Assembly (NCBI GenBank): GCA_963707955.1 | Contig: OY970176.1 | Coordinates: 1 to 64,000 of the forward strand | Source of the DNA: Candidatus Bathyarchaeota archaeon | Lineage (GTDB): Archaea; Thermoproteota; Bathyarchaeia; Bathyarchaeales; Bathycorpusculaceae | Length of the DNA: 64,000 nt | Reading direction: 5' to 3' | Shown here: positions 1-64,000 of the stretch, piece after piece | Position numbering within the stretch: position 1 is the first letter of the stretch | How the letters are laid out: every line of letters begins with the position of its first letter | Notes under the pieces: model-generated | Told to the model about the DNA's origin: nothing | Databases searched by the model: none | Seen by the model: only the letters and a program-made list of their open reading frames with translations | Made by a program: the position numbers and the translations under genes

Positions 1-1
1 G

Positions 2-814
2 TTGACACTCAACGATGTTATGAACTTGAGTTTCCATGATATTTTACAGTTGCATAATTTCTGGAACAATTTTGTAAACGCATATTTTCCCAAGACGATG
101 ATACGATCCTGGGCCAACGTTCCTTCAGTAAAGCACATCATCACACTGAGCAAACGCATGGCTCACAGATTGGTCAGCTTTGGCATTGACGACCAGAAGG
201 TCACCTGCATACCCTCAGGCGTGGATGTTGATGTTTTCAGACCATCAAGGGAATCATTCGAGGATGACAGTAGTATTCTCTATTTTGGACCACTTTCTAG
301 TTTCCGAGGGATTGATGTTCTGCTTGCGGCCTACGCCGAAATTCGAAAGAGGTTTACGCCAGCTCGGTTGGTGATCTTAGCACGGGGTGCGAAGCCTGAT
401 AACAATTGGCTCAAGAAAACCGAATCCGTGGCAAATCTAGAGATTGTTTGGGGAACGCTCAGCCAAGAAGAGGTTATCAGACATGTGCAGAGATCTTCTG
501 TTGTTGCGTTGCCCTTCAAGTTTTGGCCTCAGATCGAGTGTCCATCAACGATTCTGGAGGCAATGTCGATGGGAAAAGCGGTGGTTACAACTTCTATAGG
601 AGGGGTTCAAGAAATGGTCCAAAACGGCGAAAACGGGCTGGTAATTCCTCCTAACGATTCAAAGAGACTTGCCAATGTGATCTTGGGCCTTCTGAATAGA
701 CCTGATGTGCGTGATAAACTTGGGAAAAGAGCCCGCCAACACGTTGAGCAATTCTATGATTGGCGAATAATCACAGGAGATACGATGAAGGTTTTGTCAA
801 AATATGCCGAATGA
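2..814 (+). CDS. Glycosyltransferase family 4 (GT-B), 5'-partial
   Basis: C-terminal GT4 motifs ECPSTILEAMSMGKAVVTTSIGG and ENGLVIPP; probably runs off the left edge. Confidence 0.9.
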   Translation: MTLNDVMNLSFHDILQLHNFWNNFVNAYFPKTMIRSWANVPSVKHIITLSKRMAHRLVSFGIDDQKVTCIPSGVDVDVFRPSRESFEDDSSILYFGPLSSFRGIDVLLAAYAEIRKRFTPARLVILARGAKPDNNWLKKTESVANLEIVWGTLSQEEVIRHVQRSSVVALPFKFWPQIECPSTILEAMSMGKAVVTTSIGGVQEMVQNGENGLVIPPNDSKRLANVILGLLNRPDVRDKLGKRARQHVEQFYDWRIITGDTMKVLSKYAE

Positions 815-826
815 TGGGATAACCAT

Positions 827-1765
827 TTGGAGAAGCCTCTAGTTACCATTGGTATTCCAGTTAGGAATTGCGAAAAAACCATTGGCGAGACTTTGGATAG
901 CATTCTCAATCAGGACTATCCGATGGATCAAATGGAATTAATCGTTGTTGACGATGGCTGCACAGATAAAACGATTCCGCTAATTCAGGGCAAACTTAAA
1001 TTTTCAAAACTCAGGAGCAGAATTTTTACTACCGGCGGTAAGGGACTGAGCGAATCTAGGCAGATAATTGTGGAAAACGCTCATGGCAAGTACGTTGCCT
1101 GGATCGACGGGGACATAACGCTATTTCCTGATTTCCTTTCCGTCCAAGTAGGCTTCATGGAAAGAAATCCACAAGTCTGGCAGGCAAGAGGAAGGTGGGA
1201 GCCGCATAAAGCAGAGAATTTGGCTGAGGAACTGGAAAACATGACACTTTTTCGATACGAGTCGAAACACAGTGGCAGAGGTCACGCGAGCCAAAAACTG
1301 GTAGGCATAGGTGGGTCAGTTTGCCGGACGGAGCCGTTGAGGAATTCAGGAGGATTTGACAGGGCCATCTTCGGTGCAGGAGAAGACATAGATGTTGGGG
1401 CCACGATGATGGAGAAAGGTTGGCTCATGAGCTTCACGATGGCAAGATTCTATCACAAATCTGGCACTACTTGGAGGATTCTGTGGAGAAGGTACTTCTG
1501 GTATGGTTATGGAAGCCATTACGTCAAACATAAACACGAAGGTCTTATTCATGTTTGGACTAGGACAGCTCCTGTCGCTTTTTTCTCTGGGTTTTTGCAG
1601 GCCAAAAGAGTCAACGAAGTGGCTCACCACAAGAAATCGTTGCTCCTTCCAATACAGTATGTATACAAACAAACTGCTTGGTGTCTTGGCTTTGTCCATG
1701 GTCATCTAGACGGATATGGTCATAGTAGAAAGCAAAACGCAAAAGCAAATCACAAGAAAACGTGA
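827..1765 (+). CDS. Glycosyltransferase family 2
   Basis: VTIGIPVRN, VVDDGCTD, DxD (WIDGD), GEDID. Confidence 0.92.
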   Translation: MEKPLVTIGIPVRNCEKTIGETLDSILNQDYPMDQMELIVVDDGCTDKTIPLIQGKLKFSKLRSRIFTTGGKGLSESRQIIVENAHGKYVAWIDGDITLFPDFLSVQVGFMERNPQVWQARGRWEPHKAENLAEELENMTLFRYESKHSGRGHASQKLVGIGGSVCRTEPLRNSGGFDRAIFGAGEDIDVGATMMEKGWLMSFTMARFYHKSGTTWRILWRRYFWYGYGSHYVKHKHEGLIHVWTRTAPVAFFSGFLQAKRVNEVAHHKKSLLLPIQYVYKQTAWCLGFVHGHLDGYGHSRKQNAKANHKKT

Positions 1766-2580
1766 GAATAATGTTGAAACCCTTCATAATGACCGTTGAC
1801 ATGGATCCTCCGCCATGGTCAGCTCCTAACCTAGATATTGAAAAGGGAACGACTGACATTTTGAGATTGTTTCAGGCGCATGGTGTTCACGCAACATTTT
1901 TTGTACCGGCAAGTGTTGCATTGGCGTTTCCTGAACTGATTCAAAAAATAAAAGGCGAGGGGCATGAGATAGCGTGCCACGGTCTTAAGCACGATGCAAA
2001 CGAGGCCATTTCAAGTCTTGATGAGCAGTGCCATACTATAAGAAACGCTACAAATATTATTGAGAGTATCGCAGGTTCTAAACCGATCGGATTCCGAGCG
2101 CCGCTCTTCCGGTCAAACGCAAATTGTCGAACAGCTCTGAGACAAAACAACTATGTCTACGACTCTTCCATGGTCTGCTCACCATTCTTCGGAAATCCCA
2201 AAATTCGTCTACTCTCAAAGCCTTTTTTCTTCCCTTGTTCCAATCACCATGCAGAGTGCAACTTGCTTGAAATCCCAGTCTCTGTAAATCCCTTTCTGCC
2301 TTTTCCGTTGGGCGGCGCCTACTTACGGATTCTTGGCTCCAGATGGGCAAGGATGGGAATCAGAACCAACCTAACGTTCAATGCTCCAATAGTGTTCTAT
2401 GTTCATCCTAAAGATGTGATCCACATAATCGGTGGTCCTTATTGGTATTCATCCAGAAATACGGCCAACTGCATGAAAGGGTTAGAGGACATAATTCTGT
2501 ATGGCAAGAGAACCGGGGCAAAATTCATGAAGGCCCAAGAGCTTGCAGAGCTCCATATCGGCACAAGTACGAATGCGTAA
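1762..2580 (+). CDS. Polysaccharide deacetylase (NodB-like)
   Basis: TVDMD, ATFF, HEIACHGLKH, GFRAP, YDSS, FYVHP motifs. Confidence 0.88.
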   Translation: MRIMLKPFIMTVDMDPPPWSAPNLDIEKGTTDILRLFQAHGVHATFFVPASVALAFPELIQKIKGEGHEIACHGLKHDANEAISSLDEQCHTIRNATNIIESIAGSKPIGFRAPLFRSNANCRTALRQNNYVYDSSMVCSPFFGNPKIRLLSKPFFFPCSNHHAECNLLEIPVSVNPFLPFPLGGAYLRILGSRWARMGIRTNLTFNAPIVFYVHPKDVIHIIGGPYWYSSRNTANCMKGLEDIILYGKRTGAKFMKAQELAELHIGTSTNA

Positions 2581-2659
2581 TGATTTCTTCTATCGCCTGG
2601 CCACCCATGCACCGAGTTCGTTTATATTTTTATTTTCTTGGCATTAATGATTCGAGATT

Positions 2660-4798
2660 GTGAGGAGAAATGATCCGGTGAAGTCGAACACTGCCAAGGT
2701 TAGCGTAGACTTGGCGATAATCCTGTTGGTTCAGGCAACTTTCTTGTTGGCGACGTTCTTCAACTTAATGCTCCTAAGACAGTTGCTAGGACTCGTGTTG
2801 CTAACCTTTGTTTCCGGATTTTTGATTGTTCGATTGATGAAATTGGATCGACTTGGGCTTGCAGCCACGGTCCTGTTGTCTGTTGGTCTAAGTGTATCTT
2901 TTGACATGTTTCTTGGGCTTTTAGCGAATTTCTTGCTTCCCCTTGCTGGAATAAACAGACCATTGGATGAGTTCCCCGTTCTGGTAGTTTTCAACCTTTC
3001 ATTCGTCCTCCTGATCCTTCTTGCAACCCAACTGCGTGAGAGGAAGCTGAGGTTTGATACAAAAGGCATTTTCTCGCTGCCTGCCTTTCTGTTTGCTGTT
3101 TTCTTACCAGCATTAGGCATCGCCGGTTCCTTCTACGCCGCCGTGTCAAATAATGGTTCACTCTTGCTGGCTTTAGACCTTGCAATCATCATTGTCCTCG
3201 GCCTGAGTGTTCTTCTCAGATCAAAAGTCTCCAGATTCTTTGCTTTGATCGTTATAGTCATAGCTGTAGCTCTTCTATTCCGTGGGTTTTTCATCAGTCA
3301 CTACTTCTGGGGAGCTGACGAGTTTGACGAATACTACGTTTTCAGGCATGTGAACAGCAGCGGTTACTGGAATCAGGGTCTCAACTGGTCACAGGATATC
3401 GAATTATTGAAGGCTAACAGTATGTTAAGCGTAACAATCTTGCCACAAGTATACTCGCAAGTATTGGGGATCGACCTAACTTGGACTTTCAAGCTTCTGT
3501 ATCCTTTGATTGCAGTCTTCATTATTTTGGCATTATACAGTCTGTACTGTACGCAAATAAGCAAAACAGAGGCTCTTCTAAGTGTCTTCTTTTTTGTGAC
3601 GGTGGCTGTGGGTCTGGGGGGAAACGTCCTAGGTCCTGACAAGCAAACAGTTGCCATGTTATTCTATGTGCTGATATTCTTCTTGTTCTTCAACAAAGAA
3701 TTGGTTTCTTGGGAGAAGAATATCCTGCTCGTAATATTTGGCGCGTCTATCGTTGTTTCACATTACTCGCTTTCTTACATACTCATTTTCCTGATTTTCT
3801 TGGTGTGGTTCGCATCGTTCATGTTGAAGAAACCCAGCAGAAGAATATCTCTAGCCATATGTGTTCTGTTCTTGGCTCTGGCGTTTTCATGGTACATATT
3901 CGTTTCAGGTTCAGGACCATTTAATAATCTTGTGAGAGTTACGAACAACGTATATTCGAATTTTGCAACGGATTTCTTCAATCCAAGTTCCAGAAGTTCT
4001 ACAGTTTTGGCGGGGATTGGTTTACAGTCTGCTGTGTCCTCTCTCCATCAAATCGGAAGATATGTTTTCTACGCTACGGAAGCTCTTATAGTTCTTGGTT
4101 TCTTCAAGCTCTTCGTTCAAAGAAAGAAACTCAAGTTTGACACAGAATTCATGGCGCTGATTTTTTTCAATCTTGCTATTCTCGTCATGACTATTGTCGT
4201 GCCAATGTTAGCCGCTTCTTTTACTGAGGGAAGATTCTACGAGATTACCGTTCTGTTTTTGTCTCCCATGGCCATCTTGGGCATTAAGGCGGTTTCCGAC
4301 ATTGGACAGAAACTGTGGCGGAAATCGACCTTTCTAGCTCTAGCCTTGATTGTTCTCATTGTCTTTTTCATGTTTCAATCAGAATTTGTCTATGCAATAA
4401 CTGGAGACATGACTTACACTGTAGAAATGAGTATGTACCATCCTAACATTCTTTCGCTGTTCGGTCAGTTTGTGTGGCAGAGCGAAGTCGTGGGTGGGCA
4501 ATGGATCGCCCACTACATGGCTATCAATGAAAAATCTACAGTATATAGTGATGTATTTTCAGACGGTGATGTTTTGACAGCATTTTGCTCTCTAGACAGA
4601 GGAAGCGTCCAAATATTATCTAACACAACTCAAAGCCTGCAATCTGGGTCATTAATCTATTTGGGAAGGATGAACATTGATCTTGGGATCATGGCTGGGC
4701 AGTTCTACAATTATAAAACGACTGACATCTCGACCTTGCTCAATAGCACTGACAGTGTATATTCTAATGGTTATTGTGAAATCTATCAAACTCCATGA
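2660..4798 (+). CDS. Polytopic membrane protein, DUF2206-like (archaeal glycosylation-cluster protein)
   Basis: Many TM helices, WGADEFDEYYVF and SHYS motifs, soluble C-terminal domain, GT-cluster context. Confidence 0.65.
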   Translation: MRRNDPVKSNTAKVSVDLAIILLVQATFLLATFFNLMLLRQLLGLVLLTFVSGFLIVRLMKLDRLGLAATVLLSVGLSVSFDMFLGLLANFLLPLAGINRPLDEFPVLVVFNLSFVLLILLATQLRERKLRFDTKGIFSLPAFLFAVFLPALGIAGSFYAAVSNNGSLLLALDLAIIIVLGLSVLLRSKVSRFFALIVIVIAVALLFRGFFISHYFWGADEFDEYYVFRHVNSSGYWNQGLNWSQDIELLKANSMLSVTILPQVYSQVLGIDLTWTFKLLYPLIAVFIILALYSLYCTQISKTEALLSVFFFVTVAVGLGGNVLGPDKQTVAMLFYVLIFFLFFNKELVSWEKNILLVIFGASIVVSHYSLSYILIFLIFLVWFASFMLKKPSRRISLAICVLFLALAFSWYIFVSGSGPFNNLVRVTNNVYSNFATDFFNPSSRSSTVLAGIGLQSAVSSLHQIGRYVFYATEALIVLGFFKLFVQRKKLKFDTEFMALIFFNLAILVMTIVVPMLAASFTEGRFYEITVLFLSPMAILGIKAVSDIGQKLWRKSTFLALALIVLIVFFMFQSEFVYAITGDMTYTVEMSMYHPNILSLFGQFVWQSEVVGGQWIAHYMAINEKSTVYSDVFSDGDVLTAFCSLDRGSVQILSNTTQSLQSGSLIYLGRMNIDLGIMAGQFYNYKTTDISTLLNSTDSVYSNGYCEIYQTP

Positions 4799-4933
4799 CC
4801 ATATCGCGTAGTATATCTGCCTTTTCTAAAATCATTTTGGCTTGTGCGTTGAATTGCCCCTTGTGCTTACGTGTCCCATTATGTTACAGGCCAATGTTCA
4901 AAGGTCAAATGCAAAAAGCAATGGGTGGAGACG

Positions 4934-5920
4934 ATGAAATCCGTTAATATTGGAATAATAGGACTTGGCGGAATGGGAAAGAGGCATCTTCAAAATTGCC
5001 AATATCTCAAAGATGCCAAGTTGGTCGCCGTTGCCGATCCTTCAAAACAAGCACGTTCAATGGCTGAAAGGGCCGGGGTCAAGTACGTATACAGCGACTA
5101 CCTAAAACTCTTGGAAAATGAGCAAGTAGATTGCGTGATTGTTTCCGTTCCCACTTTTCTCCATGCCGAGTGTTCTGTTGCTGCTGCTGAACATGGGAAA
5201 GGCATACTGCTTGAAAAACCCATTGCTGGAAACGTTACTGATGGCAGGGAAATTATAATTAAAGCTCGGAAAAACTCTGTAAAAGTGATGATGGGTTACC
5301 CACTCAGATTTTCTCCAGAATTCCGGCAGCTCAGAACAAGTGTTCGCTCTGGCGTTTTAGGAGATGTGATCGTTGCAAATGCAGTGAACGTAAGTAGTGG
5401 CCCTTTTGCATATGTCACTGATCAGGCAATACCGAAACCTGTATCCTCGTGGTGGCTTGAGCGGAATTTGTCTGGAGGCGGAGCGCTCCTCGATTTGGGT
5501 TGCCACATGATAAATCTTCTACGGTGGTATTTTGGGGATGACGTAACGATTACGAGGGCGGTACTTCAACATAGATTCCACCTGGATGTTGAAGACTTTG
5601 CCATTGTCTTTTTGTCTTTTAGAAACGGCCCAGTTGCCACGATCGAATCAGGATGGTTTTCGCTTTCCTCAGACTTGGAGATCGAGCTTTTTGGAACGGC
5701 AGGGATCGAAAGGGCGAGAGGAAGAGAGATTTCGACAGCTATGAGGGTAATGAACATCCTTAAAAAGAAGCCACCGAGTTGGAACCGAGTCTTTTTTGAT
5801 GAACTGGTTTACTTCACAGACTGTGTGCGAAAGGACATTGCACCTTCTCCTTCCTGTGAAGATGGACTGAAAGACTTAGAAGTCATATCATTAGCATACA
5901 AAAATCAAGAAGTCCTCTGA
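4934..5920 (+). CDS. Gfo/Idh/MocA family oxidoreductase
   Basis: GIIGLGGMG, EKP, GGGALLDLGCH; start moved to ATG 4934 after GGTGGAG. Confidence 0.9.
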   Translation: MKSVNIGIIGLGGMGKRHLQNCQYLKDAKLVAVADPSKQARSMAERAGVKYVYSDYLKLLENEQVDCVIVSVPTFLHAECSVAAAEHGKGILLEKPIAGNVTDGREIIIKARKNSVKVMMGYPLRFSPEFRQLRTSVRSGVLGDVIVANAVNVSSGPFAYVTDQAIPKPVSSWWLERNLSGGGALLDLGCHMINLLRWYFGDDVTITRAVLQHRFHLDVEDFAIVFLSFRNGPVATIESGWFSLSSDLEIELFGTAGIERARGREISTAMRVMNILKKKPPSWNRVFFDELVYFTDCVRKDIAPSPSCEDGLKDLEVISLAYKNQEVL

Positions 5921-5929
5921 GGAAGAACA

Positions 5930-6814
5930 ATGAGTTTGGTCAGTTTGATTAAAGCTAATGGCGATATTGAGGGTCCAAAGAAAGCGATAGAGAAGGCCAT
6001 TGAAAGAATACACTTCAAAATAAACTCCGAAGCCAAGAGTATTGTGATAAAACCAAACTTGTGCTACTATTGGGATTATTCAACGGGTCACACAACAGAT
6101 CCTCGTTTTGTTGCGACGCTGATTGATGTTCTCAGAAAACGAATTCCGGACGCGGAAGTTTCAGTTGCTGAGGCGGATGCTTCATCGATGAAGTGTAGAT
6201 GTGCTTATAAAATACTCGGGTACGAAAAAATGGCTAAGGAAAAAGAAATAGAATTGGTAAATTTAACAGAAGATGAAACTGTAGAATCAAAAACTAAGGT
6301 TAACAATCAGGAATACAAGTTTCGAATCCCGAAAACAGTGGTGAATGCAGACATTTTCATCAATGTTCCCAAAATAAAATACATGAGCGGCACGTTGATG
6401 ACCTGTTGTCTGAAGAACGTTTTTGGTTGCAACCCGTTTCCTAAGAAGTTCCGATATCATTCCAAACTAAATGAAGTGATAGTGGCACTGAACAAGCTTA
6501 TGCCCAGCGACATTTGCATAATTGATGGAATGGTAGTAAGCGGCAGACATCCACTAAGACTTGGTCTTGTTATGGCAAGCACCGATCCTGTGGCATTGGA
6601 TGCAGTCGCGGCAAGAATTCTAGGCTTCGATCCCAAGAAGATAAAACATATTGTCTTGGCAGAAAAAGAGGGAGTAGGAAAAATGCGGTCTACGCTGGTA
6701 GGCGATAGGCTTCAGTATTTCACAGAGCGATTTCCCCGAAAAACAGCATCAGACAAAATTCAAGTTAGCCTTGTAAGGCCAATGTTCGCCCTTTATAAGA
6801 AAATGGTAGAATAA
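5930..6814 (+). CDS. DUF362 family protein
   Basis: IVIKPNL, TTDP, INVPKIK, LKNVFGC, DPVALD. Confidence 0.8.
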   Translation: MSLVSLIKANGDIEGPKKAIEKAIERIHFKINSEAKSIVIKPNLCYYWDYSTGHTTDPRFVATLIDVLRKRIPDAEVSVAEADASSMKCRCAYKILGYEKMAKEKEIELVNLTEDETVESKTKVNNQEYKFRIPKTVVNADIFINVPKIKYMSGTLMTCCLKNVFGCNPFPKKFRYHSKLNEVIVALNKLMPSDICIIDGMVVSGRHPLRLGLVMASTDPVALDAVAARILGFDPKKIKHIVLAEKEGVGKMRSTLVGDRLQYFTERFPRKTASDKIQVSLVRPMFALYKKMVE

Positions 6815-6833
6815 CGTTTTTGTTTATGACATT

Positions 6834-7721
6834 TTGATCTCACGCACGCGAACGAAAGGGCGAAAATACCATAATTGTAAATGCCAGGTCGTGAAACATC
6901 TGTCCCAGAACATTGAAGTCAAAAGAGCTAATATAGAACTACACAATGAGACTGCTGAGTTTTTTGAGGAAAAAAATCTGGAACTGTTTAACACGTTTGA
7001 GCAACGCAACCTTGACAGAAGACTCAGAACAGCAGATAAGACCTGTTCCAAACGTAAATTCTGCTGTGATCTCGCTTGTGGCACAGGGAACCTGATCGCA
7101 AGACAGATACCCGAGTTTGAACAGGTCATTGGTTTGGACATATCGAGGGGAATGATATCGATCTGCAAATCAAAGGGCTTGGGAAAAAAAGCCAACTTTC
7201 TGATAGGCGACGTAGAGAAACTGCCGTTTCAGGAAGGGACATTTGACATTGTGACAATGCATGCCGCGCTTCACCACGTGCCTTCACGACCAAGATCTTT
7301 TCGCCAAATATACAGAGTACTATCCAAGAAAGGCATAATGTACATTGATCATGAGCCGAATTCGAGGCGATTTAGAAGAGGTCTTGAGAAACCTAAGAGA
7401 GTTCTTGATTTCATCGCTGGCTTACGCATAAGAAAGAGCAAAACAAGGGCGACACGGTCAAACGCTCAAGTTCTGTTTCCTTCAAAGTATCGAATAGCAG
7501 ATATACATCAAGAGGAGGGTTTCTATTCTCTGGAGGCTAGGAGAGAACTTGAAGCGATAGGATTTTCTGCAATCAAAATCACATATCACAACGTTTTTTC
7601 GATGTACTTTTTCCGATTGCCCACTCCTCTCAACATGCTATCTGTAATGGATAATATACTCGAAAGAGTTCCGGTGGTCAGGAACCTGTCTTCACACGTA
7701 TGTATCTGGGCAAAAAAATAA
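6834..7721 (+). CDS. Class I SAM-dependent methyltransferase (true start may be GTG 6891)
   Basis: DLACGTG, GLDIS, GDVEKLPF, ALHH. Confidence 0.88.
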   Translation: MISRTRTKGRKYHNCKCQVVKHLSQNIEVKRANIELHNETAEFFEEKNLELFNTFEQRNLDRRLRTADKTCSKRKFCCDLACGTGNLIARQIPEFEQVIGLDISRGMISICKSKGLGKKANFLIGDVEKLPFQEGTFDIVTMHAALHHVPSRPRSFRQIYRVLSKKGIMYIDHEPNSRRFRRGLEKPKRVLDFIAGLRIRKSKTRATRSNAQVLFPSKYRIADIHQEEGFYSLEARRELEAIGFSAIKITYHNVFSMYFFRLPTPLNMLSVMDNILERVPVVRNLSSHVCIWAKK

Positions 7722-7759
7722 GAAGATGCTCTGATAACTGAGCTGGAAGAAGTGGTTGT

Positions 7760-8749
7760 ATGAAAATTGGACTCATAGGTTGTGGAGGAATCGCTTCTTG
7801 GCACGCCAAAGTATACAGGCTTATCGAGAATGCAACAATCGTAGCCGTCTGTGACAAGGACGTTAAAAAGGCAAGAGTTTTCGCAAATGAGCACAAGATA
7901 GAAAAAACCTTTGAAAGCCATTTAGATCTTCTTGAAATTAAAGACCTTGATTTCGTCGACGTATGCACTCCCACTTCAACGCATGCTTCTATTACAGTTG
8001 ACGCAGTGAAATCGGGAATCAATGTGTTGTCAGAAAAGCCCATGGCGTTGAAAAGCGAACAATGCGATCAGATTATATCCGAAACGAAAAAACACAAAGC
8101 CAAGGTTTGCGTATGCCACAACCAAATCTTCTTTCCCGTGGTCAAGAGAATCAAGTCGATGATTGACGACAATCGAGCAGAACTGGTGTCATTCAAAACA
8201 TTCATTAAAGAAAACGGTGAACTGTTACCCTCTTGGACTACCACGGCGTCCGAGGGAGGAATCTTGTGGGAAGCAGGCTATCACTTGGCTTATCTCCAAC
8301 TGTTTTTCTTGAGAAATATAACCAGCGTTTTTGCAATCGGGAACAAAGTGAAGTATCCTGTGTACGATGATTTCTGTGTTCTCTTGAAAACACCCTCTAG
8401 GTCTTACGGAATAATGGAGATATCCTGGCTGCCCAAGAAAGAAGAAATATTCTACGAAGTCGACACCGCAGACGGAAGACGGTATCAGATGAACAGAGCC
8501 GATGATCATTTATTGGACGTTCCAGTCGATGTTGCAGAATTAGCTTGGAGTCGCGCGAAGTTTCGGCTCTCAAGGAAAAAACTGCGATACTTCCGAGGTC
8601 ACTTCTACCTTTTTACAAGGTTCATGGACGCATTGAAGAATGATTTGCCATCACCCATACCGCCCGAAGATGGTAAGAAAACCATCCAACTGCTTGAAAG
8701 CATTCAAAAGTCTCTAGAAAGACAAGAAATTGTACAGGTTTTAAGTTGA
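7760..8749 (+). CDS. Gfo/Idh/MocA family oxidoreductase
   Basis: IGLIGCGGIA, CTPTSTH, EKPMA, GGILWEAGYH. Confidence 0.9.
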   Translation: MKIGLIGCGGIASWHAKVYRLIENATIVAVCDKDVKKARVFANEHKIEKTFESHLDLLEIKDLDFVDVCTPTSTHASITVDAVKSGINVLSEKPMALKSEQCDQIISETKKHKAKVCVCHNQIFFPVVKRIKSMIDDNRAELVSFKTFIKENGELLPSWTTTASEGGILWEAGYHLAYLQLFFLRNITSVFAIGNKVKYPVYDDFCVLLKTPSRSYGIMEISWLPKKEEIFYEVDTADGRRYQMNRADDHLLDVPVDVAELAWSRAKFRLSRKKLRYFRGHFYLFTRFMDALKNDLPSPIPPEDGKKTIQLLESIQKSLERQEIVQVLS

Positions 8750-8983
8750 ATTAGAACGTAGCGCGGAGTCTTAATGGGACTGGGTGCTATGTACTGTTGA
8801 AGCACATTTGTTTGTGAAGTTGGTGTTCATGGCTCGGCGAAAAGCAAGTCCCTTAATCTCATTTATCGCATTCCTTTGCCTTCTTAAAGAAGAAAGTCGG
8901 CGGGCGGGCCGCAGTTTTCTTTCTTCTGTTTGGTTTTCTTTCGGGAATCCACATTCATACGGCGATGTAGTAGAGTTCTCAAG

Positions 8984-10114
8984 GTGTTAGGGTTGCGAGT
9001 TGGTGTTTTTTGTCCTACGTTGAATGTTTACGGCGGAGGAGAATTTGTAACAGTAGTTATTGCAAACACATTAGCTCAAAACAATTATGACGTCATTCTC
9101 TTCATAAATGAAGAAATAAATCAGCGGGAAATCGAAAAATTCTTTGGGAAGAGTCTCGATCCTTCCATAAAAGCCATCGTTAAACCCTCAAGAGTCCAGC
9201 AGAGAGGACTGCTGGATTTTTATCAAACCATTTTCCGCTCCTACATTTTCAAATCAAAATGCGATATATGGATAGACTCGTATTCAAACTGCGTTTTCCC
9301 ATGGACCAACGTAACCTACATCCATTTCCCCTTTCTGAACCACTACTATTACAGACCAGGGTTTCCATATTTGAAAAGCGGAAGCATGCGTGCGCTCGGC
9401 GGTTTGCCATACTCTCTTTTCGAGAAGAACTTCGCTAACTATAACGGGAAGCTCATACTCGCTAACAGCCACTATACGGCAGATGAAATAGGAAGATTTT
9501 CTGGAAAAAAGGCAGAAGTATTATACCCGCCAGTGCCCTCCATCATCTTCAACAGCAATCCAGAAACCCTGACAAAGAACCAACGAAAAAACCTTGTAGT
9601 CACAATATCCCGTTTCGGACCTGACAAGGGATTAGAAAAAATTCCCCACATAGCCTCACTGACAGACGCCGGCATTGAATTTGCAATAATAGGCCGAGTA
9701 CACTACCGGGACACGCTACTTTCGTTGCAAAAACTCACCGAGAAACTCGGTCTAAAAGACAGAGTGAAGTTTTTCCCAGACGCATCAAGAATGGAAATGA
9801 AACAAATACTTAAAAAAGCAAAAATATATCTGCACACTATGATTGGCGAACATTTCGGAATTTCGATAGTTGAAGCCATGGCTATGGGATGCATACCCAT
9901 CATTCACGATTCTGGAGGAGCAAAAGAGTTTGTTCCCAAAGATTTTAGGTATAGGACTGTCCATGAAGCAGCAGAAAAAATCACAAAAGAGATTTATGAA
10001 TGGTCCTCTGAGAAAGCCATAAAAACCGTAAAAATCGCAGAGAAATTCAGAGAAGAAAACTTCTCGAGCGAATTCATGAAACTCTTCAAGCGGTATGCAG
10101 AAAAAATCTTCTAA
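8984..10114 (+). CDS. Glycosyltransferase family 4 (ALG11-like)
   Basis: GGGE, YIHFP, ANSHYT, EHFGISIVEAMAMG, HDSGG; start estimated at GTG 8984. Confidence 0.88.
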   Translation: MLGLRVGVFCPTLNVYGGGEFVTVVIANTLAQNNYDVILFINEEINQREIEKFFGKSLDPSIKAIVKPSRVQQRGLLDFYQTIFRSYIFKSKCDIWIDSYSNCVFPWTNVTYIHFPFLNHYYYRPGFPYLKSGSMRALGGLPYSLFEKNFANYNGKLILANSHYTADEIGRFSGKKAEVLYPPVPSIIFNSNPETLTKNQRKNLVVTISRFGPDKGLEKIPHIASLTDAGIEFAIIGRVHYRDTLLSLQKLTEKLGLKDRVKFFPDASRMEMKQILKKAKIYLHTMIGEHFGISIVEAMAMGCIPIIHDSGGAKEFVPKDFRYRTVHEAAEKITKEIYEWSSEKAIKTVKIAEKFREENFSSEFMKLFKRYAEKIF

Positions 10115-10179
10115 ATCCAAACGAGAAGACGCGCGCGTATATTGAATCACTTTAATGATGAGATGAGGCGAAATGGAGC

Positions 10180-11388
10180 TTGCGAGTTCTTTTTCTTTCG
10201 ATGTTTGATCCTTTTGTGGCTGCAACTACATATATGGGCCCTGGAGCTCATATACGAGGCCTTTCTCAATCCCTTAACAAGCTCGGTTGCGAAGTGCACA
10301 TATTAGTCTTGAATTCAAAAAACAATAATGGCGTCGTGCATGGAGTTCAAATGCACTATCTCACTCCTTCTCTTAGCGCGCGCTCGCTTTTGTCTTTTCA
10401 CGTACCATTTGATGGAGGCCGTGTTCTTAATCTGACTTCATTTAGAGAAGTTGCTAGATTATGCAGAGAATATAAGATGGATATTATTCATAGTCAGAGT
10501 CCGTCAGGTTATGGATACGGATTATTCCGTAGAGGCAACATACCTTTCGTTGCTACTCTGCATGGTACATCGTTCGGTGAACTTGGATCCTATTTTGACA
10601 TACCTCTTCCGTTCATCAACAGGGATGTTGTCTTAGGAGCAATGGGAGAAATGTTGTGGGCTTTTCTGACCTGCATAGAATATAAAAGCGCTGATAAAGT
10701 TATAGCGGTCAGCAAAGCTACAGCAGAAGAAACAGTGAGATTCTACCGTTTACCTAAAGATCGTGTCGTAACAATCCATAATGGAATAGATCTGCCAAAC
10801 CTTACAGATTTACCCATAAGAGAAGAGAACAAAGAACATACTTTGTTATCTGTGGGTAGGTTTGTGTGGAGGAAGGGTTACAGGTATTTGATCGGTGCGA
10901 TGCCTCAAGTTTTGTCAGAATATCCCGATGCCAAACTAGTTATAGTTGGTTACGGCGACCAAAGAACACCTTTGCAGCGGCATATTGAGAAACTTGGAAT
11001 CGAAGGTTCTGTGCGTTTCTTGGACAGGGTATCAAGGGAGAGACTCTATTCTCTTTATGACGAGGCAGAGGTTTACGTCCAACCTTCACTTTATGAGCCG
11101 TTGGGCATCACGATTTTGGAGGCGATGAGCATGAGCAAGCCAATTGTCGCAACACGTGTCGGAGGGATTCCAGAACTCATCACAAATGGTGTAGAAGGGT
11201 TATTGGTTGAGCCCAGAAACAGTTTACAGCTTGCGAGGGCGATAACTAATGTATTTTCAGATTCATCGTGCAGAGAAAAATTTGGGAGTAACGCGAGGAA
11301 GAGAGTTGAGAGAGAGTTTACGTGGGAAACAATTGCCAAGAAAACCTTTGAATTCTACAGGGACTTGTTAGATGGAACTGGAAAATAA
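10180..11388 (+). CDS. Glycosyltransferase family 4
   Basis: TLHG, IHNGID, VGRFVWRKG, EPLGITILEAM, TRVGGIPE. Confidence 0.92.
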   Translation: MRVLFLSMFDPFVAATTYMGPGAHIRGLSQSLNKLGCEVHILVLNSKNNNGVVHGVQMHYLTPSLSARSLLSFHVPFDGGRVLNLTSFREVARLCREYKMDIIHSQSPSGYGYGLFRRGNIPFVATLHGTSFGELGSYFDIPLPFINRDVVLGAMGEMLWAFLTCIEYKSADKVIAVSKATAEETVRFYRLPKDRVVTIHNGIDLPNLTDLPIREENKEHTLLSVGRFVWRKGYRYLIGAMPQVLSEYPDAKLVIVGYGDQRTPLQRHIEKLGIEGSVRFLDRVSRERLYSLYDEAEVYVQPSLYEPLGITILEAMSMSKPIVATRVGGIPELITNGVEGLLVEPRNSLQLARAITNVFSDSSCREKFGSNARKRVEREFTWETIAKKTFEFYRDLLDGTGK

Positions 11389-11628
11389 ACACGCGCGCTA
11401 GAGTTTAGTAATCGTATGGAATAAGGCAGTGAACTAAATGCTGAAAATGTCTTCTGCGTACATGCAATGAAACTTTCCGGAGAAGCGCATAGGTTGGGTA
11501 ATAACCTACAAGTTTGGAACAGTATCGCGGTATGCCCTTCGGGCAGAGCGTGCGCGAAAATCTGAGAAGGCGTTCAATTTAAGAAGATATCGATCTTTCT
11601 TATCGGATCTACAAGCGCGCGCAGTCTG

Positions 11629-13272
11629 TCAGGTTGAGAACATCATCACGGGGGTAGTTGCTATGCCTGAAGGATCGGCGCTTTGGATCCTGAAGTAATA
11701 TTTTGTCCCAGGTGTTAGTCCCGTCAGTGTAATGACGTGGCTGGTCACGCTTGCGGCATCAGTTACCAAGAAGCCTGTTACATGACTGTCCTTCCAATAA
11801 GGAAATACAACACCAACATCATTTACAGTAAGCTGGGACCAAGCAAAAAGCTGAGAAGAATTGTATTCCACGGTGCTGTTTGCCGCTGAACTCGTAGTCC
11901 ATGAAATCTGCTCTGAAGTGCTACTCAAAGCTGTCAGGGTAATCTTAGTTAACGAGAATGTTTGTGGAAGATTAAGCGCAGCCAAATATGGTATTGTGCT
12001 TAATGCGCCCGCAGTGTTTGTTTCGCCTGGGCCTTGACCGTAGGTTACAAGCCATCCATCTCCGCCATTAGCCATAACAAGGTTTACTTCAGTTACAAAC
12101 GTCGAAGTATTGTAAGTCTGGCCTGTGCCTCCCCAGCCTCCAGCAGCATTAAGGGAGGGGCATATTGGGATTATTCCGTGAGCAGCACCCGTATTATAAT
12201 TTTCCTCGTTTTGCATTAGACCTGGTATCCCGGCGATAAGTTGCGCAACATCGCTGGTACTGTTGGTGGGAGAATAAAACATCGGGGCGATCCATTGCAT
12301 AAGACCAAGCTTTATCCATGCTGCCGTGTCTTGTCCTTCTCCTACAGTCCAATAATCAGGTTCAGGTTCGCCAGCAAATTGGAGTTTATGTGGTGTGCAG
12401 CCGAATGTGAGGTTCGGATTTATGGCCAATGCCCACTGTTCAATATCTTGGACAAGCGTGGTGACAAGGTTTGTTCTCCATTCTAACCATTGAGTGTAGT
12501 ATAATCCATCTCCGCCGTAGCTGGGGGGTGCTATGTCTTGAATCCATTGTGTGTAGTTTGCAGTGGTGTCGAGTCCTGTCTGCTGCTGGAACAGTGTATA
12601 AGCATCAGGGTTGACTGGCATAACATCATCCCATCTGGTATAGTCAAAACTCAAACCATCAATGCCTGGATAATCAGTCACTAACTGAGTAGTTAGACTC
12701 TGCCAAAGTGTAATGCTCGCTGGGTTTGCAATGTCAAGCCAGCCCCCATTACCGGTAGGAGGTGTTGTTCCTAGTTGATAGTACCATACTGGAGTCAGGT
12801 TTCCATTCAGATATTCACAGTCCCGTTGTACGCCATCTCCACCGAAAGACTTGTACATTGTGTCAAGGTTCAAATACACTTTTATTCCGTAAGAGTGAAA
12901 GGCGCTGATAGCCCAACTCACATTATAGTATCCACTTAATGTAGTGTTTCCAAAATTGAATGTGCCATCAGCGAAAACTTCATAGTTGCGAATCGAGTCA
13001 ATGGTGACGAAGTTGACTCCAAAAGAAGCGCATGTTTGAGCTATGAGCGTCCAATTGTTAGTGGAGCTTATTTCGTCCTGTCCAAATCCCACGCCTCTCC
13101 ATTGACTTTCAGCAGCGCGCACGATGCTTTGTGTGGCGAGTATGTGCCCGCTTGAGGGAATAGTTATGGACTGATTTAAACTCGCTTGGCAAACGAGCAG
13201 AGCAGACAGAATTATCACTGCTGCGACAATCAGGGCTTTCTTCATCTTGCCATTTGAACCCGTTGAATACAT
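11629..13272 (-). CDS. Secreted GHL10/DUF187-like glycoside hydrolase with C-terminal FN3-like domain
   Basis: Signal peptide; WLDIANP, GIDGLSFDYTRW, WLEWR, GQD..W, PMFY; C-terminal HVITLTGLTPGTKYYFRI. Confidence 0.7.
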   Translation of the reverse strand: MYSTGSNGKMKKALIVAAVIILSALLVCQASLNQSITIPSSGHILATQSIVRAAESQWRGVGFGQDEISSTNNWTLIAQTCASFGVNFVTIDSIRNYEVFADGTFNFGNTTLSGYYNVSWAISAFHSYGIKVYLNLDTMYKSFGGDGVQRDCEYLNGNLTPVWYYQLGTTPPTGNGGWLDIANPASITLWQSLTTQLVTDYPGIDGLSFDYTRWDDVMPVNPDAYTLFQQQTGLDTTANYTQWIQDIAPPSYGGDGLYYTQWLEWRTNLVTTLVQDIEQWALAINPNLTFGCTPHKLQFAGEPEPDYWTVGEGQDTAAWIKLGLMQWIAPMFYSPTNSTSDVAQLIAGIPGLMQNEENYNTGAAHGIIPICPSLNAAGGWGGTGQTYNTSTFVTEVNLVMANGGDGWLVTYGQGPGETNTAGALSTIPYLAALNLPQTFSLTKITLTALSSTSEQISWTTSSAANSTVEYNSSQLFAWSQLTVNDVGVVFPYWKDSHVTGFLVTDAASVTSHVITLTGLTPGTKYYFRIQSADPSGIATTPVMMFST

Positions 13273-13586
13273 ATATACCCTTCGGCTGGTTCCAGTGTAT
13301 AGTAATACTTAATAAACCATTCTGTTGAACTGTACAACACAAACACGCCGCGGTAGGTTATGCTCGACGACGAAAAAGCGTGCGCATTGTCAAGGAATAA
13401 TCCCAATGTAGGCGCGCGCTGCCTCTGCCAAGATTTATTCCCACCAATGTGTCGTGAGCGCTATCGACGCAGGCAATGGTAATATCCCGCAAGCCACCTA
13501 TTTACAAAGGATTGGTGAGTAGCGCGCGCTTCCATTGGAACAAGATCTTTCTGAATCCAAGACAGGGTGGGATAACAACGACAAGT

Positions 13587-14636
13587 TTGCACGTTTGTGT
13601 TTTGATTACAACGTACAAGCGGTCCGATTTGTTAGGCTATGCCCTTGAAGGGCTTGAAAAACAAACCTACTCAGATTTCGAAGTCCTTGTAATTTTGAAA
13701 CCAAGCGGAGACAAAACTGAAGATGTCGTTAAGACTTATGAGAAAACATTGAGAATAAAATTGATTAAACAAGAGAAAGGCTACTTCGTAGACGCGTTAA
13801 ATCTTGGACTCGAACATGCCAAAGGTGATATCATAGCATTCTTGGACGATGACGCTGTTCCTTTTCCAGACTGGCTTAAAAACCATGTGGAAACGTATGC
13901 CAAATCAAAAGTTGGGGGAGTAGCAGGAAATGTCATACAGACATCATTATATAAGAAATTGACAACCAAGGACGACGTCTCGGAAATCATCCCAAACGAT
14001 AGACCATTTCTTGAAACAATGGGGCAGAAAATTTGGAGTCAACCTCTCCAAGGCCTAGAAAATCATCTTGTTTACATATCAAAAGCAGGAAAAGTGGATT
14101 ATAATTCTAGAATGTCACATCGCGCGAGGCATCAAACCGTGAAATCGATGCTCGGAATGGGCGCTAACATGTCTGTTCTATCTGAGGCAATAGAAGGCTT
14201 TAGATTTCCAGATTCATGGCTGCCGATCGAAGCAGCAACTGAGCAGTTCTTGGGCTGGCATATATGGAAAAGAGGTTATAACCTTTTTTTCAATCCTCAT
14301 GCAAGAGTTAGACATCTTGTACATGGTCAGACTCTGAGCCGCAACATCATTGACACGAGAAAGGAATTTTTGCGTTCGGTTGGAAGCAGCCTCCTTTATT
14401 ATCGTCTTTATGGGCTCGAACCAGGCCTGTCAAAGATGCGCAGAATCTGTTTGCTCATCTTCTCTGTTTTGACGAATATCAAGAAAATATGCAAAGACAA
14501 AGAAACCTGGAGAATTACAAGAATCAAAGCAGCGTTTTACTCAGAGCTTATAGGAGTGAAATGGCTCTTATCAAGAAAAGTGGGAGGGCTCTATTCTCTA
14601 AAGACGGCCTTCGAAAGATATGTCAAGCTTGAATAA
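13587..14636 (+). CDS. Glycosyltransferase family 2
   Basis: VLITTYKR, AFLDDD, GANMS; start moved to TTG 13587 because the ORF-track extension crosses a (CG)n tract. Confidence 0.85.
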   Translation: MHVCVLITTYKRSDLLGYALEGLEKQTYSDFEVLVILKPSGDKTEDVVKTYEKTLRIKLIKQEKGYFVDALNLGLEHAKGDIIAFLDDDAVPFPDWLKNHVETYAKSKVGGVAGNVIQTSLYKKLTTKDDVSEIIPNDRPFLETMGQKIWSQPLQGLENHLVYISKAGKVDYNSRMSHRARHQTVKSMLGMGANMSVLSEAIEGFRFPDSWLPIEAATEQFLGWHIWKRGYNLFFNPHARVRHLVHGQTLSRNIIDTRKEFLRSVGSSLLYYRLYGLEPGLSKMRRICLLIFSVLTNIKKICKDKETWRITRIKAAFYSELIGVKWLLSRKVGGLYSLKTAFERYVKLE

Positions 14637-14716
14637 TCATTGCAGAAATTTCGCGCGCGCGTCACGCTATAAATTGAAGCACTGCTGTCCAGAGTCCAAC
14701 TAGAAAAAGTCCACAC

Positions 14717-15571
14717 ATGCCAAAACCGAGAATGAGTGTGTTCAAAGGCATGAATTTAGATGTTGTCGTCTGTGCCAAGAACCGTGCTCAAATGTTGGAA
14801 CGAGTTTTGCAACAGATTATACGCGAGGTTCCTTTCAGAGACTTAATTGTTATATACGGTTCATCGAAGGATGGGACGAAGGAAATTGCTGAGAAATATG
14901 TAGCGAAGGTGTTCTGGGATGGTGATGAGGGGCTTGGAGCAGCGAGAAATCTCGGAATGAGAAAGGCCTCTTCAGAATTAGTGGCAATGATTGATTCTGA
15001 TGTTATCCTGACAAGAGACTGGCATAAACACTTGGTGAAGCATTTTGAAGACAGTAAAGTCGCTGCAGCGATGGGAACAACCATATATGGTTATGGTTTT
15101 CCTCCTATCCAACGCCTTCACGAGTATTGGCGATGGACACTTCGTGATGGTTGGGGCTGTACCAACACTGTATTCAAGCGCGATTCTGTGTTAGAGGTAG
15201 GAAACTTTGACCAAACAATAACTGGTGCCGGGGAAGATTACGACCTGTATAAGCGAATATTGGCTGCAGGATACAAATGGGTGTCGGACAGGAAAGTTGT
15301 TGTATATCATCCAATGAGCTTATCTGAATATCTTGACCACCTCCGCTGGTGGGCAAGCGGCGTTCCCTCAATGCGTGAACTTGTAGCCCAAGTAAGGACT
15401 TATTCATTGTTCAGAATCTACTGCAGGTTCGCTTACTCAATTCTGAAATCTTTTCAAGAAGGCGTCAGACTTTATCTCATCGTACACCCTACAATGCTAA
15501 TCTACACGCCGATGTTTGAAACTGTTATGGTCAAGGCACGAATCAAAGGACTCAAAAAGATGCTAAGCTAG
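14717..15571 (+). CDS. Glycosyltransferase family 2
   Basis: SKDGT, GLGAARN, IDSD, GEDYD. Confidence 0.9.
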   Translation: MPKPRMSVFKGMNLDVVVCAKNRAQMLERVLQQIIREVPFRDLIVIYGSSKDGTKEIAEKYVAKVFWDGDEGLGAARNLGMRKASSELVAMIDSDVILTRDWHKHLVKHFEDSKVAAAMGTTIYGYGFPPIQRLHEYWRWTLRDGWGCTNTVFKRDSVLEVGNFDQTITGAGEDYDLYKRILAAGYKWVSDRKVVVYHPMSLSEYLDHLRWWASGVPSMRELVAQVRTYSLFRIYCRFAYSILKSFQEGVRLYLIVHPTMLIYTPMFETVMVKARIKGLKKMLS

Positions 15572-15573
15572 GG

Positions 15574-15770
15574 CAGCGCCTCCAAAACCCTGTAGCAACA
15601 GCAGCGCAGGTTCTGACAACGGGGGCCTCAAAATACTTCCAGCCGCACTTCGTAGAGCTGCAATACTTCACACGATGCGTAAGCAAAGACCTAACTTCTT
15701 CGCCCACAGGAGAAGACGGACTCAGGAACCTGAAAGCAGCCTCGCTTGCATACGAGAACGCGCGCGCATG
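15574..15770 (+). pseudogene. C-terminal remnant of a Gfo/Idh/MocA oxidoreductase
   Basis: Hand translation FVELQYFTRCVSKDLTSSPTGEDGLRNLKAASLAYEN resembles the C-terminus of 4934..5920 (FDELVYFTDCVRKDIAPSPSCEDGLKDLEVISLAYKN); ends in CGCGCGCGC. Confidence 0.8.
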
Positions 15771-15858
15771 ACGAATATGAAGCGGCTTGAGGGAATAGTT
15801 ATGGACTGATTTAAACTCGAGGCTTGGCAACTGAACAGAGCAGACAGAATCATCGCGT
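15768..15858 (-). repeat. Diverged copy of the signal-peptide/N-terminal segment of the 11629..13272 gene (source about 13135-13216)
   Basis: Shared GCTTGAGGGAATAGTTATGGACTGATTTAAACTCG and CAGAGCAGACAGAAT; encodes ILSALFSCQASSLNQSITIPSS. Confidence 0.9.
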
Positions 15859-15863
15859 GCGCT

Positions 15864-15933
15864 AAAAGTCTCTAGAAAGACAAGAAATCATACAGATCCC
15901 AAGTTGATTCCAGAGGTAGCGGGAATTCTTAAT
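15864..15933 (+). repeat. Copy of the 3' end and downstream flank of 7760..8749 (source 8706-8775)
   Basis: 25 bp identical AAAAGTCTCTAGAAAGACAAGAAAT, then degenerate match to TCTTAAT. Confidence 0.85.
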
Positions 15934-15979
15934 ATGGGGCAAGCTTCATGTATAGTTCGAACATGCATTGCTGCAGTAG

Positions 15980-18496
15980 GTGATAGCTATGGTTCGACAA
16001 ATAGCAAATCGCTTGTCCTCATTCGCTCGATTCTCAAAGAAGAAGGCTGGTGGACGCGCTGCAGTTGTCCTTCTTTTGTCCGTTTTTCTTTTAGAAATCT
16101 ACATTCCACCGAGAGTCTATGCTGTCACATTTTTCAGCAATGGCTTTGAGGAAGGCAATTATTCTGCGTACAGCGGAACAACCGTTACCACTGGTTGCAA
16201 CTTAACTGTAGTTGGTGATATCGTCAGGAGTGGCTCCTATTCCAGCAAAAGTGTGACTATAAATGGTGGTGGTTCTAATTCCTACTGCTACAAGACTTTG
16301 AGTTCTGCTCTATCGACATGCTATTTTCGCTTTTACCTGTACATAGATTCTACGCACGTGACGAGCAATCAGTATATGTGGTACGGAGAAATATGGGCTG
16401 CCAATGGATATTTCACACTGTTTTCAGTCGGCATAGGTCGTGGTTCGGCGATCTACATTGCTTACAGGTCAAATGGAACAGTATCGTTCAAAACTAGCTC
16501 TACAACTTGGTCAACAGGTCAATGGTATTGTGTCGAATTGAAACGTGTTCAGGATGCATCGAACGGAGAGGTAAGACTCTACATCAATGGTGCCGAAGTG
16601 ACTGACCTGACGACCACGGGGCTAAACACGGCTGACTATGCTGCAGGTCGCATAAGCATTGGACAGCGAGAAAATTGGAGGGGCAATGAAACAAGCCATG
16701 CGGATGATATCGTTGTTTCTGATAGCTATGTTGGTCCGTTAGCTTCGTCTCCACAGTTGTCAGTAACTCTGAACGGACCGCTAACTGGAAGTTCCTTGGC
16801 AGCTGGAACGATAAACTTCAATTACACGCCTGTATGTACCGGAGACAATATCCAGAATGCCTCATTGTGGATCAACGAGACTGGAACATGGCAAGCCCTT
16901 CAATCAAACTCATCGTTCGTAGTCAATGACACCATTAACACTATCAGTTATCCGTTGAACGGACCAGGGGTCTACGTTTGGAACATCGAAGTCTACAACT
17001 CCACGTATGGAGTCTTCGCGCAAGCTAATTCTACGCTGACCATAATTCCTCCACCTGAACCGACAACAACAGTCTCGCTCAACGCACCTTCCAACGGCGC
17101 AAACCAAAGCTCACTCTCTATTGCATTTGCGTACACGCCAACCTGTGTGGCAGACACCATTCAAAACTCTAGTCTATGGACAAATGCTTCAGGAACTTGG
17201 CAGAGCGTTCTTTCGAATTCCTCAGCAATACAGAACAACACGCAGAACGTATTTACTTATGTTTTCGCGTCCGCAGGAACCTATCTTTGGAACGTGGAAG
17301 TTTATAACTCGACAACCGGCGTGTTTGCTCCATCAAATTACACGCTGACGGTATTCCTTCCTTCGTTACTATCCGTCGCCTTGAACAGTCCCCAAAATGG
17401 GGTAAGCCAATCAAATGCAACGCTAGTATTTTCATATGTTCCAACATGCGTGGGCGATAACATCGCGAACTCCTCGCTATGGACTAACGCTACTGGAAGT
17501 TGGTTGCCCACATTGACCAACAGCAGTGCAATTGCAAACAACACTCAAAACATTTTCACCTACACGTTTTCTGCAAACGGCACGTACGTATGGAACGTTC
17601 AAGTTTTTAATAGGACGACAGGAATATTCGCACCATCGAACTGGACGGTAACCCTTACACCGAATGTGTCAACATATTTCGCCGATGGTTTTGAGGAAGG
17701 AAACTACTCGGCTTGGACAGGGACTATTATTTCGAGTGGGAATCTGACAATTGCAAGCAGCCCTGTGCACACTGGTTCTTACTCAAGCAAGAGTTTTACC
17801 TATGGTGGCCAGGGCTCTAATGCTTATTGCTACAAGACCTTAAAGTCGACCTTAGCAACTTGCTATTATCGTTTCTACCTCTACATAGATTCAACCGTCT
17901 CAGCAAGCAACCAGTATATGTGGTACGGAGAAATATGGGACGCTAACGGGTATTTCACACTCATGTCAGTAGGTGTTTCAAACGGCAATAAGATCTTTAT
18001 TGATTTTAGGAACAGCGGCACGATAACATTCAAAACGAGTGCCACAAGCTGGCCAATCCACCAATGGTGCTGTGTCGAGTTGAAACGCGTTCAGAGTGCT
18101 TCCAACGGAGAGATCAGACTCTACCTCAACGGCGTAGAGGTTACTGACTTAACAACTACGGGATTAAATACGGCGCAATATGCTGCTGGCCGCGTAAGCA
18201 TGGGAGAGCGAGAGAATTGGAGGGGCAACGAAACGAGCTACGCAGACGACATCGTTGTTTCCAGCAGCTACATCGGTCCGTTGACAGCTTCACAATCAGT
18301 GTCCGTCAGTTCAAAAAGCAAAACGACCGGGGCTAATATGCTCACTGGGATGATTAACTTCAACTATATCCCCATATCAACAGAAGGCAACATACGAAAC
18401 GCTACGTTAACACCTACAACCTATAACTTTGAACTGAATGATGAAGCGTCAGCTATCAAACGACTTAAGCCCTCACCCTCAGAGAAGATGGTCTAA
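15980..18496 (+). CDS. Secreted/membrane-anchored modular protein: two lectin/LamG-like domains flanking three Ig-like repeats
   Basis: N-terminal hydrophobic segment; GFEEGNYSA...WxCVELKR...DDIVVS domain twice; repeat VxLNxP...YxPxC..D.I.N.SLW.N.GxW...YxWNxxVxN three times; many NxS/T sequons. Confidence 0.7.
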   Translation: MIAMVRQIANRLSSFARFSKKKAGGRAAVVLLLSVFLLEIYIPPRVYAVTFFSNGFEEGNYSAYSGTTVTTGCNLTVVGDIVRSGSYSSKSVTINGGGSNSYCYKTLSSALSTCYFRFYLYIDSTHVTSNQYMWYGEIWAANGYFTLFSVGIGRGSAIYIAYRSNGTVSFKTSSTTWSTGQWYCVELKRVQDASNGEVRLYINGAEVTDLTTTGLNTADYAAGRISIGQRENWRGNETSHADDIVVSDSYVGPLASSPQLSVTLNGPLTGSSLAAGTINFNYTPVCTGDNIQNASLWINETGTWQALQSNSSFVVNDTINTISYPLNGPGVYVWNIEVYNSTYGVFAQANSTLTIIPPPEPTTTVSLNAPSNGANQSSLSIAFAYTPTCVADTIQNSSLWTNASGTWQSVLSNSSAIQNNTQNVFTYVFASAGTYLWNVEVYNSTTGVFAPSNYTLTVFLPSLLSVALNSPQNGVSQSNATLVFSYVPTCVGDNIANSSLWTNATGSWLPTLTNSSAIANNTQNIFTYTFSANGTYVWNVQVFNRTTGIFAPSNWTVTLTPNVSTYFADGFEEGNYSAWTGTIISSGNLTIASSPVHTGSYSSKSFTYGGQGSNAYCYKTLKSTLATCYYRFYLYIDSTVSASNQYMWYGEIWDANGYFTLMSVGVSNGNKIFIDFRNSGTITFKTSATSWPIHQWCCVELKRVQSASNGEIRLYLNGVEVTDLTTTGLNTAQYAAGRVSMGERENWRGNETSYADDIVVSSSYIGPLTASQSVSVSSKSKTTGANMLTGMINFNYIPISTEGNIRNATLTPTTYNFELNDEASAIKRLKPSPSEKMV

Positions 18497-18556
18497 GAGA
18501 CCTAGAAGCAATCTCCCTTGCCTACAAGAACCGGATAAGCCTCGGATAACCCGCCT

Positions 18557-18602
18557 CGTTCAATTGCCCTGTGCAATTATTGCGTACGTGTCTCAATCAT
18601 TG
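18557..18602 (-). repeat. Degenerate copy of the 3' end of the 19491..20580 gene (source 19488-19533)
   Basis: Encodes ND*DTYAIIAQGN* versus NDGDTYTVIAQGN*; ends at GCGCGCGCG 18604-18612. Confidence 0.85.
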
Positions 18603-18652
18603 TGCGCGCGCGAGAAAGCTTTTGCAGGAAGGGTCAAGGTTGACAGTTAGAT

Positions 18653-19339
18653 TTGACTTTTTTGAAGCAGGGGAAAGGCAAATATTCTGGCCTTGAGATT
18701 CAAATTATAAGGGAGAAAGTGCGTAAGGGAGTACCTTGCTTAATCCTGTTACTGATGCTCACACTAAGCGTTGCCTTATTTGAATTCCTGTACGTCAGGA
18801 ATTCTGTTTCCAGTGTTTCTGCAGTCGATGAAACGGCAGGCATAGGTGTATACTGGAATGCGGGCTGTACCAACTCGGTGCTTTCAATAAATTGGGGTGT
18901 TCTGTCTCCCGGACAGAGTGCGCAAGTCGTGGTCTACGTTCGAAATGAAGGAAATCAGCCAATTCTCTTGACTGTGGCACCGACAAACTATAGCCCAACG
19001 AATGCTTCTAACTATCTGAGTTTCACGTGGACCTGCGAAAACGCGACGATTCTGCCAAATGAAATTGTTCAGGTTACCACAAAGCTTTTTGTTTCTTCTC
19101 CCCAAACAACGGGAAATTTCACCTTTGGCTTTGACATAATCTTTGGGAAAGAAAATATCCTAGGAGACGTGAACGGTGATGGCGTCGTGAACATGCTTGA
19201 TCTTATGTTGATGCAAAAAGCTTTCGGCTCAACGCCAGGCTCACCAAACTGGAACCCAGCATGCGACCTAACCCAACAGGGAAAAATCGACATGAGCGCC
19301 ATCGTCATCGCTATCGAAAACTTCGGAGAATACGGTTAG
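18653..19339 (+). CDS. Secreted WGxLxPG-family protein with C-terminal dockerin type I domain
   Basis: TM/signal segment; GVYWNAGCT..INWGVLSPG..VYVRNEGN; GDVNGDGVVNMLDL...FGS...WNPACDL...KID. Confidence 0.8.
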   Translation: MTFLKQGKGKYSGLEIQIIREKVRKGVPCLILLLMLTLSVALFEFLYVRNSVSSVSAVDETAGIGVYWNAGCTNSVLSINWGVLSPGQSAQVVVYVRNEGNQPILLTVAPTNYSPTNASNYLSFTWTCENATILPNEIVQVTTKLFVSSPQTTGNFTFGFDIIFGKENILGDVNGDGVVNMLDLMLMQKAFGSTPGSPNWNPACDLTQQGKIDMSAIVIAIENFGEYG

Positions 19340-19403
19340 AGAAATCATTTGGAGTCTACTGCGGCTTTGTCCTGTTCAACAACATGTACAAAACGCGTCT
19401 GAT

Positions 19404-19475
19404 GAAACTCTTCCAAGAAGCAGTACAAGAAACATCAAAAAAGCCCTAGTGCGCTTTGTCACGTAGCTATTCGAT
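19404..19475 (+). repeat. Diverged copy of the 3' end of the AOR-associated 4Fe-4S gene (source about 43307-43379, minus strand)
   Basis: Encodes KLFQEAVQETSKKP* versus KLFQEAVQETTKKS*; match continues past the stop (GCGCTT(T)GTCACGTA); preceded by ACGCGT. Confidence 0.9.
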
Positions 19476-19490
19476 CTTTGGCTGGCCCGT

Positions 19491-20580
19491 TCAGTTGCCC
19501 TGTGCGATTACCGTGTACGTGTCTCCATCGTTGGGCCCGTTAACGAAGCCGTTTCCGTTTGTGTCAAACCATTTGACTATTATCCAGCTTTCGCTCTGCG
19601 ATGCCAAATTCGGGTATATGACCGCGTCAAAGTATTTGCCCGCGGCGTAGGTTCCTTCCCAGACCGAACCCGTAGCACAGCATAATGTATCTGCCGTCTC
19701 CATCTCTGAATGTTTCGATGACAAACATGTCTTGATTCGTGCTGGCGACTCCGCCCTGCATGCTCGCACCTGGAATAGCTGAGCCATTCGAGTATTGAAA
19801 CGAGAGAAGACCATTATCGTTATGGAATTGGATGGGTGCCCTATCGGACGCGGTGGTACTGTTACTCTCCGAGTAAATCACGACTAGGTTTACCATGGGA
19901 CCGCCGAAACTCACTATGCCCGTCTCGGAGGCGCCCACTGGTTTTCCGTTGGTTTGGTTCACAAAACTACTGTTCGTGTCGAGTCCCTCCGTAAAGTTCG
20001 TGAGTTCTGAGGAAACGTACGCTGACGCTAGCCAATCGCTCACCATTGCCGGGTGGCAGCCAAGCGGCTTACCAGTGCTGTTCGAAGGATAAATCACCCT
20101 CACGCTTGTGTTGTTGGAGAAAAGATCAGCAAAATCACCCAGCCTCACGAATATCTCGCCGAAACCGATGTCGAAGCTGAAGCTTGAAACTCCGGACGCG
20201 TTGGGAAAAATCGTCAACGTCGGATCAACCTTCGCAACTTGGCCGGGCCTGATCTGCGGCTCCTCGCAGCTGAAACTAGCAACGTCAGACGTGTTGCCAG
20301 CAACCCAGTTCATCATGTCCACGGTCAAGAAAACCGACTCGTTCCCAAAGTTTCTAACGTACATCGTTAAGGTCTTCACACCTCCAACCGTCAGGTTACC
20401 CCAATCAATTGAATTAACAGGTGTGCTGCAATTCGCGTCCCAATAGATGCCTATGGGTACGCTTGTTATGACGCCTGACACTCTGAAAGGCGACTGAGAA
20501 TCAAAGAGCACTCTAGCCATCGAGAACGCTAAGACTATGACTATGGCAAAAACCAAAGCCCTTTTAATGTTCAGCAACAT
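19491..20580 (-). pseudogene. Secreted WGxLxPG-family protein with extra C-terminal domain, +1 frameshift near 19661
   Basis: GIYWDANCSTPVNSIDWGNLTVG; removing one base joins CYGFG to WEGTYAAGKYF...TYTVIAQGN; could be a sequencing error. Confidence 0.7.
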
Positions 20581-20789
20581 GGGCACCGTGGACGAAACGC
20601 CGATGAAACCATATATCAACATAACTTCCATAAATCATTTGTTGCCCTATCTTAAGACACAAGTCAGAAAAGCCTAAAAAACTATGAAGCTGAAAGATAT
20701 GGCACCTGAGCGCGCGCTGGAGCACACGCACATCAAGAACATCAAGAAGACATATAACCCCCGCACTGAACCAGTAGATCGGTGATCAA

Positions 20790-21023
20790 GTGATGGACCA
20801 GTGGAGAAGCAGAATAACACTGAACCCAAACGTACTGGCTGGAAAACCAATAATAAAAGGCACCAGGATATCCGTTGAATTCATCTTGGACCTTCTCGCC
20901 AACGGCTGGACAGCTAAAACAATACTGGAGAATTACCCGCAGCTCAAGAAAGAAGACATAACTGCAGTCTTAAAGTACGCCACCGAAATTTTGAAAGAAG
21001 AGAAGGTTTACCCACTTCCTTGA
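20790..21023 (+). CDS. DUF433 family antitoxin-like protein
   Basis: ITLNPNVLAGKPIIKGTRISVEFIL...YPQLKKEDI. Confidence 0.92.
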   Translation: MMDQWRSRITLNPNVLAGKPIIKGTRISVEFILDLLANGWTAKTILENYPQLKKEDITAVLKYATEILKEEKVYPLP

Positions 21024-21373
21024 CGAAATTCTTAGCCGACGAAAACATACCCATTAGAGCCGTGGAAACCCTAAAGCAGAAAAACATCGACATAATCCCA
21101 GTTCTGGACATCTCACACGGCCTAAGCGACCGAGAGGTACTTGACCTAGCAAACAGACAGGGCAGAATAATCATAACGTTTGACGCAGACTTCGGCAAAC
21201 TCGTATTCAAAGAAAAACGCAAAACGAAAGGCATAGTTCTTCTACGCTTCATCCCCAAATCCCCTCAACAAACAGCAAAAAGAATCGAACAAATAACAAC
21301 ATCTGGAATTCCATTAGAGAACTCCTTCCTCACGGTCAGAGAGGACAGCGTTCGAGTCATCCCAACGAAATAA
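21020..21373 (+). CDS. DUF5615 PIN-like toxin
   Basis: FLADENI, GLSDREVL, IITFDADFG; overlaps the DUF433 stop. Confidence 0.9.
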   Translation: MTKFLADENIPIRAVETLKQKNIDIIPVLDISHGLSDREVLDLANRQGRIIITFDADFGKLVFKEKRKTKGIVLLRFIPKSPQQTAKRIEQITTSGIPLENSFLTVREDSVRVIPTK

Positions 21374-21459
21374 AACCCACAGCGCGCGCGCTCCTCACCT
21401 ATGCATGCATGTCTTCGAGATAATGGTAAACCTTATATTCTTACAACTTGTAGTATAAA

Positions 21460-21702
21460 ATGGTAGTAACAGTGGGTAAGTACGAAACCGTTTCAGTAAA
21501 AGTCCCCCAAACAACGAAGGAGAAGATGAAGCAGCTGGGCATCAAACCCTCCGAGCTTTTACGGAGGGCCATAGAAGAAGAAATAAAAAGAAAACAAGTT
21601 CAAAACATCAAACAGGAAATACGAAGCATAAAAGCGACCCTTGACAAAATCCCCATGGAAACCATAATACAAAGCATCAGAGAGGACAGAGAACACAGAT
21701 GA
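21460..21702 (+). CDS. vapB: VapB-like (RHH) antitoxin
   Basis: TVSVKVP..KEKM..LGI..SELLRRAIEEE; ends IREDRE; overlaps vapC. Confidence 0.8.
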   Translation: MVVTVGKYETVSVKVPQTTKEKMKQLGIKPSELLRRAIEEEIKRKQVQNIKQEIRSIKATLDKIPMETIIQSIREDREHR

Positions 21703-22094
21703 GCTACATCTTCGATTCCTCAACAATATTCAAGGCAATAAAAGAAAACGCCGTCGAAATCCTAGCTAATAACTCAACACTAGACCTAACAAGATACGAG
21801 TTGGGAAACATCCTATGGAAAGAACACACGCTTCACAAGCGGATAAACCGCGAAGAACTGGAAAAACTCGTCAAACTCATAAAAAACGTGCTCAACCTAA
21901 TGGAAACCCTAACCATAAACTGCCACGAACAAGAAACACTAAACATAGCACACGACCTAAAAATAACCTTCTACGACGCATCGTACATATACCACGCCAA
22001 AAACAAGAAAACACCCCTAATCACCGAAGACAACGAATTAACGGAAAAAGCAAAACCACACATAAAAACACTGAAACTTCACAGCTTAACCTAA
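21699..22094 (+). CDS. vapC: VapC PIN-domain toxin
   Basis: IFDSS, YELGN, ITFYDASY, LITED. Confidence 0.9.
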   Translation: MSYIFDSSTIFKAIKENAVEILANNSTLDLTRYELGNILWKEHTLHKRINREELEKLVKLIKNVLNLMETLTINCHEQETLNIAHDLKITFYDASYIYHAKNKKTPLITEDNELTEKAKPHIKTLKLHSLT

Positions 22095-22200
22095 TCTCTC
22101 CCCAAAAATTCCTTTAAATTTTCCGCGCGCCCCACCAAACTGATCGACCGAGTCCTTAAACTCGCCAAGGTTAATGGTACACAAATTTTCTGGCCGGGTT

Positions 22201-22356
22201 CTACACGTTTCTTTTTATCGGGCCCACGTCAAAATCTTTGTCGTTTGACAATATTTCTTGTACGCCTCTTCTCATCGCTACCGCCAAATGTACAGCGTCC
22301 CCATAGTCAAGGGTGTATTCTTTCATCAGGTCCACTGCTCAAGTAAAGTCTTGAAA
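22201..22356 (-). pseudogene. C-terminal remnant of a VapC PIN toxin
   Basis: Hand translation FQDFT*AVDLMKEYTLDYGDAVHLAVAMRRGVQEILSNDKDFDVGPIKRNV*. Confidence 0.8.
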
Positions 22357-22451
22357 CAAACAGGCAGAAAAACGGTGCGTGCTGCAAAACATAAAAAGAT
22401 AAAAAGAGGATTATTGTCATTCCCAGAAAATAAGTGAGAGACAGACACAAA

Positions 22452-22739
22452 ATGGAAAAAGCGTTTGAGATGGGCAAGACCTCGGCTACTGGAAGCTTCC
22501 AGCTGCTCATATGCGTAGCCGTGTCTACCATAATCTTGGCCGTCGGATCCATAATTTTGGGCAGGTTTCTGACGACCGCCGAGTACGGGCTTTACGGAAT
22601 CGTGCTCGTCCCCGCAACGCTGATCAACCTGTTCAGGGACTGGGGCATAAACAGCGCCATGACAAAGTACATCGCAACCCTCAGAGCCTCAAACAAGGAA
22701 CAAGAAATACACGATTACATCGTCATCGGCGCGCGCTAA
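22452..22739 (+). pseudogene. Truncated 5' copy of the flippase gene 24483..26114
   Basis: About 280 bp near-identical to 24493-24770; identity stops at GGC followed by GCGCGC at 22729-22736. Confidence 0.92.
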
Positions 22740-22837
22740 TCTACGACTTCATCCAAAAACTACAGAAAAACCCAAACGAACTCGAAATACTTGGCGACGG
22801 AACCCAAAACAAATCCTATCTCCACATAAACGACTGA
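22736..22837 (+). pseudogene. Internal fragment of an NAD-dependent sugar epimerase/dehydratase
   Basis: IYDFIQKLQKNPNELEILGDGTQNKSYLHIND fits the GxGxQ..SY..D segment of archaeal UDP-glucose 4-epimerase-like SDRs; bounded by (CG)n on both sides. Confidence 0.75.
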
Positions 22838-22859
22838 GGCAAAAGATGCGCGCGCGATA

Positions 22860-23114
22860 TTATTGGTAAATCGTTTTTCTTGGGCCTATGGCTATAATGT
22901 AGATGGTCTTGTCTTTCTCTGAAATGGTGTAGATTATTCTGAGTTTCCCAACTCGTAGGCTGTAGTTTTCTTTCAAGTCTCCGTGAAGTCGTTTTCCTGC
23001 GTAGGATTGAATCTCTAAACCGATTAAACTTTCTCGAACTTGGGTTTTGACCTTTTCCTGTAGCTTTTTATAGAATTTCTCGGCTTGTCTTGATAAGAGA
23101 ATCGTGTATTTCAA
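22860..23114 (-). CDS. relE: RelE/ParE family toxin
   Basis: AEKFYKKL, GKRLHGDL, YSLRVGKLRIIY, IGPRKTIY. Confidence 0.9.
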   Translation of the reverse strand: MKYTILLSRQAEKFYKKLQEKVKTQVRESLIGLEIQSYAGKRLHGDLKENYSLRVGKLRIIYTISEKDKTIYIIAIGPRKTIYQ

Positions 23115-23329
23115 TGGGCTTCTTCCTTTAGAAGACTGTGCAGTTCCTTGACTCTTCCAGTCTTGATGTCTTCGAGGCCTTTGCGGATGTCTTTCATCAT
23201 GTCTGGATCGCTTAAAATCTCAATGGTCTCCAAGAGCTCGCCCATTAGCTTTGTGGCTTCGTCAAGCTTCTGCTTGGTTTCGGAGAGGAGCTTTCGGTCT
23301 TCCTCATCTAAATATGCAACCTTCGCCAT
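23111..23329 (-). CDS. RelE-associated antitoxin
   Basis: LLETIEILSDPDMMKDIRKGLEDIKTGRV; overlaps the toxin start. Confidence 0.85.
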   Translation of the reverse strand: MAKVAYLDEEDRKLLSETKQKLDEATKLMGELLETIEILSDPDMMKDIRKGLEDIKTGRVKELHSLLKEEAH

Positions 23330-23543
23330 TAAAATCACTCAAGCATTACAGATGTGGATCCGACTAATAAATTTGAAAGCGGAAACGCATGGTAGCCTCA
23401 ACAAGTGCTTCGAGTGTTCTCTCTTCATGATAGTTCTAGTCAAATCGCTTTCTGACTGCTTAAAAGCTAAATCACAGATGAATTTAGCGCGAGCCACAAA
23501 TGTTTATAGACTTCCCACACCGTTCTAAAAACAGGTGAATTGA

Positions 23544-23786
23544 TTGTCTGAAGACGTCGCGATAGCTCTTACAGACTTCAACAAAGATTTACAGTGGTTC
23601 CTCCAAAGCCGAGAAAAGCTTCTGCCAAAATACCAGAACAAGTGGGTGGCAATCTCCAACAACAAAATTCTAGATTCAGACCAAAATTTAACAGCACTTT
23701 TAAAAAGGTTGAAAGCCAAGGGACTTCAACCGGAACAAACACTCATACAATTCCTCTCCAAGGAACCCATAGAGGCAATATTGTGA
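23544..23786 (+). CDS. DUF5678-like small protein
   Basis: LLPKYQNKWVAISNNKILDSD motif. Confidence 0.7.
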   Translation: MSEDVAIALTDFNKDLQWFLQSREKLLPKYQNKWVAISNNKILDSDQNLTALLKRLKAKGLQPEQTLIQFLSKEPIEAIL

Positions 23787-24208
23787 GGATACCTAGCTAC
23801 ATAAACTATGGTTACCGGCCTCCAACCCCATTCGTCGCCGCAGCAATCAACCTCCGCCAATTAAATATAAGAGCAAGAACCCCTCTCCTAGTAGATACTG
23901 GCGCATCAAACACCATGATCCTCTGGGGAGACGTTGAGCGCCTCGGAACAGACATTTCTAAGATGAAACCTGAAAGGATGTTTTCAGGGCTTGGAGGATT
24001 AATAGGAGCTAAACCAACAGCGAGCACAATAAGCCTCAGGTCCGACAAAGGAGAACCTATCGAAGAGAACGTTGAAGTCCACATCGTTACAAGCAGTTGC
24101 CCGCATCCAAAGCTAAAACTTCTCCCAAGCATACTGGGGCGCGACATCATCAACAAGTACACATTAAACTACAGCTACGATGCTGGAAAAGTAATCCTAA
24201 AAAAATAA
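23783..24208 (+). CDS. Retropepsin-like (clan AA) aspartyl protease
   Basis: LVDTGASNT catalytic motif, GLGG flap, SILGRD; GTG start overlaps the upstream stop. Confidence 0.85.
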   Translation: MRIPSYINYGYRPPTPFVAAAINLRQLNIRARTPLLVDTGASNTMILWGDVERLGTDISKMKPERMFSGLGGLIGAKPTASTISLRSDKGEPIEENVEVHIVTSSCPHPKLKLLPSILGRDIINKYTLNYSYDAGKVILKK

Positions 24209-24482
24209 GTCACCCGATAGGCATGCTCCCACAATTAATTCTCATCCTTGCCGTAAAACTTAGCAAATTCTATTGAGCAACCTATAATCTTAAATGGTTT
24301 AACAACAACCTAGCGCGCGCTAGCGCTGAAAAAAACGACCGGGTACCCGAACTTTCAGGCACACGAGCCCTCAAAGTTCCTCTACCACGCGTCCTGCACA
24401 CAGATAAACTTCACCCGCAAACAACTAGACCACGAAACCGTTAAACAGATTCCGACCCCCATTTGAACAGGCTTAGAGAGGA

Positions 24483-26114
24483 TTGAAAGCCGTGGAAAAA
24501 GCGTTTGAGATGGGCAAGACCTCGGCTACTGGAAGCTTCCAGCTGCTCATAGGCGTAGCCGTGTCTACCATAATCTTGGCCGTCGGATCCATAATTTTGG
24601 GCAGGCTTCTGACGACCGCCGAGTATGGGCTTTACGGAATCGTAGTCGTCCCCGCAACGCTGATCAACCTCTTCAGGGACTGGGGCATAAACAGCGCCAT
24701 GACAAAGTACATCGCAGGCCTCAGAGCCTCAAACAGGGAACAAGAAATACACGATTACATCGTCACCGGCATAATCTTCGAAGTCGCAAGCGGCATCGCA
24801 CTTTCATTCCTGTCCCTGCTCTTGGCAAGCTTCATCGCCTCAGCAATCTTCAACAAACCAGAATCCGCATCCTACATAGCCATCGTCTCAGCCTCGATAA
24901 TCTCAGGCTCGCTACTCGCAGCGGTCCAAGCAGGCTTCATAGGCTACGAAAGAATGGAGCTCAACAGCTTCACACTCATCTGCCAAGCCATCGTGAGAAC
25001 CGCCATAGGCCCCGGACTCGTCCTGCTCGGATACGGCGTCCTGGGCGCAACCGTCGGCTTCACCACCGGCGCTGCAGCTGGTGGAGTCATCGGCTTAGCA
25101 GTCTTTTACCTGGCCCTGCTCAGACCCCTCACAAAAAAGCTAGCAAAGGATCCAAGCACACGCCCTAGGATGAGTGCCTCTAAAACTCTGAGAACAATGT
25201 TAAACTACGGAGTGCCACTTTCAATAGGCGGCATCCTGACGGGCATCCTAGGGCAAGTTTACGCTTTCATGATAATCCCTCTAACCAGCGAAACGATGTA
25301 CGGCAATTATCTCGTGGCAGGCAACTTCTCCGTCCTTCTAACCTTCTTCACCATCCCTATATCGACAGTGCTGTTCCCAGCGTTTGCAAAGCTGGACCCC
25401 CAGAACGAGCTTGAGTTCCTAAAAAACGTCTTCGCATCCTCAATCAAGTACACTTCCATACTGGTAGTGCCAGCAACGATGGTCCTAATGGCCCTATCAG
25501 GCCCGATAGTCGGCACATTGTACGGAGCAAAATACGTTTCCGCACCCTTCTTCCTAACCATATACGTCATAGGTAGCCTGTTCGCCGTCCTCGGAAGCCT
25601 AAGCTCAGGCGGTTTCCTATACGGCTTGGGAGAAACGAGAATAGTCATGATACAGAGTATAGTAACAGTGGCCATCGGCCTTCCCCTAGGCATCGTCCTT
25701 ATCCCAACGTTCGGAATAACAGGCCTCATCGTCGCAAGCGTCGTCGCAGGACTACCAAGCATGTTCTGGGGCCTCTACTGGGTATGGAAACACTACAAGG
25801 CCAAAGCGGACTTCGCATCATCAGCAAAGATCTTTGCATCATCAGCGATTGCTGCCGTCCTTGCATACTTGCCCATGGTCTTCCTCAACACGGCCAACTG
25901 GATAAAACTCATAATCGGCCTAATCATCTTCCTAGCCGCCTACATCTTCGGCGCACCCATGATCGGCGCAGTAAGCCTGACAGACATAAACAACCTCAGA
26001 ACCATGTTCTCCAGCATGAGCAGTATATCAAAGATAATAGACATCCCATTAAAAGCCGCAGAAAAAGCCGCACGGACCAAATCGGCAAACAGAAAAACAG
26101 GCGAGAAGCCTTAA
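24483..26114 (+). CDS. Oligosaccharide flippase (Wzx/MATE-like)
   Basis: Many TM helices, RLL...EYGLY, D.GI..A.TKY, LFPAFAKL. Confidence 0.88.
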   Translation: MKAVEKAFEMGKTSATGSFQLLIGVAVSTIILAVGSIILGRLLTTAEYGLYGIVVVPATLINLFRDWGINSAMTKYIAGLRASNREQEIHDYIVTGIIFEVASGIALSFLSLLLASFIASAIFNKPESASYIAIVSASIISGSLLAAVQAGFIGYERMELNSFTLICQAIVRTAIGPGLVLLGYGVLGATVGFTTGAAAGGVIGLAVFYLALLRPLTKKLAKDPSTRPRMSASKTLRTMLNYGVPLSIGGILTGILGQVYAFMIIPLTSETMYGNYLVAGNFSVLLTFFTIPISTVLFPAFAKLDPQNELEFLKNVFASSIKYTSILVVPATMVLMALSGPIVGTLYGAKYVSAPFFLTIYVIGSLFAVLGSLSSGGFLYGLGETRIVMIQSIVTVAIGLPLGIVLIPTFGITGLIVASVVAGLPSMFWGLYWVWKHYKAKADFASSAKIFASSAIAAVLAYLPMVFLNTANWIKLIIGLIIFLAAYIFGAPMIGAVSLTDINNLRTMFSSMSSISKIIDIPLKAAEKAARTKSANRKTGEKP

Positions 26115-26144
26115 TACCATCGCACTGCACAGCTTAAACATTCA

Positions 26145-26780
26145 TTGTCCAACAAGTTGATAATGTTGACCCACCAAGAACAAGGCAGTTTTCACTCGGC
26201 TTCAGACTTTCTGCGCCGCCTCAGGAGAACCATCCTCCTCAGGCTACACTCAGCCTCAGACTCTCTGCGCCGCTCAAAGAAGACGATCTTGCTCATAATC
26301 ATCGTAGCCGCCGCGACGCTCATCATCAGCGGAACCATCTCCATAATTCTGGACGGCCGTAACAGCATAAGCCTACCCAGCATCGGCTACATCCACACGG
26401 TAGGCGTAAAAACCTACTGGGACCCAACCCTGCAGAACCAAACAGCACAGATCGCCTGGGGCACAATCTACCCAGGCTCATCCAATAACGTCACACTGTA
26501 CTTGCAGAGCAGCAGCAACGTCCCAGCGACACTAAGCCTCGCAACGACAAACTGGACGTACTCAAACGCAAACAACACCGTCGCCGCGGGGCCATCGGAC
26601 ACCACGCCGTACATGAACGTGACCTGGAACTACCAGAACCAGACACTGAACCCAGGTCAAACCTTCCAGACAACACTCACATTAACAACAGACAACTCTG
26701 CAAGCTTCCTTACGTTTCTAGTAAACAACAACATAACGCAGTTTAACATGGACATAACAATTCAAGCAAACGAAATATAA
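26145..26780 (+). CDS. Secreted WGxLxPG-family protein
   Basis: TM segment then SISLPSIGYIHTVGVKTYWD...IAWGTIYPGS...LYLQSSSNVP; 54-bp tandem duplication at the N-terminus. Confidence 0.75.
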   Translation: MSNKLIMLTHQEQGSFHSASDFLRRLRRTILLRLHSASDSLRRSKKTILLIIIVAAATLIISGTISIILDGRNSISLPSIGYIHTVGVKTYWDPTLQNQTAQIAWGTIYPGSSNNVTLYLQSSSNVPATLSLATTNWTYSNANNTVAAGPSDTTPYMNVTWNYQNQTLNPGQTFQTTLTLTTDNSASFLTFLVNNNITQFNMDITIQANEI

Positions 26781-26845
26781 CATCATAAACCAAGCGCCCG
26801 CCTTAAGAACGCCTTAAATCAGCCTGCTCACGTGAGTAGTCCATT

Positions 26846-27091
26846 ATGAACAAAGACCTTGACACGCGCGCAGTTCTCAAAGTAGTCGGTGAAGCCCTCT
26901 TCCTGTACGGGCTACTAGGCTGGACCTACGGAGTGCTAATACAGATAACACATCCTGACTTCCTGTACACAAGTCTGTCTCATCTCATACCTTGGATTAG
27001 AGTAGACACGTTCTCAGTGTTGTCTTTCATCTTAAGCATCATCGGATTCTTCATCTGGAGACTAACCCGAGAAACAGGCAGGCACCAGTGA
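26846..27091 (+). CDS. Small two-TM membrane protein
   Basis: Two hydrophobic helices, ATG start. Confidence 0.7.
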   Translation: MNKDLDTRAVLKVVGEALFLYGLLGWTYGVLIQITHPDFLYTSLSHLIPWIRVDTFSVLSFILSIIGFFIWRLTRETGRHQ

Positions 27092-27294
27092 AACCAGCGC
27101 GCTAGCGTGTTCCTAAATTCTTTCGGGAAGCAGCTTGCGTTGCTCATTTTGCTCTTCAACCATATTTGGACCATATTTGGACCATATAGGATACCCGGGG
27201 GGGAGGGTGTGAGAGCGAGAGAGCACCCAGCCGAACCTTGACGGTGACCATCGAAAAACGTCAAGCCTTCCTCTTGAACGCAATCTAGGAATTC

Positions 27295-27428
27295 AGGAAC
27301 AAGCATGCGTGCAAGAAACGGCTTCGACGTTCAAATACACCCTTCCAAAGTCTAGGAACTACACAAAAGGCCCAGAAAACGAGGCTTTCAGGTGCGCCAG
27401 ACCGGAAGGATCAGCGAAAGCTGAAAAC
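27295..27428 (+). repeat. Intergenic direct repeat, copy 1 (copy 2 is split: 30565-30582 plus 30817-30943)
   Basis: AAGAAACGGCTTCGACGTTCAAATACACC...GCTTTCAGGTGCGCCAGACCGGAAGG..CAGCGAAAGCTGAAAAC present twice. Confidence 0.93.
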
Positions 27429-27506
27429 GAGCAACTTCAGCGAGGGCGGATAACCAATATTTCTTTAAGCGTTCGTAAGGACATAATACGGTGAAGAGGG
27501 CTTACC

Positions 27507-27896
27507 GTGAGTAGAAAAGAAGAGGCGGAGCACTTACTCAAGAGATCAAAGGAATTTCTAGAAACCGCTGAATATCAGATAAGCAGAGGCCTTTACGGTA
27601 TAGCGGTCTTCAGCCTCGAGCAAGCATTGCAGCTATTCCTCAAGTCGAAGATGTTGATAGCAGGCGTCGACTACCCAAGAACACACGGGGTGAGAACACT
27701 CCTCGAAATACTCTCCGACGTGGAGTCTGATGAGAAAAAAAGAGGGATAAAACACATGTTGAACGATTACCTCCTTGAACTGGGCATGCTGGAAGATGCC
27801 TATATAACATCTCGGTACGTTATGAGAGAGTTCACAAGCGAAGAAGCTCAGAGATTAGCAAAAACCGTTAAGGAAGTGATGAACAACGTCAAATGA
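27507..27896 (+). CDS. HEPN domain protein (HEPN-MNT pair)
   Basis: EQALQLFLK, YPRTH, YITSRY. Confidence 0.9.
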   Translation: MSRKEEAEHLLKRSKEFLETAEYQISRGLYGIAVFSLEQALQLFLKSKMLIAGVDYPRTHGVRTLLEILSDVESDEKKRGIKHMLNDYLLELGMLEDAYITSRYVMREFTSEEAQRLAKTVKEVMNNVK

Positions 27897-27903
27897 AACC
27901 ATA

Positions 27904-28203
27904 GTGAAGACGGCTCTCAAGAGAAGAGAAGCCTTCAGAAACCTGGAAAAAAATCTGCAAACCATCCGAGAGACCGTCAGAAAGCTGGATCCCCAGGTTG
28001 AAGTGTACCTGTTCGGTTCAACAGCAGAGAAAAGGCACACCTATTCGAGCGACATAGACGTTCTCATAATCACTAAAAAAGAGCCGGCTAGAGTGCAATA
28101 TGAACTGTGGAAAGCCGGAATCAAGGATCCATTCGAAATTCACGTACAACCACCCGAGAAACTACACCTCTACAAAAGAAAAACCAAACTCGTCAAAGCA
28201 TAG
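27904..28203 (+). CDS. Minimal nucleotidyltransferase (MNT) antitoxin
   Basis: VYLFGS...SDIDVL, PFEIH. Confidence 0.9.
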   Translation: MKTALKRREAFRNLEKNLQTIRETVRKLDPQVEVYLFGSTAEKRHTYSSDIDVLIITKKEPARVQYELWKAGIKDPFEIHVQPPEKLHLYKRKTKLVKA

Positions 28204-28329
28204 GCTTCCACCCGCTCAACAAAAACCTTTTCGAAGCCCCTAAAATTCTTCTCTTGCCAAACCTACCTCTGACGCGATCTCCATCAATAATACTATCTGC
28301 AACGTATGTCTGACAATTGCACGCGCGCT

Positions 28330-28740
28330 TTATGGCTCCTTCTTCGGTTCGGTCTTTGCCGGTTCGGTCTTTGCCGGTTCGGTCTTTGCCGGTTCTTTCT
28401 CTTCGACTGTCTTCAAAGCCCCTTTTAATTCGACTTTAATCTCCCTCAGCAGGTTGACGCCTAAGGATCCAATTTTTCCACCGCCCCACATGACGAAAGC
28501 CATCAGTACAAACCAAACAAGCAAACCAGTAGCCCTGTTCATGTCTTTGCCTGAAACCACCAGCGTACCGTTTACGGAAATGTCTGAGAAATTGAACAGT
28601 TTCGGAGGGCCGTTGCTGCCCGTGAAAACAAGTATCATCTCAAAGACCGCGAAGAAAATCACAGCGACGCCTACGGCCAACAAAACGTATCCCACAATCC
28701 TTCCGTTTTTCCAGTTCAACTTCAAACGTTTCAGCCTCAC
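28330..28740 (-). CDS. Two-TM membrane protein with C-terminal (EPAKT)x3 repeat
   Basis: Hydrophobic helices; 15-bp tandem GGTTCGGTCTTTGCC at about 28346-28395. Confidence 0.75.
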   Translation of the reverse strand: MRLKRLKLNWKNGRIVGYVLLAVGVAVIFFAVFEMILVFTGSNGPPKLFNFSDISVNGTLVVSGKDMNRATGLLVWFVLMAFVMWGGGKIGSLGVNLLREIKVELKGALKTVEEKEPAKTEPAKTEPAKTEPKKEP

Positions 28741-28854
28741 AAACCACTACCAAATTACTTACTATAAAAGCTTGCATGTAAAAGCATTAACAAGCGCGCG
28801 CGTGGTAAGAAAGTATAAATAAAAGTAATACAAGCTTACTAACTGGTAACCGAA

Positions 28855-29106
28855 TTGCCCACGAAGAACGTTGGCCCAAAAGGGCAGGTTGTGATTCCTA
28901 AACGCATAAGAGATGCCTTGGGTCTAAAGCCAGGCGTCGACGTCACGATTGAAGTCAGAGGAGAAGAAATAGTGATAAGCAAACCAAAAATTGAAGGCAG
29001 TTACACCGAGTACTACACTTCCACATACTCTCCAAAACTGAAAGAATCCGTAGACGTCAAAAAAATAATAACCGAGGAAGTAGCCCAGAGACATGCCCTA
29101 CATTGA
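28855..29106 (+). CDS. AbrB/MazE-type antitoxin
   Basis: VGPKGQVVIPKRIRDALGLKPG. Confidence 0.92.
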   Translation: MPTKNVGPKGQVVIPKRIRDALGLKPGVDVTIEVRGEEIVISKPKIEGSYTEYYTSTYSPKLKESVDVKKIITEEVAQRHALH

Positions 29107-29503
29107 TTCGAACGTCTTCATATACGCCGCCATATACCAAACAGAATCGCAACAAAAAGCAAAAAAAGCCAAAGAAACACTCCTAAAGATAGAAAACGGA
29201 GAGATACCAGCATACACGTCAACGCTGACATGGGACGAAGTCGTATGGGTCGTCAGCAAGCTATTAAACAGAAATGACGGAATAAACCAAGGCAAAAAAC
29301 TACTCGGCTTCCCAAACCTAGAATTCATAGACGTAGACGAAGGGATACTCACCTTGGCTCAAAACCTATTAAACAAATACAAGCTCAGCCCGCGCGATTC
29401 CATACACGCAACCTCGGCAGTCATCAGAAAGATAAAAACAGTTATCAGCGACGACAAAGACTTTGACCAAGTCAAAGAAATAACCAGGACTCCACTAGTA
29501 TAA
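29093..29503 (+). CDS. vapC: VapC PIN-domain toxin
   Basis: YIDSNVFI, TWDEV, PRDSIHA, ISDDKDFD. Confidence 0.92.
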   Translation: MPYIDSNVFIYAAIYQTESQQKAKKAKETLLKIENGEIPAYTSTLTWDEVVWVVSKLLNRNDGINQGKKLLGFPNLEFIDVDEGILTLAQNLLNKYKLSPRDSIHATSAVIRKIKTVISDDKDFDQVKEITRTPLV

Positions 29504-29557
29504 CCCACGCGCGTGGACGTTTAAAGACTTGGAAACGGGATAGGAATAATCAGACGC

Positions 29558-29632
29558 CTCAAAATCTGTGCCGACGAAAGCGTTAACAATGCCATCGTTG
29601 AAGGCCTAAAGAGATGCCGCGTAGGAGCATGA
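29558..29632 (+). pseudogene. N-terminal remnant of a DUF5615 PIN-like gene
   Basis: LKICADESVNNAIVEGLKRCRVGA* resembles the N-terminus of 21020..21373 (KFLADENIPIRAVETLKQ); lies between CCACGCGCGTGG and ACGCACGT. Confidence 0.6.
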
Positions 29633-29737
29633 CGCACGTTAAGGTAAGGCAGCGAGTGTGATCGGCAGCCAAACTCAACAGTTTCCGACATATTTATTAA
29701 TGTAAGGCATTATATGTTTCTGTGGGTGAAATTGGTT

Positions 29738-29998
29738 TTGGTAGAAACCGTTACCGTCACTTCGAAGGGGCAGGTGACCATTCCTTCAAGGCTGAGAAGA
29801 GAACTGAAAATACTGAAAGGAGAAAAACTCCTGATTGTCCGCGAGGGAAACGCCCTCAAAATCATTCCAGTACCCAAGCTGTCCAAGTTAGCCGGCGTGG
29901 ACGAGGAAATGTTCCGTGACAGAAAGCCTTCAGAAGAAATTCAGACCATGAGAAAGGAGTGGACAAAAGAATTTGACAAACGAACCCAGCAAGCCTAA
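29738..29998 (+). CDS. AbrB/MazE-type antitoxin
   Basis: VTSKGQVTIPSRLRRELKI. Confidence 0.9.
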   Translation: MVETVTVTSKGQVTIPSRLRRELKILKGEKLLIVREGNALKIIPVPKLSKLAGVDEEMFRDRKPSEEIQTMRKEWTKEFDKRTQQA

Positions 29999-30416
29999 GA
30001 TCGTCCTGGACACAAAACCCTTCATCAAACTTTTCGCAAAAGAAGAAGGCTGGGAAACCGTTCAGAAAATCCTCTGCAAAATCGAAGATGACGAAATCGA
30101 AGCGACGATCAGCGTAGTCACCCTCACAGAAATCTACTACAAGTATCTGCACGAGAAAAGACCAGACTTGGCCAGAACCAGAACTCAAGAGCTCAGGTAC
30201 GCCGTATACCTCAAGAAGCTAGAGATAGACGAAGAGGCCGCCGTCAAAGCCGGCGAATTCAAAGGCAAATACAACGTTCCCATAGCTGACGCCTTCATAG
30301 CAGCCGCCGCCTACTTTGAAGCATCAACCATAATCAGCGACGACCCAGACTTCAAGAGAATACCCGAAATCAAAACCCTGACCGAAAAAGAATTCATCTC
30401 ACACCCGCCAACATAG
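29973..30416 (+). CDS. vapC: VapC PIN-domain toxin
   Basis: VLDT, TLTEI, IADAFIAA, SDDPDF. Confidence 0.92.
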   Translation: MTNEPSKPKIVLDTKPFIKLFAKEEGWETVQKILCKIEDDEIEATISVVTLTEIYYKYLHEKRPDLARTRTQELRYAVYLKKLEIDEEAAVKAGEFKGKYNVPIADAFIAAAAYFEASTIISDDPDFKRIPEIKTLTEKEFISHPPT

Positions 30417-30816
30417 CGCGCTAGCGTGTCCCCAAATTCAGTTTTTCAAGCGTGACGTGACCGAGTTGATTCATGTCCAATAGACAATGCTCCTTGCATC
30501 AAGATCAGACAGCAATCCTCGAACCAACCAAGCATATAAGAAAAACCGGCATGCGAACGAATAAAGGAACAAGCATGCGCGCTTTTCAACAATCCTCGCC
30601 AACTGTATATGCAAAACGTATATGCAAAATGTATATGCTTCTACGCGCTCCATTCTCTTTCTCACTGTGCCTTTCCTGACACTTTCAATTAATCTCAGAC
30701 TGACATTAAAGCGAACTTGCTCGCCTACTTCTTCCCTCCACTTATAATGATTCCCCCACAACTACAGGGAACCATCAGAAAACATCCTTCACCCTCTTAA
30801 AATAGAACTTGAACGA

Positions 30817-30943
30817 GCACGCACGCAAGAAACGGCTTCGACGTTCAAATACACCCCTTCCCAAGTCTAGGAACTACACAAAGAGCCCCGAAAACGAGGC
30901 TTTCAGGTGCGCCAGACCGGAAGGGCCAGCGAAAGCTGAAAAC
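30817..30943 (+). repeat. Intergenic direct repeat, copy 2 of 27303-27428
   Basis: Near-identical over about 125 bp with scattered substitutions. Confidence 0.93.
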
Positions 30944-31126
30944 TCGCATTATCTCGCCTGCCCAGAAAAAGATTTTGGACACAACTGAATCAAATGCTCA
31001 TTAAGACCATAAAGCATGATCTTCTGCGTAAGATTTATGTAGAGGATTATTCTATAGGACGATTCCTCATCGGTTTAATTAGCCGTTCTGTCAACTTTAT
31101 GCTGACGGAAAAGAAAGGAGAAGAAA

Positions 31127-31822
31127 ATGCTTCAGTCATCTGTGTCAGTGGTCATTCCCGCCTTCAACGAACAGAAAACCATAGGACACGTGATCGAAGA
31201 AACCATCTCGGTGATGGACAGCCTAGGAGTCCCATACGAGATCATCATAGTTGACGACGGGTCCACGGACAGAACAGGACAAGTAGCCACGACGTACAAA
31301 GCAACCGTTCTGACGAACGAAATAAACAGGGGAAAAGGCTACGCCATAAGAAAAGGCTTCGAACAAGCAACGGGCGACATCATCGTCACCCTGGACTCTG
31401 ACGGAGAACACAGCCCCAAAGAGATACCAGACCTACTCAATCCGCTGTCCAACGGCACGGACATCGTTGGCGGTTCAAGGTTCTTAGGCAACAACGCCTA
31501 CTCAACGACCAGACTCAACCGTCTCGGCAACTTCATCTTCAACATGGCCATCGCAACGCTAACTGGAAAACGGGTAACAGACAGCCAAACAGGCTTCAGA
31601 GCCTTCAAAAAAGAAGTCCTCCAGAAACTCAACCTAGCCTCTTCAGGCTACGAAATAGAAACCGAAATCACAGTTAAGGGACTGAAGAACGGCTTCACCT
31701 TCGAAGAAAAACCCATAACCTGCAAGCAGAGACAATACAGCGTTTCAAAACTGAAAATACTCAGCGACGGAACCAAAATCCTCAAAACAATGCTGAAGGC
31801 CAACCTGGCCACGATCGACTAG
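31127..31822 (+). CDS. GT2, dolichol-phosphate glycosyltransferase (DPM1-like)
   Basis: VIPAFNE, DDGSTD, NRGKG, LDSDGEH, GSRF, DSQTGFRA. Confidence 0.92.
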   Translation: MLQSSVSVVIPAFNEQKTIGHVIEETISVMDSLGVPYEIIIVDDGSTDRTGQVATTYKATVLTNEINRGKGYAIRKGFEQATGDIIVTLDSDGEHSPKEIPDLLNPLSNGTDIVGGSRFLGNNAYSTTRLNRLGNFIFNMAIATLTGKRVTDSQTGFRAFKKEVLQKLNLASSGYEIETEITVKGLKNGFTFEEKPITCKQRQYSVSKLKILSDGTKILKTMLKANLATID

Positions 31823-31909
31823 TTTTCGCCAGGCGCGCGCTAGTGTGAAAAGTCTAAGGGTCAAGAAACCTTAAAAACACTCCCTCAAGAATCTTCTAAT
31901 GAAAAGGAA

Positions 31910-32827
31910 ATGACCCACCAAGAAAAGCAAGGAGCAGAAGAACCTGCCGGCGCAAATGCCGAATTGGAATCAACGAAACAGCTCACAGCCACGCTTGATC
32001 AGCTGCAGAAAGAAGTTGCAAGTCTGAAGTCGCAGCTTGAGGCAACGAACCGAAAATCCTCAAGCAGAATCGGCATAGTCTTCGCTGTTCCCGGCATCTT
32101 GTCACTCGCATTCTCCGTCATAACAGCATCACAAGTCCTGGCATTCATCGGCCTGGGCTTAACGTTCTGGGGAGCCCTCTTCTTCTTGGTCAGACCCATC
32201 GCCTACGTCAGAGGCAACCTCCTAGGCATAACAGCAGTCACACTGTACTCAACGATCGACAGAATAATCAAAGACTTGAACTACGAAGGAAAGGGCCTCT
32301 ACGTGCCGCCATACCCAAGAGACGCTTATCTGCCCGAACACCTAAAAGGCCTCAAAGAATCCATCGTGTTCATATCCGCCGACGCCGACTCAGGCCCACC
32401 ATCGGTCGAGGAGATCGCGAGCAGCAGGTTCATGACAAAAAAACCCAGAGGAATATGCATAACTGCACCCGGATCAGGCCTCGTGGACCAGTTTGAAAAA
32501 ATGTTGAGAACAGACCTGACCAAGATGAACCTCGAAGACTTGTGCGCCAGCCTACCACAGATCATCCTGGAAAACTTTCAGCTCGCAAAAGAAATCGAGA
32601 TGAAAACAGAGGATCACCGAGTCATCCTGAAAACATCCGACTCAGTCTTCAAAAACCTCTACCTTGAAGAAGGCCCAAGAAGCGTGCGACTTCTAGGATG
32701 CCCTCTCGTCAGCGCCGTAGCATCCGCACTGGGGAAGACAACGGGCAAAGCGACTCTGATCGAGTCCATTAACACTTCGCCAGACGTTCAAACTATCGAA
32801 GTCTCCTACGGCTTCAAAGAAGGTTAG
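31910..32827 (+). CDS. Conserved-looking membrane protein (coiled coil, two TMs, soluble C-terminal domain)
   Basis: Long ORF; LGCPLVSAVA near the C-terminus. Confidence 0.65.
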   Translation: MTHQEKQGAEEPAGANAELESTKQLTATLDQLQKEVASLKSQLEATNRKSSSRIGIVFAVPGILSLAFSVITASQVLAFIGLGLTFWGALFFLVRPIAYVRGNLLGITAVTLYSTIDRIIKDLNYEGKGLYVPPYPRDAYLPEHLKGLKESIVFISADADSGPPSVEEIASSRFMTKKPRGICITAPGSGLVDQFEKMLRTDLTKMNLEDLCASLPQIILENFQLAKEIEMKTEDHRVILKTSDSVFKNLYLEEGPRSVRLLGCPLVSAVASALGKTTGKATLIESINTSPDVQTIEVSYGFKEG

Positions 32828-32831
32828 GAAG

Positions 32832-33029
32832 ATGAGGTTTCCACTGTCAGTCTCCGACATCGGACTGTGGCTCGCAGTCACCGCGATCATACTCTTGGTA
32901 ACCTCTGAACTGCTTTCCTCCTCTACCGGCCGACTGGGAAACGTTGCGATTGAAAAGAAACGTCTCAGATTAATCGCGTTAGCGCTCGGAATAGGCTTCT
33001 TGGCAACGGTCGTCATGCGCGTTGTTTAG
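32832..33029 (+). CDS. Small two-TM membrane protein
   Basis: Two hydrophobic helices, 4 bp downstream of the previous gene. Confidence 0.7.
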   Translation: MRFPLSVSDIGLWLAVTAIILLVTSELLSSSTGRLGNVAIEKKRLRLIALALGIGFLATVVMRVV

Positions 33030-33489
33030 CCAACGTAATCATAAACCCCATATTGGACTGCCATGTTTCTGACAACTCCATAAAAACCCTCTACAGGATT
33101 ATTCCTTACATGCGCGCGCCGTGGCCTCAACCTCAGACCAAACCTGCAATTTAAGGAGTTTCCTCACTATTTTTCATAGCAGCAGAGTTTTCGCCTTGTT
33201 TCGAAAAGGGAAGAACATGTATTAACTCGCCAGCGAAAGACAAACTTGAGGACGAAAACGCTCATGCAATGGCACAAGAGAGCACTGTCCGCACTGAACA
33301 GAGTGTATAGTGCCCTGAAAACCTAGCGCGCGCTGAGAGAGCAGCATCAAAACATGACCCAGAAAAAAACATGAAGGCAACAGCGGCTTTTACTCAAACA
33401 AGAAATATGGGGAGAGGCTGATGACGGCCTCTTGGTCTTGAAGCGCGCGTGTTCTCAGATTATGCTGCCTTGTGAAGGCTCTTGTGATG

Positions 33490-33933
33490 CTATTGCGTTC
33501 CCGTTATGTTTATGTTGAAGCTGAAGTTTGTGACGCCGCTGATGCCTGATGAAACGCTGAGAGTCAGCACAACCGTGGCATTTGAACCGGATGCCAGTTG
33601 TGTATTGTCGTGGTCCCAGCTTAGAGTGATGTAACTTTGAGCGGACGGCGAACTCCAGTTACCATAAGTCATCGTTAACGTCACCGGTATGGTGCCGTTA
33701 TTCATTACGTATATCGTGTGCGTAGCCGTGTTGCCTGGGTTCAGGGTTCCCCAACTGACGGAGGAGAGGATAGTTGTGCAACTAGAGTCTGAGTATACGC
33801 CTACTCCTACGGCGTTGATAGTCCCATTGTTGGAGAATGTGCGAGTCACAGTGAGAGTGCCCAGTGCACCCACGAGTGTGGCCATAACCGCTACTACCAA
33901 GACTGCTCCTATTGTTGCTTTTTGCATGGCCAT
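33490..33933 (-). CDS. Secreted WGxLxPG-family protein (minimal single-domain member)
   Basis: Signal peptide, TRTFSNNGTINAVGVGVYSDSSCT...VSWGTLNPG...IYVMNNGTIP; AGGTGA RBS. Confidence 0.8.
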   Translation of the reverse strand: MAMQKATIGAVLVVAVMATLVGALGTLTVTRTFSNNGTINAVGVGVYSDSSCTTILSSVSWGTLNPGNTATHTIYVMNNGTIPVTLTMTYGNWSSPSAQSYITLSWDHDNTQLASGSNATVVLTLSVSSGISGVTNFSFNINITGTQ

Positions 33934-34098
33934 GTGTTTTCACCTTCGCAGACTCAGGCATCGTGAGTCTTAATAAACCTTATTGTCTAATTGAGCAACA
34001 CAGATACAAATCCCAAAACAAACACAGCACGCGCACTCTGCCTGGAGGTTTATAAGCGCTGCAGTTGACTTGTTTCTTGAGTAGCTGGCGATTAACGT

Positions 34099-34878
34099 TT
34101 GAAGGTCACAAAAAGTGGCGTTAGTGACGTCCGAGCGAAGCAGAAACGTAGATTGTGGTTTGATGAGTTGAACATGAGAGAGGTCAAAGAGTGTGCCAAG
34201 TCAAGCAACGCCGTCATAGTTCCTGTTGGGAGTGTTGAGGAGCATGGAGCCCACCTCCCTCTTTGCACCGACAGCGTACAGCCTGAGTTTGTAGCATTGG
34301 AGGTGGCCAAGAGAACTGGGTGCTCGGTTGCACCGCCCTTGAGATACGGGGTCTGCGATTCGACGAGGGGTTTTCCTGGTACGATTTCAATTGGGTTTGA
34401 GTCTTTGCACAGGGTTGTTCGAGACGTTCTTGAAGAGTTTGTTCGCAACGGTTTCAGGAGGATTCTTGTTTTGAGCGGTCACGCCGGTCAGGCTCACATG
34501 GCTGCGCTCAGACTTGCGGCGCAGGAAGTTGTTTGGAATCATCAGGGCGAGAGTGCGGAGAAGAAATGTCGGATTATGGTGTGTTCAGATTATGACTTTG
34601 CCTATGAGTTGAGGGGGAAGTATTTCAGCGAGAAGGACGGCCATGCTGGAGCGATCGAGACTTCGAGGGTTATGGCCATCAGACCTGATCTAGTTAAGAT
34701 GAGGGGTAAGAAGAGTTTTCCGACGCTGCCGAGGTTCGAAATAGTCGCGGATGCGCAGAAGTATTTTCCGAGCGGTGTGATCGGCGACCCGACAGCGGCG
34801 TCGCGGACGAAAGGCCGGATGATTAACAGTTACGTCGTCGACAACGTGGCCAGACTCGTGGAAGAGTTGATGCGCTGA
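34099..34878 (+). CDS. Creatininase family amidohydrolase
   Basis: PVGSVEEHGAHLPLCTD, FPGTISI, SGHAG, HAGAIETS, GVIGDP. Confidence 0.92.
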   Translation: MKVTKSGVSDVRAKQKRRLWFDELNMREVKECAKSSNAVIVPVGSVEEHGAHLPLCTDSVQPEFVALEVAKRTGCSVAPPLRYGVCDSTRGFPGTISIGFESLHRVVRDVLEEFVRNGFRRILVLSGHAGQAHMAALRLAAQEVVWNHQGESAEKKCRIMVCSDYDFAYELRGKYFSEKDGHAGAIETSRVMAIRPDLVKMRGKKSFPTLPRFEIVADAQKYFPSGVIGDPTAASRTKGRMINSYVVDNVARLVEELMR

Positions 34879-35044
34879 CGGTCGACAATGGGATTAGTCA
34901 TGTGACGTTGACGCCAAGCGCCTGTAAAATGGAGTGTGCGTGCAACGGCGGTAGGGCTCTCTATTTGGAGACAAATGTATACTGGTTTCGAGAGTGCGCG
35001 CTCAAAGTTTAAGGTTTATATGTCTTCGTGTTGAAGGTTCCATT

Positions 35045-35929
35045 ATGCCGCACGGGCGCAGGAAGTCTCACGAACTTAGAAATGCACTCATCGTCGCAGT
35101 AGTTTTGATTCTTATCCTTGGCATAGTCGTGGCGGCCTATCGAATGAACGGCGGCGGGCCCACGTATTCGGATGTCTCAAATACTTCAACGGTGGCAGGT
35201 TCATCATGTACCTTCAGTACTCTCTGGGCGGATAATGCGAACGTGAGCGGTTACATTTTCGAAACCAACAACACTGGCACATTCGTTAATGACACGTGGA
35301 CACCGTTCTCAGATTTCGTGGGTCCAACATCCAGCAATGCCACGGTTACGAAGACCTTGGACAACACGATCGGCGACGTTGTTCAATGGAGGTTCTGGTG
35401 CAACGACACCAATAACAAATGGAACACTGTTCCGATGCAGAGCTTTTTTGTTGACACAAACAAAGTTCTGCTTGTGACAAGCATGGGAAACATAACGATC
35501 AAACTCTACGATGACATGCCCATTACAACGGGGAACTTCAAGAATCTAGTAAGAACCGGAGTGTATAATGGGGCCCTCTTTAGCAGGGTTGCCTATGGTT
35601 TTGTGATCCAAGGCGGGGACGCTACGCCGAAGGGCATAACGGTGCCTCCGATTAAGGATGAACTTCCTAACAAGCACAGCAACGTGGCCGGAGCAGTGGC
35701 CATGGCTAAAACAAGCCAACCCAACTCTGCTGCGAGCCAGTTTTTCATAGACTTGAACGACACCAACGCTGCCAAGTTGGACAGCACCTACTCGGTCTTT
35801 GGCATGGTGATATCAGGCATGGACGTCGTTGACAATATCGGCCAAGTGCCCATCACCCCCGTGAATAGCGCGACTGACGGCACGCCAGTTGAGAACATAT
35901 ACATCATATCAGCACAATTCATCAGATAG
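35045..35929 (+). CDS. Membrane-anchored cyclophilin-type peptidyl-prolyl isomerase with extra extracellular domain
   Basis: N-terminal TM; FSRV..FVIQGGD, GAVAMA, SQFFI, LD..YSVFG. Confidence 0.9.
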   Translation: MPHGRRKSHELRNALIVAVVLILILGIVVAAYRMNGGGPTYSDVSNTSTVAGSSCTFSTLWADNANVSGYIFETNNTGTFVNDTWTPFSDFVGPTSSNATVTKTLDNTIGDVVQWRFWCNDTNNKWNTVPMQSFFVDTNKVLLVTSMGNITIKLYDDMPITTGNFKNLVRTGVYNGALFSRVAYGFVIQGGDATPKGITVPPIKDELPNKHSNVAGAVAMAKTSQPNSAASQFFIDLNDTNAAKLDSTYSVFGMVISGMDVVDNIGQVPITPVNSATDGTPVENIYIISAQFIR

Positions 35930-36222
35930 CAAGCCAGGAACGCACAGCTTACTGAGCGTGCAGTGTCACGAGAACTTCAGGATCACTTCAGCAGTTACGT
36001 CCATGCCGTTGACTGGCAGATTAACTCCTGACGTGACGTGGGAAGATTTGAGCGCCTCTGCAAATGCCCGTCCAACCTTCTCAGGAGTAAGCTCATCGAA
36101 ACTCAGTCGTGTTCCAACTCCTAAACGTTCCAGCCTCAGCGCGTGCTTTCCTAAATAGTATGAAATCACTAGTTCTCTGAAGGTTGAGCAATCAGAGTAG
36201 CGTGCCAAGAACAAATGTTGAT

Positions 36223-36633
36223 CTAAACTAGTTGGTCCTCGTTGGTCGTCATGACGGAGAATTTTATCTGTTTCACTGGCTTGTTTGCTTTCAGGCCGTC
36301 TAAGAGGCTTTTCAGACGCTTAGGAGATCCTTTCACTACCATGACCTCGAGACAGCTGCTCTCCGTCAAGTGTGAATGAAGGTATGCGGCAATCATGTCG
36401 CTGAACTCGTGCTGGAGCCTGAACAGTTCTTCGTTTTTTTCTTTTTTTTCATAGAGGACCGTTATCGTGGCCATTATGTTTCCTTTGATTTCGTCGAGTT
36501 CCTTGTACTCTGAAATGTATGTCCGAAGAGCTTGTCTTATCACCTCAGACCTTGATGCGTATCGTTCTTCTCCAAGGATGGCATCTAGCTCTTTCAGCAG
36601 TTCTTCGGGTAATGATAGACTGATTATTCCCAA
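36223..36633 (-). CDS. nikR: NikR-family nickel-responsive regulator
   Basis: RHH ISLSLP...SRSEVIRQAL; metal ligands LQH, HSH, CLEV; TTG start at 36633. Confidence 0.85.
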   Translation of the reverse strand: MGIISLSLPEELLKELDAILGEERYASRSEVIRQALRTYISEYKELDEIKGNIMATITVLYEKKEKNEELFRLQHEFSDMIAAYLHSHLTESSCLEVMVVKGSPKRLKSLLDGLKANKPVKQIKFSVMTTNEDQLV

Positions 36634-36852
36634 CGTCTTCGCCTCAGCATTCTGCAGTGTATTAAGGTTGTCTTTTTCTAATAAGACTGACTGGAGCGGC
36701 TTATGAATCAAAACTAAACCAGCCGCGAAAAGCTGCTGAGCGCGGGGTTACTGAAAAGGACGAAAAATCAGCAAATTTGGAAGAACCTCTTCGGAGTTAT
36801 GCAGAAAACGACTTTGATTTTGGCAGCATCAGCCTGCAATCAAGGTCGAAGC

Positions 36853-37665
36853 TTAGCGTTTGAGCCACTGGACTGTTTTTTTGCCCGTAATGACGAAGAG
36901 AAAGATCGTGAGGCCGACGATAACTATTGTGGCGCCTGGGGTCGTGTCGAGCACGATACACAGCAGCAGGCCGAGAACGACAGTTAGAAGACCGAACACG
37001 GGAGAGAGTGTCATCGTCTGCTTGAACGATCGACTAACTTGGAGGCTTGTGAGGGCGGGAAGCACAAGTAGAGCAGATATCAGCAGTACACCGACGATCG
37101 GTATGGCGGCCATAACTACCACGCCGGCAAGGGCGCTCACTAGGTAATCGAAGAACCATGTTTTCACGCCGGCGGCTTTGGCCTGAGTTTCGTCGAAAGT
37201 GACCAAGACGAGCTCCTTGTAAAATGCGATGACGACGGCTAAAGTTGCAATGAGTACCGCCAGCGCGATGTATATCTGCTCGTAATTGACCAAGATGATG
37301 CTTCCGAAAAGCAAGCTCTCCAAATTGACCCCGAAGCCTCTTGCCAAACTGAGAAGCACGCCACCACCGGCCAAGCCCAACTGAAGAAACAACGCGACGG
37401 CTGCGTCTCCAGATATCTTGGCAGAACGGATTGCTTTCGTCATCCCCATTGAGCCTAGTACCACGACGATCGACGCTACCCAATTAACCGATTGTTGAAC
37501 CCCGAGGAAATAGCCGAGCGCCAAGCCTCCGAAGGCCGTGTGCCCTAAGCCGTCCCCGATAAGTGAAAGCCTTTTTAGCACGATGAAAATGCTCAGGATA
37601 GAAGTGAGGATCGCCAGTATGACTCCAGCAACGAAGGCTCGCTGGACAAAGGGTTGCTGCAGCAT
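36853..37665 (-). CDS. Zn/Mn-type ABC transporter permease (ZnuB-like)
   Basis: LSLIGDGLGH, LFGSI, VTFDE..A..AG. Confidence 0.9.
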   Translation of the reverse strand: MLQQPFVQRAFVAGVILAILTSILSIFIVLKRLSLIGDGLGHTAFGGLALGYFLGVQQSVNWVASIVVVLGSMGMTKAIRSAKISGDAAVALFLQLGLAGGGVLLSLARGFGVNLESLLFGSIILVNYEQIYIALAVLIATLAVVIAFYKELVLVTFDETQAKAAGVKTWFFDYLVSALAGVVVMAAIPIVGVLLISALLVLPALTSLQVSRSFKQTMTLSPVFGLLTVVLGLLLCIVLDTTPGATIVIVGLTIFLFVITGKKTVQWLKR

Positions 37666-37678
37666 GTCGAGTAGAGAG

Positions 37679-38437
37679 TCAAGGATGATCGTGATGCATC
37701 ATCTCCACCGGATAACCGTACATCTTCGGCAGCACCGAACTCGGAGAGAACTCAGACTTCTGACCGCAGAAGAACAATGATCTGTTGATGCAGACGACCC
37801 TGTTGGCGAGCTTGGTGACCACCCCGATGTCGTGGGAGGACAAAACGATGGTTATTCCCTTCTCTCCATTCAAGCGTTCCAGTATGTCGTAAAACTCCGC
37901 TTTCGAAGCCACATCAACTCCGGTCGTAGGCTCATCCAGCAAGAGTAGCTTCGGCTCCGCGACGATCGCCTTCGCCACGAAAACCCGCTGCGACTGCCCA
38001 CCTGAAAGTTGCCCAATCTTCCTGTCTTTCAGCTCGTATATCCCGAAAAGTTTCAGCGCTTCAACGACTTTCTGCCTATCCCGTCCGCCTAGCCGGCGCA
38101 GCAGACCTGTCCGTGCGGCTCTTCCAAGCATGACAGTTTCAAACACGGTGAAAGGAAAGTTGGGATCCTGCGCCTGTGCCTTCTGGGGAACATAGCCAAC
38201 ATACTTAAGGTTCTTTGCCAAGACTTCGTCGTCGAACAGCTTGACCGAGCCAGAGGTGGGCTTTATCAGCCCTAAAACAACGCCTAGGAGTGTGGACTTG
38301 CCCGCTCCGTTGGGACCGATTAAGCCGATCAGGTCTCGGTCGTTAACGTCCAGGGTGATTCTGTCGAGAGCTAACACTCCGTTGCCGTATCTAACGCTGA
38401 CATCGCGAAGTTCGACGATCGGTTTAGCTGATTCCAA
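37679..38437 (-). CDS. Zn/Mn-type ABC transporter ATPase (ZnuC-like)
   Basis: GPNGAGKST, LSGGQ, LLLDEP, SHD. Confidence 0.92.
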   Translation of the reverse strand: MESAKPIVELRDVSVRYGNGVLALDRITLDVNDRDLIGLIGPNGAGKSTLLGVVLGLIKPTSGSVKLFDDEVLAKNLKYVGYVPQKAQAQDPNFPFTVFETVMLGRAARTGLLRRLGGRDRQKVVEALKLFGIYELKDRKIGQLSGGQSQRVFVAKAIVAEPKLLLLDEPTTGVDVASKAEFYDILERLNGEKGITIVLSSHDIGVVTKLANRVVCINRSLFFCGQKSEFSPSSVLPKMYGYPVEMMHHDHP

Positions 38438-39389
38438 CGTTGTTCAACGCCAAGACTATGTTTGAAAGATCTTCCTGCATCAAGCTGAGGTAAGTTTTGC
38501 CAGCGCTCTGTTCCTGCGCCGTCAAACCTTCGATCGGGTTCATCAGTATCAACGTGGCGTTGGTTTCGCTACTGATCGCCTGCGAGATGGCTGGGTTCTC
38601 GAGTGACTCGTAGCCGACGTAAAGCAGGTGGTGTTGGTGTATGGCGTCGATGACGTTCTGGATGTCGCTCGTAGTGGGTTCTTCTTCAAATGGGCCTGCG
38701 ATAGGTATCTGGGTTAGGTTGTACTGTTTGGCGAAGTATGCGAAGGCCTCGTGGAAAGTAACAAAGTCCCTTGTTTTCACGTTCGCCGTGCCGTTGACGA
38801 TTTGGGAATTCAGGTAATCGAGCTTTGCCTCGTAATTCTGAGCGTTCGCAGTGAAATACAGCTGGTCTAGTGGGTCCGCTTTGATCAACCCCTTAAGGAT
38901 ATTGTCCACTTGCTGCTTTGCAAGGACAGGATCGAGCCATATGTGTGGATCTACTGTTCTGTTTTCCTTTTGGAATTGCGGTGGCACCTGCAACAACGGT
39001 ATACCTTGGCTCGTGTCCACAACCACTAGCCTAGGATTGTCCGCCGCGCTTACTATCTGCGGGATCCAAGGTTCAAGCCCCGCGCCGTTGTAAATGAGCA
39101 AGTCCGCGCTGGACACCTGCAGTACAGATGAGGGTGTTGGGTCAAAATTATGAACGTCGACAGTCTCCGGCACGAGGAGGGTCAGGCTTATTTTGTCTCC
39201 TCCAACGTTCTTTGTGAAATCGTATATTGGATAGAAGGTGGCAAGAACCTTCAGCATCTTGCTTTGCCCAGTCGCAGAACTAGAAGATCTGAACGGGCCG
39301 AATTCGTATATTGCTACGGCCGAAACGATGACCAGAAGCGTCACCGCCGACACCACCAAGGCGCTTCTATGAAGGAGCGCATGTGTCAT
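38424..39389 (-). CDS. Cluster A-I metal-binding protein (ZnuA-like)
   Basis: DVHNFDP, DPHIWLDP, FHEAFAYF; N-terminal TM anchor. Confidence 0.9.
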   Translation of the reverse strand: MTHALLHRSALVVSAVTLLVIVSAVAIYEFGPFRSSSSATGQSKMLKVLATFYPIYDFTKNVGGDKISLTLLVPETVDVHNFDPTPSSVLQVSSADLLIYNGAGLEPWIPQIVSAADNPRLVVVDTSQGIPLLQVPPQFQKENRTVDPHIWLDPVLAKQQVDNILKGLIKADPLDQLYFTANAQNYEAKLDYLNSQIVNGTANVKTRDFVTFHEAFAYFAKQYNLTQIPIAGPFEEEPTTSDIQNVIDAIHQHHLLYVGYESLENPAISQAISSETNATLILMNPIEGLTAQEQSAGKTYLSLMQEDLSNIVLALNNVGIS

Positions 39390-39423
39390 TTTGGACCATC
39401 CATAATCTGTGTAATCAAGGATA

Positions 39424-39451
39424 TTATTAACTTTTGCGCAAAAGTTAATAA
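39424..39451. promoter_or_regulatory. Perfect 28-bp palindrome, candidate NikR operator
   Basis: TTATTAACTTTTGCGCAAAAGTTAATAA, 35 bp upstream of the metal ABC operon start. Confidence 0.7.
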
Positions 39452-39771
39452 CAATGGTACTGGGCGTGGCAAAAATCAATAACCATGCCGAGCCACTCAA
39501 GAAAGTGCACGCGTCGGAACGTTACGTTGAAGCTTCAGCTTCAGCGCGCGAGGATTCCAAGCGGCCTTATGGCCGGCCCGCTTTGGAATAGGGGTGGTAA
39601 TGCTTCTACGTCGGGATGACCCGGAACCTAGCTTTTGTGGAAACAGTCTCGGAGCTTCGGTCGAATTAGTCTAGGGACAAGCCGGCGTGCACTTCTGCCC
39701 GGAGAAGTGATGAAACGTCTCAAGTATTCTTGCTGGCACTGTGGATGAAAGAAAAAGGGGGAGGAGCTGCT

Positions 39772-41556
39772 TTATTTGCCACTGATTCTCTGTGGACTCG
39801 TGATTGGCACAAAGGGGTTCTGCTTGCGAACAAGCATTGCGTTAGCGATTCTTTTCAATGCGTTCATATAGGCCGCGATGCGCATGTTGACTTTGTGTTC
39901 TTCTACAACTGCTAAGACTTCATTGAATGCGTTGACTATTGTACTCTGCAGTTTGCTACGTACCTCTTCTTCCGACCAATAGTAGTTCATTTGGTTCTGA
40001 ACCTGTTCGAAGTAGCTCACAATTACGCCGCCTGAATTCGCCAGGATGTCTGGTATTACGAACACGCCGTTTCTGAACAGTATTTCGTCCGCCGCAGGTG
40101 TCGTAGGCCCATTTGCTCCTTCGGCCACTATCTTTGATCTGATCTTGCCTGCATTCGTCTCAGTAATCTGGTTTTCCATTGCCGCGGGCACAAGAATGTC
40201 ACATTCCAACTCGAGAAGTTCTCCATTGGTTAGGCCTTTGCAGTTCTCATAGTCGATGACAGATCCTCTTTCGTTTTTGTATTCTAAGACTTTTGCTGGG
40301 TCCAACCCATCTGGACTGTAGATCCCGCCTTTGGAATCAGAGATTGCCACGATTCTGCATCCAAGATCATGGAGCAGTTTTGCTGCATGGTAGCCCACGT
40401 TTCCGAACCCTTGAACGGCAACGGTTGCTCCTTTGAGCTCTATGTCCAAGTGCTTTGCAGCTTCGACGATGGTGTACATCACTCCTCTGGAGGTTGCTTC
40501 GACTCTTCCAAGTGAACCGCCTATGCAAACTGGTTTGCCTGTGACAACGCCGAAAGCGTTGCACCCAACCATCTGACTGTACTCATCCATCATCCATGCC
40601 ATCGTTTGTGCGTCCGTGTAAACATCCGGTGCGGGCACATCAGAGTATGGACCGATGAATCTTGCCAACGCGCGTGTGTAACCTCTTGTTAGCCTTTCCA
40701 GCTCTCCGGAAGACATCTCTTTCGGGTTGCAGCGTATTCCTCCTTTGCCGCCGCCAAGAGGCAGTCCTACGACGGCAGTTTTCAGCGTCATCCACGCAGA
40801 CAGCGCTATGACCTCCTCGAGTGTCAGTTCAGGATGATATCTTATGCCGCCTTTTGTCGGACCCAAAGTGTCGTTGTATTGTACACGGTAACCTGTGAAC
40901 ACTCGCATGCTTCCATCGTCCATCACAACCGGGACATTGACGATTATTGTTCTCATTGGACGTTTGAGCATTTCGTGGACTCCCTGGTCCAGTTTCAGTT
41001 TTTCTCCCGCGATCTGCATCAGTTCCAGAACGGTTTTGTAGGGATTCGGCATTGTCGCTATGGGTGAAAGCGTTTCCGTTCTAATCGACAAAGCGGTCTG
41101 CGTCTTCTCAATGAGGTTTCTGAAGTTTTCTCTAGCCAGTTCACCGTTTCCTTCAGAAGTTCCAAAGAACCACTTGTAAGCCTCTATCACTGATTCCGTT
41201 CTGCTTGCGACGAAACCACTCGCAGATATCATTCTGGGATTCGGAGAGAAGTAGTCGATGAGCACGCGAACCATGTTGATTTCTTCTCTAGATAGGGCAT
41301 ACCATCTCTTAACCGGATAAGGCGCTTCCACGTGAACGTATTCCGCTTCTTTGATTTTTCTCTCAATTTCCTCAAGTATCTTCCAAGCGTCGGCTTCAGG
41401 GACATCAAAGTTCTCCGAATACGTCGTTGTCAACGCATAATGAGCTGTGGAGTAACTCTCAATCTTTGTGGCCAGTTCAGGTTTTTCAGAGAGAAACTCC
41501 GCCATCAGTTTCATCATTCCAAGTTCTCGGCGTGAAAGTTCTATCGAGCTTAACAT
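39772..41556 (-). CDS. gdhA: Glu/Leu/Phe/Val dehydrogenase (glutamate dehydrogenase) with 168-aa N-terminal extension
   Basis: KGGIRYHP, GGGKGG, DVPAPD, VQGFGNVG, EGANGP, PDILANSGGV. Confidence 0.9.
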   Translation of the reverse strand: MLSSIELSRRELGMMKLMAEFLSEKPELATKIESYSTAHYALTTTYSENFDVPEADAWKILEEIERKIKEAEYVHVEAPYPVKRWYALSREEINMVRVLIDYFSPNPRMISASGFVASRTESVIEAYKWFFGTSEGNGELARENFRNLIEKTQTALSIRTETLSPIATMPNPYKTVLELMQIAGEKLKLDQGVHEMLKRPMRTIIVNVPVVMDDGSMRVFTGYRVQYNDTLGPTKGGIRYHPELTLEEVIALSAWMTLKTAVVGLPLGGGKGGIRCNPKEMSSGELERLTRGYTRALARFIGPYSDVPAPDVYTDAQTMAWMMDEYSQMVGCNAFGVVTGKPVCIGGSLGRVEATSRGVMYTIVEAAKHLDIELKGATVAVQGFGNVGYHAAKLLHDLGCRIVAISDSKGGIYSPDGLDPAKVLEYKNERGSVIDYENCKGLTNGELLELECDILVPAAMENQITETNAGKIRSKIVAEGANGPTTPAADEILFRNGVFVIPDILANSGGVIVSYFEQVQNQMNYYWSEEEVRSKLQSTIVNAFNEVLAVVEEHKVNMRIAAYMNALKRIANAMLVRKQNPFVPITSPQRISGK

Positions 41557-41595
41557 ATCCTTTTCATCTCCACATTATCTCGATTCCACAGCACA

Positions 41596-41946
41596 TCAAT
41601 AGCGCAATCCTCTGTCGACCGTCTTTATGCCTTTGAAGCTCAGTGGAACCTCGGAGACTTCCTCTTCAAATCTGAGCTCATACACATCTTTTGAACCACA
41701 TGCTTGGCACTCTCTGGCTTTCAATCTGCACACTTGACAGGCTTCTGATTCCATTCCGATTCGAAGGCACAAGTCCTCCTTTCCATCTCTGTGGCCGATG
41801 ACCATCCCCACAAACTCAGTCCAAGTTATTCCGCAGCTAGCGCACGCGAATCTTCTCTTTCTCAGCTCCTCACTTGAATCTCTGCTTTTCATTTCTTGAA
41901 ATATCTGTTCTAGTTTCATTTTACTCTCCCAACATTTTAAGCACAT
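41596..41946 (-). CDS. Small Cys-rich (CxxC) zinc-ribbon-like protein
   Basis: CASC, CQVC, CQAC motifs; co-oriented upstream of gdh. Confidence 0.6.
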   Translation of the reverse strand: MCLKCWESKMKLEQIFQEMKSRDSSEELRKRRFACASCGITWTEFVGMVIGHRDGKEDLCLRIGMESEACQVCRLKARECQACGSKDVYELRFEEEVSEVPLSFKGIKTVDRGLRY

Positions 41947-42142
41947 TTAGCCATATTTATACGTTTTGTCCGATTTCAGAGTGAATATGCGTACATTTTA
42001 AGATAATCGTGTCATATAGTGCGGATAATGCCCTGCGATAACCGTTTATCTTTTTGAGACATTCGACACTGTAAGATTTCAAGGGGTAAATCATATGATT
42101 TAAAAGCTTTGAACGCGTATTTTTCGGATAAGAGGGTGTAAG

Positions 42143-42622
42143 TTGGCTTCCAAAACGAAGATTGACGAAATTGACGTGAACGTTATTCGAGCTTTGCAGG
42201 AAGACGCGCGCACGAACTTTGCAGACATTGCTAAGGGTTGCAAGGTATCTGTGGATACGATAAGCAAGAGGTTTGGGAGGTTGAGGAGAACCGGTGTTGT
42301 CAGAGGAACAACGATACTGTTGAACCCTAAGAGTTTTGGCTGTGATTGTGTTGCGAGCTTTGGCATTCGCGTTGAGTATCCTCACGTTGAGGATGTCGTG
42401 GACTTTATCGAAAGGATGCCAGGAGTGGTTTTCTGCAGTCCATCTATGGGCAGACACAACATATTCGCGATAGCAGTGCTGGAAAACGTTGGCAGATTGG
42501 GGCAACTGAAGGAGTCGATACAAGGCCATCCCATGGTTAGGGAGGTGGCCACCAGCATCTGGGTCGATGAGATACTATTGTGTCCAAAGAACTTTGAATT
42601 CGAACAGCTAAGGAAGAAGTGA
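42143..42622 (+). CDS. Lrp/AsnC transcriptional regulator
   Basis: IDEIDVNVIRALQEDARTNFADIAK HTH. Confidence 0.9.
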   Translation: MASKTKIDEIDVNVIRALQEDARTNFADIAKGCKVSVDTISKRFGRLRRTGVVRGTTILLNPKSFGCDCVASFGIRVEYPHVEDVVDFIERMPGVVFCSPSMGRHNIFAIAVLENVGRLGQLKESIQGHPMVREVATSIWVDEILLCPKNFEFEQLRKK

Positions 42623-42628
42623 CAAGGA

Positions 42629-43102
42629 TTGGACAAAATAGACGTTGCCATAATTGATAAGCTTACTGAGGATGCTCGCATGTCTTTCAGGAAGATTGCT
42701 AGGGAACTGGGTGTCTCACCTGACACGGTGGTGCACAGATACACCGCGCTGCAGAAAGAGGGAGCGATTCGCGGGTCCACGATCGTGATCGACCCCCGGA
42801 AGATTGGATACAAAGCAATGGCCGTGTTTGTGATCGACACCTCGCCTACGCACATACTGCCGCGTCAAAACAATCCTCCTGATTCATCGATGATCCTGGA
42901 CAGGCTGATTCATATGCCTAACATAATTGTGGCTGCGAAGAGTGTTGGAGACCACGATCTACTCGCTATCAGCGTGGTGATGAGTTTCGAGCATTTAATC
43001 AAGGTAAGAGATGATATCGCAAGAATACCTGGGGTCAAAGACCTTCAGGCGTCTTTCTGGGTTGAAGAAATGGAGATCTGCCCCAAATACTTCATCGTTT
43101 GA
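42629..43102 (+). CDS. Lrp/AsnC transcriptional regulator
   Basis: DKIDVAIIDKLTEDARMSFRKIARELGVS HTH. Confidence 0.9.
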   Translation: MDKIDVAIIDKLTEDARMSFRKIARELGVSPDTVVHRYTALQKEGAIRGSTIVIDPRKIGYKAMAVFVIDTSPTHILPRQNNPPDSSMILDRLIHMPNIIVAAKSVGDHDLLAISVVMSFEHLIKVRDDIARIPGVKDLQASFWVEEMEICPKYFIV

Positions 43103-43333
43103 CCGCGCCGTGGTACCTTTTTATTCTGCAATGCGGGAAAAGCCCGCGTTTCTCAACCATGGGCTCAAAAGATTATTTTCTGCCAGAGTCTAAGAGAGGA
43201 GACGATTGCTTCTTTGCAATGGCGGGGGCTATGGATGATTTTTGTACGGAAAATCTGTTCTCCAACCGTGAGAGGAAAGAATGATCTGAAGAGGAATCAG
43301 AAATATATCGGGATCAGTTACGTGACAAGCGCG

Positions 43334-43843
43334 TTAGGACTTCTTTGTTGTTTCTTGTACGGCTTCTTGGAAGAGTTTCTTCACCGCTGTGATTCTTGCC
43401 TTCTGTGCCAGGACGTCGCTCGTGACGAGGTCTAGGGCTTCTTCTGGGCACCATTTGATGCATTGGGGCTCGCCTTTTTCTTTGCACAAGTCGCAGATGT
43501 AGACTACTTTGTTGTCTGGGTGCAGCATGATTGCGCCGTAGTCGCATGCTTCGATGCACCATCCGCAGCCGTTGCACTTGTCTTTGTCCACGGAAACGAG
43601 TCCTGTTTCTTCTGACTGAGTGAGTGCCTCTCTTGGGCATGCGTGAACGCAGGGCGGGTCTTCGCAGAGTCTGCACGTGACTGCCATGTTTATCAGCTGG
43701 TTTATCCTGACGACGCGTATTCTGGATTTCAACGGGTTGAAGGCTTTTTCCTTCGTCCATGAGCAGATGTACTCGCACACTTGGCATCCTACGCACTTGT
43801 CCGGGTCTGCTGAAACGAATTTTCTATCATGAATCTTCACCAT
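43334..43843 (-). CDS. 4Fe-4S dicluster protein (AOR electron-transfer subunit)
   Basis: CVGCQVCEYIC, CRLCEDPPC..CP, CNGCGWCIEAC, CDLC. Confidence 0.92.
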   Translation of the reverse strand: MVKIHDRKFVSADPDKCVGCQVCEYICSWTKEKAFNPLKSRIRVVRINQLINMAVTCRLCEDPPCVHACPREALTQSEETGLVSVDKDKCNGCGWCIEACDYGAIMLHPDNKVVYICDLCKEKGEPQCIKWCPEEALDLVTSDVLAQKARITAVKKLFQEAVQETTKKS

Positions 43844-43857
43844 GGTTTTTCCTCCGG

Positions 43858-45705
43858 TCACTTCTGAACTATGGGTGTTAGGTCTTCCATCCCAAGTTCC
43901 TTGAGCTTCTCCACTGTGGGTACTCCCTGCTTTGTCCAGCCGCGGGCTTCATAATAATCTTCGAGAAGCAGGTCCAGCTCCGCTTGAGTGAAGACGGCTC
44001 CTTTTGACGGGCCCTCGTCTGGGATCGGCATGTGCATAACCTTGTACGGCAACGTGTCGTCCTTCCTGCCCAGTCCTTCTCTTATGTTGAACAGTCTGCC
44101 GAGGTTGTTTATCCTTTCACCCGCACGCCTGAGTTCTTCCGGCGTCATAGGGTAACCCGTGACGACGCTGTAGAGTTTAGCCATGTCCTCCCACTCCTTG
44201 TAGTAGGTGCCCCTTGAGAACTTGCACACGACCAGCGAGTCGATGACCGCATACGAGTCTTCCATGCCCATCACCATCTTCCCCCTGCCCTTCTCGGCGA
44301 TCAATCGATTGACTTTTCCCTTCACGTCGAACGCGTAGGCCCCGTGTCTGTTGTGGTCTGCTCCACGGAACGAAACTGCGAAACCCAGCGCGGCCGTCTT
44401 CAGGCATCTCAGGTCGTAACCCGTCACTTCCACGCCTTTAATGTGTGCAGCCAGCTTCTCTGAGCCTTGGCCGATCTTTTCTGAGGCGACTTTGACCCCG
44501 TCGGCCAACACTTCGCCTATGCCCTCGCGTTTGCCTATCTTCTCGACGAGCTGAACCATCGCTTCATGGTTACCGAAGTGAGCGTCTATCCCGCCGAGGT
44601 CCTTCTCGGTCAGTATGCCATGCTCGTAGCAGTCCATGGCGAAGCCCGCGATAACGCCGGCGCTAATCGCGTCTACGCCGTAGTAGTTTGAGAGTTCCAT
44701 CCCCTTTATTATCGCGTCAAGGCGGTCCACACCGCAGTACGGTCCGAGCGCCCACAGGGTCTCGTACTCCATCCGCGTCATCGTGTTCTTGTACGGACCC
44801 TCTGCGACGACGCACATGTGTTCACACCGCATCGCACAGGAGCTGCATCCTATGATCTTCGCGACGTATTTCTCGTTCAGGCACTCTCCGCTGACTTTCT
44901 CTGCACCCTCGAAGGATGCGTTGTTGTAGTTCCTCGTGGGCATACAAGCCAAGGAGTTGTGCACGAGAACATTCTCCACAGTGCCCAAAGTGCGGTACTT
45001 CTGCGCCGCTGGACCCTTCATTCTCTCGTGAAACTCTTTGACCATCTCCATAAACTCGTCAGGCTTAGCCACCGTGATGTCATGCGTGCCACGGGCGGCG
45101 ATTGCCTTCAGGTTCTTTGACCCCATGATTGCGCCTAGTCCAGTTCTTCCACAGGCTCTGGTCTTGTCATTCATGATGCACGCGATGCGCGAGAGTTTCT
45201 CGCCGGCGACGCCTATCGCGGCAACGCGGATGTAGTAGTCTCCCAGTTCTTCTCTTATTGCGTCCTCTGTTTCGGCCGGCGACTTGCCCATCAGACGTGA
45301 AGCGTCCAGAATCTGGACAGCGTCATCGTCAATCCAAATGTAGACTGGTTTTTCAGCCTTGCCCTTGATTATTACGCCGTCGTATCCGGCTCTTTTCAAC
45401 TCTGTTCCGAAGGTGCCGTGGGCCTTGGACTCGCCGACGCCGTAACTTGCTGGCGACTTTGAGACGAAGGCGTGTCCGTTTCCGCCCGTGGGCCACATTG
45501 TGCCTGCTATTGACCCAGTCGTCAAGATCAGCGGGTTTTCAGGGCTGAACGGTTCCACTCCGGGTTTAGAGTTGTCTAACCACAGGCGCATGCCTAAGCC
45601 TATTCCGCCGATGTATTTCTTGGCGTACTCTTCGTTCAAAGGCTCAACATGGGTTTTTCCTGAGGTTAAGTCAATATGAAGCATTCGACCAGCGTATCCT
45701 AACAA
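43858..45705 (-). CDS. aor: Tungsten/molybdenum aldehyde:ferredoxin oxidoreductase family protein
   Basis: YIGGIGLG, GRTGLGAIMGSKNLKAIA, EYET, DYYEARGW; TTG start after GGTGGAGG. Confidence 0.92.
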   Translation of the reverse strand: MLGYAGRMLHIDLTSGKTHVEPLNEEYAKKYIGGIGLGMRLWLDNSKPGVEPFSPENPLILTTGSIAGTMWPTGGNGHAFVSKSPASYGVGESKAHGTFGTELKRAGYDGVIIKGKAEKPVYIWIDDDAVQILDASRLMGKSPAETEDAIREELGDYYIRVAAIGVAGEKLSRIACIMNDKTRACGRTGLGAIMGSKNLKAIAARGTHDITVAKPDEFMEMVKEFHERMKGPAAQKYRTLGTVENVLVHNSLACMPTRNYNNASFEGAEKVSGECLNEKYVAKIIGCSSCAMRCEHMCVVAEGPYKNTMTRMEYETLWALGPYCGVDRLDAIIKGMELSNYYGVDAISAGVIAGFAMDCYEHGILTEKDLGGIDAHFGNHEAMVQLVEKIGKREGIGEVLADGVKVASEKIGQGSEKLAAHIKGVEVTGYDLRCLKTAALGFAVSFRGADHNRHGAYAFDVKGKVNRLIAEKGRGKMVMGMEDSYAVIDSLVVCKFSRGTYYKEWEDMAKLYSVVTGYPMTPEELRRAGERINNLGRLFNIREGLGRKDDTLPYKVMHMPIPDEGPSKGAVFTQAELDLLLEDYYEARGWTKQGVPTVEKLKELGMEDLTPIVQK

Positions 45706-45866
45706 TGTTTCCTCCACCTTGCTGTTTGTAAAGGAACGATGCGCGGTTGATATTAATTTATCGATTTGCAAACGAGAATCTGCATGGAGAGAAGCTAGAG
45801 CAGGTGAGAAGCCGGGAAGCACGTTAAGAAATGCGTGCTAAGAAAGTCGCGAGGTTTCCTAGGGCC

Positions 45867-47432
45867 CTACGTTGCTTCTTTGATGAGTTCGAGGATGTCT
45901 TTCACGGCAATCTTGTTTTCGACGTCCAGCACTTTCACTGCGTCTTCAAGAGTTGTCACGCAGTAGGGACATGCAACGGCCACGGTGTCAACGCCGAGTT
46001 CAAGCGCTTCCCGAAGTCTGTTCGTGCTCGGCCTCTTCTCGGTCACCGCGTCTTCTGTCCAGACTCTCCCTGCTCCTCCGCCGCAGCAGAAGCTGCTCTG
46101 TCTTGTTCTCTTCATCTCAACAAGCTTGATACCGTCTATTGATCGCAAGATCTGTCTTGGCGCGTCGAACACGTCGTTGCGCTTGCCCAGGAAGCATGGG
46201 TCATGGTAGGCAACAGTTTTCTTCACCGGCTTGCCGAGTTTGATCTTGCCGTCGTTTATTGCTTCGGCCAAGAATTGTGTGTAGTGCTGAACGTTGAGGT
46301 TGGCGTCTTTGTATGGTTTGTCGTTCTTGAAAGTGTTGAAGCAGTGCGGTGATAGCGTCACAATCTTTTCAGCGTCGAGCTTGTTGAACATGGAGATGTT
46401 GTGTTCGGCCAGTTCTTCGAAGAGTCCTTTCTCGCCCAATCGCAGCATGTGGTCTCCGCAGCACCACTCTTCGGTGCCCAGTGTTGCGAAGGACAGGCCC
46501 ATGCTGTTGAACACTCCGGCCATGTTTCTGGCGGCTTCTTGGTTTCTCAAGTCGTAGACGTTTGAGCAGCAGACGAAGAAGAGGACATCGGCTTTCGTGA
46601 CTGTTGGGTAGGTTTTTACGTTGAGGTCTTTTGCCCAGTCCATTCTTTTTGTCTGTGGTGTGCTCATTGGGTTGTGGTATTTGTAGACGCTCTCAAGTAC
46701 GTTTTTGACGGTTCTGGGTATGTTGCTGTTCTCAACGAGAAGGTTGTGGTCGTCGACTATCGCGTCGGCGCAGCTTAGTTTCTTGGGACAGAAAAGCGTG
46801 CAAGAATTGCACTGGGTGCACAGCCAAACGTTGTCTGCCATCGGCTTCAAGCGTTCATCAGTGCCTTGATCCCTTGAATCTGCTACGAACCGATAGTTCG
46901 AGGTCAAAGCCGAGGGGCCTAAGAACTTCTCGTCTATGATCGCGGGGCATGCTGAGTTGCAGATGGAACATTTTATGCAGAGCGTTAGGTCCCAGTACTT
47001 CTTGAGGTCGGCTGGAGACTGGGCAAATTCGTTTGGTTTTTTCAGCTCGTCTCCTGGTTTGATCAGGTAAGGTTTTATCCTCTTGTACGTGTCGAAGAAA
47101 GGCTGCATATCGACTACCAAGTCTTTTATGACCGGCGCGTTCGAGAGCGGTTCGATGAGTAACGAGTCTGCACCGAGGTCGAGAATCTGCGTGTAGCATG
47201 CCAGCATGGGTTTTCCGTTGACGTTGATGGCGCAGTCTCCGCATATGCCCATTCTGCACGACTGTCTGAAAGTGAGTGATTCGTCCAGATTGTCCTTAAT
47301 GTAGAGAAGAGCGTCCAGCAGCGTTGTTCCTTTTCGAACTGGAACCTTGAACGTTGAAGTGTACCTTCTCTTTTGCGTAGGATCAAAACGGTTTATCTTA
47401 AACTCGACAGTTTTCTCAACGTGTGTACTCAT
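45867..47432 (-). CDS. Fumarate reductase/SDH Fe-S subunit fused to HdrD-like CCG domains (TfrB-like)
   Basis: SCRMGICGDC, CIKCSICNSAC, CTQCNSCTLFCP, two CCG motifs. Confidence 0.85.
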   Translation of the reverse strand: MSTHVEKTVEFKINRFDPTQKRRYTSTFKVPVRKGTTLLDALLYIKDNLDESLTFRQSCRMGICGDCAINVNGKPMLACYTQILDLGADSLLIEPLSNAPVIKDLVVDMQPFFDTYKRIKPYLIKPGDELKKPNEFAQSPADLKKYWDLTLCIKCSICNSACPAIIDEKFLGPSALTSNYRFVADSRDQGTDERLKPMADNVWLCTQCNSCTLFCPKKLSCADAIVDDHNLLVENSNIPRTVKNVLESVYKYHNPMSTPQTKRMDWAKDLNVKTYPTVTKADVLFFVCCSNVYDLRNQEAARNMAGVFNSMGLSFATLGTEEWCCGDHMLRLGEKGLFEELAEHNISMFNKLDAEKIVTLSPHCFNTFKNDKPYKDANLNVQHYTQFLAEAINDGKIKLGKPVKKTVAYHDPCFLGKRNDVFDAPRQILRSIDGIKLVEMKRTRQSSFCCGGGAGRVWTEDAVTEKRPSTNRLREALELGVDTVAVACPYCVTTLEDAVKVLDVENKIAVKDILELIKEAT

Positions 47433-47445
47433 CAAACTCACCCTT

Positions 47446-49147
47446 CTAGTAGGTTCGCGCCGCGGGCGGCCACCTTGTGATAGTGACTGGCGAGTACTCT
47501 AGTCGCGGTCCATCTTTCGTGTAGTACGCCAGTGTGTGTTTCAGCCATTTTTCGTCGTCACGCTTTGGATAATCGGTCCTCGAGTGGGCTCCGCGCGACT
47601 CGTTTCTTGGAAGAGCTCCGACAAAAGTGACCTCGGCTAGCTCCAGCATGAAGTCCAGCTGCAGGGCATTCAGCATGCCAGTGTTGAATTGTCTGCCCTT
47701 GTCTTTCACCTTTATTCTTTTGAATCTCTGCTTCAGCTGTCTTATTTCTTTCAGGCCGTTTTCAAGCTGGTCACCTCTTCGGTAGATCCAGGCTTTCTCA
47801 TTCATCGTGCGCCTCATCTCATCCCTTATTTTGGGCACACTTTCACTGCCCTCGCTTCCCAGTATCCCATCAAAAACCCGCTTTTCTTCTGCCATAAGCC
47901 TTTCATGTTGAATCTCGTGCACACCGTTTCTCAGGGCATGCATGGCAGCTTCCTCGCCTGACACGGCTCCGAAGACTAGGCATTCACTTGTCGAGTTTGT
48001 TCCCAGCCTGTTTGCTCCGTGTATGCTCAGACAGGAGCATTCTCCGGAAGCGTACAATCCAGAAATCGGCGTTTCGGTTCTTATGTTAGCTTTGATTCCT
48101 CCCATCGAGTAGTGAGCCGCGGGTCTGATAGGTATCAACTCCTTTACAGGGTCTACACCGCCGAGTTTCATTGCAACGTCTCGGATCAGCGGCAATCTTA
48201 AGTTGATTTTTTCTTCACCCAAGTGTCTCAGGTCTATTGCTATGTAGGGCCCGTGAGGTCCCTGCAGACCTCTTCCTTCCAGGATTTCCGTCTGCTCAGC
48301 CCTTGAAACAACGTCGCGTGGGGCGAGCTCCATCTTTTCCGGCGCATAACGTTTCATGAAACGCTCGCCCTTCGAGTTGACCAAGTAGCCTCCTTCGCCA
48401 CGGGTCTCCTTCGGTTATCAGCACGCCAGAGGGAACCAAGCCTGTCGGATGAAACTGCACAAATTCCATGTCTTCCAGTGGTGCCCCGGCACGATAGGCC
48501 ATTGCCATTCCGTCGCCGGTTGTTGTGTGTGAAAAAGTGGTGAACTCATAGATGCGTTCGTGACCTCCGGTTGCCATCACGATCGATTTGGCATTGAACG
48601 CGTGCATTTCCCCGCTTTTCATCTCTATGGCCGTCAACCCTGCTGCCCTGTCGTTCTCGACTATGAGCGAGGTGGCGAACCACTCGTCGTAGAACCTGAT
48701 GTTCGGGTATGACGTTGCTTTTCCATACAACGCGTGCATCTCGTGGAATCCGGTCATGTCCGCTGCAAAGCATGCTCGTGGAAACGTGTGACCACCGAAC
48801 GCTCTTTGGTCTATCTTCCCGTCTGGGGTTCGGCTCCATGGGCATCCCCAGTGTTCAGTGAGGACTATTTCTCTTGGAGCCTGTTTTACAAAGGACTCTA
48901 CGACATCTTGGTCTGCTAGGTAATCAGCGCCTTTCACCGTGTCGAAAGCGTGCAGGTCAAACGAGTCCTTTTCACGCATCGCCGCTGCGGTTCCACCCTG
49001 CGCGCACACCGAGTGTGAACGTATCGGGTGGTGCTTTGAGATTACGGCTATATCCAGTTTGTCGCTGACCTCAGCGGCAGCCACCGCAGCTCTAAGACCG
49101 GCTAGGCCGGCTCCGATTATGGCTACGTCGTGAGTGAGTTTTTCCAT
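47446..49147 (-). pseudogene. Fumarate reductase/SDH flavoprotein (TfrA/SdhA-like), +1 frameshift near 48405
   Basis: GAGLAG, RSHSVCAQGG, QFHPTG, HGANRLGTNS, ESRGAH; removing one base restores LITEG-A/T-RGEGGYLVN; may be a sequencing error. Confidence 0.85.
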
Positions 49148-49484
49148 GCCGTTCACCTGGTTGGCAAGTAGTTAGGGATAAGGTAGACTTCTGACCTGCG
49201 CTTTATAGTTTTCCAAACTAGGTTCTGTTAACTCTTGTGGTCTTGCTTGAATAAGGGTTGTCCACGTTAACCGAAGAGCCTTTTTGCCAGACATGCGTGT
49301 GAGTCTCTAAACGGATTGTTTTCCTACGATAGCAGATTAGTTGACAGTTTCTAGGTGCATTCTGTTGACTCTTCGGAGCCTAAACAAGGAGAGCGCGCGC
49401 GCTCACCCGTCAAGTTACTAGAACCCTGCGAGCAAATACTTAAGTGCACGAACCTTAGAACGCATATCTAGAGGTGAATTCCGC

Positions 49485-49865
49485 GTGACATCTCATTACC
49501 TGAGGTGCAATGTGAACGGTTCATTCGAGAAGGTCTTCCAAGAATTGGGAGCGGAATTTGGGGACATATACGCAAGAAAGTTTGGGAAGGCCGGAGAATC
49601 TTTGACAGGAGTCATCTTGGGAGAACACTTTTTTTTCAGAGTTAAGAACGACGCAGCATTGTTAATCACTCTGGAAGAAGTCACGAGCACTGAGACGAGA
49701 CTCGAGATTATCGCATGCGCTGCAGGGTCTGGGCTTCTGGGAATATCCTACGGTGCCCACGACTCCTACGTTCACACGGTGGAAGATTTCCTTGCCAAAT
49801 CAGGCTTCACAGTGCAGGTTGAACAGGAGACCAGTTATTTCGACCGAAACACCCCACTTGGTTGA
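49485..49865 (+). CDS. Hypothetical protein, DUF6054-like
   Basis: EHFFFRV..., IACAAGSGLLGISYGA pattern; GAGGTGA RBS. Confidence 0.5.
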   Translation: MTSHYLRCNVNGSFEKVFQELGAEFGDIYARKFGKAGESLTGVILGEHFFFRVKNDAALLITLEEVTSTETRLEIIACAAGSGLLGISYGAHDSYVHTVEDFLAKSGFTVQVEQETSYFDRNTPLG

Positions 49866-50077
49866 GGCACAATAAAGTCTTTGCAGTTATTACCTATCAG
49901 TAGCCTGAAAACTATGGATCGAGATTTGCATGAAGGTATTCCATACTTCTATGCCGAGCCCATGAGAGTTTACGGAACCCTAAATCCTGACCCCAACGTG
50001 TTTATTCCTCATTATCGATTTTGTGTGTTTTACAAGATTTTTATACTCCCCTGTTCATCCTAGCTTGTGATGGTCTT

Positions 50078-51031
50078 ATGTTTGATGCTAAGAAATTCAT
50101 AGAAGGCACTGTTGAGGAGATAAGACGCAGGATAAAGGGCGTTGCTATTATCGGGGTTTCTGGCGGCGTTGACTCTACTGTTGCCGCGGTGTTGGTTAAC
50201 AGGGCCATTGGGAAGAGTCTGCGGTGTGTTTTGGTCGACACTGGCTACATGAGGAGGAATGAGATAGTCAACAATCAGAAATTGCTGGAGAAGCTGGGGT
50301 TAAATGTACTTGTTGTGGATGTGAAGGAACGGTTTTATGAAAAGTTGAAGGGTGTTGTTGACCCGGAGCAGAAGAGGAAGGTCATAGGTGAGCTTTTCAT
50401 AAGGGTCTTCGAGGAAGTTGCGAAGAAAGAGGATGCTAGATTCTTTGTTCAGGGCACGATTGCGCCAGACTGGATAGAGAGCGGAGGGGGACTCAGGGAC
50501 AGGATTAAGTCTCATCACAACGTTGGCGGTCTGCCCGAGAGGATAGAGTTTGAAATTGTTGAGCCGCTTAGAGACTTGTATAAGGATGAGGTCAGAATCG
50601 TTGGACAAACGCTGGGGTTGCCTAAGGATATTTATGAGAGACAGCCTTTTCCTGGTCCCGGGTTGGCCGTGAGGATTCTCGGCGAGGCTAGTCCGGACAG
50701 TGCGAGAATCGTGCGAGAAGCGTGCGCTATAGTCGAGGAGGAGATCGAGAATGCCGTCGCAAAAAATGAGATGAGTAGGCCCTGGCAGTACTTTGCTGTT
50801 CTGCTGCCCTGTAAGACCGTTGGTGTTCACGGTGACGTCAGGGTCTACAGAAGCATGGTCTCAGTCCGTGCTGTTGAAAGCCTAGACGGGATGAGCGCTG
50901 CTTACTCGAAGATTCCTCACGTGGTGTTGGAGAGAATATCCGTCAGAATAACAAACGCTTTAAAGGATGATGTTGGCAGGGTTGTTTTTGACGTTACGAA
51001 CAAGCCCCCGGGGACTATTGAGTATGAGTAA
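50078..51031 (+). CDS. guaAB: GMP synthase ATP-pyrophosphatase subunit B
   Basis: SGGVDS, DPEQKRKVIG, IKSHHNVGG, PFPGPGLAVR, KPPGTIEYE. Confidence 0.95.
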   Translation: MFDAKKFIEGTVEEIRRRIKGVAIIGVSGGVDSTVAAVLVNRAIGKSLRCVLVDTGYMRRNEIVNNQKLLEKLGLNVLVVDVKERFYEKLKGVVDPEQKRKVIGELFIRVFEEVAKKEDARFFVQGTIAPDWIESGGGLRDRIKSHHNVGGLPERIEFEIVEPLRDLYKDEVRIVGQTLGLPKDIYERQPFPGPGLAVRILGEASPDSARIVREACAIVEEEIENAVAKNEMSRPWQYFAVLLPCKTVGVHGDVRVYRSMVSVRAVESLDGMSAAYSKIPHVVLERISVRITNALKDDVGRVVFDVTNKPPGTIEYE

Positions 51032-51599
51032 AACCGCGAGAGTCTACGTTATCGACAACGGTGGACAGTGGACTCACAGGATCTGGAGGGTTCTGCGAGA
51101 GATAGGATGCGAAACGAAGATCATTCCGAACACGACTCCCGTGAGCGAGATAGAAGCCGATGCGCTGGTTCTGAGCGGCGGCGCACCCCGAGTCGCGTGG
51201 GAATCTCCCAGACTGGGCAACTGCACTGACTATTTGAACGATTTTCACGGTCCGATAATGGGCATATGCGTTGGGCTTCAGTTGATGGCCATCCACTGCG
51301 GAGGCAAGGCCGGGCCGTCGAAGGTTCCAGAATACGGGTTGGCCAAGATCAGAGTCATCGAAGAGGATGACCTGTTCAAGGGACTGCCGAAAGAGTTCCT
51401 TGTTTGGGAGTCGCACAACGACGAGGTGAAAGATGCACCGGACTTTAGGGTTCTTGCGGTTTCAGATAACTGCAGCGTCCAGGCAGTTAAACACTTGGAG
51501 AGGCCCTACTATGGGGTTCAGTTCCATCCAGAAGTGAACAACACTGAGCATGGTGAAGAGATCTACAGGAATTTTGTAAGCATAGTCGAAACAAGATGA
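51024..51599 (+). CDS. guaAA: GMP synthase glutamine amidotransferase subunit A
   Basis: DNGGQW, GICVGLQ, SHNDEV, QFHPEV. Confidence 0.93.
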   Translation: MSKTARVYVIDNGGQWTHRIWRVLREIGCETKIIPNTTPVSEIEADALVLSGGAPRVAWESPRLGNCTDYLNDFHGPIMGICVGLQLMAIHCGGKAGPSKVPEYGLAKIRVIEEDDLFKGLPKEFLVWESHNDEVKDAPDFRVLAVSDNCSVQAVKHLERPYYGVQFHPEVNNTEHGEEIYRNFVSIVETR

Positions 51600-51876
51600 C
51601 AAATCGGAACTCATACTCCGATTTGAGTCGTCAAGAATTTCGGGAGATATCGCCTCGCGGGGCTGCGAGCCCTGGATTAGACCAAAACATTGAAATCTCA
51701 AGTTGACTGCTTCTAAAGTGGACTATGAAGAAATCGAGGTACGAGTACGCTTTTGCGGATGACATCTTTTTCCGCTGCTGAGTCCAAAAAAACCTTCACA
51801 CGTCAGATTGTAGTCAACAGTCGAGGCTCTGAAAGCAAGGATTTTGCAAACAAAGAAAGGGGATGGGAGAAAGATG

Positions 51877-52095
51877 TTAACGTTCTGGAGTTCCGCTGAT
51901 GTAGGCCCAAATGCTCACTAGGAAAACTGTTAGGCAAGCTCCGGCGAGTCCTGACAACAGATACCCTGCGCTGAGGAATGCGGGCAGCACTGCAGCGAGA
52001 GCTGGAATGGCATATGTGGCTGCGAGGTCTGCTATGACTCCTGCGAAGAATCCTAGGATTGCGATGAAGAGGAACATCTTTAGCCTTTCGCCCAT
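51877..52095 (-). CDS. Small two-TM membrane protein
   Basis: Hydrophobic ORF with AGGTGA RBS, divergent from the cdv cluster. Confidence 0.6.
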   Translation of the reverse strand: MGERLKMFLFIAILGFFAGVIADLAATYAIPALAAVLPAFLSAGYLLSGLAGACLTVFLVSIWAYISGTPER

Positions 52096-52322
52096 TATTT
52101 TCACCTTTTGCTTACAATTGAATTCAAGCCGCTTTTTAGTCTAACTTACACTTTTCTGTCTATTCTCAGAAAAGCGGCAACATTGTCTTTTAGTTGGAAA
52201 ATTAAAGGCCAAAACCGCTCTGAACGGGACGTATAGCTCCACATATATCCGCGCATATTCTCACCATGTTAACAATGCATAAGCTGGTTTTATGCGACTT
52301 CTGTTTTTAGGAGGTAATTAAT

Positions 52323-52994
52323 TTGTCAGAAAGGTTTAGCAAGAAATGGGAATCGAGAAGAGAAGAACAACCGTTTCCGAACAAGCTCAAGGAGACAATA
52401 AGGCCACCTGGTCCTCTGAAGCCACGTTTAGACTTTGCTGTCAGACGTATTGATCTGCAAGTTCAGAAGCTCGATCAAGCTACAGACAGATTCGGCCAAA
52501 GAGACAAGACGATCTTTGCGAGAATAGTTGACGCTTACACCAAACACGACACTGCTCGCGCAAATGTCTTCGCCAACGAGTTAGCAGAGATACGAAAAAT
52601 GGAAAGGCTCATCATTAATGCCAGACTCGCGCTCGAACAGATCGTGTTAAGATTACGCACTGTGTCAGAACTAGGAGACGTAGTGTCCACACTGGGCCCA
52701 GCAGTCGGTGTCCTACGGTCAGTCAAGGCGGGACTCGTGAGCGTTTTTCCAGAGGCAGAGAGCGAACTTGGCGAGATAGGCAACTTGCTGAGTGGCATAA
52801 TGATGGAAGCTGGAACAAATTCAGGGATGACAATGGACTTCAACACGGTTAACGAAGACGCGGCCAAAATTCTCACAGAAGCATCGACAGTCGCAGAGCA
52901 GAGAATCAAGGAGAAGTTCCCAGACCTGCCACCAGGAATCCCAGGACTTCCAGCAGCCCCAGTAGGCGAGAAATCTTCGACAGAGACCTCATAG
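52323..52994 (+). CDS. ESCRT-III/Snf7 (CdvB paralog)
   Basis: ANELAEIRK, ALEQIVLRLRTV, EDAAKILTEA. Confidence 0.9.
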   Translation: MSERFSKKWESRREEQPFPNKLKETIRPPGPLKPRLDFAVRRIDLQVQKLDQATDRFGQRDKTIFARIVDAYTKHDTARANVFANELAEIRKMERLIINARLALEQIVLRLRTVSELGDVVSTLGPAVGVLRSVKAGLVSVFPEAESELGEIGNLLSGIMMEAGTNSGMTMDFNTVNEDAAKILTEASTVAEQRIKEKFPDLPPGIPGLPAAPVGEKSSTETS

Positions 52995-53002
52995 AACAGG
53001 GG

Positions 53003-53731
53003 ATGGAAACCATGTCACAAAACCCCAACCTTTTTCTTTCCCTTGGAAAGCAAGTTAAGGACGAGTACGGATGTACGATAGGAAAGATTGCATCCTTCGC
53101 TGTAACCCCAAGCGGGAAATTTGACTCCGTCTTTATCGAACTTGGCGACGGAAGAATCTCAAAACACTCTTCTGAGCTCCTCAAGTTGGAAGGTGCTAAC
53201 GTAACTCTAACATCTAACATAAAGGCTCAAGCAGCTATCCTGTGCGATCAGATCCCCCTCATTTGGCGCAAAGACCAAGCCCTCAGAGACTTGTCGGAAA
53301 AGAAGAAGATCTCCAAAGAGATGTACACTGAGCTGCACACCAGCTTCGACGGCGTGCTAGCCCAGCTTAGGACCGAAGCTCAAGCTCTCATGGAGGACAT
53401 AGACAATGAAATTGCAAGGTGCGTTGACGAAACGAAGGCCCTAAACTACGCGTTCGTGCACCTCGAACTCGAACATGAGATAGGAAAACTGGACAACCAA
53501 TCCTATGAGACGGCCTTCGCAATAGTTCAGGAAAGCCTCAAGAGAGTCCACATGGAGAAGACCGACCTAGACCTCACAAGGAGCAAGCTCTCAAACATTC
53601 TCTTAGGTGATCAAGCCAAAAACAAGGGGATCGAAGGATCGAAAGCAGTGAGTTCTGCTTCATCCTCTCCAGGGCTTCCAGAGCCGCCTGTAGTAGTCTA
53701 CGTGAAGGAAATCGGAAAGACTGGCATTTAG
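53003..53731 (+). CDS. cdvA: CdvA-like cell division protein
   Basis: PRC-barrel-like N-terminus (LGKQVKDEYG), coiled coil, LELEHEIGKL, C-terminal PVVVYV strand. Confidence 0.85.
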   Translation: METMSQNPNLFLSLGKQVKDEYGCTIGKIASFAVTPSGKFDSVFIELGDGRISKHSSELLKLEGANVTLTSNIKAQAAILCDQIPLIWRKDQALRDLSEKKKISKEMYTELHTSFDGVLAQLRTEAQALMEDIDNEIARCVDETKALNYAFVHLELEHEIGKLDNQSYETAFAIVQESLKRVHMEKTDLDLTRSKLSNILLGDQAKNKGIEGSKAVSSASSSPGLPEPPVVVYVKEIGKTGI

Positions 53732-53767
53732 GATCGAAACAGGAAAGCGGCGGCGGAGGGAGAGCTC

Positions 53768-54667
53768 ATCAAAAGTTTCATTCGTTCGCACCCTCCACCA
53801 TTTCGCGAAACTGTTCTCAAGTCCGTTCAGACCCTGAGAATTGAGCAGGGCAAGCTTGGACTGGCAGCTCACAGACTCAAAAACAGGCACGATTTCCTCT
53901 TCCAAACTTGCGTCAGCGCATTGAGAAACAAGAACAGGGAAAGAGCCGCAATATGTGCAAACGAGATTTCTGAAGTCCGAAAACTCCTGCAATTTCTCCA
54001 CAGCGTAGAGCTGGCAATAGAACGTGTAGTTCTGAGGCTTGAAACCGTAAAAGAGCTAAGCGAGATCGTCGTCGACCTGAAACCCGCTTTGAGACTTCTC
54101 CAAAGTGTCTCGCAGGAGCTGATTTCGGTTCTTCCTGACGTTTCGTCTGAACTGTGCAAAGTCAACGATACCATTAGTGAGACGCTCTACTCGACCAAGA
54201 TAACGACTGATGAATCCGTGATACCCGTGAATTGGAAAACACCCGGCGGTCAAGAGATACTCAATGAAGTCTCAGGCTATCTTGAGAAGAAGCTCGCTGA
54301 GGACCTTCCCGAACCGCCCGCCGCTCAGAAAATCGCAGATGCTGAGAAAACCACGATAAAACAGATGGTGGCAATAGCTTCTGGCATAACAGAATCAGCA
54401 GGCAGGAAATCCGTTGAGGAATCCGGAAGAGATTCTTCTCAAACTCTCTTTTCTTATAAGAAAGCCGAGATTAAGGAAATCTCCTTAAAGGTTGAAAATT
54501 CACAACTAGAAGACATTCTTCTAGATTATGTTAAGAAGACCAACGGACAGATTGACTTGGCACGTTGCTCAGTTGATTTGGAAACCTCAAATGAGGAGAT
54601 CGAAAAGGCCCTTCATAATCTAGGGTCTAAGGGGAAAATAAAGATCGAACTGAAAAATGGAGAGTAG
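53768..54667 (+). CDS. cdvB: CdvB (ESCRT-III) with C-terminal winged helix; probable non-canonical ATC start
   Basis: ANEISEVRK, AIERVVLRLETV, LPEPP linker, wH (ILLDYVKKTNGQID); helix-1 homology extends upstream of TTG 53921. Confidence 0.8.
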   Translation: MKSFIRSHPPPFRETVLKSVQTLRIEQGKLGLAAHRLKNRHDFLFQTCVSALRNKNRERAAICANEISEVRKLLQFLHSVELAIERVVLRLETVKELSEIVVDLKPALRLLQSVSQELISVLPDVSSELCKVNDTISETLYSTKITTDESVIPVNWKTPGGQEILNEVSGYLEKKLAEDLPEPPAAQKIADAEKTTIKQMVAIASGITESAGRKSVEESGRDSSQTLFSYKKAEIKEISLKVENSQLEDILLDYVKKTNGQIDLARCSVDLETSNEEIEKALHNLGSKGKIKIELKNGE

Positions 54668-54672
54668 AAGGT

Positions 54673-55851
54673 ATGAGCGCTTCACAAGAGCTTGAGAAAT
54701 CCGCAACCAACTACGCGTTGGAAGCGGTACGCTTGGACAAGCAAGGGTCCAAAGGTATGGCAATAACCATGTACCAGAAGGCTATAGAAAGCCTCTTGCA
54801 GCTTGTCCAGCTGTATCCTGAGTACAACCTGAACAAGGTCTACGTGCAAAGAGCAATCGCGTATCAAGAGCGGATTAAGGCTATTCAAGGCGCAGTGATC
54901 ACTTTTCGGGAACAACCACACATTGAAGCGAGAAACGGTGACATTGAAGGCGAACCTAAGAGCAGTGAGGGCGGCAAGTCCAGCTATGAGGAGTTGATAG
55001 TAACAGAGAAGCCTAAAGTCAAATGGGAAGAAGTTGTTGGGCTTGATCCGGCGAAGAAGGCAGTGAAGGAAGCAATAATCTACCCAGTTGAGAGGCCAGA
55101 CCTGTTCCCACTGGGCTGGCCACGGGGAATACTGCTCTTCGGACCACCTGGTTGCGGAAAAACACTGTTGGCAGCGGCCGTCGCGACAGAAATAGACGCA
55201 ACCTTTGTTTCAATAGACGCAGCTTCAATAATGTCGAAATGGTTAGGCGAGGCTGAGCAGAACGTTGCACGTCTCTTTGGTCAAGTGAGAAAATCAGCAG
55301 TGGAAGGTAAACCTGCTATAGTTTTCGTCGATGAATTGGAGTCGTTGATGGGAAAACATTCAAACGAGGTTGGAGGTGAGATTCGCGTTCGAAACCAGTT
55401 CTTGAAAGAGATGGACGGGATAATGGACAAAGGCAAGAACCTTCACGTGTACGTTATTGGAGCAACAAACAAACCTTGGGATTTGGACTGGGCTTTCATA
55501 AGGAGGTTCCAGAAAAGGATCTTGGTGCCTCTGCCAGATCACCATACGAGGTTGATGATGTTCAATCTCTACACCACTAATCTGCAATTGGCGCCTGATG
55601 TTGACCTGCATGAGCTCGCAAGACTTTCAGAAGGGTTCTCTGGAAGCGACATAAGAGATGTTAACCAGTCGGCACAGCTGAAACTCATAGGTGAATTCTT
55701 CGAGTCAGGAAAGGCAAGCGATAAAATGGCAAAGCCTCGACCCTTGACAATGGATGATTTCAGACAGATACTTGAAGAGAGAAAACCCAGCGTATCCCTC
55801 GACATGGTCGCCTTGTACACACGATGGTTTGAAGCCTTCAAGGCCCTCTAG
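54673..55851 (+). CDS. cdvC: CdvC/Vps4 AAA+ ATPase
   Basis: MIT domain, GPPGCGKT, MSKWLGE, FVDE, RRFQKR. Confidence 0.95.
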   Translation: MSASQELEKSATNYALEAVRLDKQGSKGMAITMYQKAIESLLQLVQLYPEYNLNKVYVQRAIAYQERIKAIQGAVITFREQPHIEARNGDIEGEPKSSEGGKSSYEELIVTEKPKVKWEEVVGLDPAKKAVKEAIIYPVERPDLFPLGWPRGILLFGPPGCGKTLLAAAVATEIDATFVSIDAASIMSKWLGEAEQNVARLFGQVRKSAVEGKPAIVFVDELESLMGKHSNEVGGEIRVRNQFLKEMDGIMDKGKNLHVYVIGATNKPWDLDWAFIRRFQKRILVPLPDHHTRLMMFNLYTTNLQLAPDVDLHELARLSEGFSGSDIRDVNQSAQLKLIGEFFESGKASDKMAKPRPLTMDDFRQILEERKPSVSLDMVALYTRWFEAFKAL

Positions 55852-55992
55852 AAGGAGATGATGCAACAAGAGTGTGTTGAACTGTCGGGTGGAAAGGTTT
55901 GGAGAATTACCTTGAATTTTTAACCTATCTCCTTTCTCCCATCTCCCCCTCAGATAATCTCCCCAAACCCCACAACCCTGACACAACACAAC

Positions 55993-56529
55993 TCAAGTTG
56001 CAGCCTTTTTCTTAACAATTCTCTCAATTAGATCTGCAAGTCTTTCAGAGTCTTCCCGTATGTCCACGTATGGAATTCGCTTTAGGCCTGACTTGGGCTG
56101 ATAAGGTCCTGTGAAAGCCAGTATAGGATTGAAAATCTCCAAGCTTTCCGCAGTTTCTTCAAGGGATCTCACTACGGCAATTTTGTAGATAGACTTGTTT
56201 TCGGCAACCAGTTTTCGAAAGCCTTCAAGAAAAACCAAATCGCTGTCCCTGCATTTTCGCAGGATTGCCCTTAAGGAAAGGTTTCTGGACTCCGTTTTCT
56301 CAATCGTTGCGATCTCAGCAGCTGATACAGCGACCACAATCTTGGCTCCCGACCGCGCGAACTTCCAAGTGTCTTTTCCCTTCGTGTCAATCGTAAAATC
56401 TGGTTCAGGGATATGCTTCACGGCTGCGATCTTGTATCCCCTTTGCGTAAGCTCTTTGGTCAAGATCTCTATCGTTATTGTCTTCCCTGACTTTTTTCCT
56501 CCGACAACGGCTATCACAACGGGTAGCAT
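55993..56529 (-). CDS. mobB: Molybdopterin-guanine dinucleotide biosynthesis protein B
   Basis: VVGGKKSGKT, AVKH, DT.GKDT, VFLEGF. Confidence 0.9.
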   Translation of the reverse strand: MLPVVIAVVGGKKSGKTITIEILTKELTQRGYKIAAVKHIPEPDFTIDTKGKDTWKFARSGAKIVVAVSAAEIATIEKTESRNLSLRAILRKCRDSDLVFLEGFRKLVAENKSIYKIAVVRSLEETAESLEIFNPILAFTGPYQPKSGLKRIPYVDIREDSERLADLIERIVKKKAAT

Positions 56530-56541
56530 GGTGATATCCTG

Positions 56542-57009
56542 CTACTCCATCTCTTCAGTAAAGACCTTTCTTAAAGTGCCCCTATCCACGTGCAGTTTCT
56601 CTGCAAGGTCTTTCACCCATCGAATGTAAGCCCTGAAAAGGTCTTGTAATATCTCTGCTTTCTCCTCTTGAGAAAGGTCCCTTTGTTCAGCCAGCAGCAG
56701 CGCAAACCACCTTCCAGCATCCGAAAGCAGATAGACTTTAACCCACATGATACGCCCTTTTTCCTCAACTTTCTCCATGCTCTCTTTCATTATTCGAAGT
56801 CTTGTCAGCGATTTCAAATTCTCAATGATGGTTTTGTTTGAGTAGGACAGTTTTTTCACAAGATCTTTCTGGTAGATCTTGTTCGAAATGCCGTTTTTCA
56901 AGGAGAACCTCAGGACGTCGACAGCTGCTTTTGAGCCGAAAATCGCACTCAGTATCTTTGTTTTTTGTTCGGATGGAAGGAACACTACATACGGATGTAA
57001 ATCTTCCAC
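56542..57009 (-). CDS. Winged-helix DNA-binding hypothetical protein
   Basis: YQKDL...YSNKTIIENLKSL HTH-like segment. Confidence 0.6.
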   Translation of the reverse strand: MEDLHPYVVFLPSEQKTKILSAIFGSKAAVDVLRFSLKNGISNKIYQKDLVKKLSYSNKTIIENLKSLTRLRIMKESMEKVEEKGRIMWVKVYLLSDAGRWFALLLAEQRDLSQEEKAEILQDLFRAYIRWVKDLAEKLHVDRGTLRKVFTEEME

Positions 57010-57108
57010 TAGGACTCACCGCACTCAGCTCTGCAGTATTCCTGCTTTAAACGTTACGGCTTTGTGCAATAGGTTTTTTTAACACTATGAACCAGTCTAT
57101 CGCGGTGC

Positions 57109-58140
57109 ATCAAGACGAACGTTGACAGCTGGATTCCTGAGGACGGAGACACTTTCATAACCAAAGCGGGGTTCATATTCAACGTTTTCGGATATGAGCA
57201 TCCAACTGGTAGAGTCTTTGCCTTCTTGAAATACATTCCAGCCAAGTCCAAGAAACTCTTCAACATCGCATATCTGAACAACACTTGGAACTACAGAAGG
57301 CAGAAAGTTTTCCGGGCAGAGAAGCTCTACACTGCCCAAAACTACCAGAGTTTCCTTGAGACTTTTAGACACAATTTTCCCAGCTACGTGTATTTCTGCC
57401 AGTACAGGGGCAAAGAGGTTATAACGGCACCCTTGAACTCTGTTAAAGATATTTATGTGCCAAAAGAGTGTCTGCACCGTTTGGCAAAGCTTCAGACCAG
57501 GGACAGTCTGCAAAACGCTGCGTTGGAGCTTATCAAACTGCTGTCAAGCGAGTCACAAATCGACACTGAAGACTTCGGAATCCACGGTTCAATTGCTTTG
57601 AACATGCACACGCCAAAGTCGGACATGGACTTAGTAGTCTATGGAGCGCAAAACTTTCGCAAAGTTGAGGCAGCAATAAATAAACTTGCCGAAGCAGGGA
57701 CGCTCAGTTACATGTCCAAGAATCGTATAGACGCAGCGAGACAATGCAAGGGAAAATACCAAGGCGAAATATTCATGTACAACGCAGTCCGAAAGCCTGA
57801 GGAAGTCAATTCAAAATACGGGACAGCTAAGTATCATCCCATTGCCCCTGTCAGGTTCTGCTGCACGGTAAAAGACGATTCTGAAGCGATGTTTCGCCCA
57901 GCCATTTACGGAATTGAAAATTACGTTCCAGCCGACAGAGGGTCAACCTTAAGGGAGGACAAAGTGCCCAACCAGGTGGTCTCAATGATCGGGTGTTACC
58001 GGAATGTTGCCCGGCGAGGCGACAGGATCCGAGTTTCCGGAATGCTGGAGCGTGTTGAAAACCTCGAAACAGGACAGGTTTCTCATCAAGTAGTCGTCGG
58101 CACTGGCACAGGTGAGGAAGAGCACATTTGGCCGCTCTGA
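57109..58140 (+). CDS. COG1665-like archaeal nucleotidyltransferase, paralog 1
   Basis: GIHGS...SDMDLVVYG; family N-terminus [20 protein letters not shown] lies upstream of the ORF-track start; candidate ATC start 57109. Confidence 0.7.
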
Positions 58141-59198
58141 AACTCCGTGACCGTGACGCGATTATCACAGAAGAAGGGTTGATCTTCCGCGTTTTCGGCT
58201 ACTCGCATCCTTCAAAGTCCAATGTTTGCGATGTCGAGTACGCGCCTTCTAGCATCTTCAAGTCCGACAATCCAAAAGCCTTCAGAAACGCGGGTCAAAA
58301 CGTATTCTATAAGTTCTACGAGGATGAAGGCTGGAAGTTCGTTGAAAGCAAGTACCCACGATACATGATTTTCCACGAAATGCTGCGACAAAACGTAGTC
58401 GGAGTCAACCACAACGACGTTCATGAAGTTAGAAGACCGGAAGCAATTCTTCAAGAACGTATTGGAACACAGCCAAAAGATGAACTTCTCATGGCTGCGC
58501 AAAGTGTACTCGATATCGTGACAGAGTCTGCAGGTTTAAGCCCCGGAGACTTCGGGGTTTTCGGCTCTTTGCTGCATGGCTTTTATCATCCAAAGTTCTC
58601 TGATATTGACCTGATCGTTTACGGCAGAAGGAATGTTGCCAAGCTCTGTGAAACACTCAAAGAACTTTATGAAGCTGATTCTTCGCCGCTCAAGAACGAG
58701 TTCGAAACCGAACGATCAATCGAAGGCAAGAATTGGCGGTTTCTGAACTTTAGTCTCGAAGAATACTTGTGGCATCAGAGAAGAAAGCTGATCTATGCCT
58801 TGTTTGACAACGCACGAAGTGGCAGGAGAATAAAGACAGAGTTTGAGCCTGTGAAAGACTGGAAAGAGATTAGCAACGAATATAGCCCCAGAACAAGAAT
58901 TCTGCGAAGAGGTTGGACTAAGATTCTGGCCACGGTGACTGATGCCAGTGAGGCCTCATACATTCCCTCGATCTATGGCATTAAACCGCTTCAAGTTCTT
59001 GAAGGACCAAGGGAAACTGCTGAGGTAAGACGAATTGTCTCTTACATGGAGGAATTTCGAATGCAAGCAAGGGACGGAGAAACCGTGTATGTCGAAGGAA
59101 ACCTTGAGGAAGTGACAACTCCGAAGAGCAGTTTCTATCAAATAGCGTTGACCTATTGTGAAAGATACTGTGAGCAGGTTCTGAAAGTGAAGAATTGA
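58128..59198 (+). CDS. COG1665-like archaeal nucleotidyltransferase, paralog 2
   Basis: [25 protein letters not shown]...[10 protein letters not shown]-terminal OB-like [11 protein letters not shown]. Confidence 0.75.
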
Positions 59199-59202
59199 AT
59201 TG

Positions 59203-60216
59203 CTACGCCAGTATCATATAGTCTGACGGTTTGTTCCCAATCAATAGTCTAAAGTGTTCTTGATGTCGTTTCAAATCTGTGACGCGCTCGATTTTTCCCT
59301 GTGCAATAACGGTTTCGCCGCTTGCCGCTTGTTCGCAGAACCTTCCGCGGAAGGAAGCAATCTCTGTAATTGGGGAGAGCTTTGGTCCTTCCATGACGTT
59401 TGTGCTCTTAATAGCGTACCTGCATGGAGTAAAAATCGATTCAGAATCGTCCACGACTGTTGCTTTGATTCTTGCATAACCACTATTCTTGTATTGTATG
59501 TCGCCATATTTTTCATCAATCTCGTCCCAGTTCTTCACGAAGCGGATGAAGTAATCAGTTTTCGTGAATTTTCCCTGAAAGGCTTTTTTCGATTCGGTTC
59601 GAACGAAGTCTTCAAAATCCATCGTCGTGTCCTTCGAACGGAAATCGAACAAGCTTCTAAGTTCATGTTGGCTATAGAGCTTAAGGGGCGAATGTGGGTC
59701 ATTAAACATTTCTTGAAGGCTTGAATGGACTCGCCGACAATTTGCAGAACCATACACGATCGGATCGACGTCAGAACCAATCTTGTGGAGTCCAGCCAAG
59801 ATGGATCCAGAAATTCCGATTGTGCTCCACGGAATGTTCGAGTTTTGTTTGAGTAGTTCCGTTAACTGCAATGCCTTGTTTTCCAGTGCGTCCACAGTCT
59901 TAGAATTTCTCAGTTGCTGCAGCTTTTTCAAGGGGTCAAAATGCTTTTTGACCTTGTTGAATGGCACTTCGCATAGAGTTTCATCAAACACAGGGTCATA
60001 GACAAGATACGCGGGGAACTTCTCTCTCAACAGCGAGTAGCGGTCCGAAAGCGAATAGACCTTGCGATAGGTTAACTCATTCTTCTTTCTGTCACCCTTT
60101 TCCTCAAGAAAAAAACGGATGAAGGCCACGATTCGATCGTTAGGATGGACTAATCCTTTTACGTCGAAAATCGCCCCGTCACGGGTTTCAAGTAGGTCTC
60201 CCTCTCTTGCTTTCAT
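59203..60216 (-). CDS. COG1665-like archaeal nucleotidyltransferase, paralog 3
   Basis: REGDLLET..GAIFDVKGLVHP, GISGS...SDVDPIVYG, GETVIAQGKIE. Confidence 0.75.
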   Translation of the reverse strand: MKAREGDLLETRDGAIFDVKGLVHPNDRIVAFIRFFLEEKGDRKKNELTYRKVYSLSDRYSLLREKFPAYLVYDPVFDETLCEVPFNKVKKHFDPLKKLQQLRNSKTVDALENKALQLTELLKQNSNIPWSTIGISGSILAGLHKIGSDVDPIVYGSANCRRVHSSLQEMFNDPHSPLKLYSQHELRSLFDFRSKDTTMDFEDFVRTESKKAFQGKFTKTDYFIRFVKNWDEIDEKYGDIQYKNSGYARIKATVVDDSESIFTPCRYAIKSTNVMEGPKLSPITEIASFRGRFCEQAASGETVIAQGKIERVTDLKRHQEHFRLLIGNKPSDYMILA

Positions 60217-60255
60217 CAGCTACCTCTCGCCATTAAAAGACGCATCGATAAGTGT

Positions 60256-61005
60256 CTACTTTTCGGTTTTCAGAAAGTCTACAGCCAGTACTCTCAAGTT
60301 TGCCCTTCTTAAGGCTAAAAGGACTGCTGTGCCGATTGTGGCTCCTGCAAGACAATTCAAGGCGTCTGCGATTGCGTAGTATATAGTCGATCCTACCCAA
60401 AGGGGATAAAATGTTGAGGTTCCCCATCCTAGGGTCCATACAAAAATGTTATTACCTGTTGCTGTGTCGCCACCTACCAGAGCAATCCAAGCAAGGCACC
60501 ATAGGGCAATAGTTAAATTTGCAGGATTTCGCGACGTTATGGAGCCAACAATCCATTTTCTCACTGGAGGTATTACGATGAAGGCTAACACAAGCCAATA
60601 TTGCCATGTTATGATGGGCATTGCTTGGTACCATGCGAACGGATGCAGGAACCATATCACCATTTCCAAACAGAAGATCAGAGTGGCCTCTTTCCATCGG
60701 TTAAACAGAACAAGACCGCTCATCAACGCAGCCATCGTTGGGGTCAAGAAAGTTAGCAGTCCGATGGAAGCACCCGGGTTCACAGATGGAACAAGCCATC
60801 CAAAGATAAATCCCGAAACCCCTCCCCAGAGGGGTCCTAATATAGGCGCCGTCAAAGCTGAGAACACGATACTTGAAAAAGTTATCACTACACCGCTTCC
60901 GAGGACAGGGTAGGCTGGAATCCAAGCGCATGCGAGCACCAAGCCAACCCACGTGGCAGTCAAGGCCAGAAACACTACGTTGGTTATATATTTTGGAGTC
61001 ATCAT
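60256..61005 (-). CDS. Membrane protein, ECF transporter S-component-like
   Basis: About 6-7 TMs, APILGPLWG motif. Confidence 0.5.
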   Translation of the reverse strand: MMTPKYITNVVFLALTATWVGLVLACAWIPAYPVLGSGVVITFSSIVFSALTAPILGPLWGGVSGFIFGWLVPSVNPGASIGLLTFLTPTMAALMSGLVLFNRWKEATLIFCLEMVIWFLHPFAWYQAMPIITWQYWLVLAFIVIPPVRKWIVGSITSRNPANLTIALWCLAWIALVGGDTATGNNIFVWTLGWGTSTFYPLWVGSTIYYAIADALNCLAGATIGTAVLLALRRANLRVLAVDFLKTEK

Positions 61006-61105
61006 AATTCAACGGCTTGTGTTGCATTTTTCCTAGCTGTGTAACTTTTTACACAACGTTAATAAAACTTTCCAAGACTATGACTTAGAAGGCGGTTCAG
61101 TCCAG

Positions 61106-62050
61106 TTGAGTTCACTGACCAAATCGAAGCATGTCTCGCACTGCTTGGAGCTTGCCATACTTCTAGAGGCGAGTGCTCATAAGCCTGGAAACGTAAGCGT
61201 TGTTACCAACTTTGAAAAAACTCGGTATGAGCATTTTCTTGCTTCCGCCGTTGCTGCGTCTTCTTCTTTTGAATCTGCGGCAAAGAGAGGAATTGCTGTT
61301 TCTGAAGACAGAATTGACCTGTGCGATGTTGGAGTGGGCCAGTTTATAAAGAGTTGTGTGGCTGACATCAACGCTTGGCAGCACGGCGGCAACACGTTGC
61401 TGGGCACCGTGATTCTGCTTTCTCCGATGGCCGTCGCTGCTGGCATGACCATGTTGAGAGAGCGTTTTGACGTGCCCGCTTTAAGAAAGAACTTGAAGCT
61501 GGTTGTGGAATCAACAACCGCCAAGGACGCCGTTGACGTTTATGAGGCCATAAGGATCGCTAACCCCAGCGGGCTTGGGAAGGCTCCTGACTTGGACATC
61601 AACGACCCCACCGCGACTGAAAGAATAATAGATCAGAAGATATCTCTGTTTGAAGTTTTCAAGATAGCTGAGAAATATGACACTATCTGTTCCGAGTGGA
61701 CGAAGAACTATCCAGTGACTTTTGATCTTGCTTATCCCTCTTTGACTAATCGGTTGCGAAACAGCCCTGATCCAGGTTTGGGCATAGTTCAAACCTTCTT
61801 GCAGGTGCTTGCTGAAGTTCCAGACACTTTTATAGCCAGAAAGACGAGCATAGAGAAAGCGCGTCAGATTTCGCTGAAAGCCAGAGAGGTCGTAGAGCTC
61901 GGTGGAGTTGAAACATCCAGCGGAAGAAAGAGCTTAGACAAGCTTGACGGGGAACTCAAGAAATCCAGCAATCTTTTGAATCCAGGAACCACTGCTGACA
62001 TCATAGGAGCTGCACTAGCGCTGTGCATTCTGGCCGGATACAGGCCTTAG
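61106..62050 (+). CDS. citG: CitG-like triphosphoribosyl-dephospho-CoA synthase family protein
   Basis: LEA..KPGNV, NTLLG, PDTFIARK, NPGTTAD. Confidence 0.88.
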   Translation: MSSLTKSKHVSHCLELAILLEASAHKPGNVSVVTNFEKTRYEHFLASAVAASSSFESAAKRGIAVSEDRIDLCDVGVGQFIKSCVADINAWQHGGNTLLGTVILLSPMAVAAGMTMLRERFDVPALRKNLKLVVESTTAKDAVDVYEAIRIANPSGLGKAPDLDINDPTATERIIDQKISLFEVFKIAEKYDTICSEWTKNYPVTFDLAYPSLTNRLRNSPDPGLGIVQTFLQVLAEVPDTFIARKTSIEKARQISLKAREVVELGGVETSSGRKSLDKLDGELKKSSNLLNPGTTADIIGAALALCILAGYRP

Positions 62051-62244
62051 CCACGTTCACTATGCACTCATCTTCTGTAGAGAAGAACCAGTGTGTCCAA
62101 TAGCAGCTATGTTGCTCCTGCGACTTGAAGCCATTGTCGATGTTTTATTGGGAAATCAGTTAGGCTAAATAACCCGTTAATGCACTGAGACTACTTCTAA
62201 GAGCCGAAAAGATGTTGCCGCAGAAAATCGAGCAGGAACGTGAA

Positions 62245-62652
62245 ATGAGGAACGAAGCAAGACTCTCCGTTACGTTGCTGACAGGGCGAACGATTGAACA
62301 GGGCGTTGGCAAGGAGCGCGGAAAAGCTTCAAAGGAATACGCTGAAAGCGTTGCCCTCTGTTTCATAGACCCGCAGGACATGAAGAAACTTAAGGTCAAA
62401 GAAGGAGCCAACGTGGAAGTGTCAACGAGCCAAGGTTCTGTCGTTTTGAAATCCGTGAAATCCAGAAGAGGCCCTCATCCTGGCTTAGTTTTTGTTCCCT
62501 ACGGCCCGTGGGCAAACGTCGTCGTTGATTCAGGGACAGACAGCATCGGAATGCCCTCTCTGAAAGGAATCCCAGCCGAAATAGAATCCACGCCGGAAAA
62601 ACCAGTTCTAGATTTACCCCAACTTCTTGCGCAGCTCTTCGGGAATGAGTGA
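62245..62652 (+). CDS. fwdD: Formylmethanofuran dehydrogenase subunit D
   Basis: LLTGRTIEQG, FVPYGPWAN, GMPSLKG. Confidence 0.9.
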   Translation: MRNEARLSVTLLTGRTIEQGVGKERGKASKEYAESVALCFIDPQDMKKLKVKEGANVEVSTSQGSVVLKSVKSRRGPHPGLVFVPYGPWANVVVDSGTDSIGMPSLKGIPAEIESTPEKPVLDLPQLLAQLFGNE

Positions 62653-62653
62653 C

Positions 62654-64000
62654 ATGCCAGTCGTCAAAGCGGTGACCTGTCCGATCTGCGGATGTCTCTG
62701 CGACGACATAGAGTTAACGATCAAAGATGAAGCGATAGTTAAGGTGAAAAACGGCTGCTCTATGTGCGAGTCGAAATTTTCCAGTTACACAGGGCACAGA
62801 CAGTTGAAACCTCTGATCAAAAAGAACGGACAGCTGGTTCAAATCTCTCCCAAAGAAGCTGTAACAGCTGCAGCTGAAATATTGGCAGAAGCAAGTTATC
62901 CGCTGCTCTACGGTTGGAGCTCCACATGCTGCGAGGCCATCCGCGTAGGTCTTGAGTTGGCCGAAGAAGTAGGCGGAGTAATCGACAACACTTCAACAAT
63001 CTGCCACGGCCCGTCTGCCTTAAGCATTCAAGATGTTGGACTACCGTCGTGCACGCTTGGGCAGATAAGGCACCGGGCTGATCTGGTAATATACTGGGGA
63101 AGCAACCCTTGGAGTGCTCATCCGAGACACATTGAAAGGTACACGTCCTTTTCAGAGGGAAGGTTTGAGAAGAGCGAATGGGAAGCGTACCTGAAGAAAA
63201 CGAAGGCTTCGACAGCCAAGAAGAAGGTTGAAAGTGCTCTCCGAAGAGTCAAAGCAGAAGAAACAAAACCTTTTCAGTCACTTCCCGTGGGTGCACCATG
63301 CCCAGCTATCTTGAAAGGAGGAAGAAAACTCTTAGTTGTGGATGTCAGGAGGACAAGAACCGCTGAGAATGCTGACTACTTTATCCAAGTTGAACCGAAC
63401 AAGGACTACGAGGTTTTCGAAGCTCTCAGAGCCTTGATTCGAGACGAGGAGCTTGAGGTTGACGAGGTTGCAGGAGTGCCTGTGGAATACTTGGAAGAAG
63501 TGGCAGATGCGATGATCGGATGCAATTTCGGCGTGATTTTCTTTGGTCTCGGGCTTACTATGAGCAAGGGAAAACTGCGAAACGTGGACGCAGCTCTTTC
63601 TCTGACCAGAGACTTGAACATGCGCACCAAATTTATGATACTGCCGATGCGAGGACATTTCAACGTTACGGGCGCGGACACGGTCTTCACTTGGCAGACC
63701 GGTTACCCGTACGCGGTTGATTTTTCCTTGGGCTACCCGAGGTACAACCCGGGAGAAACATCAGCCGTAGACGTTCTTTTGCGAAAAGAAACAGACGCAG
63801 CGCTGGTGGTGGCTTCAGACCCCGTTTCAAACTTTCCCAGAACTGCTGCGGAACATTTGGTTAAGAATCCGTTGATCGTTATAGACCCGCACATGAATGT
63901 AACAGCCCAGATGGGCGACGTGGTTTTTCCCTCCGCTTTCGTTGGAATAGAGACAAGTGGAACAGCATACCGCATGGATCACGTGCCTCTTTCACTCAAA
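62654..64000 (+). CDS. fwdB: Formylmethanofuran dehydrogenase subunit B, 3'-partial (absent from the ORF track)
   Basis: CPICGCLCDD, TICHGP, WGSNPWSAHPRH, PMRGHFNVTG, WQTGYPYAVDF. Confidence 0.93.
   Translation, partial: MPVVKAVTCPICGCLCDDIELTIKDEAIVKVKNGCSMCESKFSSYTGHRQLKPLIKKNGQLVQISPKEAVTAAAEILAEASYPLLYGWSSTCCEAIRVGLELAEEVGGVIDNTSTICHGPSALSIQDVGLPSCTLGQIRHRADLVIYWGSNPWSAHPRHIERYTSFSEGRFEKSEWEAYLKKTKASTAKKKVESALRRVKAEETKPFQSLPVGAPCPAILKGGRKLLVVDVRRTRTAENADYFIQVEPNKDYEVFEALRALIRDEELEVDEVAGVPVEYLEEVADAMIGCNFGVIFFGLGLTMSKGKLRNVDAALSLTRDLNMRTKFMILPMRGHFNVTGADTVFTWQTGYPYAVDFSLGYPRYNPGETSAVDVLLRKETDAALVVASDPVSNFPRTAAEHLVKNPLIVIDPHMNVTAQMGDVVFPSAFVGIETSGTAYRMDHVPLSLK

Follow-up and report, generated by a model that had tools for sequence, protein, structure and literature searches.

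Integron attC sites are imperfect palindromes of 57-141 nt that serve an adjacent IntI integrase in a unidirectional array. Filler, N and P nucleotides added during end joining (bacterial and archaeal Ku-LigD NHEJ; TdT in V(D)J recombination) are absent from the parental sequences and sometimes G/C-rich or palindromic, the examples described so far being short, with a sequence that varies. To our knowledge, numerous joints that carry one stereotyped (GC)4-5 are undescribed, and a literature search for them found nothing. Cyanobacteria have HIP1 (GCGATCGC), their highly iterated palindrome; the HIP1 paper mentions GCGCGC and archaea nowhere (PMC4390886). The palindromic GC clusters found in mitochondrial genomes, those of yeast included, are short and G+C-rich, lie dispersed in intergenic DNA and turn over rapidly among close relatives (PMC4478555).

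The DNA analysed here (the window) is a stretch of 64,000 nucleotides from the genome of a Bathyarchaeia archaeon (G000; 2.35 Mb, one contig), and its tracts of alternating C and G share features with each of these systems. Like attC, the tracts lie just beyond the stop codons of cassettes, accompany toxin-antitoxin and surface-modification genes, and occur where the order of cassettes varies between relatives; unlike attC, they are conserved over 10-12 nt, spread genome-wide, linked to no integrase and of de novo origin. Like HIP1, they are an 8-nt G/C-framed palindrome that is the most over-represented word of the genome, frequently extended palindromically, lineage-specific and of debated cause (PMC4390886). 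HIP1 is associated with GATC and CGATCG methyltransferases, whereas G000 gave no match to a C5 methylase; unlike HIP1, the tracts are 79% intergenic, scarce in orthologous DNA that is conserved, and located at structural breakpoints. Mitochondrial GC clusters are likewise tied to mobility and recombination, with an enzyme identified for neither, but clusters such as GC42 are elements of 30-40 nt that propagate as units (PMC4478555), while the tracts measure 8-12 nt, belong to an archaeal chromosome and arise at deletion joints.

A scan of the window for maximal alternating C/G runs found 38 of at least 6 nt and 18 of at least 8 nt (11 of 8 nt, 4 of 9 nt and 3 of 10 nt). The rescan agreed with the earlier note, which had counted 18 runs of 8-10 nt with 17 of them at 10.1-33.4 kb, the remaining one being at 49393; the run that closed its range, 33443-33449, is 7 nt long. 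The sequence CGCGCGCG matched nine times against 0.65 expected, a number reached by none of 100 dinucleotide-preserving shuffles. The clustering was not peculiar to the supposed island, however. The genome held 455 runs of at least 8 nt, the longest under 12 nt, and while the 17 runs at 10-34 kb exceeded the genome mean of 4.65 per 24 kb, 2.6% of 24-kb windows had 17 or more, with a maximum of 23. The tracts are thus a property of the whole genome and of the genus: the motif was in excess in all 10 other same-genus genomes searched, and sister genera were poor in it. In G000, GCGCGCGC was the top 8-mer, with 464 copies against 25-34 expected under zero- to third-order models. The core is A-(GC)4-T, that is A-GCGCGCGC-T, with A at -1 in 71% and T at +1 in 70%; the flanks beyond are unconserved, so that the conserved length is about 10-12 bp in all. 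The G-first phase dominated, with 374 (GC)4 cores (summed counts) against 36 exact (CG)4 runs. By crude, longest-ORF gene calls, 360 of the 455 tracts (79%) were intergenic, compared with 16% of the genome.

Twelve stop codons had been named as having a tract 0-30 bp beyond, and all matched the ORF list. At the left of the cluster, a CGCGCGCG tract (10130..10137) began 15 nt beyond the stop of the GT1 ORF 8930-10114. A GCGCGCGC tract (10376..10383) lay within the GT4 ORF 10180-11388, which was followed after 3 nt by CGCGCGC (7 nt, 11392..11398) and then TAG. Further GCGCGCGC tracts were located 6 nt beyond the stop of the minus-strand ORF 11629-13272 (11615..11622), in intergenic DNA (13412..13419) and at the 5' margin of the GT2 ORF 13476-14636 in its longest reading (13522..13529). 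The claim that all tracts but the one at 10376 fall outside coding sequence held roughly, the exception being 13522-13529, 46 nt inside that longest reading; the Pfam match of this ORF begins at residue 41, so the true start may be further downstream. The 10-nt CGCGCGCGCG (14652..14661) was 15 nt beyond the stop at 14636, and CGCGCGCGC (15759..15767) was intergenic. The GCGCGCGCG tract at 18604..18612, in the gap that separates ORF 15980-18496 from the dockerin ORF 18653-19339, was bridged by contigs of sequencing run X1, and the intergenic GCGCGCGC tract at 20710..20717 by contigs from both X1 and a further run, X2.

Several tracts bordered cassettes found in other species. A (GC)5 tract (21382..21391), 8 nt beyond the stop of the DUF5615 ORF 21020-21373, was 22 nt ahead of a plus-strand CcdA-like/PIN toxin-antitoxin cassette (21413..22124) with 95% identity to a copy in the sister species G001 (G001:C1:390524-391235), where the neighbours differ from those in the window. 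At its right end, 29 nt beyond the stop at 22094, was CGCGCGC (7 nt, 22124..22130), in place of which G001 holds about 105 bp of other DNA. Homology to G001 (22449-22730) and to a second sister species, G007 (22452-22722), ended at the GCGCGCGC tract 22729..22736. At the GCGCGCGCG tract 22848..22856, 3 nt beyond the ParE ORF stop (22860), began a minus-strand cassette of the ParE toxin and an upstream small ORF (22836..23494), shared with two other species (G001:C32 and G007:C13) at 98-99% identity, as against 92-95% for core DNA. A minus-strand cassette with ORF 28330-28740 (28360..28801) was common to G001 and G007; CGCGCGC (7 nt, 28322..28328) lay 1 nt beyond the stop of this ORF, and the homology ended at the GCGCGCGCG tract 28794..28802, which both relatives retain. 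In G001 this cassette adjoins the CcdA/PIN cassette, with a GCGCGCGC tract between them.

The longer palindromes reported at 24310, 29505 and 49391 were all present. The first, the 14-nt CTAGCGCGCGCTAG, contains the GCGCGCGC tract 24313..24320 upstream of the flippase ORF 24483-26114, and the second, CCACGCGCGTGG, contains CGCGCG (29508..29513), 4 nt beyond the stop of the PIN ORF 29093-29503. The third, GAGCGCGCGCGCTC, contains a (GC)5 tract (49393..49402) and lies where a collinear core of 92-95% identity is broken by a short stretch of variable DNA (49.3-49.9 kb). Two plus-strand MITEs were also adjacent to stop codons. The M1 copy at 27097..27312 (216 bp) begins 5 nt beyond the stop at 27091 and has the ends GCGCGC-TAGCGTGTTCCT... 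and ...AGGAACAAGCAT-GCGTGC, while a short M1-type copy at 30416..30582 (167 bp) has GCGCGC at each end, its first base being the final stop base of the PIN ORF 29973-30416 (0 nt, overlapping). A plus-strand GT2 gene cassette (31112..31830) is duplicated in G000 at 770416-771134 (88%) and 857348-858066, and of the three copies only that in the window is terminated by a tract, GCGCGCGC at 31833..31840, 10 nt beyond the stop at 31822 and 3 nt beyond the end of the duplicated segment. Homology to G001:C5 (32168-33113, 92%) stops at the GCGCGCGC tract 33112..33119; the last one, 33326..33333, had no alignment to the G001 and G007 loci compared.

A check proposed earlier was whether tracts coincide with the presence/absence breakpoints seen between close relatives. 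In the window they did, tract-ended cassettes (such as CcdA/PIN, ParE and ORF 28330-28740) being rearranged in a relative, and the same held genome-wide against both sister species and for segments duplicated inside G000. The two sister genomes are draft metagenome-style assemblies with 5-6% contamination, in 40 contigs (G001) and 70 contigs (G007). With G001, alignments covered 42% of the intergenic bases but just 4 of the 55 intergenic tracts (p ~1e-8); with G007, 61% of the bases but just 19 of 84 tracts. BLAST HSP ends, exact only to a few bases, were within 3 bp of a run of at least 6 nt in either genome in 18 of 84 cases (G001) and within 3 bp of a G000 run of at least 8 nt in 21 of 276 (G007), the random intergenic null being 1.06%. 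For dispersed duplicates within G000, 17 of 108 ends were this close to a tract, compared with a null of 1.3%. Our reading of the alignments found at least 12 duplicate pairs with a tract on one copy only, precisely at the homology end. Where both copies have a tract the offset to the cassette can vary, as for CcdA/PIN (5 vs 22 nt). One 585-bp segment (715099-715683 and 1421017-1421601) is 100% identical in its two copies, with tracts on each side of both.

Among the G000/G001 events in which one allele was 30 bp or less, a tract replaced 88-4089 bp in 11 of 22, as read from the alleles; in the G007 comparison a tract was present in just 7 of 45 short alleles. The long alleles were mostly tract-free at both ends. 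In three deletions that could be polarised (about 1-4 kb), a new (GC)4-5 occupied the joint, at a place that was tract-free in the ancestral DNA, the polarity of two of them presuming, from identity levels only, that G007 lies outside G000 and G001. At G001:C1 214339, (GC)5 stands in place of a segment of about 4 kb that is homologous in G000, G007, G009, G004 and G008, none of which has a tract at either breakpoint. At G000 1768846 a tract replaces 991 bp common to G001 and G007, and at G001 214716 one replaces about 1 kb common to G000 and G007. Three further polarised deletions (566, 517 and 1093 bp) had clean joints without a tract. Inside aligned DNA, some tracts were identical base for base across species, others substituted for a small block of equal length, and 16 (5 with G001, 11 with G007) differed by 1-2 substitutions; clean 8-10-bp tract indels in conserved DNA numbered 2 of 26 (G007) and 0 of 14 (G001). 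Insertion into tracts was also seen. A 532-bp insert sits in place of a tract common to G000 and G007, and an element of 1750 bp, its inverted ends of M1 type, is inserted in a tract that is empty in G001 and G007.

On these alignments, the tracts evidently mark the ends of deleted, inserted, duplicated or moved segments, both between species and within the genome, and we put the probability that they are junction marks, scar plus hot spot, at about 0.8. Of the two possibilities offered by the earlier note, junction scars are favoured over recombination sites because tracts arise de novo at derived deletions, and scars turned hot spots fit better than an integron-like site.

How the marks are made is a more tentative matter. 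Somewhat short of an even chance is given to a mechanism in which the tract is filler synthesised at the illegitimate joining of two DNA ends. A few G/C alternations would be added to each end and, because (GC)n is self-complementary, the tails would pair and then be sealed. Selection would leave the surviving joints between genes, tolerated as near as 0-30 bp beyond a stop on the downstream side, while the promoter would have to be retained on the upstream side. Existing tracts then serve as landing sites, as the insertions of the IS5-type MITE family show. The A...T flank preference and fixed G-first phase are not expected from simple filler synthesis and are more suggestive of a sequence-specific enzyme. 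The likeness to end-joining filler lies in the extra nucleotides at the joint and in an NHEJ operon at G000 957179-960234 (LigD-polymerase/Ku/ligase-phosphoesterase), in which the PolDom match is divided over two frames. In a survey of 201 genomes of the class, Ku matched in 55 and the LigD PolDom in 66, but neither tracked the GCGCGCGC counts, which were raw and not GC-normalised. Genus g23 is Ku-positive yet has 1-46 copies, and the motif-rich genomes with no Ku or PolDom match include G219, G080, G089, G100, G105, G217, G133, G127 and G094. No co-occurring enzyme was found class-wide, as neither Ku/LigD, C5 methylase nor IS5 transposase follows richness; a Z-alpha search returned nothing, as did its controls.

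A dedicated cassette-recombination system, in which the (GC)4 palindrome is the target of a sequence-specific recombinase or nuclease that cuts it and exchanges, excises or inserts the DNA between tracts as in integrons, is unlikely. The idea that cassettes are assembled at tracts was borne out to the extent that tract-bounded cassettes are reshuffled across species. The 585-bp segment bounded by tracts, insertions that enter existing tracts, a palindrome with A/T flanks resembling a dimer binding site, and a patchy lineage-specific spread like that of a selfish system also speak for it. A fixed integron-like site is opposed by the short conservation (10-12 bp), the mostly tract-free long alleles, the appearance of tracts where the ancestor had none and the varying distance from tract to cassette (CcdA/PIN, and more in duplicates). 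Among candidate enzymes, TnpB and reverse transcriptase gave no match, and the lone IS5-type transposase, whose match is split, does not follow tract richness.

Rather less probable is that the tracts are by-products of transposition, either footprints or fused terminal and target duplications of IS5-type elements and MITEs that cause the rearrangements. G000 has about 25 M1 MITEs whose ends are identical to those of an IS5-like element (389080-390159; ends GCGCGC-ATGCGTGTTCC..., TA on each side, DDE_Tnp_1 gene), and its IS5-type transposase gene is single and split. At no fewer than five sites one genome has a MITE and the other a naked tract, tract A/T flanks are similar to those of MITEs, and two 6-nt ends overlapping by at least 2 nt would give both the 10-nt maximum and the G-first phase. 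Yet an inverted-repeat remnant adjoined only 4 of 455 runs of at least 8 nt, compared with 60 of 510 6-mers, and tracts are abundant in genomes without the M1 family: G009, G008 and G004 have 359, 254 and 128 copies of GCGCGCGC but 1, 2 and 0 matches to the M1 repeat pattern. In the cases of known polarity the tract predates the element inserted in it, clean tract indels are rare, and the ancestral deletion sites have no target-like sequence. Transposase homologues, present in 48 of the 201 class genomes, showed no relation to tract richness. Judged by sequence, bare tracts are evidently not MITE remnants; the M1/IS5-type family appears to target existing tracts with a 6-bp GCGCGC duplication.

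A HIP-like motif, enriched by methylation-linked repair bias or by function (protein binding, Z-DNA or supercoil buffer) and only secondarily fragile or recombinogenic at breakpoints, is improbable. The rank of the 8-nt palindrome as top word, in which it matches HIP1 (PMC4390886), would suit such a motif, as would the prevalence of substitutions (16 cases) over clean indels (2), the several N6/N4 methyltransferase genes and the entry of insertions into tracts. No C5 methyltransferase was matched in single-contig G000, however, and among 31 relatives just 3 gave a match; tracts are scarce, not maintained, in conserved orthologous intergenic DNA, and point mutation cannot yield de novo tracts at deletion joints.

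Chimeric library or assembly joins at GCGCGC-type sites, a danger raised for BssHII sites, have nothing specific in their favour apart from the position of the tracts at joints, and are close to refuted by the excess in all 10 other same-genus genomes searched, by tracts conserved base for base across species and by independent Logan short-read contigs from four runs that bridge 18604, 20710, 21382, 22124, 26865 and 28794-29508.

Read as junction scars that became hot spots, the tracts point to what may be a new, as yet undescribed means by which joints in DNA are sealed or marked.

A run scan of the window returned 38 maximal alternating C/G runs of at least 6 nt, 18 of which were at least 8 nt long. 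The 18 tracts claimed by the earlier note were thus recovered, 17 of them starting between 10130 and 33326 and the lone remaining one at 49393. The three longer palindromes that it named were present as described, and the twelve tracts said to lie just past a stop codon all did so, with gaps of 0 to 29 nt. The claim that only the tract at 10376 was not in non-coding DNA held broadly, although the tract at 13522 fell a short way into a GT2 ORF when that ORF is read at its longest. CGCGCGCG occurred nine times in the window against an expectation of 0.65, and none of 100 dinucleotide-preserving shuffles reached nine. The ORFs scanned at 1-33 kb included glycosyltransferases, toxin-antitoxin genes, a flippase and others. 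Near the tracts were glycosyltransferases of families 1, 2 and 4, a polysaccharide deacetylase, a DUF2206 membrane protein and a flippase, together with several toxin-antitoxin pairs (PIN, ParE, CcdA-like, DUF5615). As a whole, positions 1-34000 constituted a surface-glycan island (GT1/GT2/GT4, polysaccharide deacetylase, DUF2206, flippase, dockerin protein, GHL10/fn3 protein) in which at least five toxin-antitoxin modules were interleaved, and which was almost wholly unalignable to the draft assemblies of two sister species, G001 and G007. Structured RNA or tRNA anchors were ruled out, as the window gave no Rfam match at gathering score and no tRNA or tmRNA by ARAGORN.

The source genome, G000, is a single contig of 2,346,764 bp with 47.9% G+C, of which the window is the first 64,000 bases, and contained 455 runs of at least 8 nt. 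The run lengths were distributed as 510 of 6 nt, 186 of 7, 267 of 8, 130 of 9, 56 of 10 and 2 of 11, with none longer. By count, GCGCGCGC was the top 8-mer of the genome, with 464 copies observed versus 25 expected from a zero-order model, 28-34 from orders 1-3 and 108 from order 4. It was also in excess in all ten other genomes of the genus (29-434 copies, mostly drafts), and eight other genera of the family had 0-14 copies. Across 201 genomes of the class, raw counts that carry no GC normalisation gave a patchy richness and a GCGCGCGC:CGCGCGCG ratio of approximately 2:1 in several distant Bathyarchaeia lineages. The tracts were therefore genome- and genus-wide, and the view that they are a feature of the island was not borne out; the 10-34 kb region was dense, with 17 runs where 24 kb hold 4.65 on average, but 2.6% of 24-kb windows had as many or more, the maximum being 23.

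The form of the tract was stereotyped. The phase was fixed, with 231 of the exact 8-nt runs G-first and 36 C-first, and the runs of 9 and 10 nt appear to come from a (GC)4 core lengthened by chance and from a less numerous (GC)5 class. The flanks had A at -1 in 71% and T at +1 in 70%; the preference for T at -2 and for A at +2 was weaker. Beyond 2 nt on either side, conservation in the G000 tract flanks was at background level, so the tract as part of a longer repeat was rejected. A crude gene set of longest-ORF calls (2399 ORFs) made 84% of the genome coding and placed 360 of the 455 runs between genes; 80 of 360 distances placed the run 0-30 bp from a 3' gene end and 20 of 360 from a 5' end. 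The density per kb was 1.24 in convergent, 0.80 in divergent and 0.76-1.11 in tandem spacers. A terminator or promoter signal was rejected, since all spacer types hold tracts and the G000 flank profile had no T-run after them.

The earlier note had raised the concern that the joints were chimeras. The tracts at 18604, 20710, 21382, 22124, 26865 and 28794-29508 were bridged by short-read contigs from four public runs, all of a single study that possibly covers the source sample, and the joints were thus spanned by independent contigs. The bridging contigs and the motif excess in all ten congeners searched indicate that the tracts are not an artefact. No alternative joints at tracts were found in the Logan contigs of the four runs, contigs of a kind that drop rare variants. 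At 29178-30392, the contigs of run X3 over both PIN cassettes had many base differences that those of runs X1 and X2 did not, which suggests a diverged allele of the PIN cassettes alone, from a co-occurring strain.

The proposal that homology breakpoints in relatives coincide with tracts was substantiated in the window, against G001 and against G007. The comparison used contig C1 of G001 (392 kb), 88-96% identical to G000 1.67-2.05 Mb, and contig C1 of G007 (790 kb). Against G001, 42% of intergenic bases aligned versus 4 of 55 intergenic tracts, and 57% of coding bases versus 4 of 18 coding tracts; the corresponding values against G007 were 61% versus 19 of 84 and 80% versus 11 of 25. Conserved DNA is thus avoided by the tracts. 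The edges of aligned homology (HSP ends) were within 3 bp of a run of at least 6 nt in either genome in 18 of 84 cases for G001. For G007, 21 of 276 were within 3 bp of a G000 run of at least 8 nt (p ~4e-12), compared with 1.06% of random intergenic positions and 0.2% of any position.

Dispersed duplicates within G000 behaved in the same way. There were 27 pairs of at least 400 bp, and 17 of their 108 ends were within 3 bp of a tract of at least 8 nt (null 1.3%, p ~1e-13); 15 of 54 junctions had a tract in at least one copy. Reading of the alignments showed that in pairs ending at a tract usually a single copy carried it (at least 12 pairs). Where both copies had a tract, its offset to the common sequence could vary, by approximately 7 nt for 999121/2298458; the pair 715099/1421017 was 100% identical with both tracts included. 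The repeats were rejected as insertion sequences, being ordinary genes for GT4, TBP, an SSB-like OB-fold protein and Alba. One set of duplicated blocks, found at G000 870337-873678 and in part at 1415709-1418018, 1341012-1342266 and 1663284-1663965, carried everyday genes of chromatin and transcription (Alba, TBP, the SSB-like OB-fold protein) together with GT4, and several of its ends were on tracts. A tandem duplication with a 5,996-bp unit at 99.95% identity was also present at 2096997-2108976.

Within the window, the 10-33 kb region was mostly without counterpart in the G001 and G007 loci compared, and the pieces that did match stopped at tracts. Homology of the CcdA/PIN cassette (21413-22124) stopped at the tract at 22124, that of 22449-22730 at 22729, that of 28360-28801 at 28794 in both sister species and that of 32168-33113 at 33112. 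The ParE cassette began at the tract at 22848, and a duplicated GT2 gene (31112-31830) ended 3 nt short of the tract at 31833. The cassette of ORF 28330-28740 and the CcdA/PIN cassette, which are 6 kb apart in the window, adjoin across one GCGCGCGC in G001, and the distance from the CcdA/PIN cassette to its tract was 5 versus 22 nt between copies. From 39 kb onward the window was collinear core at 92-95% identity, and the lone tract at 49393 was within a short variable insert there.

Between G000 and G001, 43 indels or replacements were inspected base by base. One allele was at most 30 bp and the other at least 80 bp in 22 of the 43, and in 11 of these 22 the short allele was essentially a (GC)n run where the other genome had 88-4089 bp; the long alleles were mostly without a tract at their ends. 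The G007 comparison was weaker, with a tract in 7 of 45 short alleles and at the joint in 31 of 91 events. Classical mobile DNA looked different: tracts were lacking at an insertion sequence whose target duplication is 9 bp and at the probable integrative elements bounded by direct repeats of 11-17 bp, one of these elements being at a tRNA-like repeat. Two inserts absent from G001, at G000 1928969-1946227 (17.3 kb, 17-nt direct repeats) and 1726445-1736570 (10.1 kb, 11-nt direct repeats), had ends without tracts and are probably integrative elements.

Polarity could be assigned at some loci. At G001 214339, where G001 had only (GC)5, a homologous collinear segment of 3.9-4.1 kb was present in G000, G007 and three more distant genomes of the genus (G009, G004 and G008), and neither breakpoint had a tract in these five. 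The left breakpoint of G001 is within sequence conserved in all of them. The G001 allele is a derived deletion whose tract was created de novo. At G000 1768846, CGCGCGCGC replaced 991 bp common to G001 and G007, and at G001 214716 a tract replaced approximately 1 kb common to G000 and G007. Given G007 as the outgroup of G000 and G001, a branching inferred from identity levels, these would be two further de novo deletion tracts. Three other polarised deletions (566, 517 and 1093 bp) had clean joints and no tract. Polarisation covered the 18 of 43 events whose flanks could be placed in the G007 contig. Among tracts within aligned DNA, most differences were of one or two substitutions (16 cases); clean indels were rare (two), and in a few cases a block of the same length was swapped for the tract.

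One explanation for these joints is a sequence-specific recombinase or nuclease acting at the tracts, and a precedent for cassettes with sites past the stop codon is the integron. The integron attC site is ~57-141 nt long with a conserved imperfect-palindrome architecture, whereas here just the (GC)4 core and the A/T at -1/+1 (weaker at -2/+2) were conserved. Integron arrays have sites at both cassette ends and one in the empty allele, an expectation that the tracts failed: there was no tract at either end of the long alleles corresponding to G001 211923, 19267 and 151889, nor at 214339 in the five genomes. An integron array also has a tyrosine integrase beside it; the ORFs covered on this point were those at 1-33 kb, described above. 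The fixed phase and the A...T flanks nevertheless keep an enzyme of this kind in play.

A second explanation is that the tracts are a transposon by-product. The MITE family M1 (~215 bp, ~25 copies) has GCGCGC on its flanks, with window copies at 27097-27312 and 30416-30582, and an IS5-like element of 1080 bp with M1-type ends and a split DDE_Tnp_1 gene was found at G000 389080-390159. A 1750-bp G000 element, M1-like at its ends and carrying an HTH-MEDS gene as cargo, occupied a site that was an unbroken GAGCGCGCGCT in G001 and G007. The filled site had 8 + 6 alternating bases, so the tract preceded the element and the gain was 6 nt; of other filled and empty pairs, two differed by 6 nt and one by 2 nt. 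A 532-bp insert in G001 took the place of a tract common to G000 and G007, and a MITE at G007 132727 corresponded to a bare tract in G000 and G001, the outgroups having no alignment there. An inverted-repeat trace (at least 13 of 18 against the repeat consensus; control 0.2%) was found beside 60 of the 510 6-mers and beside 4 of the 455 tracts of at least 8 nt. The tract-rich genomes G009, G008 and G004 were nearly M1-free, with 359 tracts and 1 repeat-pattern match, 254 and 2, and 128 and 0, respectively. On these two grounds bare tracts were rejected as MITE or IS remnants. A paired-end search of G000 found no long pair that could be the autonomous partner of M1. The larger M1-ended elements had cargo without a transposase, namely an HTH-MEDS regulator, a truncated H+-pyrophosphatase and, as read from the translation of one element, a putative SAM methyltransferase-like ORF. 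IS5-type transposase homologues occurred in 48 of the 201 class genomes, unrelated to tract richness. A transposon origin is also in play.

Two other repeats lie beside the window MITEs. A repeat of ~120 nt (27306-27430 and 30825-30943, 94% identity), each copy downstream of a MITE, had no further copies in the genome and no Rfam match. A short repeat with reiterated TATATGC at 30583-30650, which directly adjoins the GCGCGC end of a MITE, matched 16 times in G000 and dozens of times in G001 and G007, and could be either another family of MITEs or a portable promoter.

The third explanation in play is a HIP-like repair bias; the tracts resemble HIP1 as an octameric palindrome grossly over-represented genome-wide (464 versus 25-34). 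Over-representation is shared with HIP1 (PMC4390886), and turnover with mitochondrial GC clusters (PMC4478555). In contrast to HIP1, a cognate orphan methyltransferase was not found co-distributed: the C5 methyltransferase PF00145 had no match in G000 and matched in 3 of 31 relatives, and G000 had N6/N4 methyltransferases. Also in contrast, the tracts were not maintained at orthologous positions (4 of 55 aligned in G001, 19 of 84 in G007). The tracts differ from both precedents in being an 8-12-nt unit at structural breakpoints of an archaeal chromosome. In the literature searched, there was no earlier account for archaea of GCGCGCGC being enriched or of (GC)n serving as filler at junctions.

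Candidate enzymes were sought. A complete NHEJ-type operon of archaeal kind at G000 957179-960234 encoded LigD_Prim-Pol, Ku and a ligase fused to a 3'-phosphoesterase (LigD_N), the PolDom match being split over two reading frames near the C-terminus. Among 31 relatives, Ku was present in G000, 7 of 10 same-genus genomes and 1 of 20 from other genera; the three same-genus genomes that had no Ku were 65-89% complete. Across the class, Ku was found in 55 and PolDom in 66 of the 201 genomes, and the link to richness failed in both directions. Ku/LigD tracking of tract richness, which had seemed to hold among the 31 relatives, was consequently rejected. Reverse transcriptase, PolX thumb, TnpB and Prim-Pol PF09250 had no match in G000, and Z-alpha PF02295, the domain that would read a Z-DNA element, had none in G000 or in any of 14 control genomes.

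The comparisons showed that the tracts mark junctions in the flexible genome; some are born de novo at joints and some become insertion sites later. We tentatively infer that they are filler from the illegitimate joining of DNA ends. A filler (GC)n would be written at the joint, self-complementary G/C tails would allow two ends to pair, and selection would retain the joints that spare genes and promoters, which would place the tracts just past stop codons. The fixed phase, the A...T flanks and the lack of a co-distributed enzyme weaken this filler mechanism and keep the three rivals alive. A bolder reading, to which we give a probability of roughly 0.3, is that a joining activity of these archaea writes a stereotyped (GC)4-5 palindrome wherever DNA is joined illegitimately, for instance at deletions, captured fragments and duplications, and that the tag becomes the preferred pad of the next insertion, including those of a specialised MITE family.

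Base-by-base reading connected the commonest word of the genome with the joints left where DNA was deleted, inserted or duplicated, and at least some copies were caught arising there. Short, highly iterated palindromes, among them HIP1 and the GC clusters of mitochondria, were recognised decades ago and, to our knowledge, have no agreed mechanism; an old compositional puzzle here becomes a testable question on archaeal DNA joining, whose end-joining pathways are poorly known. Bathyarchaeia are abundant in sediment with very few cultures, and the tract is a simple marker, readable from sequence, of where their flexible genome starts and stops. If the bolder reading is true, flexible-genome islands would self-assemble cassette by cassette without a classical integrase, and the ~2:1 signature in other Bathyarchaeia lineages would represent a recurrent archaeal mechanism. 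The writer enzyme, if it exists, would represent junction tagging of a kind not seen before. Should the cause prove instead to be a repair bias or a transposon specialised on the tract, the tracts would still illustrate how a process of this sort governs the places where accessory genes settle.

Follow-up and report, generated by a model that had tools for sequence, protein, structure and literature searches.

Short GC palindromes as candidate seams of gene shuffling in a toxin-antitoxin array of a Bathyarchaeia archaeon

Between positions 20710 and 30421 of the DNA analysed here, toxin-antitoxin (TA) pairs and fragments of genes stand among short tracts of alternating G and C, and the question is whether these tracts are seams along which the pairs have moved and, if so, which process made them. 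An earlier note, drawn up from the sequence alone, saw in this array an integron-like row of TA modules. The source archaeon belongs to Bathyarchaeia and is a sediment dweller; its genome (G000) measures 2.35 Mb, and the window is the whole stretch of 64,000 nucleotides that was analysed. Gene families of the array were assigned by Pfam profiles, homology ends were counted between positions 20000-31000 of the window and loci of ten relatives, and joints in metagenomes were matched at 92% likeness, the shorter side reaching only 21 nt in two of them. The explanation that we favour, with a probability slightly above even (about 0.55), is that the array is a patch of flexible genome in which shuffled modules and debris meet at seams carrying the palindrome (T)A(GC)4-5T(A), left by a putative DNA-joining process.

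The gene pairs that had been described as discrete TA units near tracts were confirmed by Pfam (Table 1). The antitoxin at 21460 gave only a weak CcdA-like match, and neither the 75-aa partner of the RelE toxin nor the 136-aa membrane protein matched a Pfam family. The pair formed by DUF5678 and the aspartyl protease is not an established TA family. The DUF5615 remnant proposed between the last two units had neither a Pfam match nor a BLASTP match to the intact DUF5615 protein. Units were found on both strands and keep 42-50 nt of upstream DNA. Four of the eight PIN (PF01850) matches of the genome, as well as its single HEPN (PF05168) match, fall in the array stretch. The earlier note put forward a stabilising or antiviral role as a possibility; a scan for defence systems (PADLOC) returned the nucleotidyltransferase as its sole and weak match.

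Table 1. Features of the array, with positions in the window
Feature	Position	Strand	Evidence
GC tract GCGCGCGC, left border of DUF433 unit	20710..20717	.	G001:C1 homology begins exactly there
DUF433 + DUF5615 pair, putative TA	20790..21373	+	Pfam: PF04255 3.7e-25 (20790-21020), PF18480 5.5e-25 (21020-21370)
GC tract, 10 nt	21382..21391	.	VapBC homology begins 22 nt rightward (21413)
VapB-like + VapC (PIN) pair	21460..22094	+	PIN 1.4e-06 (21699-22091)
GC tract	22124..22130	.	Occupies place of 104 bp in G001; X6 contig also stops at 22124
PIN gene, C-terminal remnant	22201..22335	-	PIN profile positions 82-115 (Pfam match 22204-22335)
Wzx-type flippase, N-terminal fragment	22434..22736	+	Truncated duplicate of 24483-26114
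GC tract, truncation point of Wzx fragment	22729..22736	.	
NAD-dependent epimerase, internal fragment, 100 bp	22737..22836	+	Tracts 22729 and 22848 on either side
GC tract, border of RelE unit	22848..22856	.	G007 homology begins there
ParE/RelE toxin + 75-aa putative antitoxin	22860..23338	-	PF05016 2e-09 (22863-23114)
Decayed tract GCGCGAGC	23487..23494	.	Perfect 10-nt tract in G001, homology stops there
DUF5678 + retropepsin-like aspartyl protease pair	23544..24208	+	Pfam (to 24205)
GC tract	24313..24320	.	X5 joint 24322|28375
MITE copy with GCGCGC tips	27097..27312	+	Right tip decayed to GCGTGC
HEPN + minimal nucleotidyltransferase pair	27507..28203	+	Pfam
GC tract just beyond stop of membrane gene	28322..28328	.	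X5 joint 22853|28328
Small membrane protein, 136 aa, KTEPA-repeat tail	28330..28740	-	ORF 28333-28740
GC tract, border common to three genomes	28794..28802	.	G001 and G007 homology stops at 28801
MazE/AbrB + PIN pair	28855..29503	+	Pfam; G017 homology 28805-29497
GC tract CGCGCG, true left border of last VapBC unit	29508..29513	.	Metagenome contig ends
MazE/AbrB + PIN pair	29714..30416	+	Pfam; G012 homology stops at 30416
169-bp element with MITE-type terminal repeats	30415..30583	+	Tipped by tracts 30416 and 30577

Thirteen alternating-GC tracts were found in the array (20710, 21382, 22124, 22729, 22848, 24313, 26865, 27097, 28322, 28794, 29391, 29508 and 30416), and although coding sequence fills 75% of the stretch, 11 of them lie clear of intact ORFs; the two inside ORFs, 26865 and 29391, count against a role as seams. 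The window as a whole has 50 copies of GCGCGC versus 11.9 ± 3.5 in 100 shuffles of it and 41 of CGCGCG versus 10.3 ± 3.6, none of the 100 shuffles reaching either count. Genome-wide, 1151 runs of at least 6 nt were observed, with a length peak at 8 and the motif (T)A(GC)4T(A), and GCGCGCGC is present 464 times where 28 are expected from dinucleotide frequencies. Among runs of exactly 8 nt, G is the first base in 231 and C in 36, and those starting with G are flanked by A in 166/231 and by T in 162/231. The 8-nt runs are 72% intergenic versus 13% of the genome; the share of tracts within 10 nt past stop codons is 9.9% versus 5.7%, and near starts they are depleted. Across the class, tract richness is patchy, even inside one family, and tracts are concentrated in variable DNA.

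Homology between genomes was observed to stop at the tracts, and the units are arranged and oriented differently in relatives and unrelated metagenomes. Out of 44 homology ends, 24 are no more than 5 nt away from a tract of one or the other genome and 28 no more than 12 nt, while positions within 5 nt of a tract make up 2.2% of the region and 5.4% of its non-coding part (background per genome about 5%). As had been expected, the units behaved as separable modules, in both orientations and varied order, and identity of the VapBC, membrane, RelE and AbrB-VapC units to their copies in other genomes ends at or near tracts. For instance, the VapBC unit (21413-22124) is 94.8% identical to G001:C1:390524-391235, where homology starts 4 nt away from a tract and the order is membrane unit, tract, VapBC. 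The membrane-gene unit has the most varied contexts, namely beside VapBC in G001, in G007:C7 and at two different joints of the X5 metagenome, and it also stops at 28801 in a metagenome contig. Shorter sides of the X5 joints measure 83 nt for 28801|21413, 46 nt for 24322|28375 and only 21 nt for 22853|28328, which runs from tract to tract. In the same way, the RelE unit is 98.3% identical to its copy in G001 and 98.9% to that in G007, which exceeds the maximum of 96.05% among 64 long G001:C1-G000 HSPs, the species that share it at 98-99% being about 91% alike; its orientation relative to Wzx is inverted in G007. The matches of the HEPN unit in relatives reach only 70% identity. Since the same pieces stand in other orders in relatives, the palindromes appear to mark seams of gene shuffling.

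Three borders had been called short or degenerate by the earlier note. The one at 23487 was borne out by its perfect counterpart in G001, where the counterpart of tract 20710 is for its part decayed (GCGAGCGC). The one at 27303-27312 is degenerate as proposed, but it represents the right tip, now decayed, of a MITE that terminates in GCGCGC in its other copies. For 29632 no support was obtained: contigs of other populations and of relatives place this border at tract 29508-29513, X9 record 32 and X5 record 13 beginning at 29520 and X9 record 31 stopping at 29504, and the first of these, a 1611-nt contig of another study, matches 29520-30421 only, that is, the AbrB-VapC unit. Nevertheless, several observations count against the tracts as seams. 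Flanks shared beyond tracts and a fixed gene order, which the earlier note had named as arguments against its units, were found in part: G001 has the order VapBC, PIN remnant, Wzx fragment in common across tract 22124, its homology continues 12 nt past tract 22848, and an X5 metagenome contig continues through 23487. Tractless junctions exist, for example at 22352/22353 and, between the epimerase fragment and the RelE unit, at a difference of 1444 bp, and only one of the genome's three other AbrB-PIN pairs is bracketed by tracts.

Tracts also abut truncated genes. At the point where the Wzx fragment is cut by tract 22729, the intact copies of G000 and G007 bear no tract, and the G001 fragment extends about 60 nt further to stop at its own tract. 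The epimerase fragment is 97% identical to the interior of an intact G001 gene (L012:2218-3180; Pfam), the counterpart of the PIN remnant is intact in G001 within an AbrB-PIN pair (L011:6671-7347), and the G001 DUF5615 gene is cut by a tract after a few codons, followed by two tyrosine recombinase genes. The truncations in the window would also be explained by tracts that arrived with an incoming segment instead of being written. At least one tract arose along with a deletion, a 10-nt tract of the sister species G001 standing in place of about 4 kb; the flanks are 3.9-4.1 kb apart in 5/5 other genomes of the genus where both were found, and the long allele of G000 has a tract at neither end. 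This is the one case of a de novo tract polarised with outgroups, and a second locus shows three different lengths. Of 105 ends of long G001-G000 HSPs, 29 have a tract no more than 12 nt away, but at only 3 do both genomes carry one. Of 113 G001 tracts, 70 fall in DNA that has no G000 homolog, 18 on the borders of such DNA and 4 at joints of rearrangements, and only 12 are positionally conserved between the species; tracts are roughly five times denser in G001-specific than in shared DNA.

Copies of an IS5-like IS/MITE family sit in tracts and are tipped by them, and the tracts could be ends or excision footprints of this family, in which GCGCGC opens the terminal repeats, with rearrangements mediated by transposons. 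Two copies lie within the array (27097-27312 and 30415-30583), the second being 90.5% identical to G001:C4 with homology stopping at both tips. G000 contains 16 full-length MITE copies, 86 terminal-repeat cores, 50 of them beside a tract, and an IS with a DDE_Tnp_1 transposase and the same ends (389080-390157); copies are tract-tipped in three further families, with a tract at empty sites. All seven IS copies of G121 end in TA-GCGCGC ... GCGCGC-T, so the common solitary TA(GC)4TA could consist of two tips of 4 nt each, enclosed by a TA duplication. Yet MITE ends explain no more than 86 of the 1151 tracts, the terminal-repeat pattern occurs 0 times in 4/5 tract-rich genomes searched, and the transposase does not track tract richness across genomes, being not found in 7/13 tract-rich ones but found in 22/138 others. 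For the shortest expected footprint, TAGCGCTA, no enrichment is seen (8 copies versus 16.8 expected), and the tracts at empty sites of G007 and G010 are decayed and therefore old, so that this origin is improbable. An integron-like system, in which a recombinase encoded elsewhere would excise or insert units between tracts acting as recombination sites, agrees with tract-bounded units in both orientations and variable order, with the tract-to-tract joint and with nine Phage_integrase matches in the genome, and a palindromic site would account for inversions such as that of the RelE unit in G007. It is unlikely all the same, because the borders are palindromes of 6-10 bp beyond which no imperfect inverted repeat of the attC type is seen, the window contains no Phage_integrase match (the nearest is at 156,923), tracts at truncation points are absent from intact copies, and the G001 deletion has a long allele without tract at either end. 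Moreover, the 1151 sites are spread over the genome and do not form one array, and at 21413 homology begins 4-22 nt from the tract, with no fixed crossover point.

Two further explanations were considered. The tracts may have existed beforehand as fragile or recombination-prone stretches (alternating GC liable to form Z-DNA, 8-bp microhomology made of G and C alone) where breaks and microhomology-mediated joining are concentrated, nothing writing them. Any tract can indeed pair with any other in either orientation, junctions are concentrated at tracts, and the same Wzx junction was trimmed differently in G000 and G001 with a tract at each cut. We find this doubtful, for it leaves the origin of 1151 tracts unexplained, does not account for the sharp length peak at 8, the fixed phase and the A/T flanks, nor for a tract that replaces 4 kb whose ends are tractless in G000, and both genomes have a tract at only 3/29 tract-associated HSP ends. 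Alternatively, the tracts may be a functional intergenic signal (protein-binding site, insulator or terminator-like), with which seams coincide since both are intergenic. The mostly intergenic position of the 8-nt runs, the enrichment of tracts past stops and their depletion near starts, and a fixed length with palindromic flanks resembling a binding site point this way. A signal is nevertheless quite improbable, as homology ends several-fold closer to tracts than the non-coding background, tracts are denser in G001-specific DNA, gene fragments abut them and their distribution in the class is patchy.

Under the preferred reading of a patch shuffled by DNA joining, small modules made of a core promoter and one or two genes, many of them TA, would be inserted, deleted, inverted and swapped between species together with debris of the neighbouring glycan genes. 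A putative joining process would write the palindrome at new junctions, and existing tracts, because they are all identical in both orientations, could then serve as universal joints for deletion, inversion and DNA capture, either through annealing or with the help of an enzyme that recognises the site. TA pairs may accumulate in the array because addictive modules survive in DNA otherwise trimmed to promoters and stop codons. Such a shuffling process, marked by palindromes, is no integron and is not known from earlier work.

Several known systems share part of these traits. In bacteria, RAYT transposases spread the REPs, which are longer hairpins with imperfect pairing. Like the tracts, REP/BIME sequences with their REP-targeting IS are short over-represented intergenic palindromes that host an IS/MITE family, but the motif described here, with its 8-10 nt, is too short to fold into a stable hairpin and lies at rearrangement joints and gene truncations. 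End joining by Ku/LigD (NHEJ) leaves filler or non-templated nucleotides at its junctions. Extra nucleotides absent from both parents likewise stand exactly at the deletion joint, whereas here the palindromic sequence and its length are fixed, and Ku does not track tract richness, being found in 3/13 tract-rich genomes and 21/138 others. Integron arrays and CALINs, including archaeal integrons (PMC9668308), also have small units that are mostly single operons, a repeated border sequence, variable content and frequent TA cassettes; there the border is a 55-140-bp attC served by IntI, while here it is a perfect palindrome of 6-10 bp, no IntI is present, units occupy both strands with their own upstream DNA, and the motif is found at 1151 places, at truncations and at a deletion joint. 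Finally, in TA-rich flexible genomic islands and with the TA cassettes of chromosomal integrons (PMC13108822), several type II TA modules similarly lie in a hypervariable, exchanged region by surface-glycan genes; here there is no integron platform, the TA pairs are mixed with gene debris and MITEs, and the widest-travelled unit is a small membrane-protein gene, not a TA pair.

The window is the opening 64 kb of G000, a genome assembled into one contig of 2.35 Mb with 47.9% G+C, and the gene names that the earlier note had given to the array at 20710-30421 are borne out by Pfam. Type II toxin-antitoxin (TA) systems are defined by two small adjacent or overlapping genes of toxin and antitoxin families, and putative pairs of this kind were recognized from their sequences in the two MazE/AbrB-PIN pairs, in ParE/RelE with its partner, in HEPN with NTP_transf_2, in PIN with a weak CcdA-like protein and in DUF433 with DUF5615. 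TA genes are truly concentrated in the array, into which half of the PIN matches of the genome (4/8) and its sole HEPN match fall. The element formerly taken for a DUF5615 remnant (29546-29629) gave neither a Pfam family nor a BLASTP alignment to the intact DUF5615 protein. In a defence annotation, PADLOC matched the nucleotidyltransferase alone, weakly (candidate systems PDC-S09 and PDC-M05A), and Rfam gave no match between 20000 and 31500 at E values up to 0.1.

Genes, debris, insertion elements and metagenome joints (window positions unless G000 is named; a joint means that two window positions are adjacent in one contig)
Feature	Position	Strand	Remarks
DUF433 + DUF5615			pair; Pfam
Weak CcdA-like + PIN	gene start 21460		pair; Pfam
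ParE/RelE + small partner			pair; Pfam
DUF5678 + aspartyl protease			pair; Pfam; outside established TA families
HEPN + minimal nucleotidyltransferase (MNT; NTP_transf_2)			pair; Pfam
Small membrane protein	28330-28740	minus	no Pfam family
MazE/AbrB + PIN	gene starts 28855 and 29714		two pairs; Pfam
PIN gene debris			last 44 codons, between units
Wzx flippase debris			first 101 codons; intact copy 2 kb downstream
Epimerase gene debris			100 bp from the middle of the gene
MITE copy	27097-27312		one of 16 full copies of about 200 bp; ends GCGCGC-TAGCGTGTTCC
169-bp element	30415-30583		same ends as the MITE
IS with MITE ends	G000 389080-390157		frameshifted DDE_Tnp_1 (PF01609) transposase
Joint	28801 with 21413		shorter side 83 nt; arrangement of the relative G001
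Joint	24322 with 28375		shorter side 46 nt
Joints	22853 with 28328; 24386 with 27099; 22374 with 29520		weaker, as the shorter side is only 21-25 nt

The small membrane protein has a tail of KTEPA repeats at its C-terminus, and the 15-nt DNA repeat beneath this tail varies in copy number among G000 and two other Bathyarchaeia, G001 and G007. Its gene, which is not a TA pair, is the unit with the greatest variety of contexts. A direct duplicate of 117 bp (94% identity) occupies 27313-27429, just right of the MITE, and 30827-30943, upstream of a glycosyltransferase gene, so that the block from HEPN-MNT to the last VapC is flanked by two copies of one sequence. Another repeat, of about 55 nt, directly follows the 169-bp element (30584-30640); it has at least nine further copies in G000 and is also present in G007 and G001.

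The array contains thirteen tracts, stretches of 6-10 nt in which G and C strictly alternate. Eleven of them are outside intact ORFs in a stretch that is 75% coding, and GCGCGC is found 50 times in the window against 11.9 expected. The tract-rich zone reaches past the TA genes on both sides, at 10130-18612 and 31833-33449, through surface and glycan genes. The border described as degenerate at 27303 proved to be the decayed tip of the MITE, and no support was found for the one proposed at 29632. Genome-wide, there are 1151 runs of at least 6 nt (510, 186, 267, 130, 56 and 2 for lengths of 6 to 11 nt), with a peak at 8. The most over-represented 8-mer of G000 is GCGCGCGC, with 464 copies against 28 expected from dinucleotides, and AGCGCGCGCT occurs 114 times against 2.2 expected. 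Among exact 8-nt runs, 231 begin with G and 36 with C, the former being preceded by A in 166 and followed by T in 162 of the 231; given this bias and these flanks, the motif is (T)A(GC)4T(A). In literature outside subscription journals, on archaea (judged by title and abstract) and on TA systems and integrons in Bathyarchaeia, no description of the motif was found.

When 20000-31000 was queried against 31 related genomes, 22 gave a match, and ten loci of relatives were then compared. Inside this stretch, 24 of the 44 homology ends lie within 5 nt of a tract of the window or of the relative (28 within 12 nt), whereas a tract is that near (5 nt) to no more than 2.2% of positions overall and 5.4% of those outside coding sequence. 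For instance, homology of the DUF433 unit with G001 begins exactly at 20710, and the DUF5615 gene of G001 is cut by a tract that is followed by two tyrosine recombinase genes. These are adjacent and 46% identical (positions 1296-4030 of locus L013, at about 303.3-306.0 kb of G001:C1). The VapBC unit (21413-22124) is 94.8% identical in G001, where it stands directly behind the membrane unit with a tract between them, and in G000 the two are 6 kb apart. Homology of the membrane unit stops at 28801 in both G001 and G007, and for the HEPN-MNT unit the search gave only a relative of 70% identity. Identity of the RelE unit reaches 98.3% with G001 and 98.9% with G007, in which its orientation relative to Wzx is inverted. 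As this exceeds all 64 long homology segments between G001:C1 and G000 (top identity 96.05%), the RelE unit must have been transferred between species recently.

The proposal that units end at tracts holds for most borders but fails at 22848 in G001, by 12 nt, and at 23487, which a contig of the metagenome set X5 runs through. In the same way, the different neighbours in relatives agree with an order that is not fixed, although VapBC, PIN remnant and Wzx fragment follow each other in both G000 and G001. The tract at 22124 occupies the place of 104 bp in G001, and an AbrB-PIN pair that is intact in G001 is reduced to a stump in G000. Junctions without a tract also exist, for example 22352/22353, and there is a 1444-bp difference next to the RelE unit. 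Elsewhere in G000, one of the three other AbrB-PIN pairs is bracketed by tracts.

Contigs from the metagenomes of other studies gave the same picture of units in other joints. In five of the ten joints, at least one end is inside a tract or at most 7 nt from one, and two of the other five are MITE-internal variation. A contig of 1611 nt matches 29520-30421 alone, i.e. between two tracts. The joints were called at 92% likeness and therefore stem from relatives rather than this strain; within the contigs, only covered stretches were taken as evidence.

At a larger scale, a 392-kb contig of G001 was compared with G000, to which it is about 91% identical. Of 105 ends of long homology segments, 29 have a tract of G001 or G000 no more than 12 nt away, only three of them a tract in both, against an intergenic background of 5.8%. 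Seventy of the 113 G001 tracts are in DNA that has no G000 homolog, 18 at the edge of such DNA and 4 at joints of distant G000 segments; the rest are conserved (12), decayed in G000 (6), opposite a long G000 segment (2) or a pure insertion (1). At several collinear gaps, one genome shows just a tract where the other has 0.5-4 kb that does not end in tracts. At one of these gaps the flanks are 3.9-4.1 kb apart in G000, G007, G009, G008 and G004, which are all the genomes with both flanks found among the ten searched besides G001; the 10-nt tract that G001 has there is therefore the derived state and was formed together with the deletion. A second locus (G001:C1:21344) has three alleles of 12, 296 and 803 bp.

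We read the array as a piece of flexible genome beside glycan genes, in which the palindrome marks the seams of modules and fragments; these would have been captured, trimmed, inverted and swapped between species. Tentatively, with a probability of about 0.4, we propose that some lineages of Bathyarchaeia have a dedicated DNA-joining activity that would write a palindrome of fixed sequence, (T)A(GC)4-5T(A), at newly formed junctions. Since any copy can cohere with any other in either orientation, they could be re-used as universal joints, which would permit modules of a promoter plus gene, the present TA pairs among them, to be shuffled inside a species and from one species to another with neither integrase nor att site. 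A specialised IS family may have adapted to living in the joints.

Among the alternatives, a site-specific cassette system, likened by the earlier note to an integron without integrase, appears improbable. The units do keep their own upstream region and do occur on both strands, as that note had held: shared blocks begin 42-50 nt before the first start codon (block start/gene start 21413/21460, 28805/28855 and 29672/29714). Integron cassettes, in contrast, are promoterless, lie in one orientation and share a promoter. The attC site, which stands at every cassette border, is an imperfect inverted repeat some 55-140 bp long; only four inverted-repeat pairs at most 160 nt apart were found in 20000-31000, none of them at unit borders save the tract palindromes. 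IntI is absent from a CALIN by definition, and of the nine integrases (PF00589) of G000 none is in the window, the nearest being at 156,923. With no attC-like repeats seen at the borders and no integrase in the window, the analogy is not sustained, and the most telling point is that tracts lie where genes were cut and intact copies have no tract there, namely in the Wzx fragment (compared with G000 and G007), the epimerase fragment (with G001) and the DUF5615 gene of G001 (with G000). Independent cassettes are also at odds with the shared order across 22124, the runs through 22848 and 23487 and the tractless junctions. An intercomparison of the nine tyrosine recombinases of G000 and the two of G001 brought out no candidate enzyme.

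That the tracts are footprints of insertion sequences is about as doubtful, in spite of an association. The MITE, with terminal inverted repeats, dispersed copies and a DDE partner, belongs to an IS5-like family with 86 terminal-repeat cores in G000, and related IS copies in three other families, including seven in the genome G121, are also GCGCGC-tipped. Nevertheless, distribution over the class sample reveals no clear link: searches for the IS5-like transposase failed to detect it in 7 of the 13 tract-rich genomes but did detect it in 22 of 138 others; its end pattern had no occurrence in four of five tract-rich genomes searched, and TAGCGCTA and AGCGCT, looked for under a simple excision-footprint model, are not enriched. 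Two sites with an insert in G001, a 9-nt tract in G000 and a decayed insert-free tract in G007 or G010 fit insertion into pre-existing tracts, excision from an ancestral copy being a possible alternative. At G000:C1:1822735-1825026, the C-terminal part of a gene that, on visual inspection of the translation, resembles a membrane pyrophosphatase has MITE-type terminal repeats and tracts on its flanks, and the counterpart place in G001 holds a different 671-bp sequence. Crude ORF calls place 72% of the 8-nt runs between genes (13% for the genome), and compared with random intergenic positions tracts are somewhat commoner just past stop codons and rarer near starts, a placement that fits trimming to what selection protects. 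Two further readings, tracts as a functional intergenic signal and tracts as passive fragile sites, are given similarly little weight.

Tract richness, called from the AGCGCGCGCT count with a low reversed-pattern control, is patchy: 13 of 151 sampled genomes of the class, in several families, hold 16-131 copies, and sister genera in the family of G000 hold 0-4. As for possible enzymes, G000 encodes a Ku homolog (C1:958105-958644, PF02735, E 1.2e-40), but Ku is present in 24 of the 151 genomes (3 of the 13 tract-rich and 21 of the 138 others) and does not track richness. A GCGC restriction-modification system with a C5 methylase and TnpB were also considered, and G000 has no match to PF00145 or PF07282.

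The TA array is a compact and well-resolved example: its 10 kb hold about a dozen seams, and the same pieces are arranged otherwise in sister species and in unrelated metagenomes, which recommends it for seeking the enzyme and dating events. Minimal modules, reduced to what runs from core promoter to stop codon, would be what survives the shuffling; many would be addictive TA pairs, next to variable surface-glycan genes. REP and BIME elements measure 20-40 nt, are imperfect palindromes able to fold into a hairpin and are tied to the RAYT (Y1) transposase, whereas the tract motif measures 8-12 nt and has no flanking consensus beyond A/T and TA, which sets it apart from REP. Ku-dependent filler of NHEJ expects Ku wherever scars arise, which the tracts do not bear out. 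If the palindromes are indeed written and re-used, they would represent a mode of plasticity and gene exchange in very abundant sediment archaea that matches none of the known routes considered, namely integrons, transposons, homologous recombination and Ku-type end joining.

Follow-up and report, generated by a model that had tools for sequence, protein, structure and literature searches.

Positions 27295–30943 of the stretch of Bathyarchaeia DNA analysed here (64,000 nucleotides, called the window) are very probably a pile-up of MITEs derived from an insertion sequence of the IS5/IS1182 superfamily that is common in Bathyarchaeia. This interpretation draws on repeat families, on ends that are common to these elements and to transposase-bearing ones, and on presence or absence at orthologous sites. 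The ends are a 24-bp inverted repeat, GCGCGC-WWGC-KTGTTCCTRAATTC, which every element in the pile-up would bear. Because the elements end in this repeat, an alternating GC-rich tract lies at every boundary, and where elements adjoin, tracts stand on both sides. In the proposed arrangement, an intact family-A MITE would precede the first copy of a short repeated unit, while the second would come after a short MITE, a truncated one with iterons and, probably, an old end of family A. An earlier note had taken the two copies for the empty and filled states of one site, with a single 234-bp piece inserted in the tract of copy 2, copy 1 left untouched, and the tract working through Z-DNA or a hairpin. 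That account is now scarcely tenable, and the apparent internal empty/filled pair is ordinary transposon debris.

The letters themselves had been read correctly. The junction of copy 1 is AGGAACAA-GCATGCGTGC-AAGAAACGGC (27295–27322), and that of copy 2 consists of AGGAACAAGCATGCGCGC up to 30582 and of GCACGCACGC-AAGAAACGGC at 30817–30836. The near-identical downstream repeat is equally real: in alignment, 27313–27426 and 30827–30941 show about eight differences in 114 nt, or ~93% identity over 114/115 nt. It is upstream that the comparison fails, since neither copy is empty: copy 1 holds the 216-bp MITE-A and copy 2 a 167-bp MITE. The 15-bp upstream match that had been treated as shared flank, AGGAACAAGCATGCG, belongs to the right inverted repeat of a MITE, the 216-bp one in copy 1 and the different, 167-bp one in copy 2. 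Its 14 exact genomic occurrences against ~0.004 expected exclude chance and are due to its place at the tip of an inverted repeat that has many copies. When the genome and its relatives were searched for further copies, the flanking repeat proved to be multi-copy, but the 234 bp did not recur as one unit and the downstream unit was present only twice in the 2.35-Mb genome.

The element ahead of copy 1 is a complete family-A MITE of 216 bp on the forward strand (27097–27312), delimited by multi-copy alignment and profile search, with its left repeat at 27097–27120, its right repeat at 27289–27312 and an interior of CCATATTTGGA iterons and a G-run. It can be aligned end to end with 22 further genomic copies (23 in this genome, G000), and it matches a family-A model built without it at E = 6.5e-65 (nhmmer); the congeners G001 and G007 contain 24 and 16 family-A matches. 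Contig depth over the element is ~30 times that of the flanks, and metagenome contigs break at it, as a repeat would cause. The simplest reading of a contig joint from 27120 to 30556 (depth 3.7, one side of 25 nt) is that it comes from a further short element ending in these repeats. A Pfam scan of ORFs overlapping the local elements, from which the minus-strand ORF at 26980–27306 was left out, returned no family.

Metagenome contig L222 shows the site of copy 1 in its true empty state, being collinear with 26850–27600 yet MITE-free. Its GAAACC-GGCGCGC-T-GGAAACGG corresponds to GAAACC-A-GCGC[208 bp]GTGC-A-AGAAACGG in the window, and directly upstream it has the ortholog of a forward-strand 81-aa ORF (26846–27091, no Pfam family) whose stop lies 5 nt ahead of MITE-A in the window. 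Since this empty site carries a GC tract, the proposal that DNA is gained at the tracts holds, and to that extent the earlier account was right. The same is seen at G000 position 430607, where G000 has a MITE-A, G001 is empty (GCGCACGC) and G007 has another MITE (MITE-B) at the same point.

The supposed 234-bp insert of copy 2 is a mosaic whose parts have different relatives. Ahead of it lies the forward-strand 167-bp MITE (30416–30582), which has the same 24-bp ends as MITE-A (30416–30439 and 30559–30582) around a different interior and has a 91% copy in G001 (G001:C4). The first 142 nt of the ‘insert’ (30583–30724, minus strand) are a truncated, iteron-bearing piece of a family B/D MITE, with GCATATAC three times; its homologs in G007 and G001 terminate in GCACGCACGC or GCTCGCGCGC, the window's own end having decayed to GCTCGCCTAC, and homology to these elements stops at 30724. 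The remainder (30725–30826, forward strand) comprises 46 nt without assignment and then 30771–30825, with the tract 30817–30826 last. Positions 30771–30825 match the final 65 positions of the family-A model weakly but in register (with a 102-nt target, E = 0.0083), a score reached by none of 500 shuffles, and the match is missing at E ≤ 1 when the whole window is searched; tentatively, they may be a decayed MITE-A right end. Independent contigs from two runs of one study, possibly including the source sample, span 30397–30854 with 0 differences, which excludes a misassembly confined to this record.

The link to a transposase comes from longer elements with the same ends. Fuzzy matching located 86 repeat ends across the genome; in G000 such ends bound 389080–390159 and a second element from 1671432 onward, both with frameshifted DUF772 and DDE_Tnp_1 frames. 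Intact elements of 1064–1085 bp (1.06–1.09 kb), each with a 328-aa transposase, lie between the same ends on other Bathyarchaeia contigs; since the 24-bp repeats bound transposase-encoding insertion sequences, the tract is the tip of the repeat. The protein scores 73.6–84.3 bits against PF01609, the DDE_Tnp_1 catalytic domain (cut-off 23), and 38.4–41.5 bits against PF05598, the N-terminal DUF772 (cut-off 23.1). It falls below the NCBIfam equivalog cut-offs for IS1182 (140–142 vs 270), IS5_4 (99–103 vs 140) and IS5_3 (66–71 vs 110) and is therefore placed at the superfamily level only. Related genomes carry the family in 6 of 31 cases by DNA search and in 9 of 31 by repeat pattern. Among 311 distinct repeat ends, transitions account for 122 and transversions for 155 of the departures of the outer six bases from GCGCGC, whereas the element interior gives 170:100. 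The tips thus lack a transition bias, contrary to the suggestion that purine–pyrimidine alternation is preserved through C/T and G/A swaps. Tracts of the (GC)4 type are classical Z-forming sequences, and the alternating GC of at least 8 nt present here would satisfy the sequence requirement for Z-DNA.

It is an even call whether the transposase would choose short palindromes or alternating runs as its targets, in many cases taking their place, and leave no regular target duplication, as is reported for IS1272. Further informative loci are G000 1976047, filled in G000 and empty in G001 and G007, and the pair formed by an empty G007 site (L019) and its filled counterpart in G001 (L020). Seven G000 copies were queried for orthologous sites, giving two clean cases, two composite ones and three without a usable ortholog; at 597763, 626574 and 631827 the sites in G001 and G007 hold kilobases of unrelated DNA. 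In the opposite direction, a search of G000 for clean empty sites matching the relatives' MITEs (39 loci and 81 two-ended elements) turned up nothing but insertions common to both or intergenic DNA that had diverged, with L039 as the sole partial case. The six empty/filled pairs imply different gains: the element plus 4, plus 0, or the element together with its GCGC tips. The six empty sites are few and none represents a de novo event; three hold alternating tracts, one a hairpin, one TCCTAAGGA, and one has a palindrome (GATC) in G007 only. GCGC is wholly missing from three of the six, two of which have another palindrome or hairpin instead.

A stricter mechanism is possible, if doubtful, in which the outer GCGC is a 4-bp duplication of a fixed target (TA-GCGC-TA) in the style of the IS5 group, and the GCGCGCGC 8-mers are excision footprints where the two copies have been rejoined. 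The L019/L020 pair differs by exactly the element plus 4, and L039 has GCAC on either side, as a direct rather than an inverted repeat. Among intergenic runs GCGCGCGC is also the most frequent (198, with CGCGCGCG at 25), its TA flanks are like those of occupied sites, and a G001 8-mer is allelic to two MITEs. On the other hand, TAGCGCTA is unenriched (8 vs 9.6 expected), the L222 tract has 6–7 nt where the window has 4+4, and congeners without detectable elements retain 39–82 sites. GCGC is missing from the empty sites of G000 1976047 and 378629, where the tips therefore came with the insert. The flanks of 52 two-ended elements are mixed, with GCGC on both sides in 29, GCAC/GCAC in one and unlike sides in 22.

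The tracts also have a distribution of their own. Each of the genus's 11 genomes (G000 included) has 7–114 copies of the AGCGCGCGCT palindrome, against 0–1 in each of 20 genomes from other genera; most copies are intergenic, and the palindrome lies at homology breakpoints between genomes. Three congeners have 39–82 AGCGCGCGCT sites, yet no repeat-end matches, a combination for which MITE biology gives no explanation. Between 6 and 50 kb of the window, 8 of 38 breakpoints fall within 12 nt of a tract, compared with a mean of 1.7 under a uniform null (P = 0.0002) and 3.4 under an intergenic-stratified null (P = 0.012). This test is relied on in preference to the 32 of 120 breakpoints near tracts (3.1 expected) at repeat-selected loci, a sample that is biased because the loci were picked for containing the repeat. 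Runs of at least 6 nt are present in 17 of 28 intergenic gaps at 10–36 kb vs 2 of 22 at 36.5–64 kb. It is conceivable, though on balance unlikely, that small gene modules are shuffled in the genus by cutting and joining, with the genus-restricted intergenic (T)A-GCGCGCGC-T(A) at the joints, and toxin–antitoxin pairs, glycan genes and membrane proteins might, with the same reserve, be examples of modules so moved. Such joints could be scars of IS1182-like elements that replaced palindromes or left, the work of an unrecognised recombination system, or the product of end-joining that writes alternating GC. If the tracts do mark joints, the MITEs would be only the visible part of the process.

Of these origins, a dedicated integron-like system, with the tracts as its core sites and the MITEs merely sharing or exploiting them, is improbable. 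Besides the breakpoint counts, the uneven spread of runs across gaps and the restriction of the motif to the genus, it is favoured by a tract-bounded membrane-protein module that lies in unrelated contexts in G000 and G001; the minus-strand module at 28318–28804 (tract 28318–28328, 136-aa ORF 28330–28740, tract 28794–28804) is present in G001 at ~91%, tract-bounded there too, with unrelated DNA outside the tracts. However, a scan of 59 window ORFs found no integrase, resolvase or other recombinase family, the site is just 8–12 bp with arms that are not conserved, and several junction tracts are missing from both parental contexts, which is not expected from recombination between existing sites. 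The tracts could also be filler or scars of break repair, in which illegitimate joins would gain or keep alternating GC with no part played by the transposon. At 22729–22736, a flippase fragment and an epimerase fragment are joined through GCGCGC found in neither parent, GCACGCGCAC at 34027–34036 is missing from both G007 contexts, and G007 has CTAGCGCGCG at a deletion of DNA kept in G000 and G001. This explanation is nevertheless very unlikely: the parents are inferred from two relatives only, there is no enzyme candidate, and tracts with conserved flanks on both sides were kept between species in both examinable cases.

Taken as a family of insertion sequences and MITEs, the elements can be compared with known systems. 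A report on IS1272, an IS1182-family element of staphylococci, describes insertion into inverted-repeat structures without duplications, termed ‘inverted-repeat-replacing’ (PMC5678879). The Bathyarchaeia DDE transposase has IS1182 as its best NCBIfam model, and its elements have terminal inverted repeats; like IS1272, they show no consistent target duplication and often lie just downstream of genes, and they may also resemble it in inserting at a palindrome or hairpin that is partly replaced. The score below the IS1182 cut-off sets the family apart, as do its archaeal host, large MITE families, repeat tips of alternating GC and length of 1.07 kb, IS1182-family elements being 1.3–1.95 kb long. 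It shares with the IS5 family DUF772 and DDE_Tnp_1 matches above Pfam thresholds, a length of ~1.1 kb and a single ORF, and with IS5 MITE derivatives the short, non-coding, intergenic elements with common ends. It differs in missing the IS5 equivalog cut-offs and in its inconsistent duplication, where IS5-type elements are expected to give one of 2–9 bp. The Sulfolobus SM elements are archaeal examples of such derivatives, and prokaryotic MITEs are reportedly the subject of a published review (PMC10969869). REP/BIME sequences are short, lineage-restricted, extragenic palindromes of bacteria and targets of some insertion sequences. The genus palindromes are likewise short, ~100 per genome, nearly all intergenic and confined to a lineage, but they measure 10–12 bp, their flanks are not conserved and their host is archaeal. 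The attC sites of integrons are imperfect and 57–141 nt long, and Ghaly et al. are said to have reported archaeal integrons in 2022. Integron arrays resemble the locus in their small gene modules, many of them toxin–antitoxin pairs, with palindromic boundaries and differing contexts in relatives; here, in contrast, the boundary is a perfect palindrome of 8–12 bp and no integrase is nearby.

A literature search found no paper on this family. It is previously undescribed; its ends are defined, it has an autonomous partner, and there are real empty sites for it. As Bathyarchaeia are uncultured, their genome dynamics are known from sequence only. A palindrome-seeking DDE transposon in archaea, some 100 genus-specific (GC)4 palindromes per genome and palindromes at mosaic junctions are each of note. 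If confirmed, they would give a handle on the exchange of accessory gene modules in Bathyarchaeia, and the little-studied IS1272-type mode of insertion would no longer be limited to staphylococci.

Both copies of the repeated unit are on the forward strand and lie upstream of genes. Copy 1, placed by pairwise alignment and non-coding, precedes the HEPN gene and folds into an imperfect hairpin of ~70 nt plus a CAGC-GAAA-GCUG hairpin; its homolog in L222 is likewise upstream of HEPN. Copy 2 precedes a family-2 glycosyltransferase gene (31127–31822) and has a homolog with the same downstream sequence in contig L199. An 18-mer search of metagenomes gave 54 stretches, two of them real homologs, and an exact 29-mer search gave no matches. 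An Rfam scan assigned no family, a permissive scan giving only a chance lncRNA match (E = 0.53). Identity as a tRNA or att site was ruled out, the window having no tRNA, and a coding role was rejected: the ORFs at 27309–27494 and 30809–30988 have no Pfam family and the copies differ by an indel. Between the units, all on the forward strand, lie a HEPN (27507–27896) and nucleotidyltransferase (27904–28203) toxin–antitoxin pair, a MazE/AbrB-type antitoxin (28855–29106) with a PIN toxin (29093–29503) followed by a tract at 29506–29515, and a second antitoxin (29714–29998) and PIN gene (29973–30416), whose TAG stop codon overlaps the start of the 167-bp MITE.

The elements that end in alternating GC runs are IS5/IS1182-superfamily MITEs of Bathyarchaeia, and two of them lie beside the copies of a 114/115-nt repeat unit in the region described in the earlier note, whose observation was accurate but whose interpretation was mistaken. 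The quoted strings are present in the window where the note placed them, the downstream repeat is genuine (27313-27426 versus 30827-30941, about 8 of 114 positions being unlike), and AGGAACAAGCATGCGCGC is indeed separated from GCACGCACGC-AAGAAACGGC by 234 bp (30583-30816). The two copies are nonetheless not the empty and filled forms of one site. AGGAACAAGCATGCG, the flank of copy 1, belongs to a family-A MITE as its right repeat; in copy 2 it has this position in another element, of 167 bp (30416-30582), which has the same ends as family A and a 91% copy in the congener G001. This 15-mer occurs exactly 14 times in the window's own genome, G000. A BLAST search of 27080-27440 against that genome found 27096-27312 repeated at more than 20 other sites, and the unit not.

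Alignment of 23 copies gives family A a length of about 200-216 bp and sharp ends, which are 24-bp inverted repeats (left GCGCGCTAGCGTGTTCCTRAATTC, right GAATTYAGGAACAAGCATGCGCGC); a model built from 17 other family-A copies matched 27097-27311 at E = 6.5e-65. Three 11-13-nt ‘iterons’ stand in tandem in each of the two MITE families, of CCATATTTGGA type in family A (window 27150-27190) and of GCATATAC type in family B/D (30606-30640), and the window's family-A copy has one iteron more than the other 22. Elsewhere in G000, the family-A MITE at 1468833-1469149 has a further insertion of about 100 bp nested in it, which lacks GCGC ends and is old, since it is common to the related genomes G001, G007 and G010. 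Another, at 626772-626800, adjoins a gene that is truncated relative to G001; other DNA is found at this point in G001 (7 kb) and G007 (2.7 kb), which places the MITE on a rearrangement breakpoint.

The 234 bp, taken in the note as one insert, is composite, its parts matching different element families. On the minus strand, 30583-30724 matches the section of another MITE family that holds its iterons, three GCATATAC repeats. A related element in G007 and G001 terminates in GAGCTTGCACGCACGC or GCTCGCGCGC; this end corresponds to window 30711-30724, decayed to GCTCGCCTAC, and the other half of the element is absent, the remainder adjoining the 167-bp element. The last 65 positions of the family-A model align in register with the next stretch, 30725-30826, which stops exactly at the unit. 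Support for this match is weak: E = 0.0083 for the 102-nt target, a score reached by none of 500 shuffles, and no family-A match at E ≤ 1 for this stretch in a search of the whole window. In two public runs, both of the same study, contigs span 30397-30854 with no difference, and depth over 27088-27231 is about 30x that of the flanks, which fits a repeat.

Six sites can be compared in empty and filled form. At copy 1 of the unit, the metagenome contig L222, collinear with about 26850-27600 (81-aa ORF, unit and HEPN), gives an empty GAAACC-GGCGCGC-T-GGAAACGG, and the window a filled GAAACC-A-GCGC[208 bp]GTGC-A-AGAAACGG. At G000 430607, TTTTCA-GCGCACGC-AATTTC in G001 is the empty form of TTTTCA-GCGC[MITE-A]GCGC-AATATC in G000; G007 is filled likewise, but by a family-B MITE. 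For the pair of loci L019 (G007) and L020 (G001), the empty form is a 10-nt tract and the filled form the 10-nt tract + element + 4. At G000 1976047, G001 and G007 are empty and without GCGC, so TA-GCGC...GCGG-T came with the insert. At G000 378629, the empty form is the palindromic TCCTAAGGA of G001 and the filled form a MITE, 400 bp and a solo tract (a tract with no element), and a hairpin intact in G000 has half replaced in G001, at L039, by a MITE between GCAC and GCAC. No one duplication rule fits all six sites; the pattern is one of palindromic or alternating targets, variable loss and no regular duplication. A literature search found no paper on these Bathyarchaeia elements and one relevant precedent. 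The pattern resembles the published account of IS1272, a member of the IS1182 family (PMC5678879), and the chances are about even that the Bathyarchaeia elements insert by an IS1272-like mechanism.

Longer pairs of the same ends occur in G000 at 389080-390159 and 1671432-1672600, around frameshifted frames that in both cases carry DUF772 and DDE_Tnp_1. A scan of one genome per species yielded 91 stretches with the exact end; the 80 titles listed are Bathyarchaeia or Bathyarchaeota MAGs with few exceptions (Thermoproteota, Nitrososphaeria, Promethearchaeati and an uncultured archaeon). Amongst the end-bearing stretches are intact elements of 1064-1085 bp with a single 328-aa ORF; intact transposase copies were found only in other Bathyarchaeia contigs, both long G000 copies examined being frameshifted. 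The ORF scores 74-84 bits to PF01609 and 38-42 bits to PF05598, and among NCBIfam models it scores highest against IS1182 (140-142 bits, cut-off 270) and IS5 (99-103, cut-off 140), which places the element in the IS5/IS1182 superfamily, outside any curated family.

In the repeat, the tract takes up the outer 6 nt, and each of these six positions is 83-87% conserved over 311 distinct ends. The earlier suggestion that swaps at the tips keep the alternation is not borne out. Transitions by definition preserve purine-pyrimidine alternation, and departures from GCGCGC are not enriched for them (122 transitions, 155 transversions, versus 170:100 for substitutions inside family A).

Alternating G/C runs of at least 8 nt number 455 in G000, and only 18% lie in long ORFs, though these make up 81% of the genome; for other GC-only hexamers the share within ORFs is 81-87%. 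The commonest intergenic run is exactly GCGCGCGC (198 cases, versus 25 for CGCGCGCG), the most frequent flanks are TA and TA, and just 111 of the 455 have a repeat-like flank. The runs are clustered (per 20 kb, variance 12.0 and mean 3.9). Of the window's 28 intergenic gaps at 10-36 kb, a region with glycan genes and toxin-antitoxin modules, 17 contain a run of at least 6 nt, as do 2 of 22 at 36.5-64 kb and none of the 7 at 0-10 kb. AGCGCGCGCT, which is mostly intergenic and clustered, has 114 copies in G000, 13 of these inside crude ORFs, and 7-92 in each of the 10 congeners, versus 0-1 in each of 20 genomes of other genera; controls give 0-4. G004, G008 and G009 have 39, 56 and 82 of the sites and 0 repeat-end matches.

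Blocks of homology that G000 shares with G001 or G007 also tend to stop at tracts. Of the 38 breakpoints in the 6-50 kb region, eight are no more than 12 nt away from a tract, against a mean of 1.7 under a uniform null (P = 0.0002) and 3.4 when stratified by intergenic or coding position (P = 0.012). A membrane-protein module (28318-28804) with a tract at each boundary has surroundings in G000 that are unrelated to those in G001. At 22449-22856, GCGCGC, present in neither parent, joins two fragments: one, from a flippase, duplicates the N-terminus of that gene (24483-26114), and the other is 100 bp of an epimerase; the latter is shortened relative to G001 by a 1.44-kb deletion that ends beside another tract. 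GCACGCGCAC at 34027-34036 is missing from both G007 contexts, and a solo tract in G007 lies at a deletion. Solo tracts are candidate footprints, preferred targets, recombination sites or repair filler. Against their being purely scars, the two examinable tracts whose flanks are conserved on either side are both kept between species. What merits further attention is the (GC)4 palindrome found throughout the genus at mosaic junctions.

The 2,346,764-bp single-contig G000 genome contains just these two copies of the unit, and a search of 30 related genomes yielded none. L222 has a homolog upstream of HEPN, and another, from about its 21st nt on, precedes the glycosyltransferase gene in the metagenome contig L199, where the sequence downstream is the same as that of copy 2. 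The unit is predicted to fold into two hairpins, one of about 70 nt and one with a GAAA loop (plus-strand Z-scores -1.85 and -2.8); copy 2 has one additional C-G pair, from changes on both sides. A repeat end precedes both copies at the identical base, which may reflect repeated hits on one preferred site, one element taking another's place or conversion between the copies.

Elsewhere in the window, a fumarate reductase/succinate dehydrogenase flavoprotein (47446-49156) is split into two overlapping ORFs, an FAD_binding_2 N-part (48296-49156) and a C-part (47446-48384), possibly by a frameshift or sequencing error. A 15-bp tandem repeat, CGGTTCGGTCTTTGC, of about 3.7 copies lies at 28345-28400, at the 3' end of a minus-strand 136-aa ORF, and is likewise found in G001.
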